From Parachlamydiales bacterium (GTDB lineage Bacteria > Chlamydiota > Chlamydiia > Chlamydiales > JABDDJ01): 64,000 bases of DNA. Of this stretch, positions 1-64,000 are shown piece by piece. The DNA lies in assembly GCA_041671045.1 (NCBI GenBank), contig JBAZCF010000006.1, positions 19,290 to 83,289 of the forward strand, written 5' to 3'. The notes below the pieces were generated by a model, which worked only from the letters and a program-made list of their open reading frames with translations, was not told the origin of the DNA and made no database searches. Positions within the stretch are counted from its first letter, which is position 1, and the number at the start of each line of letters is the position of its first letter. Made by a program: the position numbers and the translations under genes.

Positions 1-19234: not shown

Positions 19235-19771
19235 GCAGGGCTTTGCCCTGCACCCAGCAGGACTTCGTCCTGCACCTACCAAAGAACTGGCGTCCTTTGG
19301 AATCCGCAGACTGTGATCGCATCTTCGAAATCCATCTTACAGCACGTTTCGACACGAATCTCCGATTCGCGTCGCCGACGTTGACCTGCCCGCTTCGCGG
19401 TCACGTCAAGGACTATTGTCCAATCCATTCTACTCAGAAAAGTATCAGTATTCACTAATAGACTCAGGCAATTGTACTAAAAAATGTCCTGGCAGATTCT
19501 ATTTATTATTTTTTAGAATTTATCATTGGATGAGATTACAATTCATAATTAGTTTTGAATTGTAATCTAAAAGACAAATGGAATGTCGAATAATGTTTGA
19601 CGTGACCGCGTAGCGGGCAGGTCAACGTCGGCGACGCGAATCGGAGATTCGCGTCGAAACGTGTGATAAACACGCGTACAAGGCAGTGATAACAGCTCGC
19701 GGATTCCAAAGGACGCCAGTTCTTTGGTAGGTGCAGGACGAAGTCCTGCTGGGTGCAGGGCAAAGCCCTGC
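19235..19771. repeat. MITE-like long palindromic element, copy 2 (~537 bp)
   Basis: The outer 73 bp of the arms (19235-19307 and 19699-19771) are perfect reverse complements, checked base by base. An inner 66-bp block is 64/66 identical between arms. The core shares GTATTCACTAATAGACTCAGGC with copy 1. The element sits between the convergent trpS and glycosyltransferase genes. Confidence 0.9.
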
Positions 19772-19783
19772 TGCCTATGGCTG

Positions 19784-20959
19784 TCAGCCTTGAACTTGGC
19801 TGAGGAGTGTAGGGAGTTCTTTGATAAGGATTTGGGCGTTGTTGTCCCATGTGTGATTCTTTTGGATTATACTTTGGGCATTGTGAACGATGTTTTGGCG
19901 TTCTTTCTCGTTGGAGAGGAAATGTTTTATGTTGTCATTGAGTTCTTGCCATTGTCCGAATTGAGAGAGGACGATGCTTTTGTTGGGTTCGAAGATTTCG
20001 CGTAGGTAGGTGTTATCGTTGGTGATGACGAGAGCGCCGAGGTTTAGTCCGTAGAAGATCCTTTCGTGGGCGCCGTTTTTGAAGTGGGGGTTGCTGTTGA
20101 TGATGATTTTAGCTTGTTTCATGAGGTCTAGGGCTTTTGTGAAGTCAGCGGAGCTGTGAAGGGTAACGTTCTTTTTGCCGGAGAGGGTTGATTTCCAGTT
20201 GGAGCCTACACCGTCGCCGTAGATGTGTATTTGCACATCGTGGATATTGCGGATAGTTTCAATACGGTCTTTAGCACGGAGGTAGGATTCCAGGTCATCG
20301 AATATTTGAGGGTAGTCGAGGTGTTCGGGCTTTATAGGGGCGCCGTTGGCAAGTTGTTTATCTATGGAAGAGACGAAGGCTTGTACGTAGGTGGTATGGT
20401 TGTCATTCAAGGAGGCGTCGATAGCTTCTTGCATTGCTGCGCAGATAGCTGGGGGGTATTTTTTCTTCCAGGATTGGAGCAGGTCTTCGTATTCCATGCA
20501 GGTAGCGAGGACGAGGACATCGATGGGACGTTGTGCTTCGGCGGGGTGTTTTTCATCTCTGCCGACAGCATGAGGGAGGAAGAATGTTTTAGGGAAATTG
20601 ATGCCTTTGAAGAAGTCGCATCCGAAGCGGTCAGCGCAGGAGATGATGGTGTATTTGCTATTGATGAGGGGTAGGTAGCGATTGGGTGAGTCCACTAGGG
20701 CAGCGACGTGGGGGATTTTAATCATGTCGGAGAAGAAGTTGCCTTTTTCATCGGGCATGAGGCCATTGAAGGAGAAAGTGGCGTCGGGCTTTTCTTTGAA
20801 TAGCTCTTCAAGGAATGGTTTGGGGTTATTATATTTTGCTTCGAGGATATGGCATTCAACGCCATTGCGTTCAAGTGCAGAACCTAGCTGTTTTGTGAAG
20901 TGGTGTAAAACATTATATTGGCTATAGGGGGGCATGAATAGGGTGATTTTCTTGACCAT
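19784..20959 (-). CDS. CgeB-like / Glyco_trans_1_2-type glycosyltransferase family protein
   Basis: 391 aa. The C-terminal block KIIINSNPHFKNGAHERIFYGLNLGALVITNDNTYLREIF...HTWDNNAQ resembles the CgeB/DUF3880-type GT-B C-terminal domain. Confidence 0.5.
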   Translation of the reverse strand: MVKKITLFMPPYSQYNVLHHFTKQLGSALERNGVECHILEAKYNNPKPFLEELFKEKPDATFSFNGLMPDEKGNFFSDMIKIPHVAALVDSPNRYLPLINSKYTIISCADRFGCDFFKGINFPKTFFLPHAVGRDEKHPAEAQRPIDVLVLATCMEYEDLLQSWKKKYPPAICAAMQEAIDASLNDNHTTYVQAFVSSIDKQLANGAPIKPEHLDYPQIFDDLESYLRAKDRIETIRNIHDVQIHIYGDGVGSNWKSTLSGKKNVTLHSSADFTKALDLMKQAKIIINSNPHFKNGAHERIFYGLNLGALVITNDNTYLREIFEPNKSIVLSQFGQWQELNDNIKHFLSNEKERQNIVHNAQSIIQKNHTWDNNAQILIKELPTLLSQVQG

Positions 20960-20977
20960 GAGTGTCTCCGGGAGGGG

Positions 20978-21400
20978 TTACATTGGGATCCATTTTTTGC
21001 GGGATCCGAGAGTTTTAGATTTACGATTTTGAGTATCTTTTTGGACTTCGCCCTCAGATTTACGTAATTTCTTTGGGTTGACGGATGTACGTGCTATTTG
21101 TTGTTTCAGGTTACCGACGAGTTGTTGCATGATTTCCTGTTCACCGGGAGCTAGGATGCTATTTTTATCTAACCAATCGTTAAGTTGTTCAGGGGTCATG
21201 CCCATTCCCTTAGCGATTTGTTCGTAGGTGGATTTAAGCTGGATCCTTTTTTGCTGCAGTTCTATTAGGACTTTCTCATTTTCAGGGTTGGAGTAGACAG
21301 CAGCGGGAGGAGTTTTGTGGTTGAATCCCGGGGTAGATAATTTCTTTGGGCGTGATTTTTCTGCGGCAGAGCGGAAAATGTTAAGATCTTTATCTTCCAT
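20978..21400 (-). CDS. Hypothetical basic protein
   Basis: 140-aa Lys/Gln-rich ORF. No motif was recognised. Confidence 0.45.
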   Translation of the reverse strand: MEDKDLNIFRSAAEKSRPKKLSTPGFNHKTPPAAVYSNPENEKVLIELQQKRIQLKSTYEQIAKGMGMTPEQLNDWLDKNSILAPGEQEIMQQLVGNLKQQIARTSVNPKKLRKSEGEVQKDTQNRKSKTLGSRKKWIPM

Positions 21401-21489
21401 AGGAAACCGGAGTATATATTACTTATTATAATTATAGCATCCTGCATGTTAGGCAGCAAATTTAAACCCGACTTTTTGAAAGTTGGGTA

Positions 21490-22164
21490 TTATCTCCTAG
21501 CAGGGGGGACGTATAATTCTTTGAACCAATTGAATCCCAATGGTTTATTGACATCACTCGCATAAGGAGTCTTGTATTTATCTTCGATTTCTACAAGTTG
21601 TTTTGTGAGGAAGTAGGGTTCGTGTTTGCATCCGAATTCATCTACATCGGAGTTATAGACGTTGAAATCATTAAATACCACTTCGCCGTTGATGAGGGCA
21701 GTGCGGCCATTGTATGTTGGATCTACGAAATAGCCGTGAAAGCTTTCATAGACGATGATGATTTCGAGGTTTTGAGGGCCAAAGGGGCGTGTATTCAGTG
21801 ACCCTGCGAGGGTAGCGTAATTATTTACTCTTTCAAGCAGGCCTTCTACGGCGTAAACCAGAAATTTACGAGCTTCTTGCAGTTCGAAAATATCTTGGGA
21901 AACAAATTCCATGCGGATCGTTTTAATTTTCTTATCAAAAACGGAGCAGGAGCTTTTGAGGATAGTGCCTTCGGTGTTTTTAATTTCTGTTCCCCATCCG
22001 AAGACTACATCCACAAGGCCGCGGTAGTCGATTTGACGGATTGCTGATCTGGAGGCAGGACAAAAGTTGCTGCGGTAGGGCCTGCAGTGGTCTTTATGGG
22101 AACTTTTGCAGCAGCAGCCTGTCATTGTGAAGGCGAATATTATTGCTATGAGCCAGCGGAACAT
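21490..22164 (-). CDS. Hypothetical lipoprotein
   Basis: 224 aa with a signal peptide and a lipobox-like AFTMTGCCC. No family was recognised. Confidence 0.55.
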   Translation of the reverse strand: MFRWLIAIIFAFTMTGCCCKSSHKDHCRPYRSNFCPASRSAIRQIDYRGLVDVVFGWGTEIKNTEGTILKSSCSVFDKKIKTIRMEFVSQDIFELQEARKFLVYAVEGLLERVNNYATLAGSLNTRPFGPQNLEIIIVYESFHGYFVDPTYNGRTALINGEVVFNDFNVYNSDVDEFGCKHEPYFLTKQLVEIEDKYKTPYASDVNKPLGFNWFKELYVPPARR

Positions 22165-22239
22165 GTCTTGCTTCCTAATTGCGTCAGAAAAAAGATCACT
22201 GTAATCGCTCCGATTTTATTTGAAAAGTCGAAAGAAATA

Positions 22240-23205
22240 TTAGGTGATTGGGTGGGGGTAGAAATTGCGGTACCAGGCGACAAAACGGCCAAGTCCTTCA
22301 TCGAGGGAGATCTTAGGGGAAAAACCTAGGTCTTTTTGACTTTTTTCGATATCGGCGTAGGTGGCGACGACATCGCCCAGCTGCATAGGTTTTTTTATGA
22401 GGATGGCTTTTCTGTTTAGGTGTTTTTCGAGGGATTCGACAAGTGACATTAATTTCTCGGGTTTGTGGTTCCCTAGGTTATACACTTCACAGGTGCAGTT
22501 TTTTTCTATGGCAGCGTCTATTCCGGCAATAATATCATCAATATAAGTGAAGTCCCGCTCCATGTTTCCGTCATTGAAGATGGAGATGGGCTGACCTGCG
22601 AGGATGGCTTTAGTGAAGCTGAAGTAGGCCATATCCGGTCTTCCCCAGGGTCCGTAAACGGTAAAAAAACGGAGGCCGGTGCTTTTTACTTTGTAGAGAT
22701 GGTGGTAGGTATATGCCATGAGTTCGTTGCATTTCTTAGTGACACCGTACAGGCTGGCTTGATGGTCAGTCCGGTCTGTGGTGTCGAAGGGAACTTTTTC
22801 ATTTAAGCCATACACGGAGGAGGAAGAGGCGTAAGTCAGGGGGATATGTGGAAATGCGCGGCAGGTTTCAAGCACATTAAGAAAACCCTCAATATTTGCC
22901 TTGATATATGCTTGCGGACATTCCGTCGAATAGCGCACTCCGGCTTGGGCAGCCAAATGGACGAGGTTATCCGGTTCGAATTCTTCCGTAATTTTCCTAA
23001 GGACTTCGTTTTCAGCAATATCGGCGCGCAGGATAGAAATGCCTTCTTTTTCGAGAAGTTCGCGTCGTTTTTCCTTTAAGAGAGGATCGTAGTAGGAATT
23101 AAAGTTATCCACTCCTAATACCGTGTTTCCTTTTTGCGCGAGGTATTTTGCTAAATGGAAGCCGATGAATCCGGCGGCGCCGGTAATAAGGATTTTTTTG
23201 CTCAT
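22240..23205 (-). CDS. NAD-dependent epimerase, UDP-glucuronate 4-epimerase-like (SDR)
   Basis: TGAAGFIGFHLAKYL Rossmann motif, HLAAQAGVRYS, YASSSSVYG, catalytic YxxxK in YGVTKKCNELMAYTY, and RFFTVYGPWGRPDMA. This is collinear with the Cap1J/LpsL-type UDP-GlcA 4-epimerases as I recall them. Confidence 0.8.
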   Translation of the reverse strand: MSKKILITGAAGFIGFHLAKYLAQKGNTVLGVDNFNSYYDPLLKEKRRELLEKEGISILRADIAENEVLRKITEEFEPDNLVHLAAQAGVRYSTECPQAYIKANIEGFLNVLETCRAFPHIPLTYASSSSVYGLNEKVPFDTTDRTDHQASLYGVTKKCNELMAYTYHHLYKVKSTGLRFFTVYGPWGRPDMAYFSFTKAILAGQPISIFNDGNMERDFTYIDDIIAGIDAAIEKNCTCEVYNLGNHKPEKLMSLVESLEKHLNRKAILIKKPMQLGDVVATYADIEKSQKDLGFSPKISLDEGLGRFVAWYRNFYPHPIT

Positions 23206-23310
23206 GATAAATTTTATAAATCGGTAAGGGAGGAAAAGGCTATCCTAAAAAAAATTATTCAATCTATATCTATACAACTATACACAATACGGTGATTTAT
23301 TCGTGGCAAT

Positions 23311-25353
23311 ATGTTGAATATCAATCCTAGCAATGAAAATTCAGAAGATTATTACGAAGCTTACGATAATACTAAACTAGGTAGAGGTATTTTACGCCGT
23401 AAATGGCTGGTTGCATTTTCCACTCTCCTCTTCTTTTTATTGGGCAGTTATCTAACTTTTAGCTTTCTGACTACATACAAAGCTGAGGCGGTCGTTGTTT
23501 TCCAGGAGCAGAAAGACCTTAAAGATGCTGCGAGTGGAATAACCGTCGTGGATTTCAGTTTACCAACGGCTTTGGACATCATTAAGCTACCCACTAATAT
23601 CGAAGCAGTCAAATCCATCCTCAGTTTGAATATGTCCACCTCTGCGCTGGCGTCGCTGTATGAAATCCCTACTCCACGCAGCGAGTCCAACCTTATTCGT
23701 ATTATTGCACATAATGCCAATCCTGCTTTGGCTATTAGTTTAGCTAATACTCTGGCAGATGTGGCTGTAAAGAATAGCCAGAAGTATACTGAAAAGCAGC
23801 TTCAATTAAATTTACAAAACTATCAGGGCGAGCTGGAGACAACCCGCAACCGATTAAGCGTTCAGTTAAATGAGTTAGAAGAGTTTAAGAAAAAATTTCA
23901 ATATTTTGAGATGACTCCTAATAATGTGACATTGCTGAAAGAGATTTCCGAGGCTAAAAAAAATCTGCAGGATGCTGAAACGAATTTCAACACACTGTTA
24001 GTTGAGTATCAGAACCTTAAGAGAGAGTCCGCAAATTTACCGTTATCTACACGTACGGCCTCCTATACATTTATAGCTCGTATCAACGCTTTAGAATCAG
24101 CTCTAGTAGAAGCTAAGACAAAGTATTCCACTGAAAATCCGAAATTGAAAGCTTTGGAATCCGAAATTGAGCAGTTAAAATCGCGTAAAAATGCCCCGTC
24201 GAAGGACGAGGAAAATGTGGGTAGTCCTGATTTTGGAAAGGATAATTTAGAGATTGAACTCATACGTATGCAGGGAAGAGTCAGGGCTGCGCAGAAGACT
24301 AAGCAGGATATGTCAGAGCGATTAATAGACCTGCAAAAAGCTCTAGTGGATTTACCGGCTCTGCAGGTGTCTTTTACTAAGCTATTGCAAGCTAAAGAAC
24401 TTACTATCGACCAGGAAAAATTTCTTACAAAAGCGATTGAGGACACTAAGCTTATGCTTAACATCCCTCGCGGCAGCTTAGAATTCTATCAAAAAGCTTT
24501 AGACGCAAAACCTTCACGTGATTCGATACTGGTTTATTTCTTGCCGTTTGTGGGAGCACTATTCGGTTTATTTGCCGGAGCAGCAGCTGCTTTATTGTTA
24601 GAGGTGCGGGAAGATAAAATCAGGACCGCTAAACAGCTTACCAATACCTTTGGCCTACCCTGCTGGCAAGTAATTCCGGAACTGCCTAACTTACTTCCCG
24701 GTACGAGTGCGGAGAGGTTAAAGTTCTTTATTAGACGGATCGATGAAAGGTTAGAGAATGTTCAGGGAGAGGTGGCTCCATCCAAAATTGCCCTTGTAGG
24801 ATCGCAGGACGATGAGGGAAAGACGGTCCTTGCATATAATATAGCACGATATGCTGCAGATAGAGGTAAAAAGACTGCGTTTCTTTGCATGGAAAGTAAA
24901 AGCCCGCAAGAACTGCCGCAGTATACCAAAGCTGGCGTAGAAAAATTCCTCAAGGGTGAAGCAGGCTTAGATGAAGTGACGGATAATATTGGTATGGCAT
25001 TTTTAAAAATTGTGCGCGAAGAAACGGCGATGAAAGAGCTGATACGCTCCCCTCGCATGGCTGAGCTTTGGAAAGAATTAGAAATGAAATATGAATTCAT
25101 AGTGGTCGATACACCTGGAATTATTGCTGAAGATTATTCCATCAATCTGGCCAAGCAGTGCAATATTGTCCTTTTTGTCATTGATTCCAGTCATACTCCT
25201 CAACAACTTATTGAAGAGTCTTTGCAAAGTTTATCAAAAAACGGCATAACGCCCACGGGTGTTATTTTAAATCGGGCAATGCCCATTTATATAGAAGACG
25301 AGACTATCTTACGGCAATTGCAACCACGCGGAAAGAATGCTTCGAATACTTAA
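23311..25353 (+). CDS. Polysaccharide co-polymerase (Wzz domain, coiled coil) fused to a BY-kinase-like P-loop domain (Wzc/GumC/EpsB-like)
   Basis: 680 aa. The layout is an N-terminal TM, a long coiled-coil periplasmic region, a second TM (VYFLPFVGALFGLFAGAAAALLL), then a P-loop domain with SQDDEGKT (Walker A-like) and FIVVDTPG (Walker B). Confidence 0.75.
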   Translation: MLNINPSNENSEDYYEAYDNTKLGRGILRRKWLVAFSTLLFFLLGSYLTFSFLTTYKAEAVVVFQEQKDLKDAASGITVVDFSLPTALDIIKLPTNIEAVKSILSLNMSTSALASLYEIPTPRSESNLIRIIAHNANPALAISLANTLADVAVKNSQKYTEKQLQLNLQNYQGELETTRNRLSVQLNELEEFKKKFQYFEMTPNNVTLLKEISEAKKNLQDAETNFNTLLVEYQNLKRESANLPLSTRTASYTFIARINALESALVEAKTKYSTENPKLKALESEIEQLKSRKNAPSKDEENVGSPDFGKDNLEIELIRMQGRVRAAQKTKQDMSERLIDLQKALVDLPALQVSFTKLLQAKELTIDQEKFLTKAIEDTKLMLNIPRGSLEFYQKALDAKPSRDSILVYFLPFVGALFGLFAGAAAALLLEVREDKIRTAKQLTNTFGLPCWQVIPELPNLLPGTSAERLKFFIRRIDERLENVQGEVAPSKIALVGSQDDEGKTVLAYNIARYAADRGKKTAFLCMESKSPQELPQYTKAGVEKFLKGEAGLDEVTDNIGMAFLKIVREETAMKELIRSPRMAELWKELEMKYEFIVVDTPGIIAEDYSINLAKQCNIVLFVIDSSHTPQQLIEESLQSLSKNGITPTGVILNRAMPIYIEDETILRQLQPRGKNASNT

Positions 25354-26452
25354 TCTATTACTCGTCATTTTTCTTGTATCCGCTTGCAGCAGGACTAACT
25401 CATTAGAGAATTTAGTGCACACGAATAGACGTCCGCAGGTGATGACGTACGAAGCGGAGTGTGTGATCGACTATGATATCTGCTGCCAGTTTGATGAGTT
25501 TCCGGCTGCTTTTCCGGAATGTGTAGAGTTTTTGCCTATAGACCATAATCCACAAATCCCTAAGGAATATGTTTTTGGAGTTGGCGACGCCTTGGATGTG
25601 GGTATATTTGGCGATGATGAGACTTATGTTGAAGATGCGACGATAGCCCCTGACGGCAACTTATATTATCTATTTCTCGATGCCATTCCTGCTGCAGGAT
25701 ATACAGTAACACAGCTTTCGCATGCTATTGCAGCGCAGCTCAATGATTTCTACGTGAATCCTTTAGTTTCTATTGTCCCTAAAACCGCTATAAACAGAAC
25801 CTTCAGCATCATCGGACGCGTCAACTATCCGGGAGTTTATCCACTTTTGGAACCTAAAAAACTGCGCGATGCCATTGCCGATGCCGGCGGCCCTATTACC
25901 ACATATTATCATGATTCATTACGTTCCGACATCTATGAATTGGCCGATTTGAAGAATTCCTTCTTAGTGCGCGACAATAAGAAGATGGCTTTGGATTTTC
26001 AAACACTGCTCCATGCGGCGGATAATTCCAGCAATGTGCCAATACTTCCTGGCGACTACATTTATATCGCTGCAGCAGAGCACCAGTACGTCTATGTCTT
26101 AGGAAATGTCTTAACACCGCAGAGAGTTTCGTATACGGAAGGATTGACTGCGATGGGTGTTTTAGCTATTGCAGGGGGGTGGAATAGCGGAACGCCTTAT
26201 TCTGCCGATCCCTCCAAGCTCTTAGTTATCCGCGGGTCGTTAAAATGTCCTTGCGTCATGCAGGTAGATTTGGATCAGGTGATGGCGGGTTTTGCACGGG
26301 ATCTTTTTGTACAGCCGGGGGACATCATCTATGCACAGGATAAAACAGTCCGTTTTGGCCGTGAGTTAGTCAGGCTAGCAATTTCAACATTCCTCCAGTC
26401 CTTTGCATCATCTGCGGGTAGTTATTGGAGCAGCATTGAATGGTTCAATTAA
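25337..26452 (+). CDS. Polysaccharide export protein, Wza-like lipoprotein (Poly_export + SLBB)
   Basis: Lipobox LVSAC, a Poly_export-like EYVFGVGDALDVGIFG, and SLBB-like turns ILPGDYIYI and VQPGDIIYA. Confidence 0.7.
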   Translation: MLRILNLLLVIFLVSACSRTNSLENLVHTNRRPQVMTYEAECVIDYDICCQFDEFPAAFPECVEFLPIDHNPQIPKEYVFGVGDALDVGIFGDDETYVEDATIAPDGNLYYLFLDAIPAAGYTVTQLSHAIAAQLNDFYVNPLVSIVPKTAINRTFSIIGRVNYPGVYPLLEPKKLRDAIADAGGPITTYYHDSLRSDIYELADLKNSFLVRDNKKMALDFQTLLHAADNSSNVPILPGDYIYIAAAEHQYVYVLGNVLTPQRVSYTEGLTAMGVLAIAGGWNSGTPYSADPSKLLVIRGSLKCPCVMQVDLDQVMAGFARDLFVQPGDIIYAQDKTVRFGRELVRLAISTFLQSFASSAGSYWSSIEWFN

Positions 26453-27672
26453 TGGCACATACTAGGTATTTTTTCATTTTTTTCGTATTGTTTGCCGGAG
26501 TTTTATGCGGGCAGGAAGAGACTTTATGGGAGCCTCCTGCAGCACCTATCAACCACATAGATCTTCCTGACATAGTCATTGAGACAATTGAGATTGGTTC
26601 ACAAGGTGCTGCTGCTTCCAATCCCCTTTTTCCTGAAGCGCCCTCAGCTTCGCCCGTTATTATAGAAGATGAGAAGCAGAAAGCCCATTCTGAGAGTGAT
26701 TCAGCAGATAGGGAAACATCCGGAGAATATCGGTTAAGGATAGGCGATACACTTGTTGTAAGTATCTATGGGGAGCCTAACTCGACTCGGACGGTGAATA
26801 TCGACCCGACGGGTTGCATGTCATTTCTCTTTGTTAATGCACTCCAAGTTAAGGGGTTGACAATTGGGGAAGCAAGGTTGGCTTTGCAGAGGAAGCTAAA
26901 GAAATATTATAAAACGCCGCTCGTCTCCATTACTTTGACAGATTATGCAGGATATTATTACTCCATTCTAGGAGAGGTCCGCCAACCGGGTAGATACCGT
27001 ATCAAAGGCCATTCGACAATTCTGACTGCCGTGGCACAATCTGCAGGATTTAAGACACAGGAATACCGTTTTGAGACATATGATCAGGCCGATTTAAAGC
27101 GTTCCTTCTTAGCTAGGAATAATGACTATTACCCTGTGGACTTTGAGCGCTTAATAAAGAGGGGTGATACTTCTCAAGACGTGGATCTAGAAAATGGAGA
27201 CTATATTTATATTGCGCCCTCCTATTTAGACAGAGTCTTTGTTTTGGGGGAGGTGCGGCGTCCCGTGTTCATCCAGTATTTGCATACCATTTCATTGGCA
27301 GAGGCGTTAGCTGAGGCTGGCGGATTGAATTTTCGCGCAAGTTCTCGTGTAGCAATATTACGGGGCTCATTATGCTCCCCTACTCAATACTTGATCGATA
27401 TCAACCGTATTTTGAAAGGGTATGCCTGTGATTTTACTCTGGAACCTGGAGATATTATCTATGTTCCTCCCTTCCGTTTTAATACGATGAAAGAGATTGT
27501 AAAAAGCGCAATCCGCACCTTCGTAGGAACGGTGGCTTCTGTTGCAGGTACGCGAGCATTTATTGCCATTACTCCCGCTGCTGATGATGCGGATTTGATT
27601 CAACCGATCCCTATTATCAACACCGGTGGGAACATCATTACCCCGGTAACGCCCTTTACACCGCAGTTTTAG
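26440..27672 (+). CDS. Second polysaccharide export protein, Wza-like
   Basis: Signal peptide, EYRLRIGDTLVVSIYGEPN (Poly_export motif), LENGDYIYIAP and LEPGDIIYVPP (SLBB). The start is at 26440, or at 26452 (TAATG overlap with the upstream stop). Confidence 0.7.
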   Translation: MVQLMAHTRYFFIFFVLFAGVLCGQEETLWEPPAAPINHIDLPDIVIETIEIGSQGAAASNPLFPEAPSASPVIIEDEKQKAHSESDSADRETSGEYRLRIGDTLVVSIYGEPNSTRTVNIDPTGCMSFLFVNALQVKGLTIGEARLALQRKLKKYYKTPLVSITLTDYAGYYYSILGEVRQPGRYRIKGHSTILTAVAQSAGFKTQEYRFETYDQADLKRSFLARNNDYYPVDFERLIKRGDTSQDVDLENGDYIYIAPSYLDRVFVLGEVRRPVFIQYLHTISLAEALAEAGGLNFRASSRVAILRGSLCSPTQYLIDINRILKGYACDFTLEPGDIIYVPPFRFNTMKEIVKSAIRTFVGTVASVAGTRAFIAITPAADDADLIQPIPIINTGGNIITPVTPFTPQF

Positions 27673-29173
27673 CCCAAGGGTTAATGCGATTGCGTTCATC
27701 CTTATCCAATAGAAGGTAAAGTAAAGGAAGGGTAACGGCAACATATAAAAAACCTGCTGTAAGGAGCTGTTTGGCAGCTTCTCCCCGATCTTTGGGCAGA
27801 TCTTGCTGGAGCATCAAAGCGATAATAACCGCTGTAATATATGGGGCAACTCCGGGCAAAAAGACCTTTTGCAGATAAATACGTTGCGAAATACCGATCA
27901 TGGAATTGCTATAGATTATGTATGCAGTAGCGGCTATGATCATGCCACCGGCAACGCCCCAGTTTATGGCTTCCAAGCTTATTCCAAAGTATTGTTTAGC
28001 AATAAAAAATCCTGCGCAGCAGATAATTAGTTGTCCGACGGCGTAATAGAGCTCTTTTCCGGGCTGTCCGGTACTTCTATAGATAGCAGATGCAGGCCCT
28101 GTTAGTGTATCCATCTGATAAGCGATTGTAAAAAAGGTCAGGATTTGAACAGCCGGACTGTATTTCTCGAGATTTCCCAACCACAGCATGATCAGAGGAA
28201 TGGCCCAAGTCCAGAGAAAGGCCAACATCAGCCCAGCTAGCATATGCAGATACCTGCCCCCTAACAGATACAATTCCACTATCCCTTCTTTCTCATTCTT
28301 AGCATGCATATAAGCTGTAGAAGGAAGAAGAACCATATTGAAGACGCCGGGGAAATTGATAGCTGCCAAAGGGATCTTCTCCCCTATATCGTAGAGGGCG
28401 GTTGTGGCTGGACCAAAGAATGTTCCTGCAAAAATCTTTTCTAGGCTGCGATTGAATACACCAAGCATGCCTGAAAGCTGTACAATTCCTCCAAAACGAT
28501 AAAATAGGTGTAATGTCGCTTTATCGAAGTCATTAAAACGGAATTTCAGTTCAGGAAGATAGATTTTACATGCTGTAAATTGAGCGGCTACAAGGTAAAT
28601 AGTGCGGATAGAGTAGGCGATAAGCAAGCTGTAGATACCATATCCTTGGTTTAGAAAAAAAAGAATCAGTAGGACTTCAAGGACAAATGCGCTTGTGCTG
28701 ATCATCCTTTCCATGGCGATTTTCTGTATGCCTTGCATGATGGCACTGAAGGCACCGAAGATTAAATCGAAGAAAAATACCAATACAGTTCCGAAGATAA
28801 GCCAAAAAGCTAAATCCAATTGTTCTAAAGGAACATTTAGCCAGATTAGGGCTTTGGGGAGGAATAAGAAGACTAAAGGGATGAGTACCAAAGCTGCTAT
28901 TGCAATAGAGAGGATGCCCGTAGACATCAACCTATTGATTGCGGGGGTGTTTTCGTGGACGTAATATTCTGCACTATATTTCACATATACATTGGCGATG
29001 CCAAAGACTGACATTCCTATATAACTGATAAGAATGAAGGCATAGGACCAGAAGCCGTATTCCTCGATTTTGACATAGCTAAGAACTAGAGGAGGAACGA
29101 TCAGTCTAGTGCCAAAAATGATGATCAGCATAGACATTGTAATAAGTACATCGCGGCTAAACTGCTTGTGCAT
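27656..29173 (-). CDS. Wzx-type flippase (MOP/polysaccharide biosynthesis protein family)
   Basis: 505 aa with ~12-14 hydrophobic helices throughout. Size and context are typical of Wzx. Its 3-prime end overlaps the convergent Wza-like gene by 17 nt. Confidence 0.65.
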   Translation of the reverse strand: MHKQFSRDVLITMSMLIIIFGTRLIVPPLVLSYVKIEEYGFWSYAFILISYIGMSVFGIANVYVKYSAEYYVHENTPAINRLMSTGILSIAIAALVLIPLVFLFLPKALIWLNVPLEQLDLAFWLIFGTVLVFFFDLIFGAFSAIMQGIQKIAMERMISTSAFVLEVLLILFFLNQGYGIYSLLIAYSIRTIYLVAAQFTACKIYLPELKFRFNDFDKATLHLFYRFGGIVQLSGMLGVFNRSLEKIFAGTFFGPATTALYDIGEKIPLAAINFPGVFNMVLLPSTAYMHAKNEKEGIVELYLLGGRYLHMLAGLMLAFLWTWAIPLIMLWLGNLEKYSPAVQILTFFTIAYQMDTLTGPASAIYRSTGQPGKELYYAVGQLIICCAGFFIAKQYFGISLEAINWGVAGGMIIAATAYIIYSNSMIGISQRIYLQKVFLPGVAPYITAVIIALMLQQDLPKDRGEAAKQLLTAGFLYVAVTLPLLYLLLDKDERNRINPWAKTAV

Positions 29174-29270
29174 ATTCTCCCTAGGAGGACTTGTGAAACT
29201 TTAGAATTCGTTTACATGTAATGTATCCCTGTGTTAAATAAAAATTTAGGATAATTATTTAGAGGTAGAA

Positions 29271-29786
29271 ATGGCTGCTGACAATACAAAAATTGAATCC
29301 GTACGAGTGGCGCTGAAAAGAATTTTTGCGTTACCAGTGAATAAATCCACTTTTAGGCAAGTGCAAAATGCAGTTGCTGTGATCTTCCAAAGTGAACCTA
29401 ACCATGCAAATGAAGTATTAGAGGCGCTTTTCACAGGCAATTTTAAAAATGGGCAGGAATCGCTTAAAGGCCTTTACAAAGAATATGACGAGCAGTTAAA
29501 AGTTGCCCGCGAAGTATTTGAAAGGGGATCATTCCTAACATTGATCACTTCAGACAGACTTGCACAAGGCGATAGAGTCATGTTCAACAATCTAATCCGC
29601 AGGATCGACGGCGAGCAGATAGAGTTTATCACTGACATTGAAAGTACATTCCAGATGATAAAACACTTTATTGGAAGACTCCAGGAAGTGCAGTCATTGG
29701 ATGTAGATAAGAAGCTTAGAGAAGTTGTGAAAAATGAAATCGCTGATCTCCACCGTATGACCGACACAATAATTGCAGCGAAGTAG
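29271..29786 (+). CDS. Hypothetical cytoplasmic alpha-helical protein
   Basis: 171-aa ORF with no signal peptide. No motif was recognised. Confidence 0.5.
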   Translation: MAADNTKIESVRVALKRIFALPVNKSTFRQVQNAVAVIFQSEPNHANEVLEALFTGNFKNGQESLKGLYKEYDEQLKVAREVFERGSFLTLITSDRLAQGDRVMFNNLIRRIDGEQIEFITDIESTFQMIKHFIGRLQEVQSLDVDKKLREVVKNEIADLHRMTDTIIAAK

Positions 29787-29999
29787 TAAAAGCTTCAAAA
29801 TTCAGAGCGCTCGTTGCGTTTTAACCTCAAATACATAGAATGCTGCTCCATTTTAAGTATTTGGGGTTCCTGTTGTCAGTATTTCCCTTTTTCAAAAAAG
29901 TTATCTCCCTTCTGCTTCTCCTCTATGTGCAACAACGTTTGATCATACAAAAAACCAGCTACGGGGAAAAGACTTTTCTAATGCAGTAGAGAAGCGAAT

Positions 30000-30024
30000 A
30001 GCAGGTATCTAGAAAATACCTGCT
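30000..30024. terminator. Hairpin between convergent genes (candidate bidirectional terminator)
   Basis: AGCAGGTAT-ctagaaa-ATACCTGCT, a 9-bp stem immediately after the stop of the 30028-31392 gene. Confidence 0.35.
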
Positions 30025-30027
30025 GAA

Positions 30028-31392
30028 TTATAGACCTGTCAGCTTACGGAAAGAACTGAGGGGCTTACGCATGATAAAATAAAGGAGAGAAACTTTTTCG
30101 CCATACAGAACGGCCGTTCCTTTTAGACCTAAGCGGGCCTGGTTCTTTTCGTCTTCCCATTTTGCTTCTGCGATGAAACTAGGGATTTGGCTTTCAGCTA
30201 TCAGGCTTTCATTGGCGATATAGTTGATTCTCGCCAGATGAGTCACTTCCGGTTCGATATTCAAATATACACGTACGGGCTCTTCTAGGTTAAGGGGAAT
30301 GTTATCGCTTTCAGGAATCCAAATACGTACTATTGTATCATTAGGCTCGCTGATGGTTAGGATTTTTTCACCTACCTTAACAGGTTTTCCACGCCATTCT
30401 TCCGGACTTTGTAAGATCACTACGCCGCCAAATGGAGCTTGTATGTCCAACCTCCCTTTCTGATAAACGGCTTGTTGAAAGCGGATCTTCGCCTTCTCTA
30501 ACTTTAGGGTAAGCACTGATATTTCTGTTTGGGAAAGAGTATCTTGCAGCCCTAAGGTCATGGAACGGTTCAATTCTTCTTGAGCAATCTCGACTTCTTT
30601 CTGCGCAGCTTTATATTCTTGGTCGGGAATTTCTTTGTCGTAAAGCGCAAGAAGTTCATCCGCTTTCACTAATTGTCCTGGTTTGACCACGATGCTATCG
30701 ATGACACCATCCAGAGGAGCTTTTACTACAATAGGATTACGTGGAACAACCTCACAAGGCGCAACAACACGGAGAGGGATCTGGATCACGAGACCTGTCA
30801 ACAAAAGTAAACTTCCCAGCCAGAGAAGGCTTTTCTTATTGATGCGCTGTCTCCAAGGACGCCATGCAACGCCGAATTTCTCCCAGGCACTCGTATATCC
30901 CGGGAAAAGACAAGAGGAAACGATCTCTAGGGCATCGTTATTTTTTTCGTAATATTCTTCAGTAGAGATATTCCATGACTCTAACCAAACACCTACACGT
31001 GGTTTTACGTCCTGTAAGGGGAACCAAAATATTGTTTTTTTTGTATCGCCAACAAACTTCTCCCAGGCATCGGACTGTGTGTTGAAGCTGTCTTTATTGA
31101 TAACTTGAGGCTTGTCAGGCTCTTTAATATCGGCGACAAGTTTTTCTATCTGTTTGGACAATGCAGAGCGTTCGTTAACTCCTATTTGTCCTGAAGCGCA
31201 GGTGAGAACGGGACGGCTGTCCCATTCCCATAACAGTGCACGGTCATAAGGGAGTACGACTTTGGTGTCGTTTACAATTAGAAATCGCAGTGCCTCACGG
31301 GTAGGCACATTGAATGACTTAATTAATAAACGATTCGAAATCAGGAGATGGGTTGAAACCCCTGATTTAATTTCTCTCTTCGTTTGTACCAC
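30028..31392 (-). CDS. HlyD-family membrane fusion protein with ~185-aa cytoplasmic N-terminal domain
   Basis: 454 aa with a single TM (LLWLGSLLLLTGLVIQI). A barrel-sandwich/lipoyl-like motif APLDGVIDSIVVKPGQLVKADELLALYD follows, then a coiled coil, then APFGGVV. Confidence 0.7.
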   Translation of the reverse strand: MVQTKREIKSGVSTHLLISNRLLIKSFNVPTREALRFLIVNDTKVVLPYDRALLWEWDSRPVLTCASGQIGVNERSALSKQIEKLVADIKEPDKPQVINKDSFNTQSDAWEKFVGDTKKTIFWFPLQDVKPRVGVWLESWNISTEEYYEKNNDALEIVSSCLFPGYTSAWEKFGVAWRPWRQRINKKSLLWLGSLLLLTGLVIQIPLRVVAPCEVVPRNPIVVKAPLDGVIDSIVVKPGQLVKADELLALYDKEIPDQEYKAAQKEVEIAQEELNRSMTLGLQDTLSQTEISVLTLKLEKAKIRFQQAVYQKGRLDIQAPFGGVVILQSPEEWRGKPVKVGEKILTISEPNDTIVRIWIPESDNIPLNLEEPVRVYLNIEPEVTHLARINYIANESLIAESQIPSFIAEAKWEDEKNQARLGLKGTAVLYGEKVSLLYFIMRKPLSSFRKLTGL

Positions 31393-32221
31393 TCTTCTTT
31401 CTCATGTAACCGATATCTTGCTTCGGTAAATGTGCTGCCTGTGTTTGAGATAGCTGGGTCAATCCTGTCATACCTACGCGAAGTTTGTCGTCGCTATTAT
31501 CAATCTCTGCTTCAGCTTTGAAAGTGGAACTTGAGGGGTCGATAACGGATCCAACACGTGTGATTTTACCTGTGACGGTTTCGCCTGTCTCTCTAATTTT
31601 AATAGAGATAGGATCACCCACTTTTACTTTGGTATAATAGCTTGAGGGCAGCAATAGACGAGCGCGAAGAATAGAATCATCAATAATTTCTACGATTTTT
31701 TTCCCAGGCTGTGGTAACTCATGTTCTTCAACAGCAAGTTCAACAACTTTGCCGGAATAAGGAGCTTTTATACTTGTTGCTCTGAGATTTTTGTTTGCCA
31801 AAATAACATCGGCGTAAGCACTTGCTACGTTAGCTTCTGCTTCTTTCAGTTCAAACAATGAGGCAATTTTTTCTCTGTACAACTGCTCTTTAGCAGAAAA
31901 CTCTGTTTTAGCACGTGCTAAGATAGCTTCTGCTTTCAGGCGGTTTGCTTCCAGCACTGTAGGGTCTTGCAGAATGAGAATATCTCCTTCATTGAAAGAA
32001 TCGCCCATACGGAAGTTGATTTTACTTACCGGGAATTCTACTTCTGCAGATAGCTGAGTACGATAGTAAGGATCTAAAATAACACGAAAAAGTTTTGTCT
32101 GCTCTTGAGGCTCGACTTCAGGTGTTAAAGTTGTATCAAGTGAACACAGACTTCCTGGGTAGCTAAGAGCAGCTCCGCTGATCCACATCCCAATGACTAA
32201 ATTCCGTAAGATGTTATGCAT
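31367..32221 (-). CDS. HlyD/RND-adaptor family membrane fusion protein
   Basis: 284 aa with a signal/anchor, MGDSFNEGDILILQD, a coiled-coil hairpin (ANRLKAEAILARAK...), and IKAPYSGKVVELAVEE plus VGDPISIKI beta-barrel motifs. Confidence 0.75.
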   Translation of the reverse strand: MHNILRNLVIGMWISGAALSYPGSLCSLDTTLTPEVEPQEQTKLFRVILDPYYRTQLSAEVEFPVSKINFRMGDSFNEGDILILQDPTVLEANRLKAEAILARAKTEFSAKEQLYREKIASLFELKEAEANVASAYADVILANKNLRATSIKAPYSGKVVELAVEEHELPQPGKKIVEIIDDSILRARLLLPSSYYTKVKVGDPISIKIRETGETVTGKITRVGSVIDPSSSTFKAEAEIDNSDDKLRVGMTGLTQLSQTQAAHLPKQDIGYMRKKSGTNEERN

Positions 32222-32240
32222 AAAAGTTACCCTTTGTTTA

Positions 32241-34121
32241 TCAATAGTTGTGCGATGGGTTCATAAATTCATCGAAGTCCGGATCATATTGCAAATCACT
32301 TCCCTCTGGGGTCCTGATTGGTTCGGATCGATCAAAGTTTTGTTCAGGAACATATCCTGGCTCTAGCATGCTCCTTTCAGTAGAATCTACATCCCAAGTA
32401 TTCGTTGAAGGTAACTTATAAGAAGGATCATACTGTGATCCTGCGCCTTCTCCGGAGGAGGATTTCAGCCATGACTCATTTTTATTAACTGAAGATGATG
32501 TTTGCTGCGGCAAACGGAAATCTGTATCCAAAGGGTTGTCATTTTGCGTGTCTTTGGGGAGATTGATATCCGATTTGTAGTTCATCATATCGCGCAGGGA
32601 AGGAAAATCCTGCATTAAAGGAGGCAATGCCTGCTGTTCAGATTGAGTATAACCTTCCATTACGTCTTTCATTTCATCTTCTTCTTCGCAATCACATGGG
32701 CATCCATCTTGGTTTGTAATATACCCTGGAATACCCAGAGCATTATTTAACTGCTCGATAGATATTTGCGCTTCGCCATAGGCTTTAAGGGCGTCAATTT
32801 CAGCGAATAGGGCATCTGCTTGGAATTTGATCACATCCGCAGCATGCAATCTACCGGCTTTTTGTTCCTTTTCCGCAGCGTTTAGGATTGTAGCATATGT
32901 TTCCTTCAAGTCATTTACAATTTTGAAGGATTTGAAGTTATCCATATATGTCAGGTGGGATAAGTGGACTTGGGTAATCACGCCGACAGAGACAGCTAAT
33001 CTGTTGTGTCTGGCTAGAACTTGGCGCCATCTTGCTCCCCTTTCATTCACTAGCTGGCGTGGAATTTGGAAGAGGTTCCATGTAGCACGTAAACCGGCCT
33101 GAATCCAGTGGTTATAGATAAGGAATGAGTTGGTATCATTGTAGTTACCGGCGAAAAGCTCTGCACTGGGGAACATTTGCAGAACGGCAATTCTAGCTTC
33201 TTCCACCATGACTTGTTCTTGCAGATCTCCGATATATAATTCGGGACGATTTTTAAGAGCGCATTTCTCGTATTCACAGATATCGATATTTTTCAGGCAA
33301 GGAAGAGGTTCAATGCAAGGTTCAGCCAATTCAAAAGTTAGGCAAGGAGGCAGAGCCATAAATTGGCTTAATGCCATTATAGCTTCATGATAGTCCCTAG
33401 CATATTTTTGAATATCCCTTTCGATATTCAGCAATAGCGTTTTAGCAACAAGGCCTTTTTGGACAGGAATAAGTTGTTCTTGGATTTGTCTAACAAAAAC
33501 AGCGGCTTTGCTCTTGGCAGAACGCAGCAGACGGCGTCCTTTTTCGATCGCGTGTTTTGAAGCAATGGCTTTCCAGTATTGTTTTGTAATATCCAGGACT
33601 AAGTTTTGTTTTAGCCTTTCGTATTCCATGCGAATGATCAGGCCTTTGTCGGCTTCTTGTGCTGAACGATAGTAGGCAAGACCGAAGTCAAGAAGGTTCC
33701 ATACAGCATAGAAGTTGTAGAGTGTACGTGCTCGCGTTGCGGAGATACTTGGAGGAGCAGGGGGTATTCCAGGGGATAATGATTGGGAGAAGGATCCGGT
33801 ATTGTTATTTCTATCACTGCTATCCACGCTTGCTATTAAGCTAGGAAGCATCTTAAGTCTTTCACCCGTAACGACTTCTCTTTGAACTTCATATTCATAG
33901 AGCTTAACCATTGCATCTAGGTTTTGCTCTAGAGCAATTTCAATAATATCGCAAAGTGAAAGAGGTCGTAATGGAAGATTAGTTCTTAGATTTAATTCTT
34001 CATACTCAAACTCTGCATTAAACTCTCGTGATCCATCATCTATATATGGATTATGATAGCATCCTGAGAGAAGAGTACTTGCTAGTAATGCGAAAAAAAT
34101 ACGTTTCATGTTGTTACTCAA
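32241..34121 (-). CDS. TolC-family outer-membrane factor lipoprotein with ~150-aa acidic C-terminal extension
   Basis: 626 aa with lipobox LLSGC. Two OEP-type helical repeats are present (AVWNLLDFGLAYY..., ATWNLFQIP...). A low-complexity tail follows ...PCDCEEEDE. Confidence 0.7.
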   Translation of the reverse strand: MSNNMKRIFFALLASTLLSGCYHNPYIDDGSREFNAEFEYEELNLRTNLPLRPLSLCDIIEIALEQNLDAMVKLYEYEVQREVVTGERLKMLPSLIASVDSSDRNNNTGSFSQSLSPGIPPAPPSISATRARTLYNFYAVWNLLDFGLAYYRSAQEADKGLIIRMEYERLKQNLVLDITKQYWKAIASKHAIEKGRRLLRSAKSKAAVFVRQIQEQLIPVQKGLVAKTLLLNIERDIQKYARDYHEAIMALSQFMALPPCLTFELAEPCIEPLPCLKNIDICEYEKCALKNRPELYIGDLQEQVMVEEARIAVLQMFPSAELFAGNYNDTNSFLIYNHWIQAGLRATWNLFQIPRQLVNERGARWRQVLARHNRLAVSVGVITQVHLSHLTYMDNFKSFKIVNDLKETYATILNAAEKEQKAGRLHAADVIKFQADALFAEIDALKAYGEAQISIEQLNNALGIPGYITNQDGCPCDCEEEDEMKDVMEGYTQSEQQALPPLMQDFPSLRDMMNYKSDINLPKDTQNDNPLDTDFRLPQQTSSSVNKNESWLKSSSGEGAGSQYDPSYKLPSTNTWDVDSTERSMLEPGYVPEQNFDRSEPIRTPEGSDLQYDPDFDEFMNPSHNY

Positions 34122-34142
34122 GAGCTAAGGAGTTAAACTTTT

Positions 34143-34171
34143 TTGATTTTAATGCAATAAATACATAAATT
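34143..34171 (+). promoter_or_regulatory. Candidate promoter in the divergent TolC-operon / M50 gene intergenic region
   Basis: TTGATT-17 nt-TAAATT in a 76-bp AT-rich divergent intergenic region. Confidence 0.25.
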
Positions 34172-34197
34172 TTATTTTTTATTGTATAAAAATTATT

Positions 34198-36318
34198 ATG
34201 ACAAGTATTTTCTTTAGTTCAGAAACCCCTCTTCCTGCTTTTCGCCAGGATCTTCAGGTCTTTCGTGGACCTGACGAGAAGGATGGCTATCCAAGCTATT
34301 CCTTATTTGATCCTATCATGGGCCAATATTTCCGCCTTTCATGGTCTGAACTCACCATAATGAAAGCTTTAAAGCCGGGCATGACTCCGGAATTGCTCCA
34401 CGAATATTTGTTAGCAAATACTACTTTAAAACCGACCATCGAACAGCTTAAAATGTTCTTTGAAAGTGCGGGAGCTCGGCATCTTCTGGATGTAAAGCTT
34501 TCTTCGGAACATTTTTATTTGCAGGCAGTTAGGAAAAAAGGAAATTGGTTCTGGTGGGTACTGATGCATTATCTCTATTTTCGTTTGCATTTGACAAATC
34601 CTTCCAGCTTTTTAAAGCGAACACTCCCTTATGTTTCCTTCTTAGCAACTAAGACGATGTTTGTGCTTTATGCCATCCTCACGATCTACGGGTTGTCTTT
34701 AATTTTTTCCAAATGGGATACCTATTTTGCGACACTTTTGTACTTTTTCAGTGTATCCGGGGCTTTAGCGTACGGGTTGGCTATAATCCTTGTTAAAATC
34801 ATCCATGAATTAGCACATGCCTATACGGCAGCTTACTTCAACGTCAGGGTCCCCTCTATGGGAGTGGCGTTTATCGTGATGTGGCCTGTATTATATACGG
34901 ATGTGACGGATGGATGGCAGTTACGGAAAAGGAGTGAGAGGTTTTTCATATCGGCTGCGGGCATTATTGCAGAGACAATTATTGCCGGCTTAGCAACGAT
35001 AGGGTGGTCTTTTTCCGAGCCCGGCATTTTTCAAAGTATGTGTTTTATAGTCTCCACTTCTTCGTGGGCATCCACCTTAATGATCAACTTGAATCCTGCG
35101 ATGAGATTTGACGGCTATTTCTTATTAAGCGACATGTGGGGAATAGACAATTTGCAGGAACGGGCCTTCCGTTACACCCGCTGGAAATTGCGTTATTTGT
35201 TTTTGGGTGTGGATATGCCCAATCCTGAAGAAGAATTAGCTGAAAGCCATGCTTTTGGATTAATAGTTTATACTATTTATACCTGGATTTATCGATTTAT
35301 TTTATACGCTGTTATTGCGGTCTTTGTTTACTATGCGTTTACAAAGGCTTTAGGCATTTTCTTATTCATTTTAGAGGTAGCGGTTTTTATTTTATGGCCG
35401 CTTTTTAGTGAAATCAAAGATAGCGCAAGATTGTGGAAGATGTTTCATTTAGGAAAAAGACAAAAAATCATTTGGGGCATCATAGGACTAATTCTTGCAT
35501 GGATTGTACTTCCATTGCCCCACCAAGAGTCTGCTACAGGTGTAGTCGTCCCTACAGAGCTCGAAGGGGTATATGTCCCTGAAGCATCAAAAGTGAAAAA
35601 TGTTAATGCGAAAATCAATGATCCGGTGGAAAAAGATCAGACTTTAGTTAGTTTAGATTCTACACCGCTTAATTTATACCTCAAAGAGCTGGAAGCTCAG
35701 ATGGAACTGATACAGAAACAGATCGATACTCTCGAAGCGACTGAAGATAAGAAGTCCTATGTTCCCGGTAAGCAGGCTGAGCTGTCAACAACTAAGGAAA
35801 AGTATATCGGCGCTAAAGAAAGGATGAACAATCTTGAGATCAAGGCCAAAAGCTCCGGCGAGCTGTATCAGTGGAACAGATATATGTACCCTGGACAGTA
35901 TTTAGAAGGCGGGACACTCATTGGTAAGATAGCTGACATCAAAGACCTAAAGATTGTTACCCTCATCCCGGAGATACTGCTTAATAAAATACAAGTAGGC
36001 TATAGCGCAACATTTTGGGTACCTAGCACGGAAGGGTATTATCCTGGCGAAGTGACTAAAATCGAGCCTTTTAGAACAGATAATTTGAAATACCCTCAAT
36101 TAGCTTCTATCTATCATGGAGAGATTGCAACAGTGGAGAAAAATTCCCGATTGGAACTTGTCGACACGTATTACACAGTTGAGGTCAAATTAAATCCCGC
36201 CCAGAAGCTACCTATAGGAACTATAGGTTATATACGCTGGCATGGACCCTTTTCATCACTCCTCTATGACTGGATCAAGAAGGTCCGCAGCATTGTTGTG
36301 CGTGAGAGCGGATTCTAA
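34198..36318 (+). CDS. Site-2-protease (peptidase M50) fused to a C-terminal HlyD-like periplasmic adaptor domain
   Basis: 706 aa. HELAH is at 34804-34818 and the second S2P motif is NLNPAMRFDGYF. Several TM helices are followed by a coiled coil (LELIQKQIDTLEATEDKK...) and beta-barrel motifs (IKAKSSGELY, VGYSATFWVP). Confidence 0.75.
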   Translation: MTSIFFSSETPLPAFRQDLQVFRGPDEKDGYPSYSLFDPIMGQYFRLSWSELTIMKALKPGMTPELLHEYLLANTTLKPTIEQLKMFFESAGARHLLDVKLSSEHFYLQAVRKKGNWFWWVLMHYLYFRLHLTNPSSFLKRTLPYVSFLATKTMFVLYAILTIYGLSLIFSKWDTYFATLLYFFSVSGALAYGLAIILVKIIHELAHAYTAAYFNVRVPSMGVAFIVMWPVLYTDVTDGWQLRKRSERFFISAAGIIAETIIAGLATIGWSFSEPGIFQSMCFIVSTSSWASTLMINLNPAMRFDGYFLLSDMWGIDNLQERAFRYTRWKLRYLFLGVDMPNPEEELAESHAFGLIVYTIYTWIYRFILYAVIAVFVYYAFTKALGIFLFILEVAVFILWPLFSEIKDSARLWKMFHLGKRQKIIWGIIGLILAWIVLPLPHQESATGVVVPTELEGVYVPEASKVKNVNAKINDPVEKDQTLVSLDSTPLNLYLKELEAQMELIQKQIDTLEATEDKKSYVPGKQAELSTTKEKYIGAKERMNNLEIKAKSSGELYQWNRYMYPGQYLEGGTLIGKIADIKDLKIVTLIPEILLNKIQVGYSATFWVPSTEGYYPGEVTKIEPFRTDNLKYPQLASIYHGEIATVEKNSRLELVDTYYTVEVKLNPAQKLPIGTIGYIRWHGPFSSLLYDWIKKVRSIVVRESGF

Positions 36319-39222
36319 AATTTCGGAAGGGTACATCTTTTCAACAAGAAGATTCAGTCCCGAAATATGCTTTTTGAGACCTTCCAAAGTGTTTTTGTAG
36401 TCATTATCTATACAATATTCAATAATCTGCTCTAACTGATGATGAATTTTGAGAGTTCTGGAAGGTTGAAGCTGCATTTTCCAATAGAGTTTACAAAGAT
36501 CTGTTTGCAGTTGGACATCAGATTCGATTTCTACTTTTGCAGCCATGTTCATAGGAAAAAGAAAGTAGACTAACCACTCCTTTACAAAGAAGAACTGGCT
36601 TAGTTGAGAGAGGATATTATGTCCGATTTTACCCTTTTTATCTAAGGGAGCTAGAATATCTTTCAGCGTTTTACCATCTGAATACGGCGTATGTAAGTAT
36701 TGGAGCCATTGCTGATGTGGAATCAAGTGAGAAACCTCGCATAGGACTCTCCACACACCCACTGCGCTGTCCCAATTTGCGGCTTCATCCTCTAAGATTT
36801 TGTTAACAATTTCTTCAACAACTCCCCTTAAATATGTTTTGAAATCGGGACAGAGAATCAACCAAGCTTGGAAGAAAATTTTTGTTTCATACTCAATAAT
36901 AGAATGCAGGATATCAAAATCAAATGTGTTAGATTTGATCAGGTGATAAATCTTTGTTAAGTATCCATCGGCAAGTGGTTCAGGATCAATCTTTAAACTA
37001 GCGGCTTTTATTAGATGGATTTTGAGTTTCAATACTTCCAACCATTGTTGAGAACGTAGCTTTTCCAGTTTAGTTACCGAGGCAAGATCTAACTCTAACG
37101 CTGACCTAGTATTTTCAATGATTGATTTAAGACCGTCTACTGTTTCAGGCACAGCCATTGACTGAGCATATAGTTCAGAATAGTTTTGTTTGAAGTACTC
37201 CAGGACAGGAAGAGCATTCTGAGATGAGAAATGAAGCAAAGAAATGCCCTTTTCGCCCTTCAATAAAAGACTTTCAGGATTGAGGTCAACGATATATTTA
37301 AGCACCCCATACCACTCTTCTTTAATGGCAATAAAAAAGAGGGTTACGCGACGTGCAGAATTATTCACATTATACTCAATGATATTCTTACTATACTCCG
37401 GATATTTCTTAAGGAGGTATAATGCCTTTTCTTCATTCATGCATTCTAAAGTGAATAGATAGCCCGCCTTCTCATTGCTGCAAAGCGGCAGCATTTGGTC
37501 GAGAAGATCAAACTGTTCAGCTTTCAATACCTGGGTGAAATCTAAAGAATTAAAAATGTCTTGTTGTTCATCAAGATTTAAAAATAGCGCGTTAAAATGG
37601 AACAGCCAAAGTTTATATTTAGATTCATCGGTAATTAAAGGAGATTCGAATAAGTCGGAATGGGCAATAGCTATTTCGTTCCAACCAAACTTCTTCGCAA
37701 AATCTTCAACAAAAACCTCAATTTCTTTTTTGAACAATGCTAAGAAGGTTTGATTACTATTTTCTTTAAGAAAGCTCCAGAAATTTTTACCTTCAAATAA
37801 TGTAGAGTTAAGTTCGCAAGCATTAGCGAGTGAGCAGAAGGAATATGCAGCAATTTTAGCATCCCCTAAGTTAACCGCATCAGCATTATCTAACTTGACT
37901 GTATCCGCATCATCAAATTCATCTGCAACAGTATTCCCTGATTTAACACCCTCTTCATCCCTATTTGCAGATTTATTTCTGACTATATCTATAAGAGTCC
38001 TTACTTCTTTGCCTGCATCAAAAGCCATTGTGCTTAGGGAGTGTACTTCTTCCAAACCTTCGGATAGCATTGAGAGTATTTCAGGGCCAAAGTTGAAGAG
38101 GGTTAGCTTTGAAATAAATTTCTTCCGAACTGATTCCGATGTGAAATCTACATTCTCTTTGAGTCCACGGATAAAGTGATCTCTAGCTGTATACAGCCCT
38201 GAAACATGGGTATATTTTATTAATGACAAGTATATAATATCAGCATAATGGAGGAGTTTTCTGAAATCAGAGTACTGAAAATTGAAGATCTCAAAATAAG
38301 TTAAAATGGTTTTAAGAGGAGTTTCAGAACTACCCCAACCGTCTTCCGTCGCAATTTCATTTCTGTAACCTCTTTTAATATTCTCTAAAAGGGTTTTATC
38401 CTCTTTCTCTTCACTCTGCAATAGATATGCGATCACATGGCGGTACTGATTAGCATTCGTTAGATTACGTTCCTCAAGAAGAGGTGCATTAAGTACCCTT
38501 ATGTATCTTTTATCCCCTTGATTTTTCAAGTGGTGAAAAAAAAAGCTAAGGATAGTTAAAGAAGCATCTTCAGGAAGAATAAGATCTACATATTCAAGTT
38601 TAGAAGCAAGATGGTCTGCTAGTATCCTCGTTTTTTCAATTGAGATGTAATCAAACTGTCTAAAAAGTGCTTCGAATACTCCCACTCTGAAATCCAAATC
38701 TACAGCATTAAAAAATTCGCTCGATAAAAGAGTCTTTAGCTGTGTGTCGGATCCTATCTTACATACTTGAAATATGAGTTCGGGCAGATAATCTGAATTT
38801 TCATGTGCTAATAATAATAGAGACTCCAGGCCTAAATTTTGGTTCTTGGAAATTTCCTTATAAAAATCGCTTAAATACAAGTTAAGGGTGCTTTGCAATC
38901 CTTCAAGTTGAGTTTTCAAAGCCCCTTCAATAGAAATAGTGTTAGATAAAGTGTGGGTTTTTGCAAGAAAACGTGTAAGTTTTTCCTTACTTAAAGGAGC
39001 TGTTTTTTCTATTCTTATATTCCAACGTTGGAGAATGGCGGAGGAGATGTTTTGTTCTGTAAAGAGAAATTGGTTAGTTTTTACTGAAAGGTAAATTCTC
39101 TTTGCAAACTTATATAAGACTGAAGGAAGGTTAAAAAATAGTTGAAAGCGACTGTTAGAGACTGGAAAAAACAGAGAAATTAACTCAGAACTTTTATTAT
39201 TAACAAGATCAACTTTCGACAT
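36256..39222 (-). CDS. Large hypothetical protein (988 aa), AT-rich, helical
   Basis: Long uninterrupted ORF with no signal peptide or TM. No confident motif was recognised. Its 3-prime end overlaps the convergent M50 fusion gene by 63 nt. Confidence 0.6.
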   Translation of the reverse strand: MSKVDLVNNKSSELISLFFPVSNSRFQLFFNLPSVLYKFAKRIYLSVKTNQFLFTEQNISSAILQRWNIRIEKTAPLSKEKLTRFLAKTHTLSNTISIEGALKTQLEGLQSTLNLYLSDFYKEISKNQNLGLESLLLLAHENSDYLPELIFQVCKIGSDTQLKTLLSSEFFNAVDLDFRVGVFEALFRQFDYISIEKTRILADHLASKLEYVDLILPEDASLTILSFFFHHLKNQGDKRYIRVLNAPLLEERNLTNANQYRHVIAYLLQSEEKEDKTLLENIKRGYRNEIATEDGWGSSETPLKTILTYFEIFNFQYSDFRKLLHYADIIYLSLIKYTHVSGLYTARDHFIRGLKENVDFTSESVRKKFISKLTLFNFGPEILSMLSEGLEEVHSLSTMAFDAGKEVRTLIDIVRNKSANRDEEGVKSGNTVADEFDDADTVKLDNADAVNLGDAKIAAYSFCSLANACELNSTLFEGKNFWSFLKENSNQTFLALFKKEIEVFVEDFAKKFGWNEIAIAHSDLFESPLITDESKYKLWLFHFNALFLNLDEQQDIFNSLDFTQVLKAEQFDLLDQMLPLCSNEKAGYLFTLECMNEEKALYLLKKYPEYSKNIIEYNVNNSARRVTLFFIAIKEEWYGVLKYIVDLNPESLLLKGEKGISLLHFSSQNALPVLEYFKQNYSELYAQSMAVPETVDGLKSIIENTRSALELDLASVTKLEKLRSQQWLEVLKLKIHLIKAASLKIDPEPLADGYLTKIYHLIKSNTFDFDILHSIIEYETKIFFQAWLILCPDFKTYLRGVVEEIVNKILEDEAANWDSAVGVWRVLCEVSHLIPHQQWLQYLHTPYSDGKTLKDILAPLDKKGKIGHNILSQLSQFFFVKEWLVYFLFPMNMAAKVEIESDVQLQTDLCKLYWKMQLQPSRTLKIHHQLEQIIEYCIDNDYKNTLEGLKKHISGLNLLVEKMYPSEILESALTHNNAADLLDPVIEE

Positions 39223-39282
39223 AATTATTCCTAATTCTAAGGAACTAAATATATCTACTGATTACTTAAAATAAAAGTACTA

Positions 39283-40230
39283 TTACCAAGGAATTTCGGG
39301 TGAAATCTTCCCGCGATGCGTGGACTTCCAGGCATCTTTATAGAGATTGAGAAGTAATATCGTCTCCTCATATTTAAGTTTGTTGGTCCAATTTTTCAGA
39401 AGCCGCAGATATTGCCATCCATTTTCCAGCAGATATGAAGACCAAGCTCCTAACCTTCCATAATGCTTTCTATAATAGAGGTATGTGCTTTGAAAACGCC
39501 ATAGGCCTACTTGTCGTGCTGCAGTAATATGCTTCCCCTCGATAGCTTGCAGGGAAGCGCTTCCCAAATGAATAGAAGTCAGATCCTGCCAATAGCGGAT
39601 GGTGCCATACTGTTCCTTAAGGGTGCGGCAAAGATCCACCTCCTCGAAATACATGAAAAAGCGTTCATCAAATCCGGCGCACGCCATCAGCAGATTTCTA
39701 CGAATTATGACAAACGCACCAGGAACCCAATCAGGATAAGGACATTGCTCGTAGGAATGATTTTTAAATAAGCCTATACGCTGGACTAGGTCACGCCAGG
39801 GTGTGGGAAAAAAGCGGCTGGAAATTTGCGGTCTACCCTCTCCACTCATCAGCTGTATACCTCCGGCAGCGACTCCTCTCTCCCTTTCCATGCGCTTTAA
39901 TGCTTCCTTTAGCACTCCGTTATGCAAAAGAAGGTCGCTGTTGATAAGTACTACGTAAGTACCTGTAGCGTGCTGAAATGCCAGATTATTCGCTGCAGCA
40001 AAACCTAAATTTATGGGTGAAAGTATGAGGGTGAATTGTGGAAATTCGTTTTTAACCATATCAGCGCTATCGTCAGTGGAGGCATTATCCACTAGGATGA
40101 CCTCGGCTGAAAGATCTTCAATTTCTGAAGCTACCCTCTTCAAACATTGGTAAAGGATATTACTGGTATTAAACGAGATGATGACAATGGAAAGGACTGG
40201 GATATTGTTCGTACCGGATCTGGCAGACAT
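39283..40230 (-). CDS. Glycosyltransferase family 2 (rhamnosyltransferase/WbbL-like type)
   Basis: LSIVIISFNTSNIL...VILVDNASTDDS, LINSDLLL (DxD-like) and GAFVIIRR. Confidence 0.75.
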   Translation of the reverse strand: MSARSGTNNIPVLSIVIISFNTSNILYQCLKRVASEIEDLSAEVILVDNASTDDSADMVKNEFPQFTLILSPINLGFAAANNLAFQHATGTYVVLINSDLLLHNGVLKEALKRMERERGVAAGGIQLMSGEGRPQISSRFFPTPWRDLVQRIGLFKNHSYEQCPYPDWVPGAFVIIRRNLLMACAGFDERFFMYFEEVDLCRTLKEQYGTIRYWQDLTSIHLGSASLQAIEGKHITAARQVGLWRFQSTYLYYRKHYGRLGAWSSYLLENGWQYLRLLKNWTNKLKYEETILLLNLYKDAWKSTHRGKISPEIPW

Positions 40231-40284
40231 AGGGAACTCGATTTTCTTGCAAAATTGCAGTTTCTACTATTTATTTCAATCCAC

Positions 40285-41421
40285 TTATTTCTTATCCCTA
40301 TCGGTACGCACCCATTCCGCATCGGATTTGGCGGCTTTAAAAATATCTTTAAGCAATGTGAGTTTCCATAGAATATAAAAAGGGGCTGAAGCAAGAACCC
40401 AAAGATCTGAAAGCTGCCCTTTCAATGCGATGGACGTTAAAATGTGCAATGCTAAAAGTAGAAATGAGAATATTGCCGCGGTAGGCCAAAAGAAAGCTAG
40501 TGGAATAAGCAAAAGCGCATAATAAGCTAAAGGAAGAGATGTCAACTCGAAAAGTGGTTCTAAAGTATGCCAGTTTCCATGAAAAGTTTCTTCCACTAAC
40601 CTAGGAAAAAGCTCCCTAGCAACTCTTAGCCGTCCCCCTTCCCACCGTGCTCTTTGTGTCGCTGCACCTTTTCCTTGTATAGGGGCTGAGGCATAAGCGG
40701 CTGTCTCGTCGCAAAAGAAAACCTGTATTTTAGCTTGGACCAGCGCGCAGTGGTACCATAGATCTTCTGCTATAGCATGAGTATCAAAAGGCACTTGCAG
40801 CAGGACAGAGCGATGAAGGGCAAAACCTAAACCTAGTATGCCGCAGGATAGGCCTAAACGCGAGCGTCCTCTAGGCCTGAGGTAGTTCATAGAGTAGAAA
40901 GCCACCCGCATAAGTTTTTGGCGCCAATGAGATGCGGATTTATCCATTCCGTAATAGGCCTGTATTGCAGATACACCTTTTTGCGCATATGCTTGTAAGG
41001 AGGCTATGAAGTTCGGTTCCACAATACAGTCTGCATCTAACACAACAAACCAATCGAAATCTTCTTTAAGAAGAATATCAAAGGCATAATGCAAAGCCTT
41101 ATTTTTACCTCTATTCAGAGTATCGATCCTTTCAATCACTCTATAACCCATTTTTCTTGAGATCTCTGCTGTTGCATCATTGCAATTGTCTGCAATAACG
41201 ATTACCTCTGCCTGAATTGCATTAGCCTTTAAGCTATGAAGCAGATGTGCAATTTGTGTTTCTTCATTATGGGCTGGAATAACAATGACCCATTTACCTT
41301 CCAGAGGCTCTTTTTGAGCAATATTCCTGCGTGGCAGCAGCGCCCCTATAGTCACAATAAGGAGTTCTACTGTTGTAGGCAGAAGGATTAGAAAGATTAA
41401 CCAGCCCATTAGATCGCTCAT
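40285..41421 (-). CDS. Membrane-embedded glycosyltransferase family 2 with Q-R-x-R-W motif (synthase-like)
   Basis: N-terminal TM, VIVIPAHNEE, VVLDADC, QRARWEGG, then C-terminal TM helices. This resembles PgaC/cellulose-synthase-type GT2 topology. Confidence 0.7.
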   Translation of the reverse strand: MSDLMGWLIFLILLPTTVELLIVTIGALLPRRNIAQKEPLEGKWVIVIPAHNEETQIAHLLHSLKANAIQAEVIVIADNCNDATAEISRKMGYRVIERIDTLNRGKNKALHYAFDILLKEDFDWFVVLDADCIVEPNFIASLQAYAQKGVSAIQAYYGMDKSASHWRQKLMRVAFYSMNYLRPRGRSRLGLSCGILGLGFALHRSVLLQVPFDTHAIAEDLWYHCALVQAKIQVFFCDETAAYASAPIQGKGAATQRARWEGGRLRVARELFPRLVEETFHGNWHTLEPLFELTSLPLAYYALLLIPLAFFWPTAAIFSFLLLALHILTSIALKGQLSDLWVLASAPFYILWKLTLLKDIFKAAKSDAEWVRTDRDKK

Positions 41422-43631
41422 TAGGGTGAAGGGGTGCCGGGACTTAAGATGACAAAACCATAGGAAGGGAGGGTGAAAGTCACATCCCTTTCCGTAATTT
41501 GCGTAGGAGCGGACCCAAAGGTTACGTCTTGAGCGTCCTCATTGGTTGAAATCGGGCTGGTACTTTGCAGCCAAATTGCTAATTTAGGTAGCGTATTACT
41601 ATCGTAGGGAAATTCTATAGTCACCGTTTGCGGCTCATCATTTCCATTGGTCGCTGCTGCAGTCCATTGTGTACCGTATTGGAAGGCACCGATGACAATT
41701 TTCTGGGCCTGCGGCTGCTTGTCTATTGTTTTAAGATTTGTACGGAACATTTTACCCCCAATGACATAATTAAGCATCATCACAGCCATTCCTGTAGGAC
41801 GCATTCTTTTGGTTGTGATGATATCCCGCATAAGGCCCCAAAGGTTTACATAGTCTTGGATTTCGGCCAGAAAATAACCATACTGGGCAAAATTGGAAGC
41901 CATGATAGGATTGTATCCTAAAAGCATGGCATTGAGGATATTCTGTGCTAAAGCCGCTCCGGCTGCTTGTCCTGAGACGTAGCTGTTTCGTTCTTTAGCG
42001 GGCAGATTACCCAATGTTGTATGCATGTTTATTTCGTAAATGGACAGTTCCTTGCCGTGATTTTTGGCGACTTCTGCGTTTCCGGTCATTTGTCCATATT
42101 CAGGGGCGAATAGGTCTTCCAAGATTTTCTTTTGGTTCATCCCCTGTTCAAGGTAATAGAAGTAATAGGGTGCGGTAGACATCATATCGAAATTCTTCGC
42201 ATTCAGCATGTACTGGTCAGACACCCAGGGATTGGCGTCTTGTCCATTCAGAACCTTTTTAAGCGGAGTTTGAGCACCCGCACTGTCTTCAATGAGTCTA
42301 AAAGCCCTATCGGATACTTGTCCATGAACGTCGTAATAAGGAATACCTAAGGGACGGAAAACCCAGTTCCAATTTTCATTGCCGAATTCGATGATGATGG
42401 AGCTGAAGTTATACTTCTGATTAGCCTGTGCTAGATATTCTCCAAAAGCTTTGTATTCGCTGTCGTTCCAAGTGACTGGAACGATGATCCAAGGGTTTGC
42501 CCCTATATCTTTAGAGAGGGACAGATGATCCTCGATCGAAAAGCTAAAAGATGGCTGGGGATTGCTACCTGCAATATGCATCATCCAAGTACGTCTTGCA
42601 GATAAGGGGGCGATCCTATTTTCAAAAGAGTCGCCTAACGGACCGCTATCCCGAAGGAATGAGGGGTGAAAAAGGGTAAGGATATCGATGACTTCTTTTC
42701 GAAATGGAGAGTTCCCAGGCTGTACCTCACCAAGGGAAACGTCGTCAATCCAGATCGGAGTATTCCCATAGGCATTGATGCTTAATATAATCGTCGTAGG
42801 GGGGCCTGTATCCACAGGATTGAAGTTGACTATATATTGCTGCCATTCGGTATTAAGCTGTATTTTCTCCTCAAGATATGGCTGTGTTCCATTTAAGCGT
42901 AAGAACTTGATCTCAAGATGGTCGTTAGGATCCTGTGCTTTTGCCCAGATGGAAAAAGTCCAACGCCCATTGACAAGCAGCAACTTCCCTCCTTTGTCGC
43001 TCATAGAGTCAAAAAAGAATAGAACGCGCGCTGGATCATTTCCTCGGGGATCCATACGTAAAGACTGGTTACCTGCGGACCCTGGACGTTTGGTGCTTTT
43101 GTCTACATGGATGGTATCTTTTGAGTCTACCGGTATCCACCAGATAGGAACCGGATCTTTCTCTACCGTCAAGGTAACAACAATCATGTCTTTAGCATTT
43201 AAAGAAGGGAGAGGATTATCCACGAAAAACTGAGGAGCCCCTCCCAAACCTTCTTGTACATACTTTTTTATGGTTCCACGGGTACCGATATGGTCTCCGC
43301 TCCGTATTTCAAATTTAGCTCCATTCCAGTAGTTGTCCGGAAGCCCCCAGCCGCTATGGTCAGAAAAACTTTGAGCATTGCTTTGGGATACAAAGACAAT
43401 ACGCCTATCAATATAGCCTTCAAAGCCGGGGTTCTTTAGGATATTGCGCATGAAATGTCCTGAACCGGAAGTTGACCAATAACCCAGATTGATGCCTACC
43501 CTCCAGGGATGGACTTGTACAGGGAGAGGGTCTATTCCATAATGGATGCTCTGATCTTCTTGAGTTTGACCTAACAAAGGGGAAGACAAAAGAAGAAAAG
43601 TCAAAAATAAACTCTGGCAGTAACTTAGCAT
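41421..43631 (-). CDS. Secreted glycoside-hydrolase-like protein (clan GH-A TIM-barrel-like with N-terminal carbohydrate-binding-like domain)
   Basis: 736 aa with a signal peptide. NPGFEG is a CBM-like start, IIIEFGNENWNW a candidate acid/base GNE, and LSIYEINMHT a candidate nucleophile. This resembles the GH39/GH51/GH79 motif logic (PslG-type role). Confidence 0.4.
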   Translation of the reverse strand: MLSYCQSLFLTFLLLSSPLLGQTQEDQSIHYGIDPLPVQVHPWRVGINLGYWSTSGSGHFMRNILKNPGFEGYIDRRIVFVSQSNAQSFSDHSGWGLPDNYWNGAKFEIRSGDHIGTRGTIKKYVQEGLGGAPQFFVDNPLPSLNAKDMIVVTLTVEKDPVPIWWIPVDSKDTIHVDKSTKRPGSAGNQSLRMDPRGNDPARVLFFFDSMSDKGGKLLLVNGRWTFSIWAKAQDPNDHLEIKFLRLNGTQPYLEEKIQLNTEWQQYIVNFNPVDTGPPTTIILSINAYGNTPIWIDDVSLGEVQPGNSPFRKEVIDILTLFHPSFLRDSGPLGDSFENRIAPLSARRTWMMHIAGSNPQPSFSFSIEDHLSLSKDIGANPWIIVPVTWNDSEYKAFGEYLAQANQKYNFSSIIIEFGNENWNWVFRPLGIPYYDVHGQVSDRAFRLIEDSAGAQTPLKKVLNGQDANPWVSDQYMLNAKNFDMMSTAPYYFYYLEQGMNQKKILEDLFAPEYGQMTGNAEVAKNHGKELSIYEINMHTTLGNLPAKERNSYVSGQAAGAALAQNILNAMLLGYNPIMASNFAQYGYFLAEIQDYVNLWGLMRDIITTKRMRPTGMAVMMLNYVIGGKMFRTNLKTIDKQPQAQKIVIGAFQYGTQWTAAATNGNDEPQTVTIEFPYDSNTLPKLAIWLQSTSPISTNEDAQDVTFGSAPTQITERDVTFTLPSYGFVILSPGTPSP

Positions 43632-43632
43632 A

Positions 43633-44850
43633 TTAAAATAGGCTGCTTAATGTTTTTGTGTTTTTCTCTAAATTATATTCATCCTCTATTCGCTGCCGTC
43701 CTGATTGAACAATTTTCTGTTGCAGCTCAGCATTCTCGGAGAGATGCGCTATTGCATTCTGTAAACTAATAACATCTGAGGGGGCTACAAGGATTCCGTC
43801 AATCCCATTTCTGATCAGTTCCGGCGTGCCATTGATCCATGTGCTGATGCAAGGAATTTTCATGGCCATAGCCTCCATCAGAACAATAGGGATGCCTTCG
43901 GCAAACGTAGCCAGAACAAATAAATCTGCATGCTGCATATGTTTTAAAGTTTCATGATGGGATAAAGGCCCTTTGAAGCGTATTTCATCCACCACATCTA
44001 AGCGCATAGCAAGCTCCTCAAGTTCAGCCCTTTCAGGCCCGCTTCCTATCAAAGTCAGCTCAAAAAATTTTCCCTGTTCCTTAAGGTTTGCAATAGCTTG
44101 AATTAGGATAGAGAATCCCTTTACTGGAACTAATCGACCTACGGTAACAATTTGTTTTCTTGGGTTGTTGCTCTTTTCATGGGTTGAAGGCAAAGGAGTA
44201 ATTTTGCTCACGTCCACACCCATACGGACTATATGCAGCTTTTCCCATTCTGTGATTTTGAGATGCTTCAATATCTGGCTTTGAGAATAAAAGCTGATGC
44301 ACCGAATCCAATCGGCATCTTGAACCTTGATAGGCAGGCCTTCCATTGTCTCATCATAGAAGATATCCGGACCATGAATCGAAAGGGAAAGCTTAAAGGG
44401 TTGAAGGCGTTTTGCAATCATAGCCACCGTAGCAGCCACATTCCCGAAATAGGCATGTACTTGCTCGCTATTCTGAGCGCTAAACCAGCGTGCCAATAGC
44501 AGGGCTTCACCAAAATAGCCAAATAAGTATTTTATGCTCCGACGTGTTTGCCGTATATATTTCCATGTGAAGCTCAATGCTTGAAAAAAGCGTACAGGAT
44601 TGAAGATGAGGTATTGAAATAGAGCGTCAATGGCTGTAATGACACCCTTTTCTTTGATATAGAAAGTATTTTTTTCTTCTTCTCTGACTTCAATGCTTTT
44701 AGCCATCTCTTCGATATTGGAATTATTGATGGACGCCACCACAACTTTTTTACCCGCCTGGCGTAGAAAAGCAATTTCTTGCTGTATAAAGGTATGGGAT
44801 ACGGCAGGATAACAACTTATAACGTAAATGATAGTATTAGAATCTGACAC
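43633..44850 (-). CDS. Glycosyltransferase family 4 (GT-B, WcaL-like)
   Basis: GRLVPVKGF, LIGSGPERAELEE, and the EGIPIVLMEAMAMKIPCIST E-x7-E region. Confidence 0.8.
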   Translation of the reverse strand: MSDSNTIIYVISCYPAVSHTFIQQEIAFLRQAGKKVVVASINNSNIEEMAKSIEVREEEKNTFYIKEKGVITAIDALFQYLIFNPVRFFQALSFTWKYIRQTRRSIKYLFGYFGEALLLARWFSAQNSEQVHAYFGNVAATVAMIAKRLQPFKLSLSIHGPDIFYDETMEGLPIKVQDADWIRCISFYSQSQILKHLKITEWEKLHIVRMGVDVSKITPLPSTHEKSNNPRKQIVTVGRLVPVKGFSILIQAIANLKEQGKFFELTLIGSGPERAELEELAMRLDVVDEIRFKGPLSHHETLKHMQHADLFVLATFAEGIPIVLMEAMAMKIPCISTWINGTPELIRNGIDGILVAPSDVISLQNAIAHLSENAELQQKIVQSGRQRIEDEYNLEKNTKTLSSLF

Positions 44851-46282
44851 GTAATCTCCTACTAGGTCTATTTACAACCATAAAACCTTCCGCCCATCCC
44901 ATGAGTAGGAAAAACAAAGGTTGAATTTGTAAACCTAAAAAGACGGTAATAATTGAAACTGCAATAGCCACAATACATCCTAGTAATGTATAGCACAGGG
45001 ATTCTTCTATTCTTAGCTCATCATCAAAGCGCAATCCTTGTCTAGCTAAACGGACGCAAATCCAAAAAATGACAAATAGGAATGAAGCTAATCCTAATAA
45101 ACCATGTTTTAATATTAGAAAAAGATATTCATTATCCACAGATTGCAATGCTGCATCGTGCGGCCAGGTAGTATATCCCCAACCAAGAAATGGTTTTTGC
45201 TCTATAGCCTGGTAATAACTTTCAAATAACTTAGCCCTGTAAGCAGCGGTCGCCGTCATGTCAGGCGAGAGTGTGGCCGAAACCTCGGCATAATACCTAT
45301 AAACTATGTATCCAAATATCAGAGCTAAGAAAAAGGTTATAAGCCTCCAACCTAGAGCCCACGTATGACGACGGGAATATCCTGCTGTTGCAAATAATAT
45401 TCCTGAAGCAGCCCCCACGAGGGGGCCGCGGGAGATAGTCATCAGTAATCCTAAGAGGATGATGCCGGCAAAAAACCATCCTTTTGAAACTGGAATAGGG
45501 CTTGTCTCTACATTTAATTCCTTGTAACTGCTTCTTGGCACAAGCCACGCAAAGCTAAAAAGAAAGTTTAAACTTTTTATCCAGCGGTGGAAAAGCGTTT
45601 TAGGGATGGCGCGGTGCGAATGGCCCCATTGTCCGGTCCGTGTTAGCCAATAGTTGAGGATAAATCCAATAGAAAGTGCAATTCCAAAAAGAATAGTTTG
45701 TACAAAAGGTCCGCCGATACGCACCAAGCCATAACGATATAGTGTGGGCCAATCTTCTCCTTGACCCGGAAAGAAGGGCTTCATTACAGCGACAAAAGGA
45801 TTAGTGACAAAGCGCATTTCGTATAAGGAGATAATGACGCATATCACCAATAAAATAACGATACGAGAGGCATAAAGATCGCTTTTACCTTTGCGATGAA
45901 TTAAGGCTTTAGCTAACAGATAGGGAAAAGCTACTTTAAAGACCATGTCGATCAAAAGAATTAAGGATAGCCTTTCTTTCCCTTCAATATGTGCCGTATT
46001 GTAATGCTCCGAAACACAGCAGCAGAAAATAAAAAGAAAAATCCAAATGTCCATCCAGGACCAACTCCAAAAGCGGATGTATTTGACTGCACAAAAAATA
46101 GCAATGGGAAAAATAGCTGCAGAAGCCGTAGAGAGACTTGGAAGTCCGCTGATCTCACTGTAAAAAACCTGTGGTACAAGAATCAATACGGGCAGGTAAA
46201 CATTGCGGAAGGCGCTTTCATCCCCTTTAACGCATAAAACTATAATAGCGATGAGTGCCGGAAGGAATATCAGGAAGAACAT
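44837..46282 (-). CDS. Wzy / O-antigen ligase family polymerase
   Basis: 481 aa, polytopic. A Wzy_C-like block is present (LLMTISRGPLVGAASGILFATAGY), along with a large loop. Confidence 0.65.
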   Translation of the reverse strand: MFFLIFLPALIAIIVLCVKGDESAFRNVYLPVLILVPQVFYSEISGLPSLSTASAAIFPIAIFCAVKYIRFWSWSWMDIWIFLFIFCCCVSEHYNTAHIEGKERLSLILLIDMVFKVAFPYLLAKALIHRKGKSDLYASRIVILLVICVIISLYEMRFVTNPFVAVMKPFFPGQGEDWPTLYRYGLVRIGGPFVQTILFGIALSIGFILNYWLTRTGQWGHSHRAIPKTLFHRWIKSLNFLFSFAWLVPRSSYKELNVETSPIPVSKGWFFAGIILLGLLMTISRGPLVGAASGILFATAGYSRRHTWALGWRLITFFLALIFGYIVYRYYAEVSATLSPDMTATAAYRAKLFESYYQAIEQKPFLGWGYTTWPHDAALQSVDNEYLFLILKHGLLGLASFLFVIFWICVRLARQGLRFDDELRIEESLCYTLLGCIVAIAVSIITVFLGLQIQPLFFLLMGWAEGFMVVNRPSRRLRVRF

Positions 46283-47556
46283 GAGTGCCCTTCCTTTGCT
46301 ATAAATTCATTATAGGTATCTAGGATATCATTCGCTTTAGCACTCCATGAAAAAGCTTTAGCTCTTTGACGCGCGCATTCACCCATTTTTAGCCTTCGAG
46401 AAGGATTGAAAGTTAATTCTTCCATAGCAGAACTGAAATCAGCCGCTAACGTTTGGGGATCAGTCGCCGATAAAAGGATTCCGCACGAAGAATCGGCATA
46501 TTCCCCTACACCCCCGTAGTTCACACCTACAATAGGCAACCCTGCAGCCATAGCTTCTAGGATGACCGCACCTCCAAAATCCTTGACAGAAGGGAAACAG
46601 AATATGTCCGCACTTTCATAGTGCGGCAACAACTGATTGTGGGGAACCCAGCCTGTAAATTGTACAAAGTCTTCTAAGTGCAACTTATGGACGAGAGCCT
46701 CTAGTTGTTTCCTTTCCGATCCATCCCCCACAATTGTCAGACAAATTTTCTCCGGCATTAGCTGAAGGGCATTGATAAGTATATCTACGCATTTAACAGG
46801 CTCCAAACGCCCCACAAATAAGGCGCGGCAACCGTTCTTTGCCTCTCGTCTAAGAGAGAAGTATTCATCATCGACTCCATTTTCTGAGAGTTTCACTAGA
46901 TTGCTTTCAGGGAAAATGACTTTAAGTGCTTGCAACGTATAATCTGAACCAACCCATACCACTTTGGAATTATGGTAGGTTGTTTTGTATCCCGGAAGAT
47001 ATTTGGCAAACCGTTTCAATGCCTGAAAACCTTGATGTTCTTTCTTTGCTACTTCAGAAAAGCCTGGGGGAAAAGGAATTCCCCCGTTCACCGGGCCCAG
47101 GAAAAAAGGGGTGGATTTACACACGGAAGCAATTTTCACTGGATAGCGTGGAATAATCGGTGTGAAGGCATGCACTAGATCAAAATTACCCCTCGCCACT
47201 GACTCTGAAAAATGTTTATACACAGCGTGGTTGAACTCAGCATAAATAGGATAAAGCAGTGTATGGAATAACGGCCAGCGTGTGGCGCCCCTTGTAAGGA
47301 AAGACTCCAAAAACCGGTAATAATAGGTAGAAGCCCTGCTTTCAGGGAAAAATACGATATCTGCATCAGGGTGCAGTTTAAGCAAGGCTTCTTTATTTCT
47401 ACCGTGTGTTGCGAGCGTGACATCGGCAACAGCGCCTAGCGCCCGGTATAATTTATAACCTAAAAAAGGGACAGAGGACATTTCAGGATGGCATTGTTCA
47501 ATGATTAATAAAACCTTCAACCTCCTTGAAGTATCGCCTCCTACCTTCTGTATCAT
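46270..47556 (-). CDS. Glycosyltransferase family 4 (GT-B)
   Basis: FVGRLEPVKCVDILI, IVGDGSERKQLE, and FCFPSVKDFGGAVILEAMAAGLPIVGVNYGG. Confidence 0.8.
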   Translation of the reverse strand: MIQKVGGDTSRRLKVLLIIEQCHPEMSSVPFLGYKLYRALGAVADVTLATHGRNKEALLKLHPDADIVFFPESRASTYYYRFLESFLTRGATRWPLFHTLLYPIYAEFNHAVYKHFSESVARGNFDLVHAFTPIIPRYPVKIASVCKSTPFFLGPVNGGIPFPPGFSEVAKKEHQGFQALKRFAKYLPGYKTTYHNSKVVWVGSDYTLQALKVIFPESNLVKLSENGVDDEYFSLRREAKNGCRALFVGRLEPVKCVDILINALQLMPEKICLTIVGDGSERKQLEALVHKLHLEDFVQFTGWVPHNQLLPHYESADIFCFPSVKDFGGAVILEAMAAGLPIVGVNYGGVGEYADSSCGILLSATDPQTLAADFSSAMEELTFNPSRRLKMGECARQRAKAFSWSAKANDILDTYNEFIAKEGHSCSS

Positions 47557-48512
47557 TTGTACTCAATGGGTTCTTGCAGTGACTTCCAGTAATACTTCAT
47601 CTGCCCGTATGCCATTGGCAGATGTATAAAATGGCTATGGATACCATAAAGAATGCTATTTTTTAATGAAGCTCCTTGGGATAAAGCCCTAAGGGATGTT
47701 CGTGATACTAACGCGATAATGCAGAGAAGCCAAAGGATTAACCAGAAGGGAGAGCGGCTTATAAAAATAATTAGAGTTGCAGTTACGAAAATCGCAGCCT
47801 TGATAATGTTTTTCAGTGCAGTCCTTGTCCATAGGTCTGTTCCGAGTTCCTTAGAGCGTGCTGCCACTGCGGCATAGGCCATACCTGTCCGTACATTCCT
47901 TAACCAATATTGCTTGAAAGAATCCATTTCCAAATCATGCCAAGCCATAACTTCCGGAAGTTTCCTTATTTTCCATTCCTTCATTACCATTCGCTGACAC
48001 ATTTCAGGCTCTTCCCCGGCATAAAGATACTCATCGTAGCCGCTGACAGTTTGCAATGCGGTTTTTCTTATCAGCGCATTTCCTCCACAATACTCTATCC
48101 CCTTGATATTCTGTGCATTATCTAAATCTGCTACACCTTGATAGTATGAACGATCGGGATATCTTTCCCTTGTTTCTCCGTACACTATAGCAATTTTTTC
48201 TTCTGCTTTGAGAATATCTATACTACTAAGAACCGTCTCCGGCACTATTTCAGAATCTCCATCGACGAAGAGGATCCACTCTCCTTTTGCAGCTTTCCAA
48301 CCTATATTACGCGCTATTGCCGCAGAAAATTTAGGACCGGGCACAGCAATGACTTTTGCCCCGGCTTTCTTAGCGATTTCTACGCTATTATCTTTTGAGT
48401 CGGAATCTACATAAATGCATTCACCAGCCTCCAAAGGGATTACAGATTTAAAACAATTTTCTAATCTGTCGGCTTCATTTCTGCCAATAATAACAATGCT
48501 TAATTCTTTCAT
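47553..48512 (-). CDS. Glycosyltransferase family 2 with C-terminal TM helices
   Basis: LSIVIIGRNEADRL, YVDSDSKDNS, and FVDGDSEI (DxD). Confidence 0.75.
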   Translation of the reverse strand: MKELSIVIIGRNEADRLENCFKSVIPLEAGECIYVDSDSKDNSVEIAKKAGAKVIAVPGPKFSAAIARNIGWKAAKGEWILFVDGDSEIVPETVLSSIDILKAEEKIAIVYGETRERYPDRSYYQGVADLDNAQNIKGIEYCGGNALIRKTALQTVSGYDEYLYAGEEPEMCQRMVMKEWKIRKLPEVMAWHDLEMDSFKQYWLRNVRTGMAYAAVAARSKELGTDLWTRTALKNIIKAAIFVTATLIIFISRSPFWLILWLLCIIALVSRTSLRALSQGASLKNSILYGIHSHFIHLPMAYGQMKYYWKSLQEPIEYK

Positions 48513-49096
48513 AGTTGAAACAGTGAGGGGAAAAGTTCTTGAAGTTTATTCCAGGGCAAATATTTTTTTTCTATAGGTTGTACCACAATAAGCACAGGTT
48601 CTTCTCCAGAGTGTCCAAAAGTAAGGCGCCGCTTTGTAGCTTCCCACCAATAGCGATAAGTAGAACCAAAACTATGTTTACCGTCAGAAAACCAGTATAA
48701 TGCTTCTTGAGTTTGATCCCCTTTTTTTAAAGAAACCAAACGAGCATCTCCATTAGCAATAGGAAAGGGCTCATCCTTTATGACATCCCAACCCCCGCCA
48801 TGGAAGCAATAGTAGGGATCATGCACAACATGTCTATTACGTGTTCCGTCAATGACCGTAATGAAATAAGGGACATCCGCTACTGTGTATACTCGCTTCA
48901 GCAAGTCGACACCCCCAAAGATCTTAGCTTCGAAAGCAGATAGCGGTACATTTTCACCCAGATAAGCAGGCCCATAAAGAGGTAACTTGCTTATCCTTGC
49001 GGCAGCGCTTTGAAGCGGCATGAATTGCCAGAGCAAGGCAATGCATATTGCAAGAGCCAAGGTGATATACAGCAATGTTTTGCCGCTAGACTTCAT
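48509..49096 (-). CDS. EpsI-like (DUF3485, exosortase-associated) protein
   Basis: 195 aa with an N-terminal anchor. The pattern L.R.Y....V...I....(x)..VHDPYYCFHGGGW...V.L....Q.ALYWF.DG...LIVVQP matches my recollection of the EpsI family core (HsPe.Clpg.GW ... YWy..g). Confidence 0.5.
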   Translation of the reverse strand: MKSSGKTLLYITLALAICIALLWQFMPLQSAAARISKLPLYGPAYLGENVPLSAFEAKIFGGVDLLKRVYTVADVPYFITVIDGTRNRHVVHDPYYCFHGGGWDVIKDEPFPIANGDARLVSLKKGDQTQEALYWFSDGKHSFGSTYRYWWEATKRRLTFGHSGEEPVLIVVQPIEKKYLPWNKLQELFPSLFQL

Positions 49097-49556
49097 TTCT
49101 TAGGCTCCTTATTTTTAATAAAGTAGCTAGAGACACTCCTAGAACTTTGCAAGAAATGGCAATTCCGAATGGCCATTCCACCATAAGATATGAGAAAATA
49201 GGCATCCAAAGAATCGAGCTGGAAATCCAGAGGGGCGACTCTTTACTCCAAGGAATCCAAGCAGCAATGGAAAATGCAAACCCTATGTAAGTTAGAGTAT
49301 TCACCGCTGTTAAAATACCTGCAATGACCATCACCAAAGCAAGTTCAGATGCTACCCAGCTCGTTGGTAACCGCAAAGCATATAGCGGTAATAACCATAG
49401 GATAAACGGAATCCAGTTGAATGCATCGTAAGGCGAAACAAACCATGCTTCAAAAAGGGACAATGATTCCCAGAGACAGAAAGTTATAATACTTAAATGC
49501 AGTAAGTTAAGATTACGGTGACCCATATCCCCAATTTTTTTTTGTGGAATCTTCAA
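49086..49556 (-). CDS. Small polytopic membrane protein (about 6 TM), first gene of the polysaccharide operon
   Basis: 156 aa, Trp-rich and hydrophobic. It overlaps the EpsI-like gene by 11 nt. It is too short for a canonical exosortase, and no Cys/Arg/His exosortase motifs were recognised. Confidence 0.5.
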   Translation of the reverse strand: MKIPQKKIGDMGHRNLNLLHLSIITFCLWESLSLFEAWFVSPYDAFNWIPFILWLLPLYALRLPTSWVASELALVMVIAGILTAVNTLTYIGFAFSIAAWIPWSKESPLWISSSILWMPIFSYLMVEWPFGIAISCKVLGVSLATLLKIRSLRNEV

Positions 49557-49652
49557 AAAATATTAATTCACTCTATATAAAATAATATGTTAATTATATA
49601 AAAAAAATTACACTTAAATTTAGAATCGAATAACCCTAACCGGAACATTTGT

Positions 49653-50114
49653 ATGCGTAAATTACCTTGGCTTTACTTAGGTCTTATTTTCGCCTTTACT
49701 GGCCTTTCTGCTGCATCCACAGCAATCGTCACCATCACTTTTATTGTGCAGTCTGTTAGGGATATTACATTTTCGGGCAATCCGGGCACTTTTACAGTAT
49801 CACCTGGAGGCGCTCCAGCAGTAGACACCTCCACAACATACTCGGTAGTTACGAATGAATCTAACCAGCGAATTTTTGCTGCCTTAAATACTAACATGCC
49901 TACCGGACTGACTTTACAGGTGAATTTACAAGCTCCGACAGGAGCCACCTCCGCAGGCGCCCAAACACTTTCAACGACATCCGTGGATTTAGTCACGGGA
50001 ATTTCTAATGCAAACCAAACCGGATTAACAGTAAGCTACAGTTTAGCAGCCACAGTAGCAGCTGCAACAGCCCCAAGTGCAACGCGTACTCTGACATATA
50101 CTATTGGTGATTAA
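49653..50114 (+). CDS. Secreted Thr/Ala-rich beta-protein, paralogue 1 of 3 (candidate fibre subunit)
   Basis: 153 aa with a signal peptide and no Cys. Shared blocks: ITFSGNPGTF, LNTNMPTGLTL, APTGATS, LSTT..DLVTGI, ATV, LTYTI. Confidence 0.7.
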   Translation: MRKLPWLYLGLIFAFTGLSAASTAIVTITFIVQSVRDITFSGNPGTFTVSPGGAPAVDTSTTYSVVTNESNQRIFAALNTNMPTGLTLQVNLQAPTGATSAGAQTLSTTSVDLVTGISNANQTGLTVSYSLAATVAAATAPSATRTLTYTIGD

Positions 50115-50584
50115 TGTTCGTTCTTAGGTTCTTGGCCCTGGTATTGCTAGTTCAAACAAAGCTATGGTCAGTCTCTGCAACAGCAAATGTGACTTTTACA
50201 GTCCCTACCATCAATGAGATTACTTTTTCCGGGAACCCGGCCACATTTACAATTAGTTCATTTACACCGGGTGTCCCTACGACTAATGCAACAAATAACT
50301 CTACAACGTGGACCCTATCGACCAATACCACAGCGGCCAAGGTCACTGCGAAATTGAACTCCGCAATGCCCACGGGACTTACCATGAGTGTTAATTTGGG
50401 AGCCCCCTCAGGAGCCACCAGTTCAGGAACCGTGCCGCTATCGACTACCGATTCCGATTTGGTAACAGGAATTACCAAACTCACAGCCTCTGCCTTGTCC
50501 GTAACATACACGCTGACAGCTACTGTCAGCGCAGCCCCTGCAGCTTCAACTTCACGGATCATCACTTATACTCTAGGTCCCTAA
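50114..50584 (+). CDS. Secreted Thr/Ala-rich beta-protein, paralogue 2 of 3
   Basis: 156 aa. The start overlaps the previous stop (TAATG). It carries the same conserved blocks (ITFSGNPATF, LNSAMPTGLTM, APSGATS, LSTTDSDLVTGI, ITYTL). Confidence 0.7.
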   Translation: MFVLRFLALVLLVQTKLWSVSATANVTFTVPTINEITFSGNPATFTISSFTPGVPTTNATNNSTTWTLSTNTTAAKVTAKLNSAMPTGLTMSVNLGAPSGATSSGTVPLSTTDSDLVTGITKLTASALSVTYTLTATVSAAPAASTSRIITYTLGP

Positions 50585-50585
50585 C

Positions 50586-51023
50586 ATGCTTTTCCGTTTT
50601 TTCTTATTACTAAATATCCTGAGCATCTTTTCAGCTCTTGAAGGCCTCCTAGATAGCATTGCTGTTTCGGGAAATCCCGGGACCTTTGTTTTTGCTGTGC
50701 CGGCGGCAGGCAGCCAGCCTGCTAATCTTGTGGATACTTCAACGACATATAGCGCTTCTACCTTATCCCTCGCGCGTAAAATCACCGGACAATTGAATAC
50801 CAACATGCCCACAGGCATGACCCTGGCCATCGAACTTCAAGCTCCTTTGATAGGAACCTCTCAAGGCAGTGTGACCATGTCTACCACTCCTGCAGATCTA
50901 ATTACCGGGATGATCCTATTGACCTTACAAAGCGGACTTCAAATTACTTACACCATGACCGCCACAGTACAGGCGTCACCTGTTACAAACAGTGTGGTTA
51001 CGGTAACATATACACTTCTGTAG
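50586..51023 (+). CDS. Secreted Thr-rich beta-protein, paralogue 3 of 3 (lacks the N-terminal VT.TF.V strand)
   Basis: 145 aa starting 1 nt after the previous stop. It carries the same blocks (VSGNPGTF, LNTNMPTGMTL, MSTTPADLITGM, VTYTLL). Confidence 0.7.
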   Translation: MLFRFFLLLNILSIFSALEGLLDSIAVSGNPGTFVFAVPAAGSQPANLVDTSTTYSASTLSLARKITGQLNTNMPTGMTLAIELQAPLIGTSQGSVTMSTTPADLITGMILLTLQSGLQITYTMTATVQASPVTNSVVTVTYTLL

Positions 51024-51043
51024 CGTGGTTTATGTATTTTGGC

Positions 51044-53815
51044 TTAAAGGACCATAGGTAGGATTTCTTTAGGTCTTGGCAGGACTTTTATTTCGATTTT
51101 TTCTGAGACCATTCTTTGAACAACTATTTCCAAAGTGTCGTTTTCCATGTAATGATCTAAAGGCACCTCATTAGACATTATTTTCATAGTCCATAAACCA
51201 GGGTGCAGATTGTCGAATTTAAAATGTCCTAAACAATTTGTAGTGGTTGAGAGGATTTCACCCGTTCCATTCCTTGAAAGGATGATACGCGTATTTGAAA
51301 GACCTTTAGCTTCAACCAAGCTCAACCACACGCCAGGCGAATGCCTTTGTGTAGAAGGATTCAGATTAAGGTTCTCCTCATAGTTATACATTTTGATATC
51401 TCCTTCCACTTGCCCTGCATAGGTAGTAGTGATATCATTGCATACTGTTCTGCCACCCATAACATTAACAGGTATATCACAAGGATTGGTTTGGAGCATT
51501 CTAGCAGGCAACATGCTGGTAGAAAGTGTATGTATGCCGGGGCAAAGATTGGAAAACCTGAAATTTCCACATTCGTCCGTTAAACGAGCGTCATCCCCCA
51601 GAGATACAACTGCATTGGATACAGGTTCATTAGTCATTTGGTCGTAAACAGTACCTTCAATGGAACCGAAATCAGTACGCCATTTGACAGGTGTTTTTGT
51701 AGGGATGGTATAGGAGGCAATAAATTTATATTCATCCCTACTGTCTTGATGCCTGCTAAAAAAACAGTCTAGGCGCACGCCAATGTTGTGCAGGTTGCTC
51801 AAAGTATGTGAAACACGTCCCATGGCATGCACATACCTTCCGTCATAACATTTCCCATTCAATTTGTCGCCATAGAATCTGTCGTTAATTGCTCTTGCAT
51901 AGATCTCTGCATAGGACAGATATTGGTACCGCCAAAGGAAGGCACCCCCCGCCGCATAACGCCACTGACGGGCATCATAAGGATTTGTATTTCCGCATTC
52001 ATAATGCAAAGTAAAAGAACGGACAGGATCTACTGTCATGTTGAAATCGAAATTATACCTTTGCAATGGTTTGCAAAAAGTGTCGGTCACATGATTTTTT
52101 TGTCCCCCCACCTCTGAGATACAAAATAGTGCGTACCTGCCGGTATTGAATGAATATTGGATACCACCCCAAGCCTGACTGAAATCGAAGTTACAAGGAT
52201 CGTAAGCATCCCTTCCGGTAAGCAAATTCCCCACGAGGGTAATTTGCGAACACGCATCATACCAGTACGATAGCTTAGCCGTGTAATCACGCCAGCGGGG
52301 TGCTGTTGTATCGCAATGGTTTAAATTCTGACATACACGATTAGTGGTGACTAAAAGTCTTGTAACCGCTGATAACCCAAGGTCCACCCCTGCAGAATAA
52401 TAGTCGGCATCATTGTAATAGCCATAAAATCCTTTGCCAGCATAGGTACGTGTGAAATAGCAAGAGGAATCCCTACCAAAAGTATTTTTAAAATCAATAT
52501 CGAAGCCTTTTCTATCCCCTTGATGTTTCTTTGTACTTGTATCATAAGCAAACTCCAAACCGAAAAAACGGCCCGGAGCAGGCGCCTCTTCGCAGCGGAT
52601 ACTGACAATATTTCCTTGGGGAGTATCCACTTGCGAACGTCTGATATAATTTAAGGAGATATTTCCAAAAGGCGAGTATGCATATTGTAGGTATGCGGCC
52701 CCTTCCTCAAACTGGCAGTTATGATTTTGCCTATTCTGCCGATAGAAGCTACCGTAGGACAGACGGTCAAAAGTAAAGTCAATGCCTATTCCACGACCAT
52801 AACCCCATCTTTCTGTCAATGGAGTCAGATAGTAGTTGGTATCACCCAAGACGAACTCGAACTGCGGATCTATAATACCCACAAATAAGCGTTGATATTG
52901 ATTGTAGAGTGTGGTGTGGGCCTCGCTGGGAATAAGGAATTCGTAGTCTATCTCCCTCAGTTGATCCTCATCGATAAACCCTCTTCCATATAACTCAGTG
53001 CCAACGACCAACTCCCCTTCCTGGCCTGTCGCGAACATTCTGAAAAAGCCTGATACGTTTACCCAGGGGTCAGGAATGCTATCCATGCCACAGGGCAGCA
53101 CATCTACCACTGAACAATATGAATACAATTCTTCATCTGTGCAAGCATCCAAAACAATGATCTGCAGTACTCTGCTTTTTGCTCTGCAAGTCGTGGGGAG
53201 GACCCCGACTTGTCCGTAAAAAATAGTATTTTCACCGGGAACAAGATCATATTCTTCACAATCGAGAACAGCCCAAGCATCATTATCGATGATGGTTTTA
53301 ATCCTGATAGGTACCGTGATATTACCTGCGTTATGGGTGCTTAAGGTAATGGGAAAGCGCTGTCCTTCAGCTACTAACGAGGGCGTCTTCTCCACTTCAA
53401 AAGACAGCTCTCTTTGCCCTTGGACATCCAAAATAACCGAATATGGTTTGGAGTCGATAGAGAAAACGACTTCATGCAAACCAGGAAGCGATCCTTTAGC
53501 GACAGATATGGGAACAAGAAGCATATGCGAACTATCAGGAGAGAGTGGAATGAGCTTATCACATTCCACTAAAGATTCGCATTCAGGAGGTAATTGCAGG
53601 TCGAAAGGTATCAGTACATCTTTTTTTCCCGGATTGCTGATATTAATGATAATAACAGCAGCTTCTCCGGGCGTAACTTCTAGGGATGGGGGAGTGATCA
53701 GAGTACACTCAGCAGCGTACGCTAATGAAAATTGTAGTATCGCTATTCCTATCAATCCATATTTAATGAATGGATAGAGACAGCCTTTCTGCAAATAATT
53801 TACCATTCCCAACAT
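51044..53815 (-). CDS. Cysteine-rich outer-membrane protein: N-terminal Ig-like (CARDB/NEW3-like) domains, central beta-barrel-like region, two C-terminal CarboxypepD_reg-like domains
   Basis: 923 aa with a signal peptide and ~25 Cys (counted by eye). N-terminal LEVTPGEAAVIIINISNPG is followed by an aromatic/Gly-rich alternating region typical of OM barrels. C-terminal motifs are IEGTVYD..TNEPVSNAVVSL...TDECGNFRFSNLCPGIHTL and GEILSTTTNCLGHFKFDNLHPGLWTM. Confidence 0.65.
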   Translation of the reverse strand: MLGMVNYLQKGCLYPFIKYGLIGIAILQFSLAYAAECTLITPPSLEVTPGEAAVIIINISNPGKKDVLIPFDLQLPPECESLVECDKLIPLSPDSSHMLLVPISVAKGSLPGLHEVVFSIDSKPYSVILDVQGQRELSFEVEKTPSLVAEGQRFPITLSTHNAGNITVPIRIKTIIDNDAWAVLDCEEYDLVPGENTIFYGQVGVLPTTCRAKSRVLQIIVLDACTDEELYSYCSVVDVLPCGMDSIPDPWVNVSGFFRMFATGQEGELVVGTELYGRGFIDEDQLREIDYEFLIPSEAHTTLYNQYQRLFVGIIDPQFEFVLGDTNYYLTPLTERWGYGRGIGIDFTFDRLSYGSFYRQNRQNHNCQFEEGAAYLQYAYSPFGNISLNYIRRSQVDTPQGNIVSIRCEEAPAPGRFFGLEFAYDTSTKKHQGDRKGFDIDFKNTFGRDSSCYFTRTYAGKGFYGYYNDADYYSAGVDLGLSAVTRLLVTTNRVCQNLNHCDTTAPRWRDYTAKLSYWYDACSQITLVGNLLTGRDAYDPCNFDFSQAWGGIQYSFNTGRYALFCISEVGGQKNHVTDTFCKPLQRYNFDFNMTVDPVRSFTLHYECGNTNPYDARQWRYAAGGAFLWRYQYLSYAEIYARAINDRFYGDKLNGKCYDGRYVHAMGRVSHTLSNLHNIGVRLDCFFSRHQDSRDEYKFIASYTIPTKTPVKWRTDFGSIEGTVYDQMTNEPVSNAVVSLGDDARLTDECGNFRFSNLCPGIHTLSTSMLPARMLQTNPCDIPVNVMGGRTVCNDITTTYAGQVEGDIKMYNYEENLNLNPSTQRHSPGVWLSLVEAKGLSNTRIILSRNGTGEILSTTTNCLGHFKFDNLHPGLWTMKIMSNEVPLDHYMENDTLEIVVQRMVSEKIEIKVLPRPKEILPMVL

Positions 53816-54545
53816 CTAGTAGTAGTAACCCGTAGTATTCCCCTTCAGATATCTCTTCTAGGGGAAGGGAAAACCGCACTGAATTATAGGGAAGAATATT
53901 TTGTGGAGCGGCCTGCATTGTTTTTACTAATTGTCCCTTGAGATCGTATAGTTTTAGAGTAGGATGAGGATAAAGATGGCAGTTCCCATTATTTTCAACA
54001 TCCATGTTTAACGTATGGCCGGTATCAGTCTTTAATAGATTCGAGTCTAATAATTTTAAAGACTTTTCTAAAGCGCCTACATTTACGATGATCTGGTGGG
54101 CGTAACGTACTTTAATTTGAATGGAAACGGCGTTTTCAGCTTGTAAGGTTGTCACAGGTTCTGTCGGTTCGATAAGTATCGCGCTAGAGTATGAACCCTT
54201 AAGCTGAGGATTATTCGGAACACGTACTGTGTAATAAACATCCTTAGTTTGCCCTGGCTCAATTCTTACGCTTTGCTGGTGGAGTTCTAACCATTTAGCA
54301 TTCGAACGTTCTAGAGTATTAGGCTCTTCAAAGAAATTCTCACCGTTAGAATTATATTTATAGTCAGCTTGGTTGATGTGAACTTCTTCGGGGACATCCT
54401 TATTATTTGTCATCGTTAATTTTACATTGAAGATCTCACCCGGTTTTGCAACAAGAATTTTGGTAAGATCGCCATTAAATACCACAGCTTCAATGTTCGA
54501 AATAGTTAGTAGGAAAATAAGTAGAAACTTAATTCTTAGCGCCAC
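53763..54545 (-). CDS. Periplasmic/secreted protein with two Ig-like beta-sandwich domains (candidate chaperone-like partner)
   Basis: 260 aa with a signal peptide. The first domain reads AKPGEIFNVKLTMTNNKD...RIEPGQTKDVYYTVRVPNNP..GSYSSAILIEP and the second LNMDVENNGNCHLYP. It overlaps the start of the 923-aa gene (translational coupling). Confidence 0.6.
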   Translation of the reverse strand: MALRIKFLLIFLLTISNIEAVVFNGDLTKILVAKPGEIFNVKLTMTNNKDVPEEVHINQADYKYNSNGENFFEEPNTLERSNAKWLELHQQSVRIEPGQTKDVYYTVRVPNNPQLKGSYSSAILIEPTEPVTTLQAENAVSIQIKVRYAHQIIVNVGALEKSLKLLDSNLLKTDTGHTLNMDVENNGNCHLYPHPTLKLYDLKGQLVKTMQAAPQNILPYNSVRFSLPLEEISEGEYYGLLLLDVGNGKLFAERLSLSIH

Positions 54546-54650
54546 GTCACACCTTAATTAAACGAATTTATTTCATAGTTTCTTCTCACGATATTTGCAA
54601 GCATTTCTTGCAGCGCAATGCTAAATACGCTCCTCTTCTAAATCTGTAAG

Positions 54651-55511
54651 TCAACTGAAATAACTGCGCAGAAGAGACCATCTAAACTCTTTATTTTCCG
54701 CTGCATAACGAGTGATCTCTTCAGGAGCATATCCCGCAAAAAGAATGATCTCTTTATCGGTAAGCCTGCAGGCAACATGATTAGCCTGCGACGTCAATTG
54801 CTTAAGGTTTTTCAGACATCTATCCAGTTGGCTTTGCCTATAAATTCTGCGTATGCAAGCCGCAATTATCATAAGCCAAGGTAATAGATTTATGCCGACC
54901 ATCCAAAGCGGCCATACGCCTGTTCCTGCTGTTAATGAAATGACCATGCTTACAAAAATGAGAAGTGCAAAAATAGCAGTCTCTTTGGATGATTCGGCCA
55001 AGGGCCCTATAAATCGTTGAAATGCACTTTGAGAAGTCATATAGGCTAGTATTTCTTCAAACTTGGGCTCTTCAAATGCCATTCGAGCTACATGCACACC
55101 TTCGTGCGCTAGTAAGAAAGAACGCTTGTAATAACCTAAGAATATTTCCTTCTTTTTAAAGCTACGCCGTAATTGGAATATCGCTCCGATAGGAGAATCT
55201 TCCGCTACTCGGAAAATCCATGCGCAACCGCCATGCCAGGGGGCTAACTGATGATTGCTGAAAAATAAAGGGGTCCAAAGAGGGGCGATGCCGAAGAGTG
55301 GACGTGTGACTTGCCACGCTTCTTCAGTTAAGGGCTGGTCTTCCGCTTCCATTACTTCCGGAGGAATAATTGAACCGTGATCTTTAGATAGTATCGTCCT
55401 TAAATGTAGGCAATAATCTACTCTTTTATAATAGTCAGCTTCTTCTTCTTCAGGTCCGGGAAATAAGCCTAAACTGTTATACTCCAATAATTTATCATTA
55501 ATTAATTCCAT
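54651..55511 (-). CDS. Hypothetical membrane protein with HExxH motif (possible zinc metallopeptidase)
   Basis: 286 aa. LLAHEGVHVARMAFEEPKFEEILAY is followed by two TM helices (AIFALLIFVSMVISL, LLPWLMIIAACI). Confidence 0.4.
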   Translation of the reverse strand: MELINDKLLEYNSLGLFPGPEEEEADYYKRVDYCLHLRTILSKDHGSIIPPEVMEAEDQPLTEEAWQVTRPLFGIAPLWTPLFFSNHQLAPWHGGCAWIFRVAEDSPIGAIFQLRRSFKKKEIFLGYYKRSFLLAHEGVHVARMAFEEPKFEEILAYMTSQSAFQRFIGPLAESSKETAIFALLIFVSMVISLTAGTGVWPLWMVGINLLPWLMIIAACIRRIYRQSQLDRCLKNLKQLTSQANHVACRLTDKEIILFAGYAPEEITRYAAENKEFRWSLLRSYFS

Positions 55512-55598
55512 ATCAGCCTATTTCTAAGTCAGCGCTTTTCTTTATCGTTATCTTGTGGCAAGATAAGACAATTATAATTTCCCGGCACGAGGTTTCTA

Positions 55599-57236
55599 AT
55601 GTTATCGGATGATTACGAGGAGTTCACCGACGCGCAACGACGCATCTTGGAGCGTTACGTTACGAATACGCATAGCCATATTTTTGCTTTGCGCAATCTT
55701 CCCGAAGTCATAAAAGGAGCTCTTTTCTCCCGTTACTCACGCTCTAATTTAGGCTTGCGTTCCTTGCTATTGAAGGAGTTCATTGGAAATGAAGATGAAG
55801 CCCATTTCTCTGAAATTGCAGGACAACCTCAAAATTATAGTACTGAAAGTCAACAAGAAGCTATCCAGAAAGCCCAGAATTTCTATGACCGAATCCTGGA
55901 CGGCTACGGCGATGACTCCATTGGCGAACTCGGTGGAGCACATATTGCCATAGAAAATATTTCCATGCTCGCTGCAAAGGCTATTGAAGACTGCAGAATT
56001 GGCGGCTCCCCCTTAGAGAAGTCCACCCGCTATGTCTACTTTGACCAGAAAGTGAATGGTGAATACCTTTTCTACCACGAACCTATCCTAATGACCTCCG
56101 CCTTCAGAGATGCCTATATCTCCACCTGTAATCACCTATTTGAAACTTATAGCGCACTCATCCCCCCTCTGACGCAGACTTTTGAAAAAACATTTCTGAA
56201 AGACCCGGCCATCTCCGCTACCGCTTACAAAGCTGCTCTGCGCGCCAAGGTCCTAGACTGCTTAAGAGGTCTTTTACCGGCGTCCACCCTAACAAACATG
56301 GGTGTGTTTGGCAACGGCCGTTTCTATGAAGGGCTGCTGCATAAAATGCATTGCTATACTCTCACCGAAATGCAAGACATCGGCCGCCGCATGCATGAGG
56401 AGCTTACAAAAGAAATACCTTCTTTCGTCCGCCGCTCTTCCCCCTCGCACCACACTCATACCAATTACAGTTCTTTCTATGAGAACATGCTCAATGATCT
56501 CCATCAAACAGCCTTCCTTTTTGCAGACGCAGCCGACCGCTCCATGACTCCCGGTGTACGCATGCTTGACTATGACAAGGAAGGCCCCCTCAATGTAGCA
56601 GCAGCCTTATTATTCCCGCACTGCAATAAAGGCTTGGGAGAGCTGCGCAAACTATGCCACGAAATGTCCGAAGAAGATATCGCACGCATTTTAGACGCTG
56701 CCGCAACAAGCAGGGACAACCGACGCCAGAAATCTCCGCGCGCATTAGAGCATGCAACCTTTACCTTCGAAATCATCGGTGACTACGGCTCTTACAGAGA
56801 TCTTCACCGCCACCGCATCCTGACACAAGAAAAGCAAATGCTTACTTGCGACTACGGCTTCTATATACCGCCGGAGATCGAAGGCAGCGCGCTGGAAGAC
56901 GATTACAACGAGGCCATGTTCCGTGCAAAAGAAGCCTACGATATGATTGCCGTTGAGTTTCCTGAAGAAGCCCAATACGTGGTCCCTATGGGCTATCATT
57001 TACGTTGGTATTTCAATGTTAATTTGCGGGCCCTGCAATGGCTCTGCGAGCTACGCTCATCTCCCGCCGGACACCCAACCTATCGCTTCATAGCTCAAGA
57101 GATGGCAAGGCAAGTATGCGAGATATGTCCTGCCTTTGAACGGTTCTTTAAATTTGTCGACTATGAAGGCTATCAAATGGGCAGATTAGGACAAGAGCAA
57201 CGAAAAATAGAAAAACAACATTTATTAGATGCATAA
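55599..57236 (+). CDS. thyX: FAD-dependent thymidylate synthase ThyX, long chlamydial-type form
   Basis: 545 aa with ALFSRYSRS and a ThyX-type motif region (YRDLHRHRILTQEKQ). As I recall, this size matches the ~530-aa chlamydial ThyX. Confidence 0.75.
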   Translation: MLSDDYEEFTDAQRRILERYVTNTHSHIFALRNLPEVIKGALFSRYSRSNLGLRSLLLKEFIGNEDEAHFSEIAGQPQNYSTESQQEAIQKAQNFYDRILDGYGDDSIGELGGAHIAIENISMLAAKAIEDCRIGGSPLEKSTRYVYFDQKVNGEYLFYHEPILMTSAFRDAYISTCNHLFETYSALIPPLTQTFEKTFLKDPAISATAYKAALRAKVLDCLRGLLPASTLTNMGVFGNGRFYEGLLHKMHCYTLTEMQDIGRRMHEELTKEIPSFVRRSSPSHHTHTNYSSFYENMLNDLHQTAFLFADAADRSMTPGVRMLDYDKEGPLNVAAALLFPHCNKGLGELRKLCHEMSEEDIARILDAAATSRDNRRQKSPRALEHATFTFEIIGDYGSYRDLHRHRILTQEKQMLTCDYGFYIPPEIEGSALEDDYNEAMFRAKEAYDMIAVEFPEEAQYVVPMGYHLRWYFNVNLRALQWLCELRSSPAGHPTYRFIAQEMARQVCEICPAFERFFKFVDYEGYQMGRLGQEQRKIEKQHLLDA

Positions 57237-58434
57237 TTGGGCAAAATTTCTAGGCGGTATATTGCTTGTCGCCGGAACGACTATCGGCGCTGCCATGTTA
57301 GCATTGCCCGTATCCGCAGGTGTAGCAGGATTCATTCCCTCCTTAGTTCTTTTTATCTGTTTTTGGCTGTATATGACCTATACAGCCTTGCTGTTTCTTG
57401 AAGTGAACACCTGGTCAGGCCAAAGAACCAATCTGCTTACTATGGCCAAAATGACCTTAGGCAGACCAGGAGAAGCTATCAGCTGGACGGCTTATCTTTT
57501 TCTTCTCTATTCTTTGCTCACAGCCTATATTGCCGGTAGTAGCGCCATCATCAGCGATCTGTTAACCAGCACTTTCAATATCCCTCCACTAGGTGCTTGG
57601 TGCGGTATTCCCCTAGTACTTTTGCTGGCCTACCTACTATTAAGAGGGACGGCACACGTAGACTATTGGAACCGCTTCCTAATGATTGGTTTAGCTGTCA
57701 GCTATTCCGCAATGTTAATAATGCTTTCCCCTTATGTTGAGACTGAAAAGCTTATCCGATCCGACTGGCCGACTGCTTTTTCCGTCGTCTCTGTCGTAGC
57801 TACTGCCTATGGGTTCCATATCATTATCCCTAGCCTCTACAGCTATATGCATGGAGACATCAAAATCCTTAAATGGACCTTATTAATAGGCAGCTTCATC
57901 CCTCTCGTCATCTATGCCCTCTGGCAAATGATCGCATTAGGCATCATACCATTTGAAGGGGCTAACGGACTATTACAAGGATATCAAAAAGGGGCTAACG
58001 GCGCGACGTTACTAGCCAATGCTATCAATACCCCTGTATTAAGCCTTATCGCACAACTATTCAGTTTCTTTGCCATTGTCACCTCTTTTATTGGGGTCGC
58101 TTTAGCTCTATGCGACTTCCTCGCCGACGGATTTAAATTACAACGTACACATACGAATAACCTTATGTTAGTGTGCTTGGTTTTCATCCCCCCCTTCCTC
58201 ATCGCCATCACTTATGCGCGCGCATTCCTTACAGCGCTGGAGATTTCAGGCGCTTATGGCGTAGTTTTCCTTCTAGGTCTTATGCCCGCCCTTATGGTAT
58301 GGAGAGGTAGATACATACAAAAGAGATTCGAAGGGTATGCCGCCCCGGGCGGAAAAATTACCTTGATCGCTGCTATGCTATTCTCTTTTCTTGTGATAGG
58401 ATTAGAAATAGCCAAATCACTTTCCCTTCTGTAA
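57229..58434 (+). CDS. tyrP: Aromatic amino acid (tyrosine/tryptophan) permease, HAAAP family (TyrP/Mtr-like)
   Basis: 401 aa with 11 predicted TM helices. The N-terminal [21 protein letters not shown] is the hallmark of TyrP/Mtr/TnaB transporters. Confidence 0.75.
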
Positions 58435-58438
58435 ATTT

Positions 58439-60469
58439 ATGACTGAGTTCAAACTAGCAACTGACTTTCTTCCACGCGGAGATCAGCCACATGCTATTGA
58501 TGCCCTCGTAAAAGGCATTAAAGAAGGAAAGAAAGCTCAAGTCTTACTCGGCGTTACAGGTTCAGGCAAAACCTTTACGATGGCTAATATTATAGAGAGA
58601 GTACAAAAACCTACTCTGGTCCTTGCCCACAATAAAACCTTAGCCGCACAGCTTTATCAAGAGTTCAAATCTTTCTTCCCTAACAATGCTGTCGAATATT
58701 TTGTTTCTTATTATGATTACTACCAGCCCGAAGCCTATATTGCCCGAACAGATACCTATATAGAAAAAGACCTAGCGATCAATGACCAGATCGACAAAAT
58801 GCGATTAAGCGCCACAAGGTCACTGCTTGAGCGCAATGATGTCATAATTGTAGCATCAGTCTCTTGCATCTACGGCCTAGGCTCTCCAGAATATTACCGC
58901 GGAATGAATCTTAATATCCAAGTAGGACAAGAGCGGCGTCGTGACGAAATCCTTTTGCACTTGGTAGAGATGCAATACAAACGAAATGATATGGATTTCG
59001 CTCGTGCGACTTTCAGGGTCCGTGGCGATATCCTTGATATTTTTCCAGCATATGAAGACTCGTTAGCTTACCGCATAGAGCTTTTTGGCGACGAAGTGGA
59101 AAAAATAACAGAAATCGACCCTCTGACAGGTAAATCTAGAAAGTCCATCGATTCCATCACTATCTACCCAAGTTCGCACCACGTTACACCTGAAGAAGTG
59201 CGCCTTCATGCCATCGAGACCATTAAAGATGAACTTAAACTTCGCATGGCGCATTACGAACAGAATAAATTGTATGTAGAACACCAGCGCATACACCAAC
59301 GCACAATGTATGACTTGGAGATGATCAAAGAAATAGGATTCTGCAAAGGCATTGAGAACTATTCACGTCATTTCAGCATGAGGAATCCTGGAGATCCCCC
59401 TCCCTGCTTGATCGACTATTTTCCAAAAGACTACCTTCTCTTTGTAGATGAATCCCATCAGACCATACCGCAAATGACAGCTATGTATAATGGCGACCAA
59501 GCCCGCAAACAATCGCTAGTTGAATTTGGTTTCAGGCTCCCTTCCGCATTTGACAACCGCCCCCTTAAATTCGAAGAATCCTACGCCCGCTTCAATCAAG
59601 TCGTCTACGTATCTGCAACTCCAGCTAACTGGGAGATCCAAGAAGCTGACGGTGAGATTGTCGAACAATTGATACGCCCCACCGGACTTTTAGACCCTGT
59701 CATAGAAATACGCCCCGCTGCTGACCAAATAGACGACTGTCTCGCTGAAATCCATGCACATACCAAGAAAGGCGGCCGCGTCCTTGTCACGACACTAACA
59801 AAAAGGCTTTCCGAAGAGCTTTCAAAATATCTGATCGAGCTCGGAATCAAAGCAAAATACCTCCATTCCGATATCGATACCATCGAGCGCATGCAAATTA
59901 TCCAAGATCTGCGCAGAGGAAATTTTGATGTACTCGTAGGGATTAACTTATTAAGGGAAGGATTGGATATTCCTGAAGTTTCGCTAGTCGCTATCCTCGA
60001 TGCCGATAAGGAAGGCTTTCTCCGCAGTAAAACTTCGCTCATCCAAACATGCGGCCGTGCAGCCCGGAATTCCGAAGGCCGCGTCATCATGTATGCGGAT
60101 AGAATGACAGAGTCGATCCGGCAAACAGTGGAAACGACTGAAAAAAGACGGGCACTCCAAGAGAAGTACAACACGGACCACGGAGTCACCCCTAAAACAA
60201 TTAAAAAAGAGATCATTCCTTTAGTCTCGGATGAAGAATACGAAGAAGTATCCTACTCCGGCTCTAAGAGAGGAAAATCCAAACGCGCAGCAGAACCAAA
60301 ACACGAATATCTAAGTTTAAATGAGATACGCCAAAAAGTCAGCCTTCATTCCCAAGAAATGCGCCTTGCCGCAAAAGAAATGCGCTATGAAGATGCTGCC
60401 CATCAGCGCGATCTGATGAGAAAATATGAACAAATGGAACTTAACTATTCAGATCTTAACGAACTTTGA
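58439..60469 (+). CDS. uvrB: Excinuclease ABC subunit B
   Basis: [10 protein letters not shown] Walker [11 protein letters not shown], the DESH box (FVDESHQT), and a C-terminal UVR domain ([13 protein letters not shown]). Confidence 0.97.
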
Positions 60470-60762
60470 AAGGAAATCTGTAATTCCCGTAGTTTTTTTT
60501 AGCCTTTTCATTTAACCTTTGTACATACAATTAGGAGATTTATGCAGTTCATAGCAATGATGTTTCCGTTAACCACACGTGAAGTATATGCGCCCTGCTC
60601 ATTCAGCGTAATTACTGATATACTAGAATTCACTGCAATGCGGCCTATTCCTATCTATTTATCGAACCAAAACCGCTTTTGAATTTTATTGCCACTAAGA
60701 TTATACTCTATCTCACCGGCAAAGTTAGCAAAAATTTTAAGTTATATTGAGGATCTTTTTTC

Positions 60763-62937
60763 ATGAGTTACCTGGAAGAAATAAAAAGCCAAATTAATCA
60801 TAGGGACTTTTCTAAGCTTCTCATCCTATGGGAAGAATACTGTGCAAATGATATTGTAGATGTCGAAGAATATAAAGAAATCCTCGAAACAATTAAAAAC
60901 TCCGACCTTTCAATCCCCTTCGGAAAATATGTCGAAAATGGACTCACCCTCTGGAGCCTAATCGATAACTTAGAAGATTCCTATGAAGTTCTCAGATTGC
61001 TCATCGATCTTCAAACGACAAATACTCCCACTCTAGCAGATATCACTATCGATGCCATCAAAAAGAAACACCCCAATGATCCACATTTTAATGAACGCAT
61101 CCGTCTAGTAGGCTTAAGAACAAAGCAAAACTTCCAAGGCTCAATTTCCAATTACGAACTGCTCCACCACATGAAAAAAGGCAATTATGTTTTCCATAAT
61201 GGCGGATGGGATGCAGGCGAAATTGCAGACGTCTCCCCCGTGCGTGAACAACTTGCAGTTGAATTCGAATTCGTTGCCGGCAGCAAACACTTCACCTATA
61301 CCAACGCCTTTAAAACACTGACACCTCTTCAAAATAGCCATTTCCTTTCCCGCCGTTTTGCCAACCCCGACATCCTTGAACAACAAGCACGTGAAAATCC
61401 TAACGAAATTATCCATACGCTTCTAAGAGACCTTGGCCCTAAAACAGCCGCAGAAATTAAAGACGAACTCTGCGAACTCGTCATCCCAGAGAAAGACTGG
61501 ACCAAATGGTGGCAATGGTGCCGTACCAAACTAAAAAAAGATTCTCTTATCGACACCCCTAATAGCATTAAACAGCCATTCCGCCTACGTAAAGCCGAAT
61601 TAACTGAAAAAGACATGCTCCAACAGGCGTTACAGCAAACAGCATCACCTAACGAAATCATCCTGCAATGCTACAATTTAGTGCGTGATATTCCTGCTGT
61701 CCTAAAAAACCCAGATGTCAATAAGATGCTTCGCCAAGCTATGCTAGGCTTATTCGATACCAAAGATATCTCCCCTTCAATCGCCATCCAAGTCAGCATT
61801 TTCTTTGAAAACACCTTCAATGAAACATTAGACAGCCGCAGCGTCGCCACTATTATCCAAAATAGCAACGACCTTCCCAAACTTATCGATGGCATAGAAA
61901 TTCTAGCTTATAAAAAACGTGTTCTTATAGCCATCAGAGAACACCGCCCTGATTGGATTCCCCTCTTCCTCGGTTTCTTCAATAACCTCACTAATGCCCC
62001 CTTAAGAGACTACGTTCTAAAAGAACTCAATGAAGGCGAAGCTAAACCATCCCTTTCCGATGCAATAAACGAACTTCTCCAAAACCCAACGAAAAATCCG
62101 GAACTCTTCGTTTGGTATTTCCAGAAAATCGTAGGAAAAGAAAGCAAAGATCTGCCCTTCAATGACAATGAAAGCCAACAATTCTTTTTTGAATCCTTCC
62201 TGATCCTCTATAACTCCATAGAACTGAAAACCGAATACCGCGAACTCCTGAAAAAAATGTATGCCATCCTTTCAGGTCAACGCTTCTCCGTGGTAAGACA
62301 ACTGCTCGAAGGAACTAGCCTCGAATTCGTCAAAGAATACCTACTCCTCGTCAGCAAATGCCAAACATTAAGCGATCATGACGTCAAAATCCTCCGTTCT
62401 CTAGCTGAAGTTGTCCACCCTTCCTTAATTGTGCGGAAGAAAACGAAAAACCAAAGCCTTACTGACGGGCATATCATATGGACAACTGACGAAGGTTATC
62501 AACGCACTAAAAACCGTATTCAAACCATCGGTACCGTTGAAATCGTGGAAAATGCACGTGAAATCGAAGCCGCACGCGCCCATGGCGACTTGCGTGAAAA
62601 CTCCGAATTCAAATTTGCTCTGGAAAGACGCGCCCACTTACAAGGCCAGCTCAAATTCCTTAGCGAGCAACTTAACCGCGCACGCATCATTACCAGAGAT
62701 GACGTCAATCCTAATGAAGTCAGTATTGGCACCATCGCAACATTAAGCGTGACTGGAAAACCCGACATTACCTACACAATTTTAGGCCCCTGGGATGCAG
62801 ATCCAGAGAAAGGAATTCTCTCATTTCAATCCCAACTAGCACAATCGCTCATTGGTTTGAAAAAAGGTGAATCCATCCGTTTCAGAGAAGAAGACATCGT
62901 CTTAACTGAAATGAAAACAATATTCGACAAATCCTAG
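60763..62937 (+). CDS. greA: Transcription elongation factor GreA with ~560-aa N-terminal extension (chlamydial long form)
   Basis: The C-terminal ~155 aa read EIEAARAHGDLRENSEFKFALERRAHLQGQL...VSIGTIATL...YTILGPWDADPEKGILSFQSQLAQSLIGLKKGESI, which is the GreA coiled coil plus globular domain. Confidence 0.85.
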   Translation: MSYLEEIKSQINHRDFSKLLILWEEYCANDIVDVEEYKEILETIKNSDLSIPFGKYVENGLTLWSLIDNLEDSYEVLRLLIDLQTTNTPTLADITIDAIKKKHPNDPHFNERIRLVGLRTKQNFQGSISNYELLHHMKKGNYVFHNGGWDAGEIADVSPVREQLAVEFEFVAGSKHFTYTNAFKTLTPLQNSHFLSRRFANPDILEQQARENPNEIIHTLLRDLGPKTAAEIKDELCELVIPEKDWTKWWQWCRTKLKKDSLIDTPNSIKQPFRLRKAELTEKDMLQQALQQTASPNEIILQCYNLVRDIPAVLKNPDVNKMLRQAMLGLFDTKDISPSIAIQVSIFFENTFNETLDSRSVATIIQNSNDLPKLIDGIEILAYKKRVLIAIREHRPDWIPLFLGFFNNLTNAPLRDYVLKELNEGEAKPSLSDAINELLQNPTKNPELFVWYFQKIVGKESKDLPFNDNESQQFFFESFLILYNSIELKTEYRELLKKMYAILSGQRFSVVRQLLEGTSLEFVKEYLLLVSKCQTLSDHDVKILRSLAEVVHPSLIVRKKTKNQSLTDGHIIWTTDEGYQRTKNRIQTIGTVEIVENAREIEAARAHGDLRENSEFKFALERRAHLQGQLKFLSEQLNRARIITRDDVNPNEVSIGTIATLSVTGKPDITYTILGPWDADPEKGILSFQSQLAQSLIGLKKGESIRFREEDIVLTEMKTIFDKS

Positions 62938-62948
62938 AGGAAATAACC

Positions 62949-63548
62949 ATGGAACTTGTCCTAGCCACAACTAATATACACAAAATTCGTGAATACAAGG
63001 CAATGTTCCATGGTTTACCGCATATAGACCTCTTAACTCTGCATAACTTTCCCCATTACGTACAGCCGGAAGAAACCGGTAAATCCTTCCAAGAAAACGC
63101 CAGTATTAAAGCTGAACATGCTGCCAAAACTCTCCAAAAATGGGTCATAGCTGATGATTCAGGCCTGGTTGTCCCCGCTCTTAAAGGAGACCCGGGTGTA
63201 CATTCCCGCCGCTATGCAGATGTTAATGCTTCTGATATTGAGAACACTAAAAAACTTCTCAAAGAAATGACAGATTTCAAAGACCTGCAAAGAGCAGGTT
63301 TCTATGAATGTGCTATTGCTCTATCAGGTCCTGATGGCTATCTAAAAGTTGTTACTGGGATTTGCGAAGGCATGATTGCCGAAGAAGAAAGAGGCAATAA
63401 TGGATTTGGTTACGATTCCGTTTTTTCCAAACATGACTATGGCGGCAAAACATTCGGTGAACTGCAGGAAGACTTAAAAAATAAGGTCTCTCATCGCGGC
63501 AAGGCTTTAGAAAAAATATTGCTCTTTTTACAGTCAAAAATTAAGTAG
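62949..63548 (+). CDS. rdgB: dITP/XTP pyrophosphatase (RdgB/HAM1 family)
   Basis: LVLATTNIHKIRE, SFQENASIKA, ADDSGLVVPALKGDPGVHSRRYA, GFGYDSVF and SHRGKAL. Confidence 0.9.
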   Translation: MELVLATTNIHKIREYKAMFHGLPHIDLLTLHNFPHYVQPEETGKSFQENASIKAEHAAKTLQKWVIADDSGLVVPALKGDPGVHSRRYADVNASDIENTKKLLKEMTDFKDLQRAGFYECAIALSGPDGYLKVVTGICEGMIAEEERGNNGFGYDSVFSKHDYGGKTFGELQEDLKNKVSHRGKALEKILLFLQSKIK

Positions 63549-63552
63549 CCCT

Positions 63553-64000
63553 ATGCGCTACCTCATCGATGGATATAACCTCGCATTCCGATTATATTCC
63601 TCGAAGCACTCTCTCCAACAAAAAAGATTTTTAAGCATCACTGAGTTAAGTGAAAAAGTTGCTGCCCTCAATATCGAAGCAGCGATTATTTTTGATGCAC
63701 AGCATACCTTAGATGAAAGTAGCCGCGGGCACTATGCAGGCCTGGAAGTTCACTTTACTAACCACAATGAAACTGCAGATGAATATATCATCAACGCCAT
63801 CGATGAATTCAAAACCCCTTCTAAAATTACTGTGGTCACTTCTGATAGGGAGCTCACCCATCGGGCACGCCTTAAAGGAGCCCACTCTATTAACATAGAG
63901 ACATTCGCCCTTTGGTTGGATAAGCGTTTCAAAAATAGCTTTCAGAAAATAAAGAAAGTAGCAAAACCTCAACCTCCTCCTCTACAGAAACCCCCGCCTG
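63553..64000 (+). CDS. NYN-domain protein, YacP/Rae1-like (partial, runs off window)
   Basis: Not on the ORF track. ATG at 63553, MRYLIDGYNLAFRL...IFDAQ...VHFTNHNETADEYII...VVTSDRELTHRARLKGA, open to 64000. Confidence 0.7.
   Translation, partial: MRYLIDGYNLAFRLYSSKHSLQQKRFLSITELSEKVAALNIEAAIIFDAQHTLDESSRGHYAGLEVHFTNHNETADEYIINAIDEFKTPSKITVVTSDRELTHRARLKGAHSINIETFALWLDKRFKNSFQKIKKVAKPQPPPLQKPPP

Follow-up and report, generated by a model that had tools for sequence, protein, structure and literature searches.

The window, that is the whole 64-kb stretch of DNA that was analysed, carries two copies, E1 and E2, of an inverted-repeat element of 537-540 bp. On balance we favour the view that E1 and E2 are non-coding, non-autonomous, dispersed mobile repeats resembling REPINs, BIMEs and MITEs that are recognised as folded single-stranded DNA, with a Y1/HUH transposase as the suspected enzyme. 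They represent a previously uncatalogued family of small hairpin-ended repeats, which is a familiar kind of genomic parasite and not a new type of gene. The hairpins are selected parts of the element and are preserved on one defined strand, 5'-GGATT-HB-YRGRGT-HA-3', where HA and HB are the two hairpin types described below; this strand reads outward in both arms. The window comes from an environmental bacterium of the phylum Chlamydiota, with genes for a CT_584-like protein and ThyX among other typical ones, and the named relatives of its proteins are chlamydial.

Organisation of element E2

Element E2 (19235-19771, no strand assigned) is 537 bp long and lies between trpS (18213-19208, plus strand) and a GT1 glycosyltransferase gene (19784-20959, minus strand). 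In brief, two inverted arms of 195 nt flank an AT-rich centre of 147 nt. A repeat finder placed the full inverted repeat at 19235-19429 and 19577-19771, with 86% complementarity, and a 31-mer from the arm had three matches in the window against none in 100 shuffles. The preliminary description of this DNA reported perfectly complementary termini of 73 bp, an inner block of 66 bp nearly identical between the arms, and a segment of about 36 nt in the middle of each arm that is unrelated. All three hold: 19235-19307 and 19699-19771 are exact reverse complements (73/73), the inner block at 19344-19409 is identical at 64 of 66 positions, and the segment at 19308-19343 agrees at 17 of 36. Compared segment by segment, the arms are identical in hairpin H1 (17/17), in H2 (17/17) and in H3 with its tail (29/29).

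Each arm consists of consecutive stem-loops; its outer part is made up of a GC hairpin, ACYCYR, CCAAAGG..CCTTTGG and AATCC. The hairpins are GC-rich against a genome of 43% GC. In the left arm (features given on the plus strand), H1 (19235-19251, GCAGGGC-ttt-GCCCTGC) and H2 (19257-19273, GCAGGAC-ttc-GTCCTGC) have 7-bp stems and 3-nt loops, and ACCYA follows each. Together they span 19235-19273, with a mirror copy at 19733-19771; they are of the HA type and form a tandem 22-nt duplication found by TRF. H3, the HB type, has the anatomy CCAAAGGAC-tggc-GTCCTTTGG, followed by the tail AATCCGC. In the left arm of E2, H3 and tail occupy 19279-19307 (mirror copy 19699-19727), and the hairpin is CCAAAGAAC-tggc-GTCCTTTGG, with one A.C mismatch. 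H2 and H3 together make up a two-hairpin unit that is common to several phyla.

Further inward follows the variable segment (19308-19343), whose mirror at 19663-19698 folds a hairpin of its own, ACGTGTGATAAACACGCGT; the right arms of E1 and E2 each have a different small hairpin in this segment. The inner conserved block (19344-19409, mirror copy 19597-19662) comprises H4 and H5. H4 (19350-19374, CGACACGAATC-tcc-GATTCGCGTCG) has an 11-bp stem with an A.C at pair 5, the mirror H4 at 19632-19656 being perfect, and H5 (approximately 19379-19409) is an imperfect hairpin. The centre (19430-19576, plus strand) is AT-rich and non-palindromic, with a GC content of 0.21-0.38, and contains a local 16-nt inverted repeat at 19533-19568.

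Comparison of E2 with E1

E1 (13406-13945, right end approximate, no strand assigned) is located between the YjbH gene (11185-13371, plus strand) and a GT2 glycosyltransferase gene (13937-14737, minus strand). Its left arm comprises H1 (13406-13422), H2 (13428-13444), H3 with tail (13450-13478) and H4 (13521-13545), and its centre extends from about 13601 to 13750. The right arm comprises H4' (13807-13829), the tail with H3' (13872-13900), H2' (13906-13922) and a degenerate H1' (13923-13945) that overlaps the last codons of the GT2 gene.

E1 and E2 lie at unrelated loci in the same orientation and are about 80% identical from end to end, centre included. Their centres are co-oriented, and the 22-mer GTATTCACTAATAGACTCAGGC (19448-19469 in E2) is identical in both. 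By module, identity is 93-97% for H3 with its tail and 91-97% for H4-H5, compared with 42-69% for the variable segment and about 70% for the centre.

The two-hairpin unit in other genomes, phages and plasmids

Read on the inward strand, the unit consists of HA (a G-rich GC hairpin with a 3-nt loop), ACYCYR, HB (CCAAAGG and a variable inner stem) and AATCC. Scanning species-representative genomes with the 18-mer GCGTCCTTTGGAATCCGC gave mainly chance matches and some true units; a match in L093, within an ORF of 573 aa, was taken as chance. The unit is found in two Victivallaceae MAGs (L096 and L105) at non-orthologous loci that have only 62 nt in common. It also occurs, flanked by genes for a sigma-54 activator and a glycosyltransferase, in a Desulfovibrionaceae MAG and an 'Acidobacteriota' MAG (L087 and L104), which are about 90% identical and represent one lineage.

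In viral contigs, the pattern CCAAAGG-N(6-16)-CCTTTGGAATCC was found at 19 loci. The full architecture is present at no fewer than 12 phage or viral loci, including the upstream hairpin and the linker, both of which are outside the search pattern. An assignment of the human-gut 'Bacteriophage sp.' matches to ssDNA microviruses was rejected, as these are fragments of phage scaffolds of about 59% GC with large ORFs. A covariance model of the unit retrieved further copies, with three co-oriented units each in L118 and L128, and, applied to 527 kb of unrelated metagenomic contigs, detected none. In L118 (2766-2820, 3100-3200 and 5179-5280) the repeat exceeds the unit: about 100 nt are common, with a third hairpin, CACGACAG..CCGTGTC, and the three copies have differing G-to-A changes in the first hairpin. 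One unit is carried by a Rep_1 rolling-circle contig. On this 4.7-kb contig (L119), which encodes a Rep_1 protein, the Bacillus-plasmid RNA motif RF01691 was detected at 4343-4527 (35.4 bits), approximately 80 nt from the unit.

A BLAST search of plasmids with the unit led to the 72.5-kb plasmid of the cultured Desulfobaculum bizertense SY-1, which carries at least four copies of an element of about 400 bp. This element ends in inward-facing units; its copies share 77-86% identity, lie in both orientations and are all intergenic. Units are found alone, in inverted pairs with spacers of any length, and at the ends of multi-copy elements. Inverted pairs, with variable inner hairpins, are present in the window (two), on the Desulfobaculum plasmid (at least four) and in L126, L111 and L123, where the spacers are about 13, 120 and 240 nt, respectively. 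The orientation of the units relative to neighbouring genes is mixed.

For the full E element, only the two copies in the window are known. Exact-pattern scans of GTDB representatives and JGI metagenomes with the inner H4-H5 block returned zero or chance matches only, and a BLAST search with E2 against plasmid and phage collections gave no match. Full-text literature searches for the motif strings of the unit and for chlamydial repeats or MITEs returned nothing specific.

Genomic setting and orthologous sites

Both window copies are located between convergent genes, E1 between YjbH and GT2 and E2 between trpS and GT1. E1 lies at a synteny breakpoint. The adjoining GT2 gene is an 82% ortholog of a gene of the closest relative, where it has the opposite orientation and is found next to trpS. 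On the contig of this relative (L001 8058-9915, corresponding to 13937-18078 of the window) the GT2 ortholog is encoded on the plus strand directly upstream of trpS. In the place of the relative's hemB/ALAD, the window has two low-GC ORFs without a Pfam hit, at 15017-16420 and 16435-18078.

The trpS/GT1 junction was compared with that of four relatives. In a 67% relative (L003) the two genes overlap, so that there is no spacer and the element is absent, and in the 85% relative a spacer of about 179 nt lacks the element; this spacer was pieced together from two contigs with a 20-nt overlap (L001 end 11060-11079 and L115 end 11261-11280). The spacer of an approximately 68% relative (L109) is 134 bp long and consists of one perfect palindrome with 51-bp arms. 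A 76% relative (L111) has a 250-bp inverted-repeat element at the junction, with an unrelated centre and with ends of the same architecture, GC hairpin - ACCCCCG - CCAAAGGGGT..ACCCCTTTGG - AATCCGC. As the element is absent from the orthologous junction of the nearest relatives, the window element is an insertion relative to them; the absences could in principle also be deletions. The junction has been struck more than once by elements with the same type of ends. A composite transposon consisting of E1, the intervening genes and E2 is ruled out by the ancestral adjacency of trpS and GT1.

Contigs L001 and L115 stem from the same sample and both end within the trpS/GT1 spacer, and the break may indicate a polymorphic insertion there. 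The spacer of the 85% relative contains an H1-like hairpin, CCCAGGGC-ggagt-GCCCTGGG. Other long perfect intergenic palindromes were seen on related chlamydial contigs (L109 2809-2917 and 577-670; L003 1165-1259). One is the palindrome at trpS/GT1 (51-nt arms, 100%); others, adjacent to mutY, have arms of 36-42 nt made of tandem AAGGAC/AAAGGAC 9-mers, and the word AAGGAC also builds the H3 stem of the window element.

Two further observations concern other parts of the window. Positions 1-3392, upstream of the NamZ gene, lack ORFs of at least 110 aa, and 1356-3392 lacks those of at least 80 aa; Rfam gave no hit here. These positions may represent either decayed genes or an extended non-coding segment. 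Six tandem copies of the 9-nt repeat TGGAATGGG at 6697-6751, where the GroEL gene has its 3' end, encode the usual Gly-Gly-Met C-terminal tail and are ordinary.

Covariation and strand bias

Across the four window arms, four base pairs change on both sides, a number that was reached by 3 of 500 shuffles with n = 4 sequences. The changes fall in H1, H2 and H4, with an A.C intermediate in H4; one of the four is doubtful (degenerate H1 of E1) and three are solid. Two of these stems had been pointed out in the preliminary description, and both readings are correct. H1 is GCAGGGC-ttt-GCCCTGC in E2 and GCAGGGT-ttc-ACCCTGC in E1, and the H4 pair is A:T in the left arm of E1, G:C in the right arms of E1 and E2, and A/C in the left arm of E2. 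Taken on its own, the covariation in the window is statistically thin and suggestive.

The inner pairs of HB, in 14 to 24 units from other organisms, occur in up to four Watson-Crick forms. In 14 units from eight sources, one inner pair is GC in six and AU in five, and another is CG in seven, AU in three, GC in three and UA in one. Overall, 93% of the cells in these units are paired; sliding the partner column lowers the figure to 31-58%. It should be noted that the outer seven pairs of HB were fixed by the search pattern and are therefore uninformative on covariation.

Strand specificity, which had been raised as a way to recognise the transcribed strand, was addressed with 49 hairpins comprising 412 pairs. 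Sixteen pairs are non-Watson-Crick, and all of them are transition mismatches. On the strand that reads HA-linker-HB-AATCC there are 15 A.C and one G.T (binomial p = 5e-4; p = 1e-3 after merging one variant that is probably shared). Consequently, the hairpins stay paired, wobble allowed, on the complementary strand, which is the outward strand in both window arms. All four window arms also have the more stable fold on the outward strand. The covariance model would prefer G.U on its own strand, so ascertainment opposes the observed bias. The bias could stem from some mutational asymmetry and not from selection; deamination linked to transcription or to the lagging strand would be expected to bias sense-oriented units in the opposite way.

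The preliminary description had argued for selection on local secondary structure rather than decay of a dead transposon. Paired changes, covariation and strand bias support the first part, whereas the opposition of structure to transposon is not supported, the element being an insertion-like dispersed repeat.

Coding content, RNA signals and transposase genes

No reading frame within E1 and E2 is conserved between the copies, and a comparison of an arm translation with a protein database, made to catch spuriously called ORFs, gave no candidates. Rfam 15 models, applied with gathering and E-value thresholds to the window and 19 related loci, revealed no relevant family, and a tRNA/tmRNA scan found none. 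In promoter and terminator scans neither copy exceeded shuffle expectation, no terminator-like site was found in E2, and no U-tract follows the hairpins. With these scans at chance level, a small RNA gene in the centre is unsupported. RNA had been put forward as one form that the structure might take; no RNA-level function is indicated by an Rfam match, a U-tract terminator or a conserved promoter.

No direct repeat that could represent a target-site duplication flanks E1, E2 or four of the Desulfobaculum copies, the exact ends being somewhat uncertain. The 64-kb window encodes no transposase of any family and no Y1_Tnp gene, no transposase is annotated on the Desulfobaculum plasmid, and none adjoins a unit at the loci examined. 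Two Y1_Tnp sequences came up in the search. One is a fragment of 57 aa located 1 kb from the unit in L105. The other (L107 3958-4890, minus strand), from a Desulfacinum MAG, encodes an IS200-like Y1_Tnp protein of 310 aa, and its frame contains the unit 18-mer GCGGATTCCAAAGGACGC (GRIPKDA), with a similar GTGGATTCCAGGGG 27 nt upstream. There is no hairpin at this site, and the 18-mer was therefore treated as a probable coincidence; it may also reflect a distant connection of the unit with Y1 transposase genes. Viral contigs were scanned for proteins related to the L107 Y1 protein, and none was detected. A resemblance to the nick region of conjugative oriT (CACCTA/ATCC) was dropped as too short.

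Proposed mechanism and alternative explanations

The mixed orientation of the units, the missing U-tract and promoter signals and the varied arrangements of the units point to a DNA-level element that acts through folded single-stranded ends. We propose that the outward strand folds as single-stranded DNA and that an enzyme acting in trans would recognise the folded strand and copy or move the element into intergenic DNA. Most plausibly this enzyme would be a Y1 (HUH) transposase, by analogy with REP/RAYT and IS200/IS605 systems and given the two weak observations in L105 and L107. Copies would persist between convergent genes since insertions there presumably do least harm. The window covers 64 kb of the host genome, and it is in this setting that we infer copy number, exact ends, mobility and enzyme.

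It is possible, although we think it rather unlikely, that the two-hairpin unit is a distinct and undescribed strand-specific signal of single-stranded nucleic acid, served by a dedicated enzyme (a new HUH-type transposase or a primase) or acting as an antisense RNA module, the E elements being one of its carriers. The unit is carried by Chlamydiota, Lentisphaerota, Desulfobacterota, phages and a rolling-circle replicon.

An RNA-level function for the host appears improbable to us. Here the chains of hairpins in 3' UTRs would serve as factor-independent terminators or as barriers to 3' exonucleases, and the element would have spread through its usefulness. Such a role would fit the location between convergent genes of both window copies, the L111 element, the unit in L087 and L104 and two of the four plasmid copies. 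It would also fit GC-rich hairpins in a genome of 43% GC, as well as phage contig L128, with three units in sense orientation behind genes, in one case 35 nt past a capsid gene. Yet there is no U-tract, the terminator scan did not exceed expectation and Rfam gave no match. The destabilising A.C mismatches fall on the strand of the flanking mRNA, wobble pairing being compatible only with the other strand. Moreover, units are antisense to their neighbours in L122, L118 and L096, and close relatives have the same gene pair without the element.

Equally improbable, in our judgement, is an ordinary decaying MITE with incidental hairpins, in which the paired changes arose by template switching or gene conversion in palindromes or between the arms. 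Quasi-palindrome-templated correction is an established mutational mechanism, and homogenisation has left a trace here. Over 73 nt the arms of E2 do not differ, and they share a derived G-to-A change that creates the mismatch in H3 and has no counterpart in E1, so that the arms of one element have been homogenised. The thin covariation in the window, with four sequences, would also agree with decay. Templated correction is, however, symmetric between the strands and does not predict 15 mismatches against one. Between the same two copies, conservation differs strongly by module (91-97% against 42-69%), and the two-hairpin architecture is kept, with different stems, over several phyla and phage contigs.

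Finally, single-strand initiation or origin-like signals, with units as priming sites like sso or ssi and an inverted pair as the relic of a plasmid or phage origin, are very improbable: strand-specific folding, the unit on the 4.7-kb Rep_1 rolling-circle contig beside the Rfam Bacillus-plasmid motif, and a likeness to ssiA/ssiB of RSF1010 oriV, where inverted hairpin sites likewise surround an AT-rich centre, speak for them, but one 72-kb plasmid has at least 4-5 copies, the chromosome has two copies 5.8 kb apart, copies do not adjoin replication genes and phage units are scattered through structural-gene modules.

Significance

Small mobile DNA has hardly been explored in environmental chlamydiae, and the mobile repeats that we favour here mark both a break in synteny and a hot spot of insertion among polysaccharide genes. 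Distant phyla, phage contigs and a plasmid share the unit in nearly identical form; Rfam lacks it, and it has clear covariation and a 15:1 strand bias. Should a dedicated enzyme exist, the unit would offer a tractable new case of hairpin-guided transposition of single-stranded DNA and a handle on horizontal traffic among intracellular chlamydiae, gut anaerobes and their phages. If there is no such enzyme, it is one more REP/MITE family.

Comparison with known systems

Bacterial MITEs with structured inverted ends include the Correia elements of Neisseria, the RPE of Rickettsia and Nezha, which have target-site duplications and ends derived from DDE insertion sequences. Like these, E1 and E2 are non-coding, a few hundred bp in size, bounded by terminal inverted repeats, intergenic and multi-copy (two copies in the window), and they can fold into long hairpins. 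They differ in their arms of 195 nt, which consist of five to six separate stem-loops. Given that neither a target-site duplication nor a parent insertion sequence was found, they do not qualify as classical MITEs. Nor are they PATEs of IS200/IS605, which have different, non-inverted left and right subterminal hairpins on one strand and lack terminal inverted repeats, because the ends here are truly inverted. Strand-specific hairpin recognition related to that of IS200/IS605 is still conceivable.

The REP, BIME and REPIN elements of E. coli and Pseudomonas are mobilised by RAYT (Y1 HUH) transposases (Di Nocera et al. 2013, PMC3733652; Bertels and Rainey 2011 cited therein). They are imperfect palindromes of 20-40 nt, with a cognate RAYT (Y1_Tnp) gene flanked by the repeats and tens to hundreds of copies in a genome. 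The resemblance extends to short GC-rich hairpins with an unpaired conserved tag, to one relevant strand, to an extragenic location often at the 3' ends of genes, and to the lack of a target-site duplication, which IS200/IS605 systems do not leave either. In the elements studied here, stems of 7-11 bp enclose loops of 3-4 nt, and every instance is intergenic. The arrangements also agree: single units, inverted dimers with variable spacers as in REPINs, 'heterodimers' with different stems, and mosaics with other stem-loops as in BIMEs. There are differences, too. Our unit has two hairpins where a REP has one, and no RAYT gene was found. The CCAAAGG/CCTTTGG outer stem is conserved between phyla and in phage contigs, whereas a REP family is usually confined to one lineage, and the window elements, at 537-540 bp, are far larger than REPINs. 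The tag is YRGRGT/AATCC, with the consensus YRGRGT occurring as TAGGT, TGGGT, CGGGGT and CGGAGT, instead of GTAG or CGTC. This excludes strict membership in the GTAG/CGTC REP super-families, although GTAG does occur on the outward strand in the window (GGTAGGT-GCAGGAC).

The 'TIR repeats' and TIRtrons have long or double-palindromic terminal inverted repeats that flank genes for TIRYT tyrosine transposases (PMC3733652). Their shared motif GGGGWSAS does not fit the linker of our unit (PMC3733652), and none of the loci examined has a TIRYT gene between its termini or close to them. The TIR repeats are like our elements in that their inverted termini consist of two palindromes and that they form moderately abundant families, found as dimers or clusters. 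These double-palindromic TIR repeats with TIRYT genes are the nearest published description of elements like E1 and E2 (PMC3733652).

What the first reader, a model, noticed from the sequence alone, without database searches (positions are those of the whole stretch)
22240..49556. Complete-looking Wzx/Wzy-dependent surface polysaccharide locus in a Chlamydia-like genome, split in two by an unrelated secretion module
**Part 1 (22240-29173):**
- UDP-GlcA 4-epimerase-like SDR
- Wzc-like co-polymerase
- two Wza-like exporters
- Wzx

**Part 2 (39283-49556):** nine minus-strand genes with 1-14-nt overlaps, forming one operon.
- small membrane protein
- EpsI-like protein
- GT2
- GT4
- Wzy
- GT4
- GH-like hydrolase
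- QRxRW GT2
- GT2

As far as I know, the classical pathogenic Chlamydiae have a truncated LOS and no capsule or EPS machinery. A Wza/Wzc/Wzx/Wzy gene set would therefore be an unusual envelope feature for the lineage I infer. The epimerase hints at galacturonic acid in the polymer. No initiating polyprenyl-phosphate glycosyl-phosphotransferase (WbaP/WecA type) and no ugd are visible in the window.
Basis: partly seen in the sequence, partly recalled or inferred. Interest (0 to 1): 0.6.

Follow-up and report, generated by a model that had tools for sequence, protein, structure and literature searches.

The report
Chlamydial exosortase-linked exopolysaccharide gene system
An uncultured environmental chlamydia carries an intact set of genes for making and exporting a surface sugar polymer; these genes are one arm of a "PEP-CTERM/exosortase" system that sorts an adhesin-like surface protein, a system that about one in twenty chlamydial species keep and that I found described in none of the chlamydial papers I could search.

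Summary
**Observation:** confirmed. All 14 polysaccharide genes are intact at the stated coordinates and have the predicted families.

**Lineage:** chlamydial. CT584 lies inside the locus, CPAF is elsewhere in the genome, and every close relative is a chlamydial MAG.

- The locus is the polysaccharide arm of a PEP-CTERM/exosortase system spread over at least four contigs.
- Contig C4 holds a TPR protein, an exosortase (Cys/Arg/His intact), a GT26-STAS fusion and a priming phosphotransferase.
- Contig C8 holds Ugd and a second priming enzyme.
- Contig C3 holds one PEP-CTERM protein with an adhesin-like domain.
- The window's first two operon genes (a small membrane protein and EpsI) normally follow the exosortase directly. 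TPR-exosortase-small membrane protein-EpsI-GTs-Wzy is contiguous in other chlamydiae, and the four-gene cassette also occurs in Verrucomicrobiota and Planctomycetota MAGs.

**Distribution (400 Chlamydiota genomes):**
- 23 have an exosortase.
- 18 of these have three or more Wza-like genes, and 18 have PEP-CTERM proteins.
- The Chlamydiaceae-like genomes have none of these.
- A single Wza-like gene is common (260 of 400).

**The 10-kb interruption:** real, since relatives have GT2 directly beside Wzx. It is a separate, independently distributed module.

**Limits:** function is inferred, and no expression or chemistry data exist.

**Verdict:** a new variant of a known kind, of moderate interest.

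The parts
22240..23205 (-). NAD-dependent SDR sugar-nucleotide 4-epimerase, UDP-GlcA 4-epimerase-like
   Evidence: - Pfam Epimerase, 181 bits.
- The best PDB relative is 5u4q (332 bits). Next come the 6zl6 series, MoeE5 and WbgU/WbpP.
- The motifs YASSSSVYG and YGVTKK are present and there is no TDE dehydratase motif.
23311..25353 (+). Polysaccharide co-polymerase (PCP) with a C-terminal P-loop domain; not a canonical Wzc tyrosine autokinase
   Evidence: - Scores: Wzz 24.6 bits, pepcterm_ChnLen 80.7, eps_fam 50.9.
- TM helices lie at 33-51 and 406-424.
- Walker A (GSQDDEGKT) and Walker B (IVVDTPG) are present. There is no DxD motif and no C-terminal Tyr cluster.
- The PCP-OPX1-OPX2 order is conserved in G367 and G064.
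25337..26452 (+). OPX1, Wza-like outer-membrane polysaccharide export lipoprotein
   Evidence: - Poly_export 52.5 bits, two SLBB domains, pepcterm_export 95 bits.
- Lipobox LVSAC.
- Conserved C-terminal amphipathic segment.
26440..27672 (+). OPX2, second Wza-like export protein, tandem paralogue (35% identical to OPX1)
   Evidence: - Poly_export 58.3 bits, pepcterm_export 111 bits.
- The AF2 model shows a folded core at residues 96-350 followed by a 27-residue C-terminal helix at 350-376.
27656..29173 (-). Wzx-type flippase (MOP superfamily)
   Evidence: - Polysacc_synt 28.8 bits against a 28.2 cut-off.
- At least 9 hydrophobic segments.
- 38-43% identical homologues sit beside the GT2 in L009, L010 and L011.
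29174..39282 (.). 10.1-kb interrupting block that is not part of the polysaccharide system: CT584 (29271-29786, +), two HlyD-type adaptors (30028-31392 and 31367-32221, -), a TolC-like OEP (32241-34121, -), an M50 protease-HlyD fusion (34198-36318, +) and a 988-aa orphan (36256-39222, -)
   Evidence: - Families.
- The block is absent from the reference loci.
- The M50-HlyD fusion occurs in 32 of 401 chlamydial genomes. 17 of these lack an exosortase, and where both occur the fusion lies elsewhere in the genome.
- CT584 is directly adjacent to the M50-HlyD fusion in G039 as well.
39283..40230 (-). GT2 glycosyltransferase; last gene of the operon, adjacent to Wzx in relatives
   Evidence: - Glycos_transf_2 88 bits.
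- L011 has this GT2 at 16581-17510 directly followed by Wzx at 17537-19048.
40285..41421 (-). Membrane-embedded GT2 with DAD and QRARW motifs (EpsU-like)
   Evidence: - NCBIfam EpsU 200.6 bits, below the 700-bit cut-off.
- QRARW at residue 256; TM helices at 8-26, 290-308 and 317-335.
41421..43631 (-). Secreted clan GH-A glycoside hydrolase with an N-terminal CBM-like beta-sandwich; no existing Pfam or NCBIfam family
   Evidence: - No family hit.
- Invariant EFGNENWNW (N418, E419) and YEVN (E533) across 10 homologues.
- AF2 model: pLDDT 85, pTM 0.86.
- Foldseek matches GH51 (E 6e-22), GH79 and GH30.
43633..44850 (-). GT4 glycosyltransferase (EpsE-like)
   Evidence: - Glycos_transf_1 129 bits; EPS_EpsE 223 bits, below the 400-bit cut-off.
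- Syntenic with Wzy and the hydrolase in L009, L011 and L013.
44837..46282 (-). Wzy-type polymerase (O-antigen ligase/polymerase superfamily)
   Evidence: - Wzy_C 44 bits against a 31.7 cut-off.
- 10 hydrophobic segments.
- 27-36% identical homologues occupy the same operon position in chlamydial loci.
46270..47556 (-). GT4 glycosyltransferase (EpsH-like)
   Evidence: Glycos_transf_1 113 bits; EPS_EpsH 231 bits, below the 800-bit cut-off.
47553..48512 (-). GT2 glycosyltransferase
   Evidence: - Glycos_transf_2 77 bits.
- Follows EpsI directly in G367 as well.
48509..49096 (-). EpsI-family (DUF3485) exosortase partner protein with one N-terminal TM helix
   Evidence: - PF11984 34.9 bits against a 26.1 cut-off.
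- Matches the EpsI-like tails of XrtO, XrtD and XrtN.
- 39-51% identical homologues occur in 20 of 25 tested genomes, that is in all with the ~270-aa chlamydial-type exosortase and in none of the five others. They lie about 0.5 kb downstream of the exosortase.
49086..49556 (-). Small polytopic membrane protein; the conserved third gene of the exosortase cassette (exosortase, this protein, EpsI)
   Evidence: - No family hit and no similarity to the exosortase.
- Homologues at 22-31% identity lie between the exosortase and EpsI in chlamydial, verrucomicrobial and planctomycete loci.

Best explanation
The two halves in the window are the polysaccharide-building and export arm of one PEP-CTERM/exosortase-associated, Wzx/Wzy-dependent exopolysaccharide system. 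In this genome the system is scattered over at least four contigs.

**Proposed working. The steps are inferred from family membership and synteny; none is shown experimentally.**
1. Ugd (contig C8) makes UDP-glucuronate. The window's SDR epimerase probably converts it, or a related UDP-sugar, into its 4-epimer.
2. A small monotopic phosphoglycosyl transferase primes the polyprenyl-phosphate carrier. Its gene on C4 lies in the gene cluster that holds the exosortase. A second copy lies near Ugd on C8.
3. A GT26 (C4), three GT2 and two GT4 enzymes (window) build a repeat unit.
4. Wzx flips the repeat unit and Wzy polymerises it.
5. The PCP and the tandem pair of Wza-like OPX proteins carry the polymer across the periplasm and outer membrane.
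6. A secreted clan GH-A hydrolase trims or releases the polymer.
7. In parallel, the exosortase (C4) works with the small membrane protein and EpsI, which are encoded at the head of the window's operon. Together they cleave the PEP-CTERM anchor of a secreted adhesin-like protein (C3), which then associates with the polymer at the cell surface.

The 10-kb HlyD/TolC/M50 block with CT584 is a separate chlamydial neighbourhood that now lies between the last GT2 and Wzx.
For: **Families**
- The window genes have the expected families.

**Missing functions found elsewhere in the same genome**
- Exosortase at C4:93428-94186. PF09721 scores 79.6 bits (cut-off 25.7) and the exo_archaeo signature 45 bits (cut-off 23). 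Cys172, Arg217 and His238 are invariant.
- A PrsT-like TPR protein, a GT26-STAS fusion, a nucleotidyltransferase and a PHPT lie beside it.
- Ugd (NDP-sugar dehydrogenase, 462 bits, cut-off 190) and a second PHPT are on C8.
- One PEP-CTERM protein is at C3:63096-64127. It has a signal peptide and the C-terminus VPEPSTYLILGSMLLICIYAARRK. Scores are TIGR02595 20.5 bits (cut-off 16), PF07589 21.2 bits (cut-off 20.7) and pAdhesive_15 80.5 bits.

**Physical linkage in relatives**
- G367 contig 12 carries, in about 25 kb: a PEP-CTERM gene, TPR, TPR, exosortase, a small membrane protein, EpsI, GT2, Wzy, GT4, GT2, GT2, GT4, then OPX2, OPX1 and PCP.
- G258 and G064 are similar.
- In L014 the hydrolase sits next to TPR and GT26-STAS. 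In L016 GT2, GT2, GT26, PHPT, a response regulator and the hydrolase lie together.
- The cassette TPR, exosortase, small membrane protein, EpsI is kept in most of 29 loci.

**Co-occurrence across 400 Chlamydiota genomes**
- 23 have an exosortase. 18 of these have three or more Poly_export genes and 18 have PEP-CTERM hits.
- Among the 377 without an exosortase the figures are 2 and 3.
- Fisher p is about 1e-24 for each comparison.
- EpsI occurs in all 20 tested genomes with the chlamydial-type exosortase and in none of the five others.

**Other support**
- All ORFs are intact and full length against relatives.
- GC and GC3 lie within the genome's 5-95% range, apart from the epimerase's GC3 (0.522), which is just above it.
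- Literature model: EPS genes, the TPR gene prsT and a PEP-CTERM gene are needed for floc formation in Aquincola (PMC9850573). The system was defined in PMC1569441.
Against: - There is no expression, proteomic or carbohydrate evidence.
- This genome has a single PEP-CTERM protein, against a median of eight in Haft's 2006 set, and its score is only just above the cut-offs.
- Here the exosortase is not next to its usual partners, so the split system could be partly disabled.
- The exosortase, TPR protein, PCP, OPX proteins and all glycosyltransferases score below every NCBIfam equivalog cut-off. Specific roles, sugars and linkages are therefore unknown.
- The PCP lacks a tyrosine cluster, and I did not look for a Wzb-type phosphatase.
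- The window's OPX proteins give no Wza_C Pfam hit. Their membrane-spanning helix is only a low-confidence prediction.
- The co-occurrence statistics are not corrected for phylogeny.
Confidence: 0.75

Rival explanations
1. The locus builds a lipid-linked glycan that is transferred to lipid A-core (an O-antigen-like extension of chlamydial LOS) or onto the PEP-CTERM protein by the Wzy_C-family protein. That protein would act as a WaaL-like or PglL-like ligase and not as a polymerase. Under this reading there is no free exopolysaccharide.
For: - The Pfam family that hits the 481-aa protein (Wzy_C, 'O-antigen ligase') also contains WaaL ligases and PglL-type O-oligosaccharyltransferases (my knowledge).
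- The locus holds only one such protein.
- PEP-CTERM proteins have been proposed to be glycosylated (PMC9850573; epsSMASH preprint).
- The cargo protein is rich in Ser, Thr and Asn.
Against: - A PCP and two OPX export proteins are conserved in tandem with the system in many genomes. These are hallmarks of export of a high-molecular-weight polymer and are not needed for LPS ligation or protein glycosylation.
- The Wzy-like gene keeps a fixed place among the glycosyltransferases next to Wzx-type loci.
Confidence: 0.1
2. The system is a decaying relic. After the cassette was split between contigs, the polysaccharide genes and the EpsI pair are no longer functional together and are on their way to loss, as happened in most chlamydiae.
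For: - Only about 5% of chlamydial species keep the system.
- G044 has an exosortase remnant with an internal stop.
- This genome has a single cargo protein.
- Here the cassette is broken between the exosortase and the small membrane protein.
Against: - All 14 window genes and the C4, C8 and C3 genes are intact and full length.
- The catalytic Cys, Arg and His of the exosortase are kept.
- Gene overlaps typical of translational coupling are kept.
- The same split arrangement (TPR, exosortase, then GT26-STAS on the opposite strand) is found in another MAG (L036). It has therefore been stable.
Confidence: 0.08
3. The contig, or the locus, does not belong to the chlamydia. It would be a binning error or a very recent transfer from a free-living bacterium in which such loci are routine.
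For: - The genome is a 20-contig MAG. Three small contigs have aberrant GC: C17 53%, C19 27%, C20 64%.
- A 'Methylococcaceae' MAG contig (L016) carries a similar gene set.
- A few Verrucomicrobiota and Planctomycetota MAG contigs nest among the chlamydial exosortases.
Against: - CT584 lies inside the locus.
- trpS and uvrB lie on the same contig. These two genes flank CT584 in the Chlamydiaceae-like genomes. A 724-aa GreA and a 545-aa ThyX are also on the contig.
- Estimated contamination is 1.4%.
- GC and GC3 of nearly every gene lie within the genome's range.
- The system recurs in 20 or more chlamydial genomes, including assemblies of 2-4 contigs.
Confidence: 0.03

Closest known systems
PEP-CTERM/EpsH (exosortase) system with its associated EPS locus (Haft et al. 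2006, PMC1569441; Methylobacillus sp. 12S eps cluster; Zoogloea and Aquincola floc-formation clusters, PMC9850573)
   Same: - An exosortase with Cys, Arg and His.
- An EpsI partner.
- A TPR protein next to the exosortase, with a PEP-CTERM gene upstream of it in relatives.
- PEP-CTERM cargo with a signal peptide.
- The whole set is embedded in a Wzx/Wzy-type EPS cluster with PHPT, PCP, OPX and GT2/GT4 genes.
- In all hidden-Markov scans the best-scoring models for the PCP and OPX proteins are the XrtA-system ones.
   Different: - The host phylum is Chlamydiota, which is known only as intracellular bacteria.
- The exosortase fails the XrtA cut-off (50.6 bits against 208) and every other named Xrt class.
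- A separate, conserved small membrane protein lies between the exosortase and EpsI.
- No PrsK/PrsR pair was seen next to it. The neighbouring regulator is a receiver-RsbW-like-STAS protein.
- No sigma-54 promoter was found upstream of the cargo gene.
- This genome has only one cargo protein, and its cassette is split across contigs.
Myxococcus xanthus EPS Wzx/Wzy pathway (EpsZ, EpsU, EpsH, EpsE, EpsD, EpsA, EpsV, EpsY; NCBIfam NF0418xx models)
   Same: - The best NCBIfam hits of four glycosyltransferases are EpsU (200.6 bits), EpsE (222.9), EpsH (230.6) and EpsA (141.5).
- The PHPT hits EpsZ at 238 bits.
- The pathway logic is the same: PHPT, GTs, Wzx, Wzy, PCP, OPX.
   Different: - All scores are far below the equivalog cut-offs of 400-800 bits.
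- The gene order differs.
- As far as I know, the Myxococcus pathway has no exosortase, EpsI or PEP-CTERM component.
E. coli group 1 capsule and colanic acid export machinery (Wza-Wzb-Wzc)
   Same: - An OPX lipoprotein with Poly_export and SLBB domains and a predicted C-terminal helix.
- A PCP with two TM helices and a cytoplasmic P-loop domain.
   Different: - There are two tandem OPX paralogues, not one.
- Neither gives a Wza_C Pfam hit.
- The PCP has no tyrosine cluster and no Walker A' DxD motif.
- I did not look for a Wzb phosphatase.
GH51 alpha-L-arabinofuranosidases and GH79 beta-glucuronidases/heparanases (clan GH-A)
   Same: - The 736-aa protein is modelled as a (beta/alpha)8 barrel plus a C-terminal beta-sandwich.
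- It has an invariant Asn-Glu (acid/base position) and a second invariant Glu (nucleophile position).
   Different: - Sequence identity is 10-16% and it belongs to no Pfam or NCBIfam family.
- It has an extra N-terminal CBM-like sandwich.
- Its substrate is unknown.

Membership tests
Wzx/Wzy-dependent polysaccharide pathway | Initiating polyprenyl-phosphate phosphoglycosyl transferase (PHPT/PNPT) | tested here: met
   - Absent from the window.
- Bac_transf hits at C4:97217-97783 (227 bits) and C8:114449-115027 (218 bits).
- EPS_sugtrans scores 286.6 and 271.4 bits (cut-off 295.6).
- The C4-type PHPT is syntenic with the system in G064 and L016.
Wzx/Wzy-dependent polysaccharide pathway | Wzx flippase | tested here: met
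   - Polysacc_synt 28.8 bits against a 28.2 cut-off, which is marginal.
- Polytopic.
- Conserved beside the GT2 in relatives.
Wzx/Wzy-dependent polysaccharide pathway | Wzy polymerase | tested here: met
   - Wzy_C 44 bits against a 31.7 cut-off, with 10 hydrophobic segments.
- Whether it is a polymerase or a ligase was not resolved.
Wzx/Wzy-dependent polysaccharide pathway | PCP and OPX export pair | tested here: met
   - Both OPX proteins score above the Poly_export and SLBB cut-offs.
- The PCP has the right topology and conserved synteny, but Wzz scores 24.6 bits, below the 25.5 cut-off.
Wzc-type bacterial tyrosine (BY) autokinase | Walker A, A' (DxD) and B motifs plus a C-terminal tyrosine cluster | tested here: not met
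   - Walker A and B are present.
- There is no DxD motif, and only one Tyr in the last 30 residues (sequence).
- Tyrosine-kinase models score 26-51 bits, against cut-offs of 108-1248.
PEP-CTERM/exosortase (EpsH) system, Haft 2006 | Exosortase-family membrane protein with conserved Cys, Arg and His | tested here: met
   - PF09721 79.6 bits (cut-off 25.7) and TIGR04178 45.1 bits (cut-off 23).
- C172, R217 and H238 are invariant in four chlamydial sequences.
- The gene is on contig C4, not in the window.
PEP-CTERM/exosortase (EpsH) system, Haft 2006 | [quoted passage not shown] | tested here: met
   - C3:63096-64127 ends in ...VPEPSTYLILGSMLLICIYAARRKINITA.
- TIGR02595 20.5 bits (cut-off 16) and PF07589 21.2 bits (cut-off 20.7).
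- This genome has only one such protein. Related chlamydiae have 1-16.
PEP-CTERM/exosortase (EpsH) system, Haft 2006 | EpsI domain fused to or adjacent to the exosortase | tested here: met
   - PF11984 34.9 bits (cut-off 26.1). TIGR02914 scores only 20.5 bits against 42.8.
- EpsI is near the exosortase in 20 or more related loci, but on a different contig here.
PEP-CTERM/exosortase (EpsH) system, Haft 2006 | Exosortase gene embedded among EPS biosynthesis genes | tested here: met
   - On C4 it lies by GT26, PHPT and a nucleotidyltransferase.
- It is contiguous with GTs, Wzy, OPX and PCP in G367 and G258.
XrtA subclass with PrsK/PrsR/PrsT regulation | XrtA-level sequence membership, PrsT equivalog, PrsK/PrsR pair and sigma-54-dependent cargo promoter | tested here: not met
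   - XrtA 50.6 bits against 208, and PrsT 44.6 bits against 312.
- No -24/-12 match upstream of the cargo gene or the operons.
- PrsK and PrsR were not searched genome-wide.
Myxococcus xanthus EPS pathway equivalogs (EpsU, EpsE, EpsH, EpsA, EpsZ) | Score above the NCBIfam equivalog cut-offs | tested here: not met
   Scores against cut-offs: 200.6/700, 222.9/400, 230.6/800, 141.5/500 and 238.2/800.
UDP-glucuronate 4-epimerase | Extended SDR with an S/T-Y-K triad, no dehydratase Asp-Glu pair, and closest relatives that are characterised UDP-GlcA 4-epimerases | tested here: inconclusive
   - YxxxK and ASSSSVYG are present and TDE is absent.
- The second-best PDB group is the 6zl6 series, and MoeE5 also hits.
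- The best PDB hit, 5u4q (332 bits), was deposited as a dTDP-glucose 4,6-dehydratase.
- No NCBIfam equivalog cut-off is reached.
Glycoside hydrolase clan GH-A (GH51, GH79, GH30) | (beta/alpha)8 barrel with catalytic Glu after strand 4 (Asn-Glu) and Glu after strand 7 | tested here: inconclusive
   - The fold match is strong (Foldseek E 6e-22, probability 1.0) and the invariant NE and E residues are in register.
- There is no sequence-family membership.
- Activity is untested.

The most novel reading that the evidence does not exclude
**Proposal**
- A subset of Chlamydiota has retained an unnamed exosortase subclass that is shared with Verrucomicrobiota and Planctomycetota, possibly from the common ancestor of the three phyla.
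- The core of this subclass is a three-protein membrane unit: the exosortase, a dedicated small polytopic membrane protein, and EpsI.
- With a Wzx/Wzy polymer exported through a two-paralogue OPX channel, it coats the cell in an adhesin-polysaccharide matrix.

**Consequence if true**
- These members of a phylum regarded as obligately intracellular and capsule-free would build an extracellular matrix. It could serve attachment to hosts, survival of the extracellular stage, or even a biofilm-like phase.

**A further, weaker possibility**
- The M50-HlyD/TolC module, which has no inner-membrane transporter, is embedded in the locus here and is statistically enriched in exosortase-positive chlamydiae (15 of 23 against 17 of 377).
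- It might be the unknown route that takes processed PEP-CTERM proteins across the outer membrane.
Probability: 0.25. Interest if true: 0.75.

Novelty: new variant of a known kind. Interest (0 to 1): 0.55.

Why it matters
**For chlamydial biology**
- Textbook chlamydiae have a truncated LOS and no capsule.
- The two large chlamydial pangenome and evolution papers I could read do not mention polysaccharide, capsule, biofilm or exosortase at all.
- My full-text searches found no paper on exosortase, PEP-CTERM or Wzy in Chlamydiae.
- The data here show that about 5% of chlamydial species, spread over at least nine family-level groups, keep an intact matrix-building system with its own sorted adhesin. 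This points to an unstudied side of the extracellular stage: attachment, persistence outside hosts, and possibly the choice of host.

**For exosortase biology**
- What exosortases do with their cargo, and how the cargo leaves the cell, is still unknown.
- This compact subclass, shared by Planctomycetota, Verrucomicrobiota and Chlamydiota, offers a simple case to test. It has one to a few cargo proteins, a conserved extra membrane subunit and a separate EpsI.

**Limits**
- The system is still a recognisable member of a known kind, and everything about its function is inferred.

Tried and rejected
1. A crude scan of all genome ORFs for 'hydrophobic stretch plus basic tail' C-termini found no shared motif family and missed the real cargo. 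The TIGR02595 model found it.
2. Sigma-54 control, as in Aquincola and Zoogloea, was not supported. No TGGCAC-N5-TTGCW-like site (up to 3 mismatches, GG/GC kept) lies upstream of the cargo gene, the two window operons or the C4 operons. rpoN lying next to the C4 locus may be coincidence.
3. The 156-aa membrane protein is not a truncated exosortase. There is no similarity (BLASTP E 0.59) and no family hit. It is instead a conserved separate gene.
4. The YjbH/GfcD-like barrel at 11185-13371 is probably not the system's outer-membrane partner. It is single-copy in 22 of 25 genomes, including exosortase-negative ones, and usually lies far from the OPX pair. It is not system-specific, although a shared role is not excluded.
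5. An exosortase phylogeny to test vertical against horizontal origin gave a tree that is largely unresolved. Half of its inner branches have under 80% support, and a few Verrucomicrobiota and Planctomycetota MAG contigs fall among the chlamydial ones. No conclusion can be drawn.
6. Compositional evidence for recent transfer: none.
7. The search for related loci with the M50-HlyD protein found nothing. The genome search was used for it afterwards.
9. The chaperone-usher-like module at 49653-54545 has no homologues in the reference exosortase loci, so I treated it as unrelated.

Full report

Yes.

Part 1:
- SDR epimerase at 22240-23205(-).
- A 680-aa co-polymerase at 23311-25353(+).
- Two Poly_export/SLBB proteins at 25337-26452(+) and 26440-27672(+).
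- A Polysacc_synt flippase at 27656-29173(-).

Part 2 is nine minus-strand genes between 39283 and 49556:
- A 156-aa membrane protein.
- A DUF3485/EpsI protein.
- GT2, GT4, a Wzy_C protein, GT4.
- A 736-aa protein with no family.
- A membrane GT2 with DAD and QRARW motifs.
- A last GT2.

The junctions overlap by 1-14 nt, except for a 1-nt gap and a 54-nt gap. None of the genes is broken, and alignments to relatives cover essentially the full length of each protein.

**2. Lineage**

- CT584, the chlamydial type III secretion tip protein, lies inside the locus (PF17435, 89.5 bits against a 25-bit cut-off).
- A CPAF equivalog is on contig C8 (551 bits against 250).
- The window also carries GroEL, trpS, uvrB, a 724-aa GreA and a 545-aa ThyX.
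- In the 18 small Chlamydiaceae-like genomes whose CT584 locus I fetched, CT584-trpS-uvrB are contiguous. Here the three genes lie on one strand within 42 kb.
- The closest relatives of three unrelated proteins from the system are all chlamydial MAGs: Parachlamydiaceae, Waddliaceae and 'Chlamydiales'.
- The genome is 3.0 Mb in 20 contigs, 98.8% complete and 1.4% contaminated.
- The GC and GC3 of the locus genes lie inside the genome's 5-95% range, apart from the epimerase's GC3 (0.522), which is just above it.

**3. The missing pieces are elsewhere in the genome, and they change the reading**

- *Priming enzymes.* Whole-genome searches found two small phosphoglycosyl transferases, on C4 and C8.
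- *Ugd.* It is on C8, two genes from the second PHPT.
- *Exosortase.* It is at C4:93428-94186.
- *The C4 locus* reads: TPR protein, exosortase, GT26-STAS fusion, nucleotidyltransferase, PHPT, a receiver-RsbW-like-STAS regulator, then rpoN.
- *Catalytic residues.* The exosortase keeps the invariant Cys172, Arg217 and His238.
- *Cargo.* The PEP-CTERM model finds exactly one protein in the genome, at C3:63096-64127. It has a signal peptide, an 'ice-binding-like adhesive' domain (80.5 bits) and the C-terminus VPEPSTYLILGSMLLICIYAARRK.

**4. One system, shown by synteny and co-occurrence**

*Synteny*
- In G367 a single 25-kb stretch carries: a PEP-CTERM gene, two TPR genes, the exosortase, a 142-aa membrane protein, EpsI, GT2, Wzy, GT4, GT2, GT2, GT4, and on the other strand OPX2, OPX1 and PCP.
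- G258 and G064 show the same modules.
- In L014 the 736-aa gene sits next to the TPR and GT26-STAS genes. In L016 the GT2s, GT26, PHPT, regulator and 736-aa gene lie together.
- The four-gene cassette TPR, exosortase, small membrane protein, EpsI is kept in most of the 29 loci found with the exosortase alignment. These include Verrucomicrobiota and Planctomycetota MAGs.
- The three cassette genes overlap by a few bases.
- The window's operon therefore starts with the second and third genes of a cassette whose first gene, in this genome, is on another contig. One other MAG (L036) has the same broken arrangement.

*Co-occurrence over 400 Chlamydiota genomes*
- 23 have an exosortase (18 of 212 genera).
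- 18 of the 20 genomes with three or more Poly_export genes are among these 23.
- 18 of the 21 genomes with PEP-CTERM hits are among them.
- EpsI was found in all 20 tested genomes with the chlamydial-type exosortase and in none of the five others tested.
- Fisher tests give p of about 1e-24. These are not corrected for phylogeny.
- None of these features occurs in the 1.0-1.3-Mb Chlamydiaceae-like genomes.
- A single Wza-like gene, by contrast, is common: 260 of 400 genomes. In this genome that copy is a third OPX, with a Wza_C domain, at C7:37638-38699 near kdsA-like and LptC-like genes.

**5. The interruption**

- In L009, L010 and L011 the last GT2 is adjacent to Wzx. In the window, 10.1 kb separate them.
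- That block holds CT584, two HlyD adaptors, a TolC-like protein, an M50 protease-HlyD fusion and a 988-aa orphan. It has no counterpart in any reference locus.
- The M50-HlyD fusion occurs in 32 of 401 chlamydial genomes. 17 of these lack an exosortase, and where both occur it lies on other contigs or far away.
- Its divergent TolC neighbour is conserved.
- In G039, CT584 is directly next to the fusion.

One caveat remains: the module is enriched in exosortase-positive genomes (15 of 23 against 17 of 377). This may only reflect large-genome lineages.

**6. Components**

- *SDR.* It has the ASSSSVYG and YxxxK motifs and no dehydratase TDE motif. Its solved relatives include the 6zl6 series and MoeE5. 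The top hit, 5u4q, was deposited as a dTDP-glucose dehydratase. It is 'UDP-GlcA 4-epimerase-like', not proven.
- *PCP.* It has the expected two TM helices and Walker A and B motifs, but no tyrosine cluster. It is not a canonical Wzc.
- *OPX proteins.* OPX1 has a lipobox. Both OPX proteins end in a conserved amphipathic segment, which is modelled as a 27-residue helix in OPX2 at low confidence.
- *736-aa protein.* It is modelled with pLDDT 85 and matches GH51, GH79 and GH30 enzymes. The invariant N418-E419 and E533 sit at the catalytic positions.

**7. Mechanism**

The most likely working is given under 'best explanation'. It follows the general Wzx/Wzy scheme and the PEP-CTERM model of Haft 2006 and of the floc-formation studies. 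Every step is inferred from homology, synteny and co-occurrence.

**8. Novelty**

- The system type is known.
- The host phylum is new in the searchable literature. Haft 2006 does not mention Chlamydiae. Two chlamydial pangenome papers mention none of the relevant terms. Four full-text searches found nothing direct.
- The exosortase subclass is unnamed and has a conserved extra membrane subunit.
- Other new features are the tandem OPX pair, the PCP without a tyrosine cluster and the family-less hydrolase.
It is an AI note and I do not count it as evidence, but my independent results agree with it.

**9. Limits**

- This genome has a single cargo protein that scores only just above the cut-offs.
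- The origin of the system is unresolved.
- The co-occurrence tests are not corrected for phylogeny.

Noticed in passing
window 11185-13371 (+): A YjbH/GfcD-like outer-membrane beta-barrel (PF06082, 518 bits) lies in the most GC-rich 2 kb of the window (52% against about 42%). It is single-copy and 42-58% identical in 22 of 25 chlamydial genomes tested, with or without an exosortase. It could partner the widespread single Wza-like protein.
   Followed up: partly
G000 C7:37638-38699 (locus L056 8639-9700): A third OPX protein has a true Wza_C domain (32.8 bits) and lies beside kdsA-like (DAHP_synth_1) and LptC-like genes. It is probably the single Wza-like gene that 260 of 400 Chlamydiota genomes carry. 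Its cargo in chlamydiae is unknown.
   Followed up: partly
window 30028-36318: A TolC-like protein, two HlyD adaptors and a divergent M50 (daptide-type HExxH) protease-HlyD fusion occur with no ABC, RND or MFS inner-membrane transporter. The fusion is present in 32 of 401 chlamydial genomes and is enriched in exosortase-positive ones (15 of 23 against 17 of 377, uncorrected). It is directly next to CT584 in G039 as well.
   Followed up: partly
window 13937-14737 (-), 19784-20959 (-), 20978-22164 (-): Further glycosyltransferases (a GT2 and a Glyco_trans_1_2 protein) and two small orphan ORFs lie just upstream of the epimerase. They have no counterparts in the reference loci, so they may be lineage-specific additions to the polysaccharide locus.
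   Followed up: partly
window 18213-19208, 29271-29786, 58439-60469: trpS, CT584 and uvrB are contiguous (in the order CT584-trpS-uvrB) in the 18 small Chlamydiaceae-like genomes whose CT584 locus was fetched. Here they are spread over 42 kb with the polysaccharide genes, the secretion block and a fibre module between them. This looks like an expanded plasticity zone.
   Followed up: partly
G000 C4:94215-99973 (locus L005 12216-17974): A GT26 (WecG/TagA) glycosyltransferase is fused to a STAS domain. Two genes away is a receiver-RsbW-like-STAS protein, and rpoN follows. This suggests partner-switching control of polysaccharide synthesis.
   Followed up: no
G000 C7:42149-42934 (locus L056 13150-13935): A 261-aa protein has a eukaryote-type RING finger (zf-RING_2, 30 bits). 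It is a candidate E3-ligase-like effector.
   Followed up: no
window 36256-39222 (-): A 988-aa soluble orphan protein has no Pfam or NCBIfam hit and the lowest GC of the region (36%). It lies between the secretion block and the GT operon.
   Followed up: no
locus L016 (MAG labelled Methylococcaceae, CAIZPP010000083.1): A contig in a gammaproteobacterial bin carries the chlamydial-type GT2, GT2, GT26, PHPT, regulator and 736-aa hydrolase set at 36-55% identity. It is either a mis-binned chlamydial contig or a case of transfer.
   Followed up: no
genome contigs C17, C19, C20: Three small contigs have GC far from the genome mean of 41.8%: 53%, 27% and 64%. They may be contaminants or extrachromosomal elements.
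   Followed up: no
window 13406-13936 and 19235-19771: Earlier notes of this scan report two copies of a hairpin-ended repeat. They bracket the segment from the GT2 to trpS, and the second copy abuts the left edge of the extended polysaccharide region.
   Followed up: no

Follow-up and report, generated by a model that had tools for sequence, protein, structure and literature searches.

The closest described counterparts of the system reported here are peptidase-containing ABC transporters which act with an adaptor, or membrane-fusion protein (MFP), and a TolC-family outer-membrane factor (OMF), such as CvaAB-TolC for colicin V and RaxAB-RaxC. These build a leader peptidase into a tripartite conduit and remove the N-terminal leader of the cargo during export. 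However, their protease is a C39 cysteine protease carried on the ABC transporter and their cargo a small double-glycine peptide, whereas our locus features an M50 metalloprotease carried on an adaptor with no ABC domain, and the putative cargo of the system is giant, multidomain, and marked by a LEPR leader. Two metalloproteases related to our M50 core, the daptide HExxH intramembrane enzyme (NF041824) and YydH/LiaK (NF058609), also cleave leaders off cytoplasmic precursors at the membrane, but are stand-alone Gram-positive enzymes with short peptide substrates, separate ABC exporters, and no MFP domain.

Further parallels are found in adhesin display and signalling. The LapA/LapG/LapD system, with its LapEBC exporter, combines a giant repetitive adhesin, a TolC-family channel, N-terminal proteolysis that decides the fate of the adhesin, and an inner-membrane protein with a cytoplasmic sensor domain. 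LapG is, in contrast, a periplasmic BTLCP cysteine protease, and LapA export depends on an ABC transporter together with a C-terminal RTX signal, while the present system does without an ABC transporter and RTX repeats are missing from the giants linked to it. SpoIVFB, whose structure (8vjl, E = 0.008) is the nearest by sequence among those solved, is an M50 enzyme which clips a short N-terminal extension from pro-sigma-K, itself no classical transmembrane (TM) substrate; unlike our protein, it serves sporulation signalling, carries a CBS domain, and has neither an adaptor domain nor a link to export. Finally, TriABC-OpmH places more than one MFP paralog in a single assembly, and MacA and EmrA, the adaptors of MacAB-TolC and EmrAB-TolC, are together with MexA the best structural matches of our MFP domains. 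TriABC-OpmH, MacAB-TolC, and EmrAB-TolC are nevertheless built on RND, ABC, or MFS pumps, whereas here three MFP-type proteins occur with no pump.

Organization of the locus

The analyzed stretch of DNA (the window) comprises 64 kb from a Parachlamydiales bacterium. Three of the genes of interest lie on its minus strand, encoding a large 454-aa adaptor (30,028-31,392, GTG start, assigned from the ORF list and Pfam), a small 284-aa periplasmic adaptor (31,367-32,221), and a 626-aa OMF of the TolC family (32,241-34,121, TTG start); the two MFP genes share 26 nt (31,367-31,392). The fourth, on the plus strand, encodes a 706-aa M50::MFP fusion (34,198-36,318). An AT-rich intergenic region of 76 nt (34,122-34,197), with a G+C content of about 16% by our own count, separates the divergent units and presumably holds the promoters of both; a scan for sigma-70 consensus sites found none within it. 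ORF coordinates and translations bear out this layout, as well as the positions of both M50 motifs, as given in a first-pass annotation made from the sequence alone.

The OMF matches the Pfam family OEP (99 bits, in two stretches) and, weakly, LPAM_1. Its N-terminus is lipobox-like (...LLSGC), as in a lipoprotein-type signal, and its C-terminal tail of about 150 aa is of low complexity. Both separate adaptors match HlyD_3 and HlyD_D23, and the smaller also matches TIGR01730 (RND_mfp) at 128.7 bits against a cut-off of 94.9. In the larger, a single TM helix (189-207) joins a cytoplasmic alpha/beta N-domain of about 185 aa to the MFP domain in the periplasm; the AlphaFold2 (AF2) model of this protein has a pLDDT of 86.8 and matches MacA and MexA in Foldseek. 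The N-domain is retained across phyla (BLAST, 17 loci) and returned no match in Pfam and no sequence match in the PDB.

The four genes are flanked by polysaccharide-export and glycosyltransferase genes: Wzc, two Wza, and Wzx precede or follow them on one flank, the opposite flank has GT2, GT4, and Wzy, and YjbH is found further upstream. The flanks hold no ABC, RND, or MFS genes, in keeping with the first-pass statement that no pump is encoded here, and the operon encodes neither an ATPase nor Sec machinery.

The M50::MFP fusion protein

The 706-aa protein is composed of a cytoplasmic N-domain, a Peptidase_M50 core with seven TM helices, and a periplasmic HlyD/MacA-like membrane-fusion domain which ends in a conserved RESGF motif. 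Peptidase_M50 (35.6 bits, cut-off 27.2) is the only protease family it matches in Pfam, and HlyD_D23 (30.8, cut-off 30) and HlyD_3 (24.0, cut-off 22.2) likewise exceed their thresholds, confirming the domain composition proposed earlier. The zinc-binding and catalytic motif HELAH (34,804-34,818, plus strand), located by translation, alignment, and positive-inside loops, and the second site-2-protease motif NLNPAMRFDG (NxxPxxxxDG; 35,086-35,115, plus strand), located by translation and alignment, lie at hydrophobic-helix ends, being the cytoplasmic ends of TM2 and TM4, respectively. Residues H203, E204, H207, N297, D305, and G306 are invariant among 32 relatives with identities down to 30%. The predicted topology, with the N-terminus inside and basic loops at 207-249, 298-354, and 404-423, and the AF2 model (mean pLDDT 87.9) place the putative active site at TM2/TM4, facing the cytoplasm.

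The periplasmic domain (aa 443-706; 35,524-36,315, plus strand) contains lipoyl/barrel-sandwich, alpha-hairpin (489-544), and beta-barrel parts, delimited from the HlyD matches and secondary structure. Foldseek aligned it with the MacA, EmrA, and MexA adaptors (E = 3e-14 to 1e-9), so that its MFP-like character, first read from the sequence, is upheld by fold as well as by profile.

The core is homologous to the daptide metalloprotease: NF041824 matches residues 43-396 and thus part of the N-terminal region (146 bits, E = 1.7e-42, below the equivalog cut-off of 300), while NF058609 matches the M50 half with E = 3e-8. The N-domain itself (aa ~14-100; 34,237-34,497, plus strand) is modelled as beta-beta-beta-alpha-alpha-alpha, a topology resembling PqqD and RiPP recognition elements (RREs), and carries the conserved motif LPxLRxDL..GP..DG.PT...DP...Y.KI.W.E. 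We propose that it may act as a leader-binding module, an RRE assignment which is weak at the sequence level (PqqD at E = 4.5e-4 in one of 28 members; the TbiB1 RRE at E = 1.7).

Distribution and the missing pump

At E ≤ 1e-30 the fusion family comprises 2,868 clusters of 50% identity, and it occurs in at least 529 species of Chlamydiota, Planctomycetota, Nitrospirota, Desulfobacterota, and Pseudomonadota, with the architecture of about 700 aa retained down to 30% identity. Carriers include strains of Pseudomonas, Stutzerimonas, and Methylobacterium. Across phyla the recurrent block consists of an OMF, an MFP of about 260 aa, an MFP of about 450 aa, and the fusion. Of 84 related loci, 51 have an OMF next to the fusion, and an MFP the size of the 284-aa ortholog is present in 55 loci; where flanks were ample (41 loci), at least one MFP lay beside the fusion in 37 and at least two in 33.

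A cognate transporter might simply have been displaced from the present locus, as the first-pass annotation allowed. However, about 80 loci, drawn from many phyla, showed no recurrent ABC, RND, or MFS transporter beside the fusion, and no ABC exporter was seen beside any of about 160 loci. Among 124 ORFs flanking the system, transporter families are absent from the 25 largest families, the commonest of which has five members. The ABC-like ORFs near LEPR genes proved to be UvrA and ABC-F. The absence of a pump is the rule of the family and not a local accident.

A literature search returned no paper on the fusion family or its link to LEPR proteins, in agreement with the earlier remark that the architecture has no experimentally established function. 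This four-gene envelope system is very widespread yet unstudied.

Giant LEPR proteins as likely cargo

The sole other conserved neighbour of the system, seen in 49 loci, is a giant ORF. Of the 38 loci that span 20 kb or more, 32 have a giant or LEPR ORF within 10 kb and six show no giant gene. Where their N-termini are in view, the giants begin with a basic leader followed by LE(P/S)RxxFDGAA (NCBIfam LEPR-XLL), and they usually contain DUF4347 and cadherin/Ig domains, with LamG and beta-helix domains occurring too. A regular expression for the LEPR motif matched in 33-36 of 83 loci, in each case within a very long ORF and 2-78 aa from its start, against a single match in reversed sequences; NF012209 (LEPR-XLL) scored 15-19 bits in three of six N-termini tested, two of them above the cut-off of 17. 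Searching in reverse, from LEPR/DUF4347 genes, recovered the fusion in 25 of 80 loci and, among the 42 loci that reach 10 kb or more, a component of the system in 29. The substrate is therefore likely to be adhesin-like and giant, ranging from 1,000 to more than 3,500 aa and bearing a LEPR-XLL leader, and not a small precursor peptide.

The putative cargo does not bear the signature of classical type I secretion (T1SS): among 64 large ORFs whose C-termini are complete, RTX repeats were found in only two, neither of which had the system in view. A conserved motif of the form h-[ST]-x-Q-L lies 13-39 aa from the C-terminus in 20 of 52 giants, about 30-fold over background, and in this fraction (about 40%) it could be the real export signal for another machine.

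In two Chlamydiales loci the same four genes adjoin DUF4347 proteins of 4,000-4,500 aa which start with ...LE(D/E)R(I/V)VLD(G/A). Neither the window nor the locus of an 82%-identical relative contains a giant gene, and no frame of the window contains a LEPR-like motif. The apparatus is complete in the window, but the 64 kb contain no cargo gene for it.

Proposed function and alternatives

An export role is proposed because the system sits beside giant adhesin-like proteins with a LEPR leader. In other bacteria it is probably the processing and export machine of the adjoining giants, and from gene neighbourhood, homology, and predicted structure we assign a probability of about one half to the four genes encoding an apparatus that spans the envelope and is dedicated to giant LEPR-XLL proteins, whether secreted or displayed at the surface. 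The N-domain of the fusion would capture the leader (a basic stretch, then LE(P/S/E)R-x-x-(F/L)-D-G-A-A), which the M50 site would remove or trim at the cytoplasmic face of TM2/TM4. The MFP domain of the fusion and the large TM-anchored and small MFPs, whose architecture is apparent, would assemble into an adaptor ring docking onto the TolC-like OMF, so that processing and exit from the cell would be physically coupled. More speculatively, the cytoplasmic alpha/beta domain of the large MFP may be a second cargo- or signal-binding module, with a gating role in the process. Passage across the inner membrane might be provided by the oligomeric fusion, driven by proton-motive force or external folding, or by an unlinked partner; we know of no secretion route for proteins above 1,000 aa that dispenses with both an ATPase and Sec machinery. 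Against the apparatus we count the lack of either in the operon, the weak RRE assignment, the lack of a giant in six of 38 loci as well as in the window and its 82%-identical relative, the C-terminal motif, and the polysaccharide setting of the four genes in this genome.

Several of these observations would be accommodated if the giants were exported, C-terminus leading, through an unlinked machine such as a type I (ABC) exporter. The M50::MFP protein would tether the N-terminal LEPR leader to the inner membrane and, by cleaving it, bring about release or maturation of the adhesin, in functional analogy to LapG and LapD acting on LapA. The adhesin-like cargo, a C-terminal motif where type I signals sit, the sensor-like cytoplasmic domain of the large MFP, and an operon devoid of an energy source are consistent with such an accessory role. 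An OMF of its own and three MFP-type domains are, however, the hardware of a conduit and exceed what a protease needs; the roughly 160 loci without an adjacent ABC exporter and the lack of RTX repeats in system-linked giants also speak against it, and we consider it unlikely, if the most serious competitor.

Placement among Wzc/Wza/Wzx and GT2/GT4/Wzy genes, with YjbH beyond, suggests instead that here the four genes might serve an exopolysaccharide locus, as a conduit for polymer or a lipid-linked product with the protease as regulator. The 82%-identical relative shares this context, and a flippase-like gene adjoins the system in another chlamydial locus. Yet the locus already owns a Wza/Wzc export route, polysaccharide genes are absent from the recurrent neighbours in other phyla, and the two Chlamydiales loci with DUF4347 giants have these beside the system instead; we regard this role as improbable.

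Slightly less probable still is the maturation and export of a small RiPP- or bacteriocin-like peptide, with the M50 leader peptidase replacing a C39 domain and the precursor gene unlinked or unannotated. RiPP leader peptidases do give the best scores for the M50 half, and the RRE-like N-domain topology, with its one PqqD match, points the same way. However, no small ORF or RiPP-tailoring family is conserved among the neighbours, the neighbour that is conserved being a giant whose own leader is conserved as well, and the window is devoid of LEPR-like motifs. The first-pass suggestion that M50 cleavage is coupled to export of a peptide or protein thus divides: coupling gains support because the M50 half is nearest to RiPP leader peptidases and the system is tightly linked to proteins with a conserved N-terminal leader, while a small precursor gives way to the giant LEPR protein as the probable substrate.

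Lastly, RseP-like regulated intramembrane proteolysis in signalling or quality control, beside MFP and OMF genes that form a common efflux module with its pump gene at another site, would suit the classical signalling role of M50 proteases and the single protease family matched, but is very improbable given that no sigma/anti-sigma genes recur near the system, that no pump accompanies it, and that thousands of clusters have protease and adaptor domain joined covalently in one protein.

Gene content and distribution of the system

The system comprises four genes. Two membrane-fusion or periplasmic adaptor proteins (MFPs) are encoded on the minus strand, a large one of 454 aa (30028-31392) and a small one of 284 aa (31367-32221) whose gene overlaps that of the former by 26 nt, followed by a TolC-like protein of 626 aa (OMF; 32241-34121, minus strand). 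Across an AT-rich divergent gap of 76 nt lies the gene for a 706-aa protein joining an M50 protease to an MFP (34198-36318, plus strand; hereafter the fusion), identical over 100% of its residues to the NCBI entry "site-2 protease family protein [Parachlamydiales bacterium]". The open reading frames, overlap and gap, as well as the domains and motifs which the first-pass annotation had read from the DNA, were borne out in every detail by ORF calls, Pfam and translation. A sigma-70 scan placed no site in the 76-nt intergenic region, its counts across the window being at the level of shuffled sequence, and no Rfam families or tRNAs were found in the window.

Relatives of the fusion are numerous. 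When 1.84 billion cluster representatives were scanned exhaustively with HMMER, 10,491 proteins matched at E ≤ 0.001, and 2,868 did so at E ≤ 1e-30; among the matches listed, most are full length (~700 aa) down to about 30% identity. A single-sequence scan of genome contigs gave no match to fusion relatives, while an alignment-based scan found them, and at least 529 were confirmed (pattern scan, one genome per species, alignment-based). These occur in the Chlamydiota, Planctomycetota, Nitrospirota, Desulfobacterota, Lentisphaeria and Verrucomicrobiota, as well as in the Alpha-, Beta- and Gammaproteobacteria, and their carriers include cultured Pseudomonas, Stutzerimonas, Rhizobium, Methylobacterium, Thalassospira and Terasakiella in addition to SAR11 single-cell genomes. 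In ORF maps of 84 loci, a co-directional order of OMF, MFP (~260 aa), MFP (~450 aa) and fusion (~710 aa) was recurrent; in the window, as in other Chlamydiales, these four genes are likewise present, the fusion gene being transcribed divergently. At least one MFP stands beside the fusion in 37 of 41 well-flanked loci, and at least two in 33. Some fusion ORFs (L021, L049, L067, L024, L039 and L043 in our set of related loci) measure 821-1103 aa against the usual ~710 aa, and some of these loci have no adjoining MFP or OMF genes; they may represent variant architectures or crude start-codon calls.

Absence of a recurrent pump

The first-pass annotation had read the locus as a tripartite-type assembly without an inner-membrane pump. 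No ABC, RND or MFS transporter was found in the flanks of the window, nor any C39 or ABC domain in the four system proteins. Orthologous clusters were tested for a cognate pump encoded beside them, and the reading stands: no transporter recurs in about 80 related loci, so a pump consistently associated with the system and merely displaced here is not what the relatives encode. In the 124 ORFs immediately flanking the blocks, the commonest Pfam family was HATPase_c, with five occurrences, and none of ABC_tran, ABC_membrane, ACR_tran and MFS_1 appeared among the 25 commonest. Individual candidates were set aside. ABC-like ORFs in fusion-centred loci were short (235-369 aa) and non-recurrent, and those adjoining genes for proteins with the LEPR leader described below were, by Pfam, only UvrA and an ABC-F protein. 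The missing pump gene is thus a property of the fusion family and, because no energised inner-membrane transporter is present, the system fails the defining test of tripartite pumps and type I systems.

Architecture of the fusion

Motifs and profile alike place the fusion in the M50 site-2 protease family. PF02163 (Peptidase_M50) matches at 35.6 bits, above the Pfam cut-off of 27.2. The HELAH motif (aa 203-207; nt 34804-34818) falls within a modelled helix spanning residues 186-213, and NLNPAMRFDG, of the type NxxPxxxxDG which supplies the third zinc ligand, Asp, occupies aa 297-306 (nt 35086-35115). In an alignment of 32 relatives, no variation is seen at H203, E204, H207, N297, D305 or G306. 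The AlphaFold2 model (mean pLDDT 87.9), for which 32 diverse relatives were used, consists of four parts: an N-domain (residues ~14-100), a helical membrane core, a last TM helix (420-437) and a lipoyl/hairpin/barrel module. The loops at 207-249, 298-354 and 404-423 are basic, while those at 172-180, 273-276 and 381-384 are short, and a positive-inside reading of these modelled loops predicts seven TM helices with the N-terminus in and the C-terminus out. On this topology, the catalytic motifs would lie where TM2 and TM4 meet the cytoplasm, and the adaptor domain would be periplasmic. As far as sequence and model go, the M50 site is catalytically intact, and it is predicted to face the cytoplasm.

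By profile, the M50 half resembles RiPP leader peptidases most. Its best NCBIfam match is the daptide HExxH protease NF041824 (145.9 bits, E 1.7e-42), followed here by YydH/LiaK (E 3e-8), and among solved structures SpoIVFB is nearest in sequence (E 0.008). Membership in NF041824 itself was rejected, the protein being homologous yet below the 300-bit equivalog cut-off. The N-domain is probably a PqqD-like RiPP recognition element (RRE), an assignment drawn from the model: strands at 20-24, 33-38 and 43-47 precede helices at 49-57, 64-74 and 81-93 (pLDDT 85-91), which reproduces the winged-helix order of PqqD/RRE, three strands and then three helices, by topology only. PF05402 (PqqD) matches one of 28 fusion-family members, weakly (E 4.5e-4), and a comparison of the fusion profile with the PDB gave a weak match to the lasso RRE TbiB1 (E 1.7); the window's own fusion had no match to PqqD/RRE families in profile searches.

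The MFP-like character which had been proposed for the C-terminal domain is upheld by Pfam matches above cut-off to HlyD_D23 (30.8, cut-off 30) and HlyD_3 (24.0, cut-off 22.2). Its alpha-hairpin is modelled at residues 489-544, and a Foldseek search with the adaptor module returned MacA (2.9e-14), EmrA, ZneB and MexA as the best PDB matches (E 3e-14 to 1e-9). The fusion ends, after an amphipathic helix, in a (R)ESGF motif (nt 36301-36318) in which E703 is invariant and S704 nearly so. The large MFP likewise terminates in a conserved helix (...RKPW..R).

The two separate adaptors and the TolC-like protein

The barrel-sandwich, hairpin and beta-barrel arrangement of MFPs is found in both separate adaptors, as it is in the fusion. 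The 284-aa and 454-aa proteins both match HlyD_3 and HlyD_D23 in Pfam, the former also scoring 128.7 bits for the RND_mfp subfamily, whose threshold is 94.9. In the large MFP (AlphaFold2 model, pLDDT 86.8 overall), a cytoplasmic alpha/beta domain of 185 aa is followed by one TM helix (189-207) and a periplasmic part which Foldseek finds to be MacA/MexA-like. For the cytoplasmic domain no Pfam or PDB sequence match was found, and a full-length fold search returned adaptors only; in the model, its helices and strands follow a GAF-like order. Used alone as a BLAST query it found partners in 17 loci of the Planctomycetota, Nitrospirota, Desulfobacterota, Lentisphaeria and Pseudomonadota, and by these matches it is conserved across phyla.

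The 626-aa protein belongs to the TolC-family OMFs, with PF02321 (OEP) matching in two stretches at 99.2 bits, and has a lipoprotein-type N-terminus. Past the OEP repeats runs a C-terminal tail of ~150 aa (aa ~480-626; 32241-32680, minus strand) which is low-complexity, acidic and rich in Pro, Ser and Asn. Elsewhere, the OMFs of the system range widely in length, from 439 to 932 aa.

Giant LEPR proteins as likely cargo

When neighbouring ORFs were clustered all-against-all, only one family besides the four system genes was widely shared, namely a giant ORF present at 49 loci and placed directly upstream of the OMF or directly downstream of the fusion. In all giants with a visible N-terminus, a basic stretch (2-78 residues) opens the protein and leads into a leader motif (LEPR) with the consensus L-E-(P/S/E/K)-R-(I/L/Y)-(M/L/V)-(F/L)-D-(G/A)-A-A. 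Searched as a regular expression, this motif was found in 33-36 of 83 loci, each time where a very long ORF begins, and once in a reversed-sequence control. The motif is, judged by profile, the LEPR-XLL domain of NCBIfam (NF012209): six N-termini were tested against it, and three scored 15-19 bits, two above the cut-off of 17. Proteins with LEPR-XLL N-termini include some of the largest proteins known. Those encountered here combine DUF4347 with cadherin, bacterial Ig, LamG, C-type lectin and beta-helix domains, a composition which, read from these families, is adhesin-like and extracellular. Two Chlamydiales loci share this arrangement, with DUF4347 proteins of 4,034 aa and 4,486 aa which begin ...LEERVVLDAS and ...LEDRIVLDGA.

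The association holds in both directions. A LEPR motif or giant ORF lies within 10 kb in 32 of the 38 loci with at least 20 kb of sequence (84%). Conversely, a metagenome scan with a profile of LEPR+DUF4347 N-termini returned 80 loci; the fusion was visible in 25 and at least one system component in 44, the giant gene extending past the available sequence in many of the loci where no component was seen. Among loci of at least 10 kb, 29 of 42 (69%) held a system component. The two-way genetic linkage of the system to leader-sharing proteins is tight.

The giants do not resemble RTX-type substrates, as HemolysinCabind had no match in six complete giants. RTX (GGxGxD) repeats occurred in the last 600 residues of two of 64 large ORFs with complete C-termini, and both were DUF4347 proteins with neither a LEPR motif nor the system in view. 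Two DUF4347 proteins with many GGxGxD repeats (L133:9932-14641 and L167:486-4544) were matched only from about residue 79 of the profile, leaving no LEPR leader aligned, and had no M50 system in view; they suggest that DUF4347 is also carried by classical type I substrates. An alignment of DUF4347 domains from loci L010-L066 has a nearly invariant H-G (ISHG) and, about 44 residues later, an invariant Y-G-C, with GADVAAS.D.TG and GGDW.LE further conserved; two Nitrospira paralogs (L011, L016) lack the His. Since the His/Cys spacing resembles that of clan-CD (caspase/CPD-like) cysteine peptidases, DUF4347 might, by analogy, be a self-processing domain.

Proposed function and alternatives

Sequence and model agree on a protease covalently linked to a periplasmic adaptor, in an operon which adds two adaptors and an OMF and has no pump. 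We propose that the N-domain of the fusion would bind the cargo leader, which the M50 protease would cleave just as SpoIVFB and the homologous RiPP peptidases cut N-terminal extensions, and that the three adaptor-type proteins would assemble under the OMF, coupling processing to exit. Drawing on sequence, model and analogy, we give this reading of leader binding, cleavage and coupled export of the giants a probability of roughly one half. A stronger version, in which an oligomer of the fusion together with the two adaptors and the TolC-like channel would recognise and cleave the LEPR leader and pass the giants across both membranes without an ABC protein, Sec or a known ATPase, is rather doubtful. 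The inner-membrane passage of giants of more than 1,000 aa, and the energy for it, lie outside what the model explains.

The main rival would give the system a part in retention and release of the giants alongside an unlinked exporter. We judge this unlikely; what keeps it alive is a conserved h-[ST]-x-Q-L motif that 20 of 52 giants carry 13-39 residues before the C-terminus (expectation 0.0125 per 80 aa; e.g. GLSEQLR and GLTQQLQ, with examples at L020:9-8660, L029:1695-8576, L108:6179-15328 and L160:9911-18811). The motif may serve as an additional signal or anchor at that end.

It is improbable that the system serves the EPS locus surrounding it in this genome. It is indeed embedded in a polysaccharide locus of roughly 35 kb (~11185-47556), comprising genes for YjbH (11185-13371), a GT-like protein (19784-20959), an epimerase (22240-23205), a Wzc-like protein (23311-25353), two tandem Wza-like proteins (25337-26452 and 26440-27672) and a Wzx-like protein (27656-29173) on one side, and for two GT2 proteins (39283-41421), a GT4 (43633-44850), a Wzy_C protein (44837-46282) and a further GT4 (46270-47556) on the other; the four system genes adjoin one another within it, and the same set is found in other phyla. 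Export of small peptides, set beside the RiPP-like protease on one hand and the linkage to giants on the other, seems quite improbable, and plain signalling proteolysis, by a site-2 protease here joined to an adaptor, very improbable indeed.

Returning to coupled processing and export, the closest known system in its working is the peptidase-containing exporter with MFP and OMF, from which the present one differs in having no C39 or ABC domain. RiPP M50 leader peptidases are homologous to the system's protease, which falls outside their equivalogs. In cargo and logic the system recalls LapA/LapG/LapD, whose parts are unrelated. It can be described as a conduit of the tripartite type in which a fused site-2 protease stands where the pump would be. 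Neither the fusion family nor its association with LEPR proteins was described in any paper retrieved by full-text literature searches, and a 2026 preprint on LEPRxLL-bearing giant proteins reports no known transport signals on them. Proposing a conserved four-gene partner for the LEPR leader makes an annotation curiosity into a hypothesis that can be tested in culturable strains of Pseudomonas, Stutzerimonas, Rhizobium and Methylobacterium. Pump-less export, if true, would call into question the rule that a tripartite conduit requires an ABC, RND or MFS motor, would carry site-2 proteases beyond signalling into secretion, and would constitute a new type of secretion system of diderm bacteria across hundreds of species, Chlamydiota, Pseudomonas and SAR11 among them. 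In the Chlamydiota, the system points to a route, so far unstudied, for proteins of the surface or of host interaction.

Surroundings of the system in this genome

All frames of the 64-kb window were free of LEPR-type motifs, also when the pattern was loosened, and a search for this genome's own cargo with a chlamydial LEPR+DUF4347 profile gave three matches only. A relative with an 82%-identical fusion has the same genomic context. Convergent with the fusion, and overlapping its 3' end by 63 nt, is a 988-aa ORF (36256-39222, minus strand) with no family match. It was rejected as cargo, having no LEPR-like motif. The protein is helical and fast-evolving, with an identity of only 36% to its counterpart in that relative, and is possibly a chlamydial effector. 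Directly beside the large MFP gene, Pfam identifies a CT_584-like protein (29271-29786, plus strand), of a chlamydial family associated with type III secretion. Its gene occupies the same place in that relative (L086:4567-5082).

What the first reader, a model, noticed from the sequence alone, without database searches (positions are those of the whole stretch)
49653..54545. Candidate chaperone-usher-like surface-fibre module: three tandem subunit paralogues facing a two-Ig-domain periplasmic protein and a 923-aa outer-membrane barrel
**Seen in the sequence**
- Three back-to-back genes (153, 156 and 145 aa; stop/start overlap or 1-nt gap) encode signal-peptide-bearing, Cys-free, Thr/Ser/Ala-rich proteins.
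- They share the blocks (I/V)(T/A)(F/V)SGNP(G/A)TF, LN(T/S)xMPTG(L/M)T, AP.G(A)TS.G, STT..DL(V/I)TG and (L/I/V)TYT(I/L).
- Convergent with them is a translationally coupled pair. One is a 260-aa secreted protein made of two Ig-like sandwiches. The other is a 923-aa protein with two N-terminal Ig-like domains, a central barrel-like region and two C-terminal beta-sandwich (CarboxypepD_reg-like) domains.

**Established knowledge**
- Chaperone-usher systems combine ~150-aa subunits, a ~250-aa two-Ig-domain chaperone and an ~850-aa usher organised as NTD, barrel, CTD1 and CTD2.

**Inference**
- The gene sizes, count and domain order mimic that logic.
- No motif matches PapD chaperones, FimD/PapC ushers, or SCPU/Csu subunits (which carry Cys pairs).
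- It could therefore be an analogous, undescribed fibre or surface-layer assembly system.
- It is divergently promoted from the polysaccharide operon across a 96-bp AT-rich region.
Basis: partly seen in the sequence, partly recalled or inferred. Interest (0 to 1): 0.8.

Follow-up and report, generated by a model that had tools for sequence, protein, structure and literature searches.

The report
Undescribed chaperone-usher-like surface fibre module
Five genes in this environmental chlamydia look like a previously undescribed pilus-building machine: an outer-membrane pore, a periplasmic helper protein and three small fibre subunits. The same gene set recurs in many unrelated Gram-negative phyla.

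Summary
All five ORFs, the shared motifs, the Cys-free subunits and the overlapping 260/923-aa pair are present.

**The parts**
- **923-aa protein:** the AlphaFold2 model (pLDDT 88) has two Ig-like domains, about 26 barrel strands and two C-terminal beta-sandwiches. Its ten best PDB fold matches are all FimD/PapC ushers (E 4e-14 to 1e-11).
- **Subunit S1:** the model (pLDDT 91) best matches chaperone-usher pilins and other donor-strand fibres, but only weakly (TM 0.36-0.48).
- **260-aa protein:** a remote homologue of the Gram-positive WxL-interacting protein (PDB 9i25/9i1y, E 8e-10), without its membrane anchor.

**Conservation**
- Subunit(s), then the ~270-aa gene, then the ~930-aa gene recur in 26 other loci fetched for carrying a relative of the 923-aa protein, from many diderm lineages.
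- At least 1,529 clusters (50% identity) of the large protein exist.
- 21 other loci each carry one subunit gene (one each) that lacks the N-terminal strand. Here S3 fills that role.

**Limits**
- Pfam, NCBIfam and profile-profile tests find no sequence link to classical ushers, PapD chaperones or fimbrial subunits.
- I found no description in the literature.

**Verdict:** a sequence-unrelated, widespread variant of chaperone-usher assembly. Polymerisation by donor-strand exchange is inferred, not shown.

The parts
49653..50114 (+). S1: class-A subunit, 153 aa. Signal peptide about aa 1-20; N-terminal extension about aa 21-35 (AST AIVTITFIV QSV; nt 49713-49757); then a 7-strand beta-sandwich.
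   Evidence: ORF. AF2 model pLDDT 90.9, with aa 14-35 not assigned to a strand. Foldseek top hits are CfaB, FimA/F/G, CsuA/B, PapA pilins and archaeal cannulae. The family has 158 clusters, all 'hypothetical', with no Pfam domain.
50114..50584 (+). S2: class-A subunit paralogue, 156 aa, with an N-terminal extension (about aa 20-33, VSATANVTFTVPTI; nt 50171-50212).
   Evidence: It is 46% identical to S1.
50586..51023 (+). S3: class-A-like subunit, 145 aa, that lacks the N-terminal extension. The mature protein starts at about LLDSIAVSGNPG. Candidate first-incorporated (tip) subunit.
   Evidence: Alignment. It is the only one of 114 class-A sequences with 9 rather than 19-33 residues between the signal-peptide core and the conserved Gly. 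Its orthologue in the chlamydial relative L034 lacks the segment too.
51044..53815 (-). BIG: 923-aa usher-like outer-membrane protein (whole gene).
   Evidence: AF2 pLDDT 88.3. Foldseek ranks 1-10 are FimD/PapC ushers, E 3.7e-14 to 1.4e-11. The family has at least 1,529 50%-identity clusters at E<=1e-30.
53096..53710 (-). BIG aa 36-240: two N-terminal Ig-like (NPCBM_assoc/FixG_C-type) domains. They are presumed periplasmic and are the candidate docking site for MID-subunit complexes.
   Evidence: DSSP. NPCBM_assoc is found in 35 of 50 family members and FixG_C in 37 of 50. There is weak profile similarity to MID domain 1 (75% probability over 63 columns).
51680..53065 (-). BIG aa 251-712: predicted outer-membrane beta-barrel of about 24-26 strands. 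It contains the family's most conserved motif, LGDxxYxLSPLTExxxYGRG (aa 322-343).
   Evidence: 26 consecutive hairpin-connected strands of mean length 12.7 aa. The segment is 17.7% aromatic. Porin_4 and OMP_b-brl are hit weakly in 7 and 4 of 50 members. The profile hits OmpG weakly. Invariant columns are listed.
51077..51667 (-). BIG aa 717-913: two C-terminal transthyretin/CarboxypepD_reg-type beta-sandwich domains, in the position of usher CTD1 and CTD2.
   Evidence: Pfam CarboxypepD_reg E 3.6e-12, present in 50 of 50 members. DSSP.
53763..54545 (-). MID: 260-aa secreted two-Ig-domain protein, homologous to WxLIP (DUF916 + DUF3324) but without its C-terminal transmembrane helix. Candidate periplasmic chaperone. 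Its ORF overlaps BIG.
   Evidence: The family profile hits PDB 9i25_C and 9i1y_A (EfmWxLIP1) at E 8e-10 over both domains. WxLIP_PGBD is hit in 6 of 18 members and WxLIP_HBD in 2 of 18. It lies directly upstream of BIG in 26 of 27 loci.
49557..49652 (.). 96-bp AT-rich spacer between S1 and the divergent polysaccharide/EpsI-like operon. Presumed promoter region for S1-S3.
   Evidence: Sequence. No sigma-70 consensus site was found there, so the promoter function is unverified.

Best explanation
The five genes encode a chaperone-usher-like machine that assembles a thin surface fibre on the outer membrane of this Parachlamydiales bacterium. Almost all steps below are inferred from fold, homology and gene content.

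1. S1, S2 and S3 are exported by Sec. Signal peptides are seen in the sequences.
2. In the periplasm each subunit is bound by MID, a soluble two-Ig-domain protein. By analogy with its homologue WxLIP, MID lends a beta-strand that completes the subunit's beta-sandwich.
3. MID-subunit complexes dock on the periplasmic Ig-like domains of BIG.
4. The roughly 13-residue N-terminal extension of an incoming S1 or S2 subunit has alternating hydrophobic residues. It displaces the MID strand from the previous subunit (donor-strand exchange). The growing polymer is threaded outward through BIG's 24-26-strand barrel.
5. S3 has no N-terminal extension and so cannot donate a strand. It would enter first and cap the distal tip. 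In most other phyla a separate subunit class that also lacks the N-terminal strand (class B) plays this part.

The module is built from protein families with no detectable sequence relationship to classical ushers, PapD chaperones or fimbrial subunits. It is therefore a separate lineage, or an extremely diverged one, of the same mechanical solution.
For: **BIG, shown by prediction**
- The model has pLDDT 88.3 with the order Ig, Ig, ~26-strand barrel, beta-sandwich, beta-sandwich.
- Foldseek ranks 1-10 are all FimD or PapC, at E 3.7e-14 to 1.4e-11 over 770-830 aligned columns. The next barrel proteins (TonB-dependent receptors, OccK porins) come only at about 1e-6.

**Subunit S1, shown by prediction**
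- The model has pLDDT 90.9, and the post-signal-peptide segment aa 21-35 is not assigned to a strand.
- Most of its top 50 PDB matches are chaperone-usher pilins (CfaB, FimA/F/G/H, CsuA/B, PapA) or other donor-strand fibres (archaeal cannulae, Ena), with probabilities of about 0.9-1.0.

**MID, shown by sequence**
- The family profile matches the solved EfmWxLIP1 structure at E 8e-10 across both domains.
- MID has a signal peptide but ends right after domain 2, with no membrane helix.
- For WxLIP, AlphaFold2 complexes predict a hairpin strand that inserts parallel to a WxL strand and completes its sandwich (PMC10599100).

**Gene conservation, shown**
- MID lies directly upstream of BIG in 26 of 27 loci.
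- One to four class-A subunit genes are present in 22 loci.
- Exactly one class-B subunit gene is present in each of 21 loci.

**N-terminal strand, shown**
- Class-A subunits carry a conserved N-terminal segment, consensus T-Q-T-V-T-x-x-V.
- Class B lacks it: the median distance from the signal-peptide core to the conserved Gly is 10 residues, against 24 in class A.
- S3 is the single class-A-like sequence of 114 that lacks it, and its chlamydial orthologue lacks it as well.
- One strand-less subunit per locus is what a donor-strand-exchange fibre with a defined tip predicts. This follows from established knowledge of Fim and Pap tip adhesins.

**Envelope location**
- All carriers named in the records are diderm lineages.
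- The chlamydial BIG orthologues have 22-26 cysteines, against a median of 4 elsewhere. This fits the known cysteine-rich, disulfide-cross-linked chlamydial outer-membrane proteins.
Against: - **No sequence homology to classical chaperone-usher parts.** Pfam Usher, PapD_N/C, Fimbrial, SCPU and DUF4402 are never hit in 50 BIG, 18 MID and 34+10 subunit sequences. hhalign against E. coli K-12 ushers, chaperones and pilins gives probabilities of 11.6%, 6.4% and 27.5%.
- **Modest fold scores.** For S1 no hit reaches E <= 1e-3 and TM is 0.36-0.48. For BIG, TM is 0.20-0.31 at rmsd about 20 A, so the match is to the domain order and barrel class, not a tight superposition.
- **No plug domain seen.** No 80-residue plug domain is evident in the secondary-structure string.
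- **The N-terminal part differs.** BIG has two Ig-like domains there, unlike the usher N-terminal domain.
- **Key steps untested.** Strand donation by MID and by the N-terminal extension rests on analogy.
- **WxLIP's partners are not known to polymerise.** They are WxL proteins, described as cell-wall-bound rather than as fibres.
- **One relative lacks subunits nearby.** L003 keeps MID and BIG but has an RHS-repeat gene where the subunit genes lie in the window.
Confidence: 0.6

Rival explanations
1. A dedicated secretion or surface-display system without polymerisation. MID escorts the small Ig-fold proteins through the periplasm. BIG exports them, or anchors them on the cell surface as monomers or small complexes. 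This would be a diderm counterpart of the Gram-positive WxL/WxLIP cell-surface complexes, used for adhesion or polysaccharide binding.
For: - MID is homologous to WxLIP. WxLIP's partners are described as wall-bound surface proteins, not fibres (PMC10599100, PMC9772566).
- The fold match of S1 to pilins is only moderate.
- The module sits next to a polysaccharide operon in the window.
Against: - The subunits show no WxL motifs or Pfam WxL hits; mature S1 contains no tryptophan at all.
- The conserved alternating-hydrophobic N-terminal extension in class A, and its absence from exactly one subunit gene per locus, has no obvious role in a monomer-display model.
- BIG's best structural matches are fibre-extruding ushers.
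- The neighbouring polysaccharide genes are not conserved in the other loci.
Confidence: 0.22
2. An extremely diverged but true member of the classical chaperone-usher superfamily. BIG, MID and the subunits would descend from usher, PapD-like chaperone and pilin ancestors, with the sequence signal erased.
For: - The same three-part logic and the same order of barrel and C-terminal domains. FimD and PapC are the top fold hits and pilins are the top hits for S1.
- MID has two Ig-like domains, as PapD does.
Against: - Profile-profile comparisons are negative for all three parts, and Pfam is negative in every member scanned.
- MID has significant homology to a different family, WxLIP.
- BIG's N-terminal region consists of two NPCBM_assoc-type Ig domains, unlike the usher N-terminal domain.
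- The C-terminal domains belong to the CarboxypepD_reg family, not PapC_C.
Confidence: 0.12
3. A solute or polymer uptake (or export) channel with accessory binding proteins. BIG would be a large porin decorated with carbohydrate-binding-like Ig domains. The small proteins and MID would be periplasmic or surface binding factors.
For: - Weak Porin_4, OMP_b-brl and OmpG similarities in the barrel.
- NPCBM_assoc-type and CarboxypepD_reg-type domains occur in glycan-active proteins and SusC-type transporters.
- A polysaccharide operon lies next door.
Against: - No TonB box, plug or any transporter family hit.
- Ushers outrank every porin and TonB-dependent receptor by more than four orders of magnitude in E-value.
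- Multiple tandem paralogous ~150-aa subunits with pilin-like folds are not a feature of known uptake loci.
- No glycan-degrading enzymes are conserved in the neighbourhoods.
Confidence: 0.05

Closest known systems
Classical chaperone-usher pili (type 1 Fim, P pili Pap; Pfam Usher PF00577, PapD_N/PapD_C, Fimbrial PF00419)
   Same: - The gene logic matches: several ~150-aa secreted subunits, a ~25-kDa two-Ig-domain periplasmic protein and an ~850-920-aa outer-membrane protein.
- BIG's predicted order of large barrel followed by two beta-sandwich domains gives FimD and PapC as its best PDB fold matches.
- The subunit fold is nearest to FimA/F/G, CfaB and PapA.
- One subunit type per locus lacks the N-terminal strand. 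In Fim and Pap pili it is the tip adhesin that lacks this extension (established knowledge).
   Different: - There is no detectable sequence homology for any part.
- The subunits are Cys-free, whereas classical pilins carry a conserved Cys pair (compare the invariant C44 and C84).
- BIG has two NPCBM_assoc-type Ig domains instead of the usher N-terminal domain, and CarboxypepD_reg-type instead of PapC_C-type C-terminal domains.
- No plug domain was recognisable.
- In most loci the gene order is subunits, chaperone-like gene, usher-like gene, with the strand-less subunit directly before the chaperone-like gene.
Archaic (sigma) chaperone-usher pili: Csu (Acinetobacter), CupE (Pseudomonas), SCPU spore-coat systems
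   Same: - Both are phylogenetically widespread and environmental.
- Both have thin-fibre-type small subunits. CsuA/B appears among the fold hits for S1 (7zl4_B, 6fq0_D).
   Different: - Archaic systems still use PF00577 ushers, PapD-family chaperones and SCPU subunits with cysteines.
- None of these families is hit here.
Gram-positive WxL gene clusters (Csc): WxL proteins plus WxLIP (DUF916 + DUF3324 + transmembrane helix), e.g. E. faecium EfmWxLIP1, PDB 9i25/9i1y
   Same: - MID is a sequence homologue of WxLIP across both Ig-like domains (E 8e-10).
- In both cases the gene is clustered with two or more small secreted beta-rich proteins.
- WxLIP is predicted to complete its partner's beta-sandwich with a donated strand running parallel to a partner strand (PMC10599100). 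That is the geometry of chaperone donor-strand complementation.
   Different: - MID lacks the C-terminal transmembrane helix (260 aa, against 337-365 aa).
- Its partners are not WxL-domain proteins: no WxL motifs and no Pfam hit.
- The module contains a ~920-aa outer-membrane barrel protein and occurs in diderm bacteria.
- WxL clusters have no usher-like component and are not known to form fibres.
Chaperone-free donor-strand fibres (TasA, Ena endospore appendages, archaeal cannulae, threads, bundling pili)
   Same: - The subunits are small beta-sandwiches with a terminal donor strand.
- Cannulae (9h8b), the Hyper2 tube (9bab) and Ena (8pdz, 7a02) appear among the S1 fold hits.
   Different: - Those systems have no dedicated outer-membrane pore or two-Ig-domain partner.
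- They occur in monoderm bacteria or archaea.

Membership tests
Classical chaperone-usher pathway: usher (PF00577 / PapC_N / PapC_C) | Sequence membership in the Usher family | tested here: not met
   No Usher, PapC_N or PapC_C hit at E<=1 for BIG, nor at E<=0.1 in 50 family members. hhalign against six E. coli K-12 ushers gives 11.6% probability. The PDB sequence-profile search returns no usher.
Classical chaperone-usher pathway: usher | Architecture: large (24-strand) outer-membrane barrel followed by two periplasmic beta-sandwich C-terminal domains | tested here: met
   The AF2 model has 26 strands at aa 251-712, then sandwiches at 717-815 and 830-913. FimD and PapC take Foldseek ranks 1-10, E 3.7e-14 to 1.4e-11. 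The exact strand count (24 or 26) is unresolved.
Classical chaperone-usher pathway: usher | Plug domain inserted in the barrel, and an N-terminal domain that binds chaperone-subunit complexes | tested here: inconclusive
   No ~80-aa beta-sandwich insertion is visible in the DSSP string. There is only a 57-aa insertion (aa 281-337) carrying the most conserved motif. The N-terminal region is two Ig-like domains, not the usher N-terminal fold.
Classical chaperone-usher pathway: PapD-like chaperone (PF00345 / PF02753) | Sequence membership; conserved Arg8/Lys112 cleft; G1 donor strand | tested here: not met
   No PapD_N or PapD_C hit in 18 MID members. hhalign against eight E. coli chaperones gives 6.4% probability. 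The cleft residues and donor strand could not be examined without a complex model.
Classical chaperone-usher pathway: PapD-like chaperone | Soluble periplasmic protein of about 25 kDa with two Ig-like domains | tested here: met
   MID has a signal peptide and is 260 aa with no membrane helix. The two Ig-like domains are inferred from homology to the solved WxLIP structure.
Classical chaperone-usher pathway: pilin subunits (PF00419 Fimbrial, PF05229 SCPU, PF14352 DUF4402) | Sequence membership; conserved disulfide | tested here: not met
   None of these families is hit in 34 class-A-type and 10 class-B sequences. hhalign against 19 E. coli pilins aligns only the signal peptides. S1-S3 have no cysteine.
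Classical chaperone-usher pathway: pilin subunits | Ig-like pilin fold with an N-terminal donor-strand extension that is absent from the tip subunit | tested here: inconclusive
   The fold hits are dominated by pilins but are weak (TM 0.36-0.48, E >= 2e-3). The N-terminal extension is conserved in class A and missing from S3 and class B. No multimer model could be made to show strand exchange.
WxL cluster / WxLIP (PF06030 WxLIP_PGBD + PF11797 WxLIP_HBD) | Tandem DUF916 and DUF3324 Ig-like domains | tested here: met
   The MID family profile matches EfmWxLIP1 (9i25_C, 9i1y_A) at E 8e-10, covering residues 34-251 of the chain. WxLIP_PGBD is hit in 6 of 18 members and WxLIP_HBD in 2 of 18, mostly below Pfam's gathering score. 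This is remote homology, not family membership by Pfam's cut-off.
WxL cluster / WxLIP | C-terminal transmembrane helix anchoring WxLIP in the cytoplasmic membrane | tested here: not met
   MID and all 17 aligned homologues end within a few residues of the second domain, or in one case with a polar tail. WxLIPs are 337-365 aa with a 22-residue transmembrane helix (PMC10599100).
WxL cluster / WxLIP | Partner proteins carry a WxL domain with two Trp-x-Leu motifs; the host is a Gram-positive bacterium | tested here: not met
   No WxL Pfam hit among the subunits. Mature S1 has no Trp. All named carriers are diderm lineages, and the module includes an outer-membrane barrel.

The most novel reading that the evidence does not exclude
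This would be a third, sequence-independent lineage of chaperone-usher-type pilus machines, alongside the classical and archaic ones.
- It is spread across many diderm lineages: Chlamydiota, Desulfobacterota, Bacteriovoracaceae, Zixibacteria, Armatimonadota, Bacteroidota, Gammaproteobacteria, and by the subunit hits also Verrucomicrobiota, Gemmatimonadota and Poribacteria.
- Its chaperone shares ancestry with the Gram-positive WxLIP proteins.
- If so, WxL/WxLIP clusters and this module would be the monoderm and diderm versions of one ancient donor-strand system.
- The window would then encode a donor-strand pilus machine in a chlamydia, which I found described nowhere.
Probability: 0.45. Interest if true: 0.85.

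Novelty: new variant of a known kind. Interest (0 to 1): 0.78.

Why it matters
**A possibly overlooked adhesin class**
- Chaperone-usher pili are among the best-understood bacterial adhesins. To my knowledge all known systems are recognised through one usher family (PF00577).
- A second machine with the same mechanics but unrelated sequences would be invisible to Pfam or NCBIfam-based annotation; every member seen here is labelled hypothetical or by a generic domain name.
- Such a machine could account for unexplained fibres in environmental Gram-negative bacteria.
- At least 1,529 clusters of the large protein (50% identity) suggest it is common.

**A link to Gram-positive surface biology**
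- The homology of the chaperone-like protein to WxLIP connects the module to the Gram-positive WxL surface clusters, whose mechanism is still unclear.
- It suggests a testable idea for both systems: strand donation by a two-Ig-domain partner.

**Relevance to chlamydiae**
- For chlamydiae, whose surface structures and host-attachment factors are few and hard to study, it nominates a concrete candidate adhesive organelle.

**Experiments are feasible**
- Cultured carriers exist: Emticicia aquatilis CGMCC 1.15958 and Tenacibaculum gallaicum DSM 18841.

Tried and rejected
**Searches that found no known family**
- Pfam and NCBIfam scans of the five proteins and their neighbours gave no family for the subunits and only generic Ig or CarboxypepD_reg domains for BIG.
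- Single-sequence PDB searches of BIG and MID found nothing useful. Only the MID family profile found WxLIP.
- Subunit profiles against PDB sequences returned only spurious scFv and armadillo hits.

**Tests for classical chaperone-usher homology, all negative**
- I fetched seven E. coli K-12 fimbrial operons and built usher, chaperone and pilin profiles (A6-A8).
- hhalign against these profiles was negative for all three parts.

**Searches inside and around the window**
- Looked for a class-B subunit, or extra copies of any part, elsewhere in the 64-kb window with --max hmmsearch on six-frame segments. None was found.
- Asked whether the 161-aa gene next to BIG in the relative L034 is the missing class-B subunit. 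It is an unrelated membrane protein.
- Asked whether the 1,521-aa gene after BIG in L003 is a giant subunit. It is an RHS-repeat protein.
- Asked whether the neighbouring polysaccharide/EpsI-like genes belong to the module. They are not conserved in other loci.

**Analyses that were not informative**
- The odd/even hydrophobicity of the predicted barrel strands did not discriminate them from Ig strands.

**Literature**
- Eight full-text searches (WxLIP, DUF916 + usher, donor strand + WxL, usher-like + AlphaFold, COG1470, chaperone-usher in PVC, PDB codes) found no description of this module.

- Inspection of model coordinates, which the tools do not expose.


Full report
**1. What is in the window**

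One search confirms three tandem ORFs on the + strand: S1 49653-50114 (153 aa), S2 50114-50584 (156 aa) and S3 50586-51023 (145 aa). Converging on them from the - strand are BIG 51044-53815 (923 aa) and, upstream of it and overlapping by 53 nt, MID 53763-54545 (260 aa; GTG start with an AAGGTG upstream).

S1-S3 are mutual homologues (phmmer E 1e-24 to 1e-32; 46% identity).

BIG is 100% identical to a protein of a Parachlamydiales MAG that is annotated only as 'carboxypeptidase-like regulatory domain-containing protein'. S1 is annotated 'hypothetical protein' in the same source.

The 96-bp spacer to the divergent operon is AT-rich but holds no sigma-70 consensus match.

**2. The module is conserved and widespread**

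The word-indexed search found only six BIG relatives. An exhaustive profile search found 16,553 representatives at E<=1e-3 and 1,529 at E<=1e-30. Nearly all of the 150 best listed are full-length, 860-1,260 aa.

A scan of species-representative genomes returned 23 loci. The named lineages are:
- Zixibacteria
- Armatimonadetes
- Desulfobacterota / Deltaproteobacteria
- Bacteriovoracaceae
- Ca. Thiodiazotropha
- Emticicia (three species)
- Tenacibaculum gallaicum
- another Bacteroidota genome

I called ORFs in all loci and searched them with phmmer, iterated HMMs and BLAST clustering. The results were:
- BIG in 27 loci.
- A MID homologue directly upstream of BIG in 26. The exception, L016, is cut at its 5' end.
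- One to four S1-like 'class A' subunit genes in 22.
- A fourth conserved family of ~170-aa secreted proteins, 'class B', with one copy in each of 21 loci.

The usual order is class A (one or two genes), class B, MID, BIG on one strand. In Bacteroidota, class B follows BIG.

A sigma-54 activator is adjacent in 12 loci.

Subunit relatives (158 clusters, all 'hypothetical', none with a Pfam domain) also come from Poribacteria, Verrucomicrobiales, Krumholzibacteriia and Gemmatimonadales. No other neighbouring gene family is as widely conserved. The adjacent polysaccharide genes in the window are therefore not part of the module.

Two chlamydial relatives keep the window's synteny of Trp/Tyr permease, ThyX, a ~287-aa gene, MID and BIG.
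- L034 also keeps the three convergent subunit genes.
- L003 has an RHS-repeat gene in their place.

**3. The large protein**

An AlphaFold2 model was built on 80 family members (A5). It has mean pLDDT 88.3 and this layout:
- a signal peptide
- two Ig-like domains (aa 36-131 and 137-240)
- 26 consecutive hairpin-linked strands of mean length 12.7 residues (aa 251-712)
- two beta-sandwiches (aa 717-815 and 830-913)

Foldseek against the PDB puts FimD and PapC ushers at ranks 1-10 (E 3.7e-14 to 1.4e-11, 770-830 aligned columns). Other barrel proteins, the TonB-dependent receptors and OccK porins, reach only about 1e-6. TM-scores are low (0.20-0.31). The match is therefore to barrel class and domain order, not a tight superposition.

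The central segment has the composition of an outer-membrane barrel:
- It is 17.7% aromatic.
- Seven of 50 members weakly hit Porin_4 and four hit OMP_b-brl.
- The profile weakly hits OmpG.

No member hits the Pfam Usher family. hhalign against six E. coli ushers is negative (11.6% probability).

A classical plug domain is not evident. The family's most conserved motif, LGDxxYxLSPLTExxxYGRG, lies in a 57-residue insertion after the second barrel strand. I could not inspect coordinates.

The chlamydial orthologues carry 22-26 cysteines against a median of 4 elsewhere. This fits the known cysteine-rich chlamydial outer-membrane complex, a point from established knowledge.

**4. The 260-aa protein**

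Single-sequence searches gave only a sub-threshold DUF916 (WxLIP_PGBD) hit. Across 18 family members, 6 hit WxLIP_PGBD, 2 hit WxLIP_HBD and none hit PapD_N or PapD_C.

The family profile matches the solved structures of E. faecium WxLIP1 (9i25_C, 9i1y_A) at E 8e-10. The match covers residues 34-251 of the chain, that is, both Ig-like domains. hhalign against eight E. coli PapD-family chaperones is negative (6.4%).

WxLIPs are Gram-positive proteins of 337-365 aa with a C-terminal membrane helix, encoded next to two or more WxL proteins. AlphaFold2 complexes predict that a WxLIP hairpin becomes a strand that runs parallel to a WxL strand and completes its sandwich (PMC10599100).

MID lacks the membrane helix, so it should be soluble in the periplasm. 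A parallel inserted strand is also the geometry of chaperone-to-subunit donor-strand complementation in Pap and Fim systems (established knowledge). The WxLIP paper itself never uses the word 'chaperone'.

**5. The subunits**

An S1 model built on 114 sequences has pLDDT 90.9 and seven strands. The stretch after the signal peptide (aa 21-35) is not assigned to any strand.

Its PDB fold matches are weak: best E 2.4e-3, TM 0.36-0.48. They are nevertheless dominated by chaperone-usher pilins (CfaB, FimA/F/G/H, CsuA/B, PapA) and by other donor-strand fibres (archaeal cannulae, the Hyper2 tube, Ena).

Pfam, NCBIfam, PDB-sequence and hhalign tests against fimbrial families are all negative.

The informative comparative signal is at the N-terminus:
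- Class-A subunits carry a conserved segment with alternating hydrophobic residues, consensus T-Q-T-V-T-x-x-V, before the first core strand.
- In 113 of 114 class-A sequences, 19-33 residues separate the signal-peptide core from the conserved glycine.
- The single exception, with 9 residues, is the window's S3.
- Class-B subunits, one per locus, also start directly at the first core strand (median 10 residues).
- The window has no class-B gene.
- The S3 orthologue in the chlamydial relative L034 lacks the segment too.

A fibre grown by donor-strand exchange needs one kind of subunit that accepts a strand but does not donate one, namely the first one in, at the tip. The pattern seen here is what that model predicts.

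**6. Interpretation**

The best-supported reading (about 0.6) is a chaperone-usher-like fibre machine:
- S1 and S2 are polymerising subunits.
- S3 is the strand-less tip subunit.
- MID is the periplasmic strand-donating chaperone.
- BIG is the outer-membrane assembly pore.

What is shown: gene content, conservation, signal peptides, predicted folds and MID-WxLIP homology.

What is inferred: strand donation, polymerisation, order of assembly and surface exposure.

The main rival (about 0.2) is export or surface display of the small proteins without polymerisation, as a diderm analogue of WxL surface complexes. A true but very diverged membership of the classical chaperone-usher superfamily (about 0.1) cannot be excluded by sequence methods. 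An uptake channel is unlikely.

**7. Novelty**

None of the four protein families has a Pfam or NCBIfam model. All public names are 'hypothetical', 'COG1470 family' or 'carboxypeptidase-like regulatory domain-containing'. Eight full-text searches found no description.

I rate it a new variant of a known kind. It has the mechanics of the chaperone-usher pathway, is built from unrelated or unrecognisably diverged families, and has an unexpected evolutionary link to Gram-positive WxLIP.

The corrections are that the module is not PVC-specific, that the 260-aa protein has a known remote relative, and that the canonical system has a fourth component, which S3 replaces here.

Noticed in passing
window 48509-49556 (- strand): Directly across the spacer from S1 lie two overlapping genes. 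One is a 156-aa multi-pass membrane protein (49086-49556). The other is a 195-aa protein (48509-49096) that matches DUF3485/EpsI and the C-terminal domains of exosortases XrtO, XrtD and XrtN (E 6e-8 to 2e-5). It could be a split or reduced exosortase-like pair. Downstream are GT2, GT1 and Wzy_C (O-antigen-ligase-like) genes (47553-48512, 46270-47556, 44837-46282). No PEP-CTERM-type tail is present on S1-S3.
   Followed up: partly
window 54651-55511 (- strand): A 286-aa protein with no family hit. It has no signal peptide, a HEGVH (HExxH-like) motif and hydrophobic segments in its C-terminal half. It is conserved immediately upstream of MID in all three chlamydial contigs examined (window; L003 6316-7179; L034 2975-3841) but absent from the non-chlamydial loci. 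It may be a lineage-specific accessory gene or may simply be syntenic.
   Followed up: partly
window 51044-53815 (BIG) versus homologues: The four chlamydial-lineage BIG proteins have 22-26 cysteines, 12 of them in the barrel of the window's copy. The median in 74 other representatives is 4. The fibre subunits have none. This is consistent with adaptation to the disulfide-cross-linked chlamydial outer-membrane complex.
   Followed up: yes
L003 10975-15537: In the closest relative (BIG 70% identical) the three subunit genes are not downstream of BIG. A gene of more than 1,521 aa for an RHS-repeat/DUF6531 protein lies there instead. That organism may keep its subunit genes elsewhere, or the module may be decaying.
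   Followed up: partly
On the far side of that regulator from the module lies an extra pair of subunit-like genes on opposite strands (~169 and ~180-190 aa). A ~457-aa protein family that includes this regulator recurs in 12 loci (11 after discounting L002, the same sequence as L001). This suggests regulated expression.
   Followed up: partly
window 55599-57236 (+ strand): A 545-aa ThyX (Thy1) protein with two Thy1 matches, about twice the usual ThyX length. It is followed by an overlapping Trp/Tyr permease gene (57229-58434). The same pair is syntenic in L003 and L034.
   Followed up: no
window 49673-49996 and 50152-50565 (- strand): Long antisense ORFs (107 and 137 aa) run through S1 and S2. 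They are most likely a by-product of the Thr/Ser/Ala/Gly-rich, low-stop composition of the subunit genes rather than real genes.
   Followed up: no
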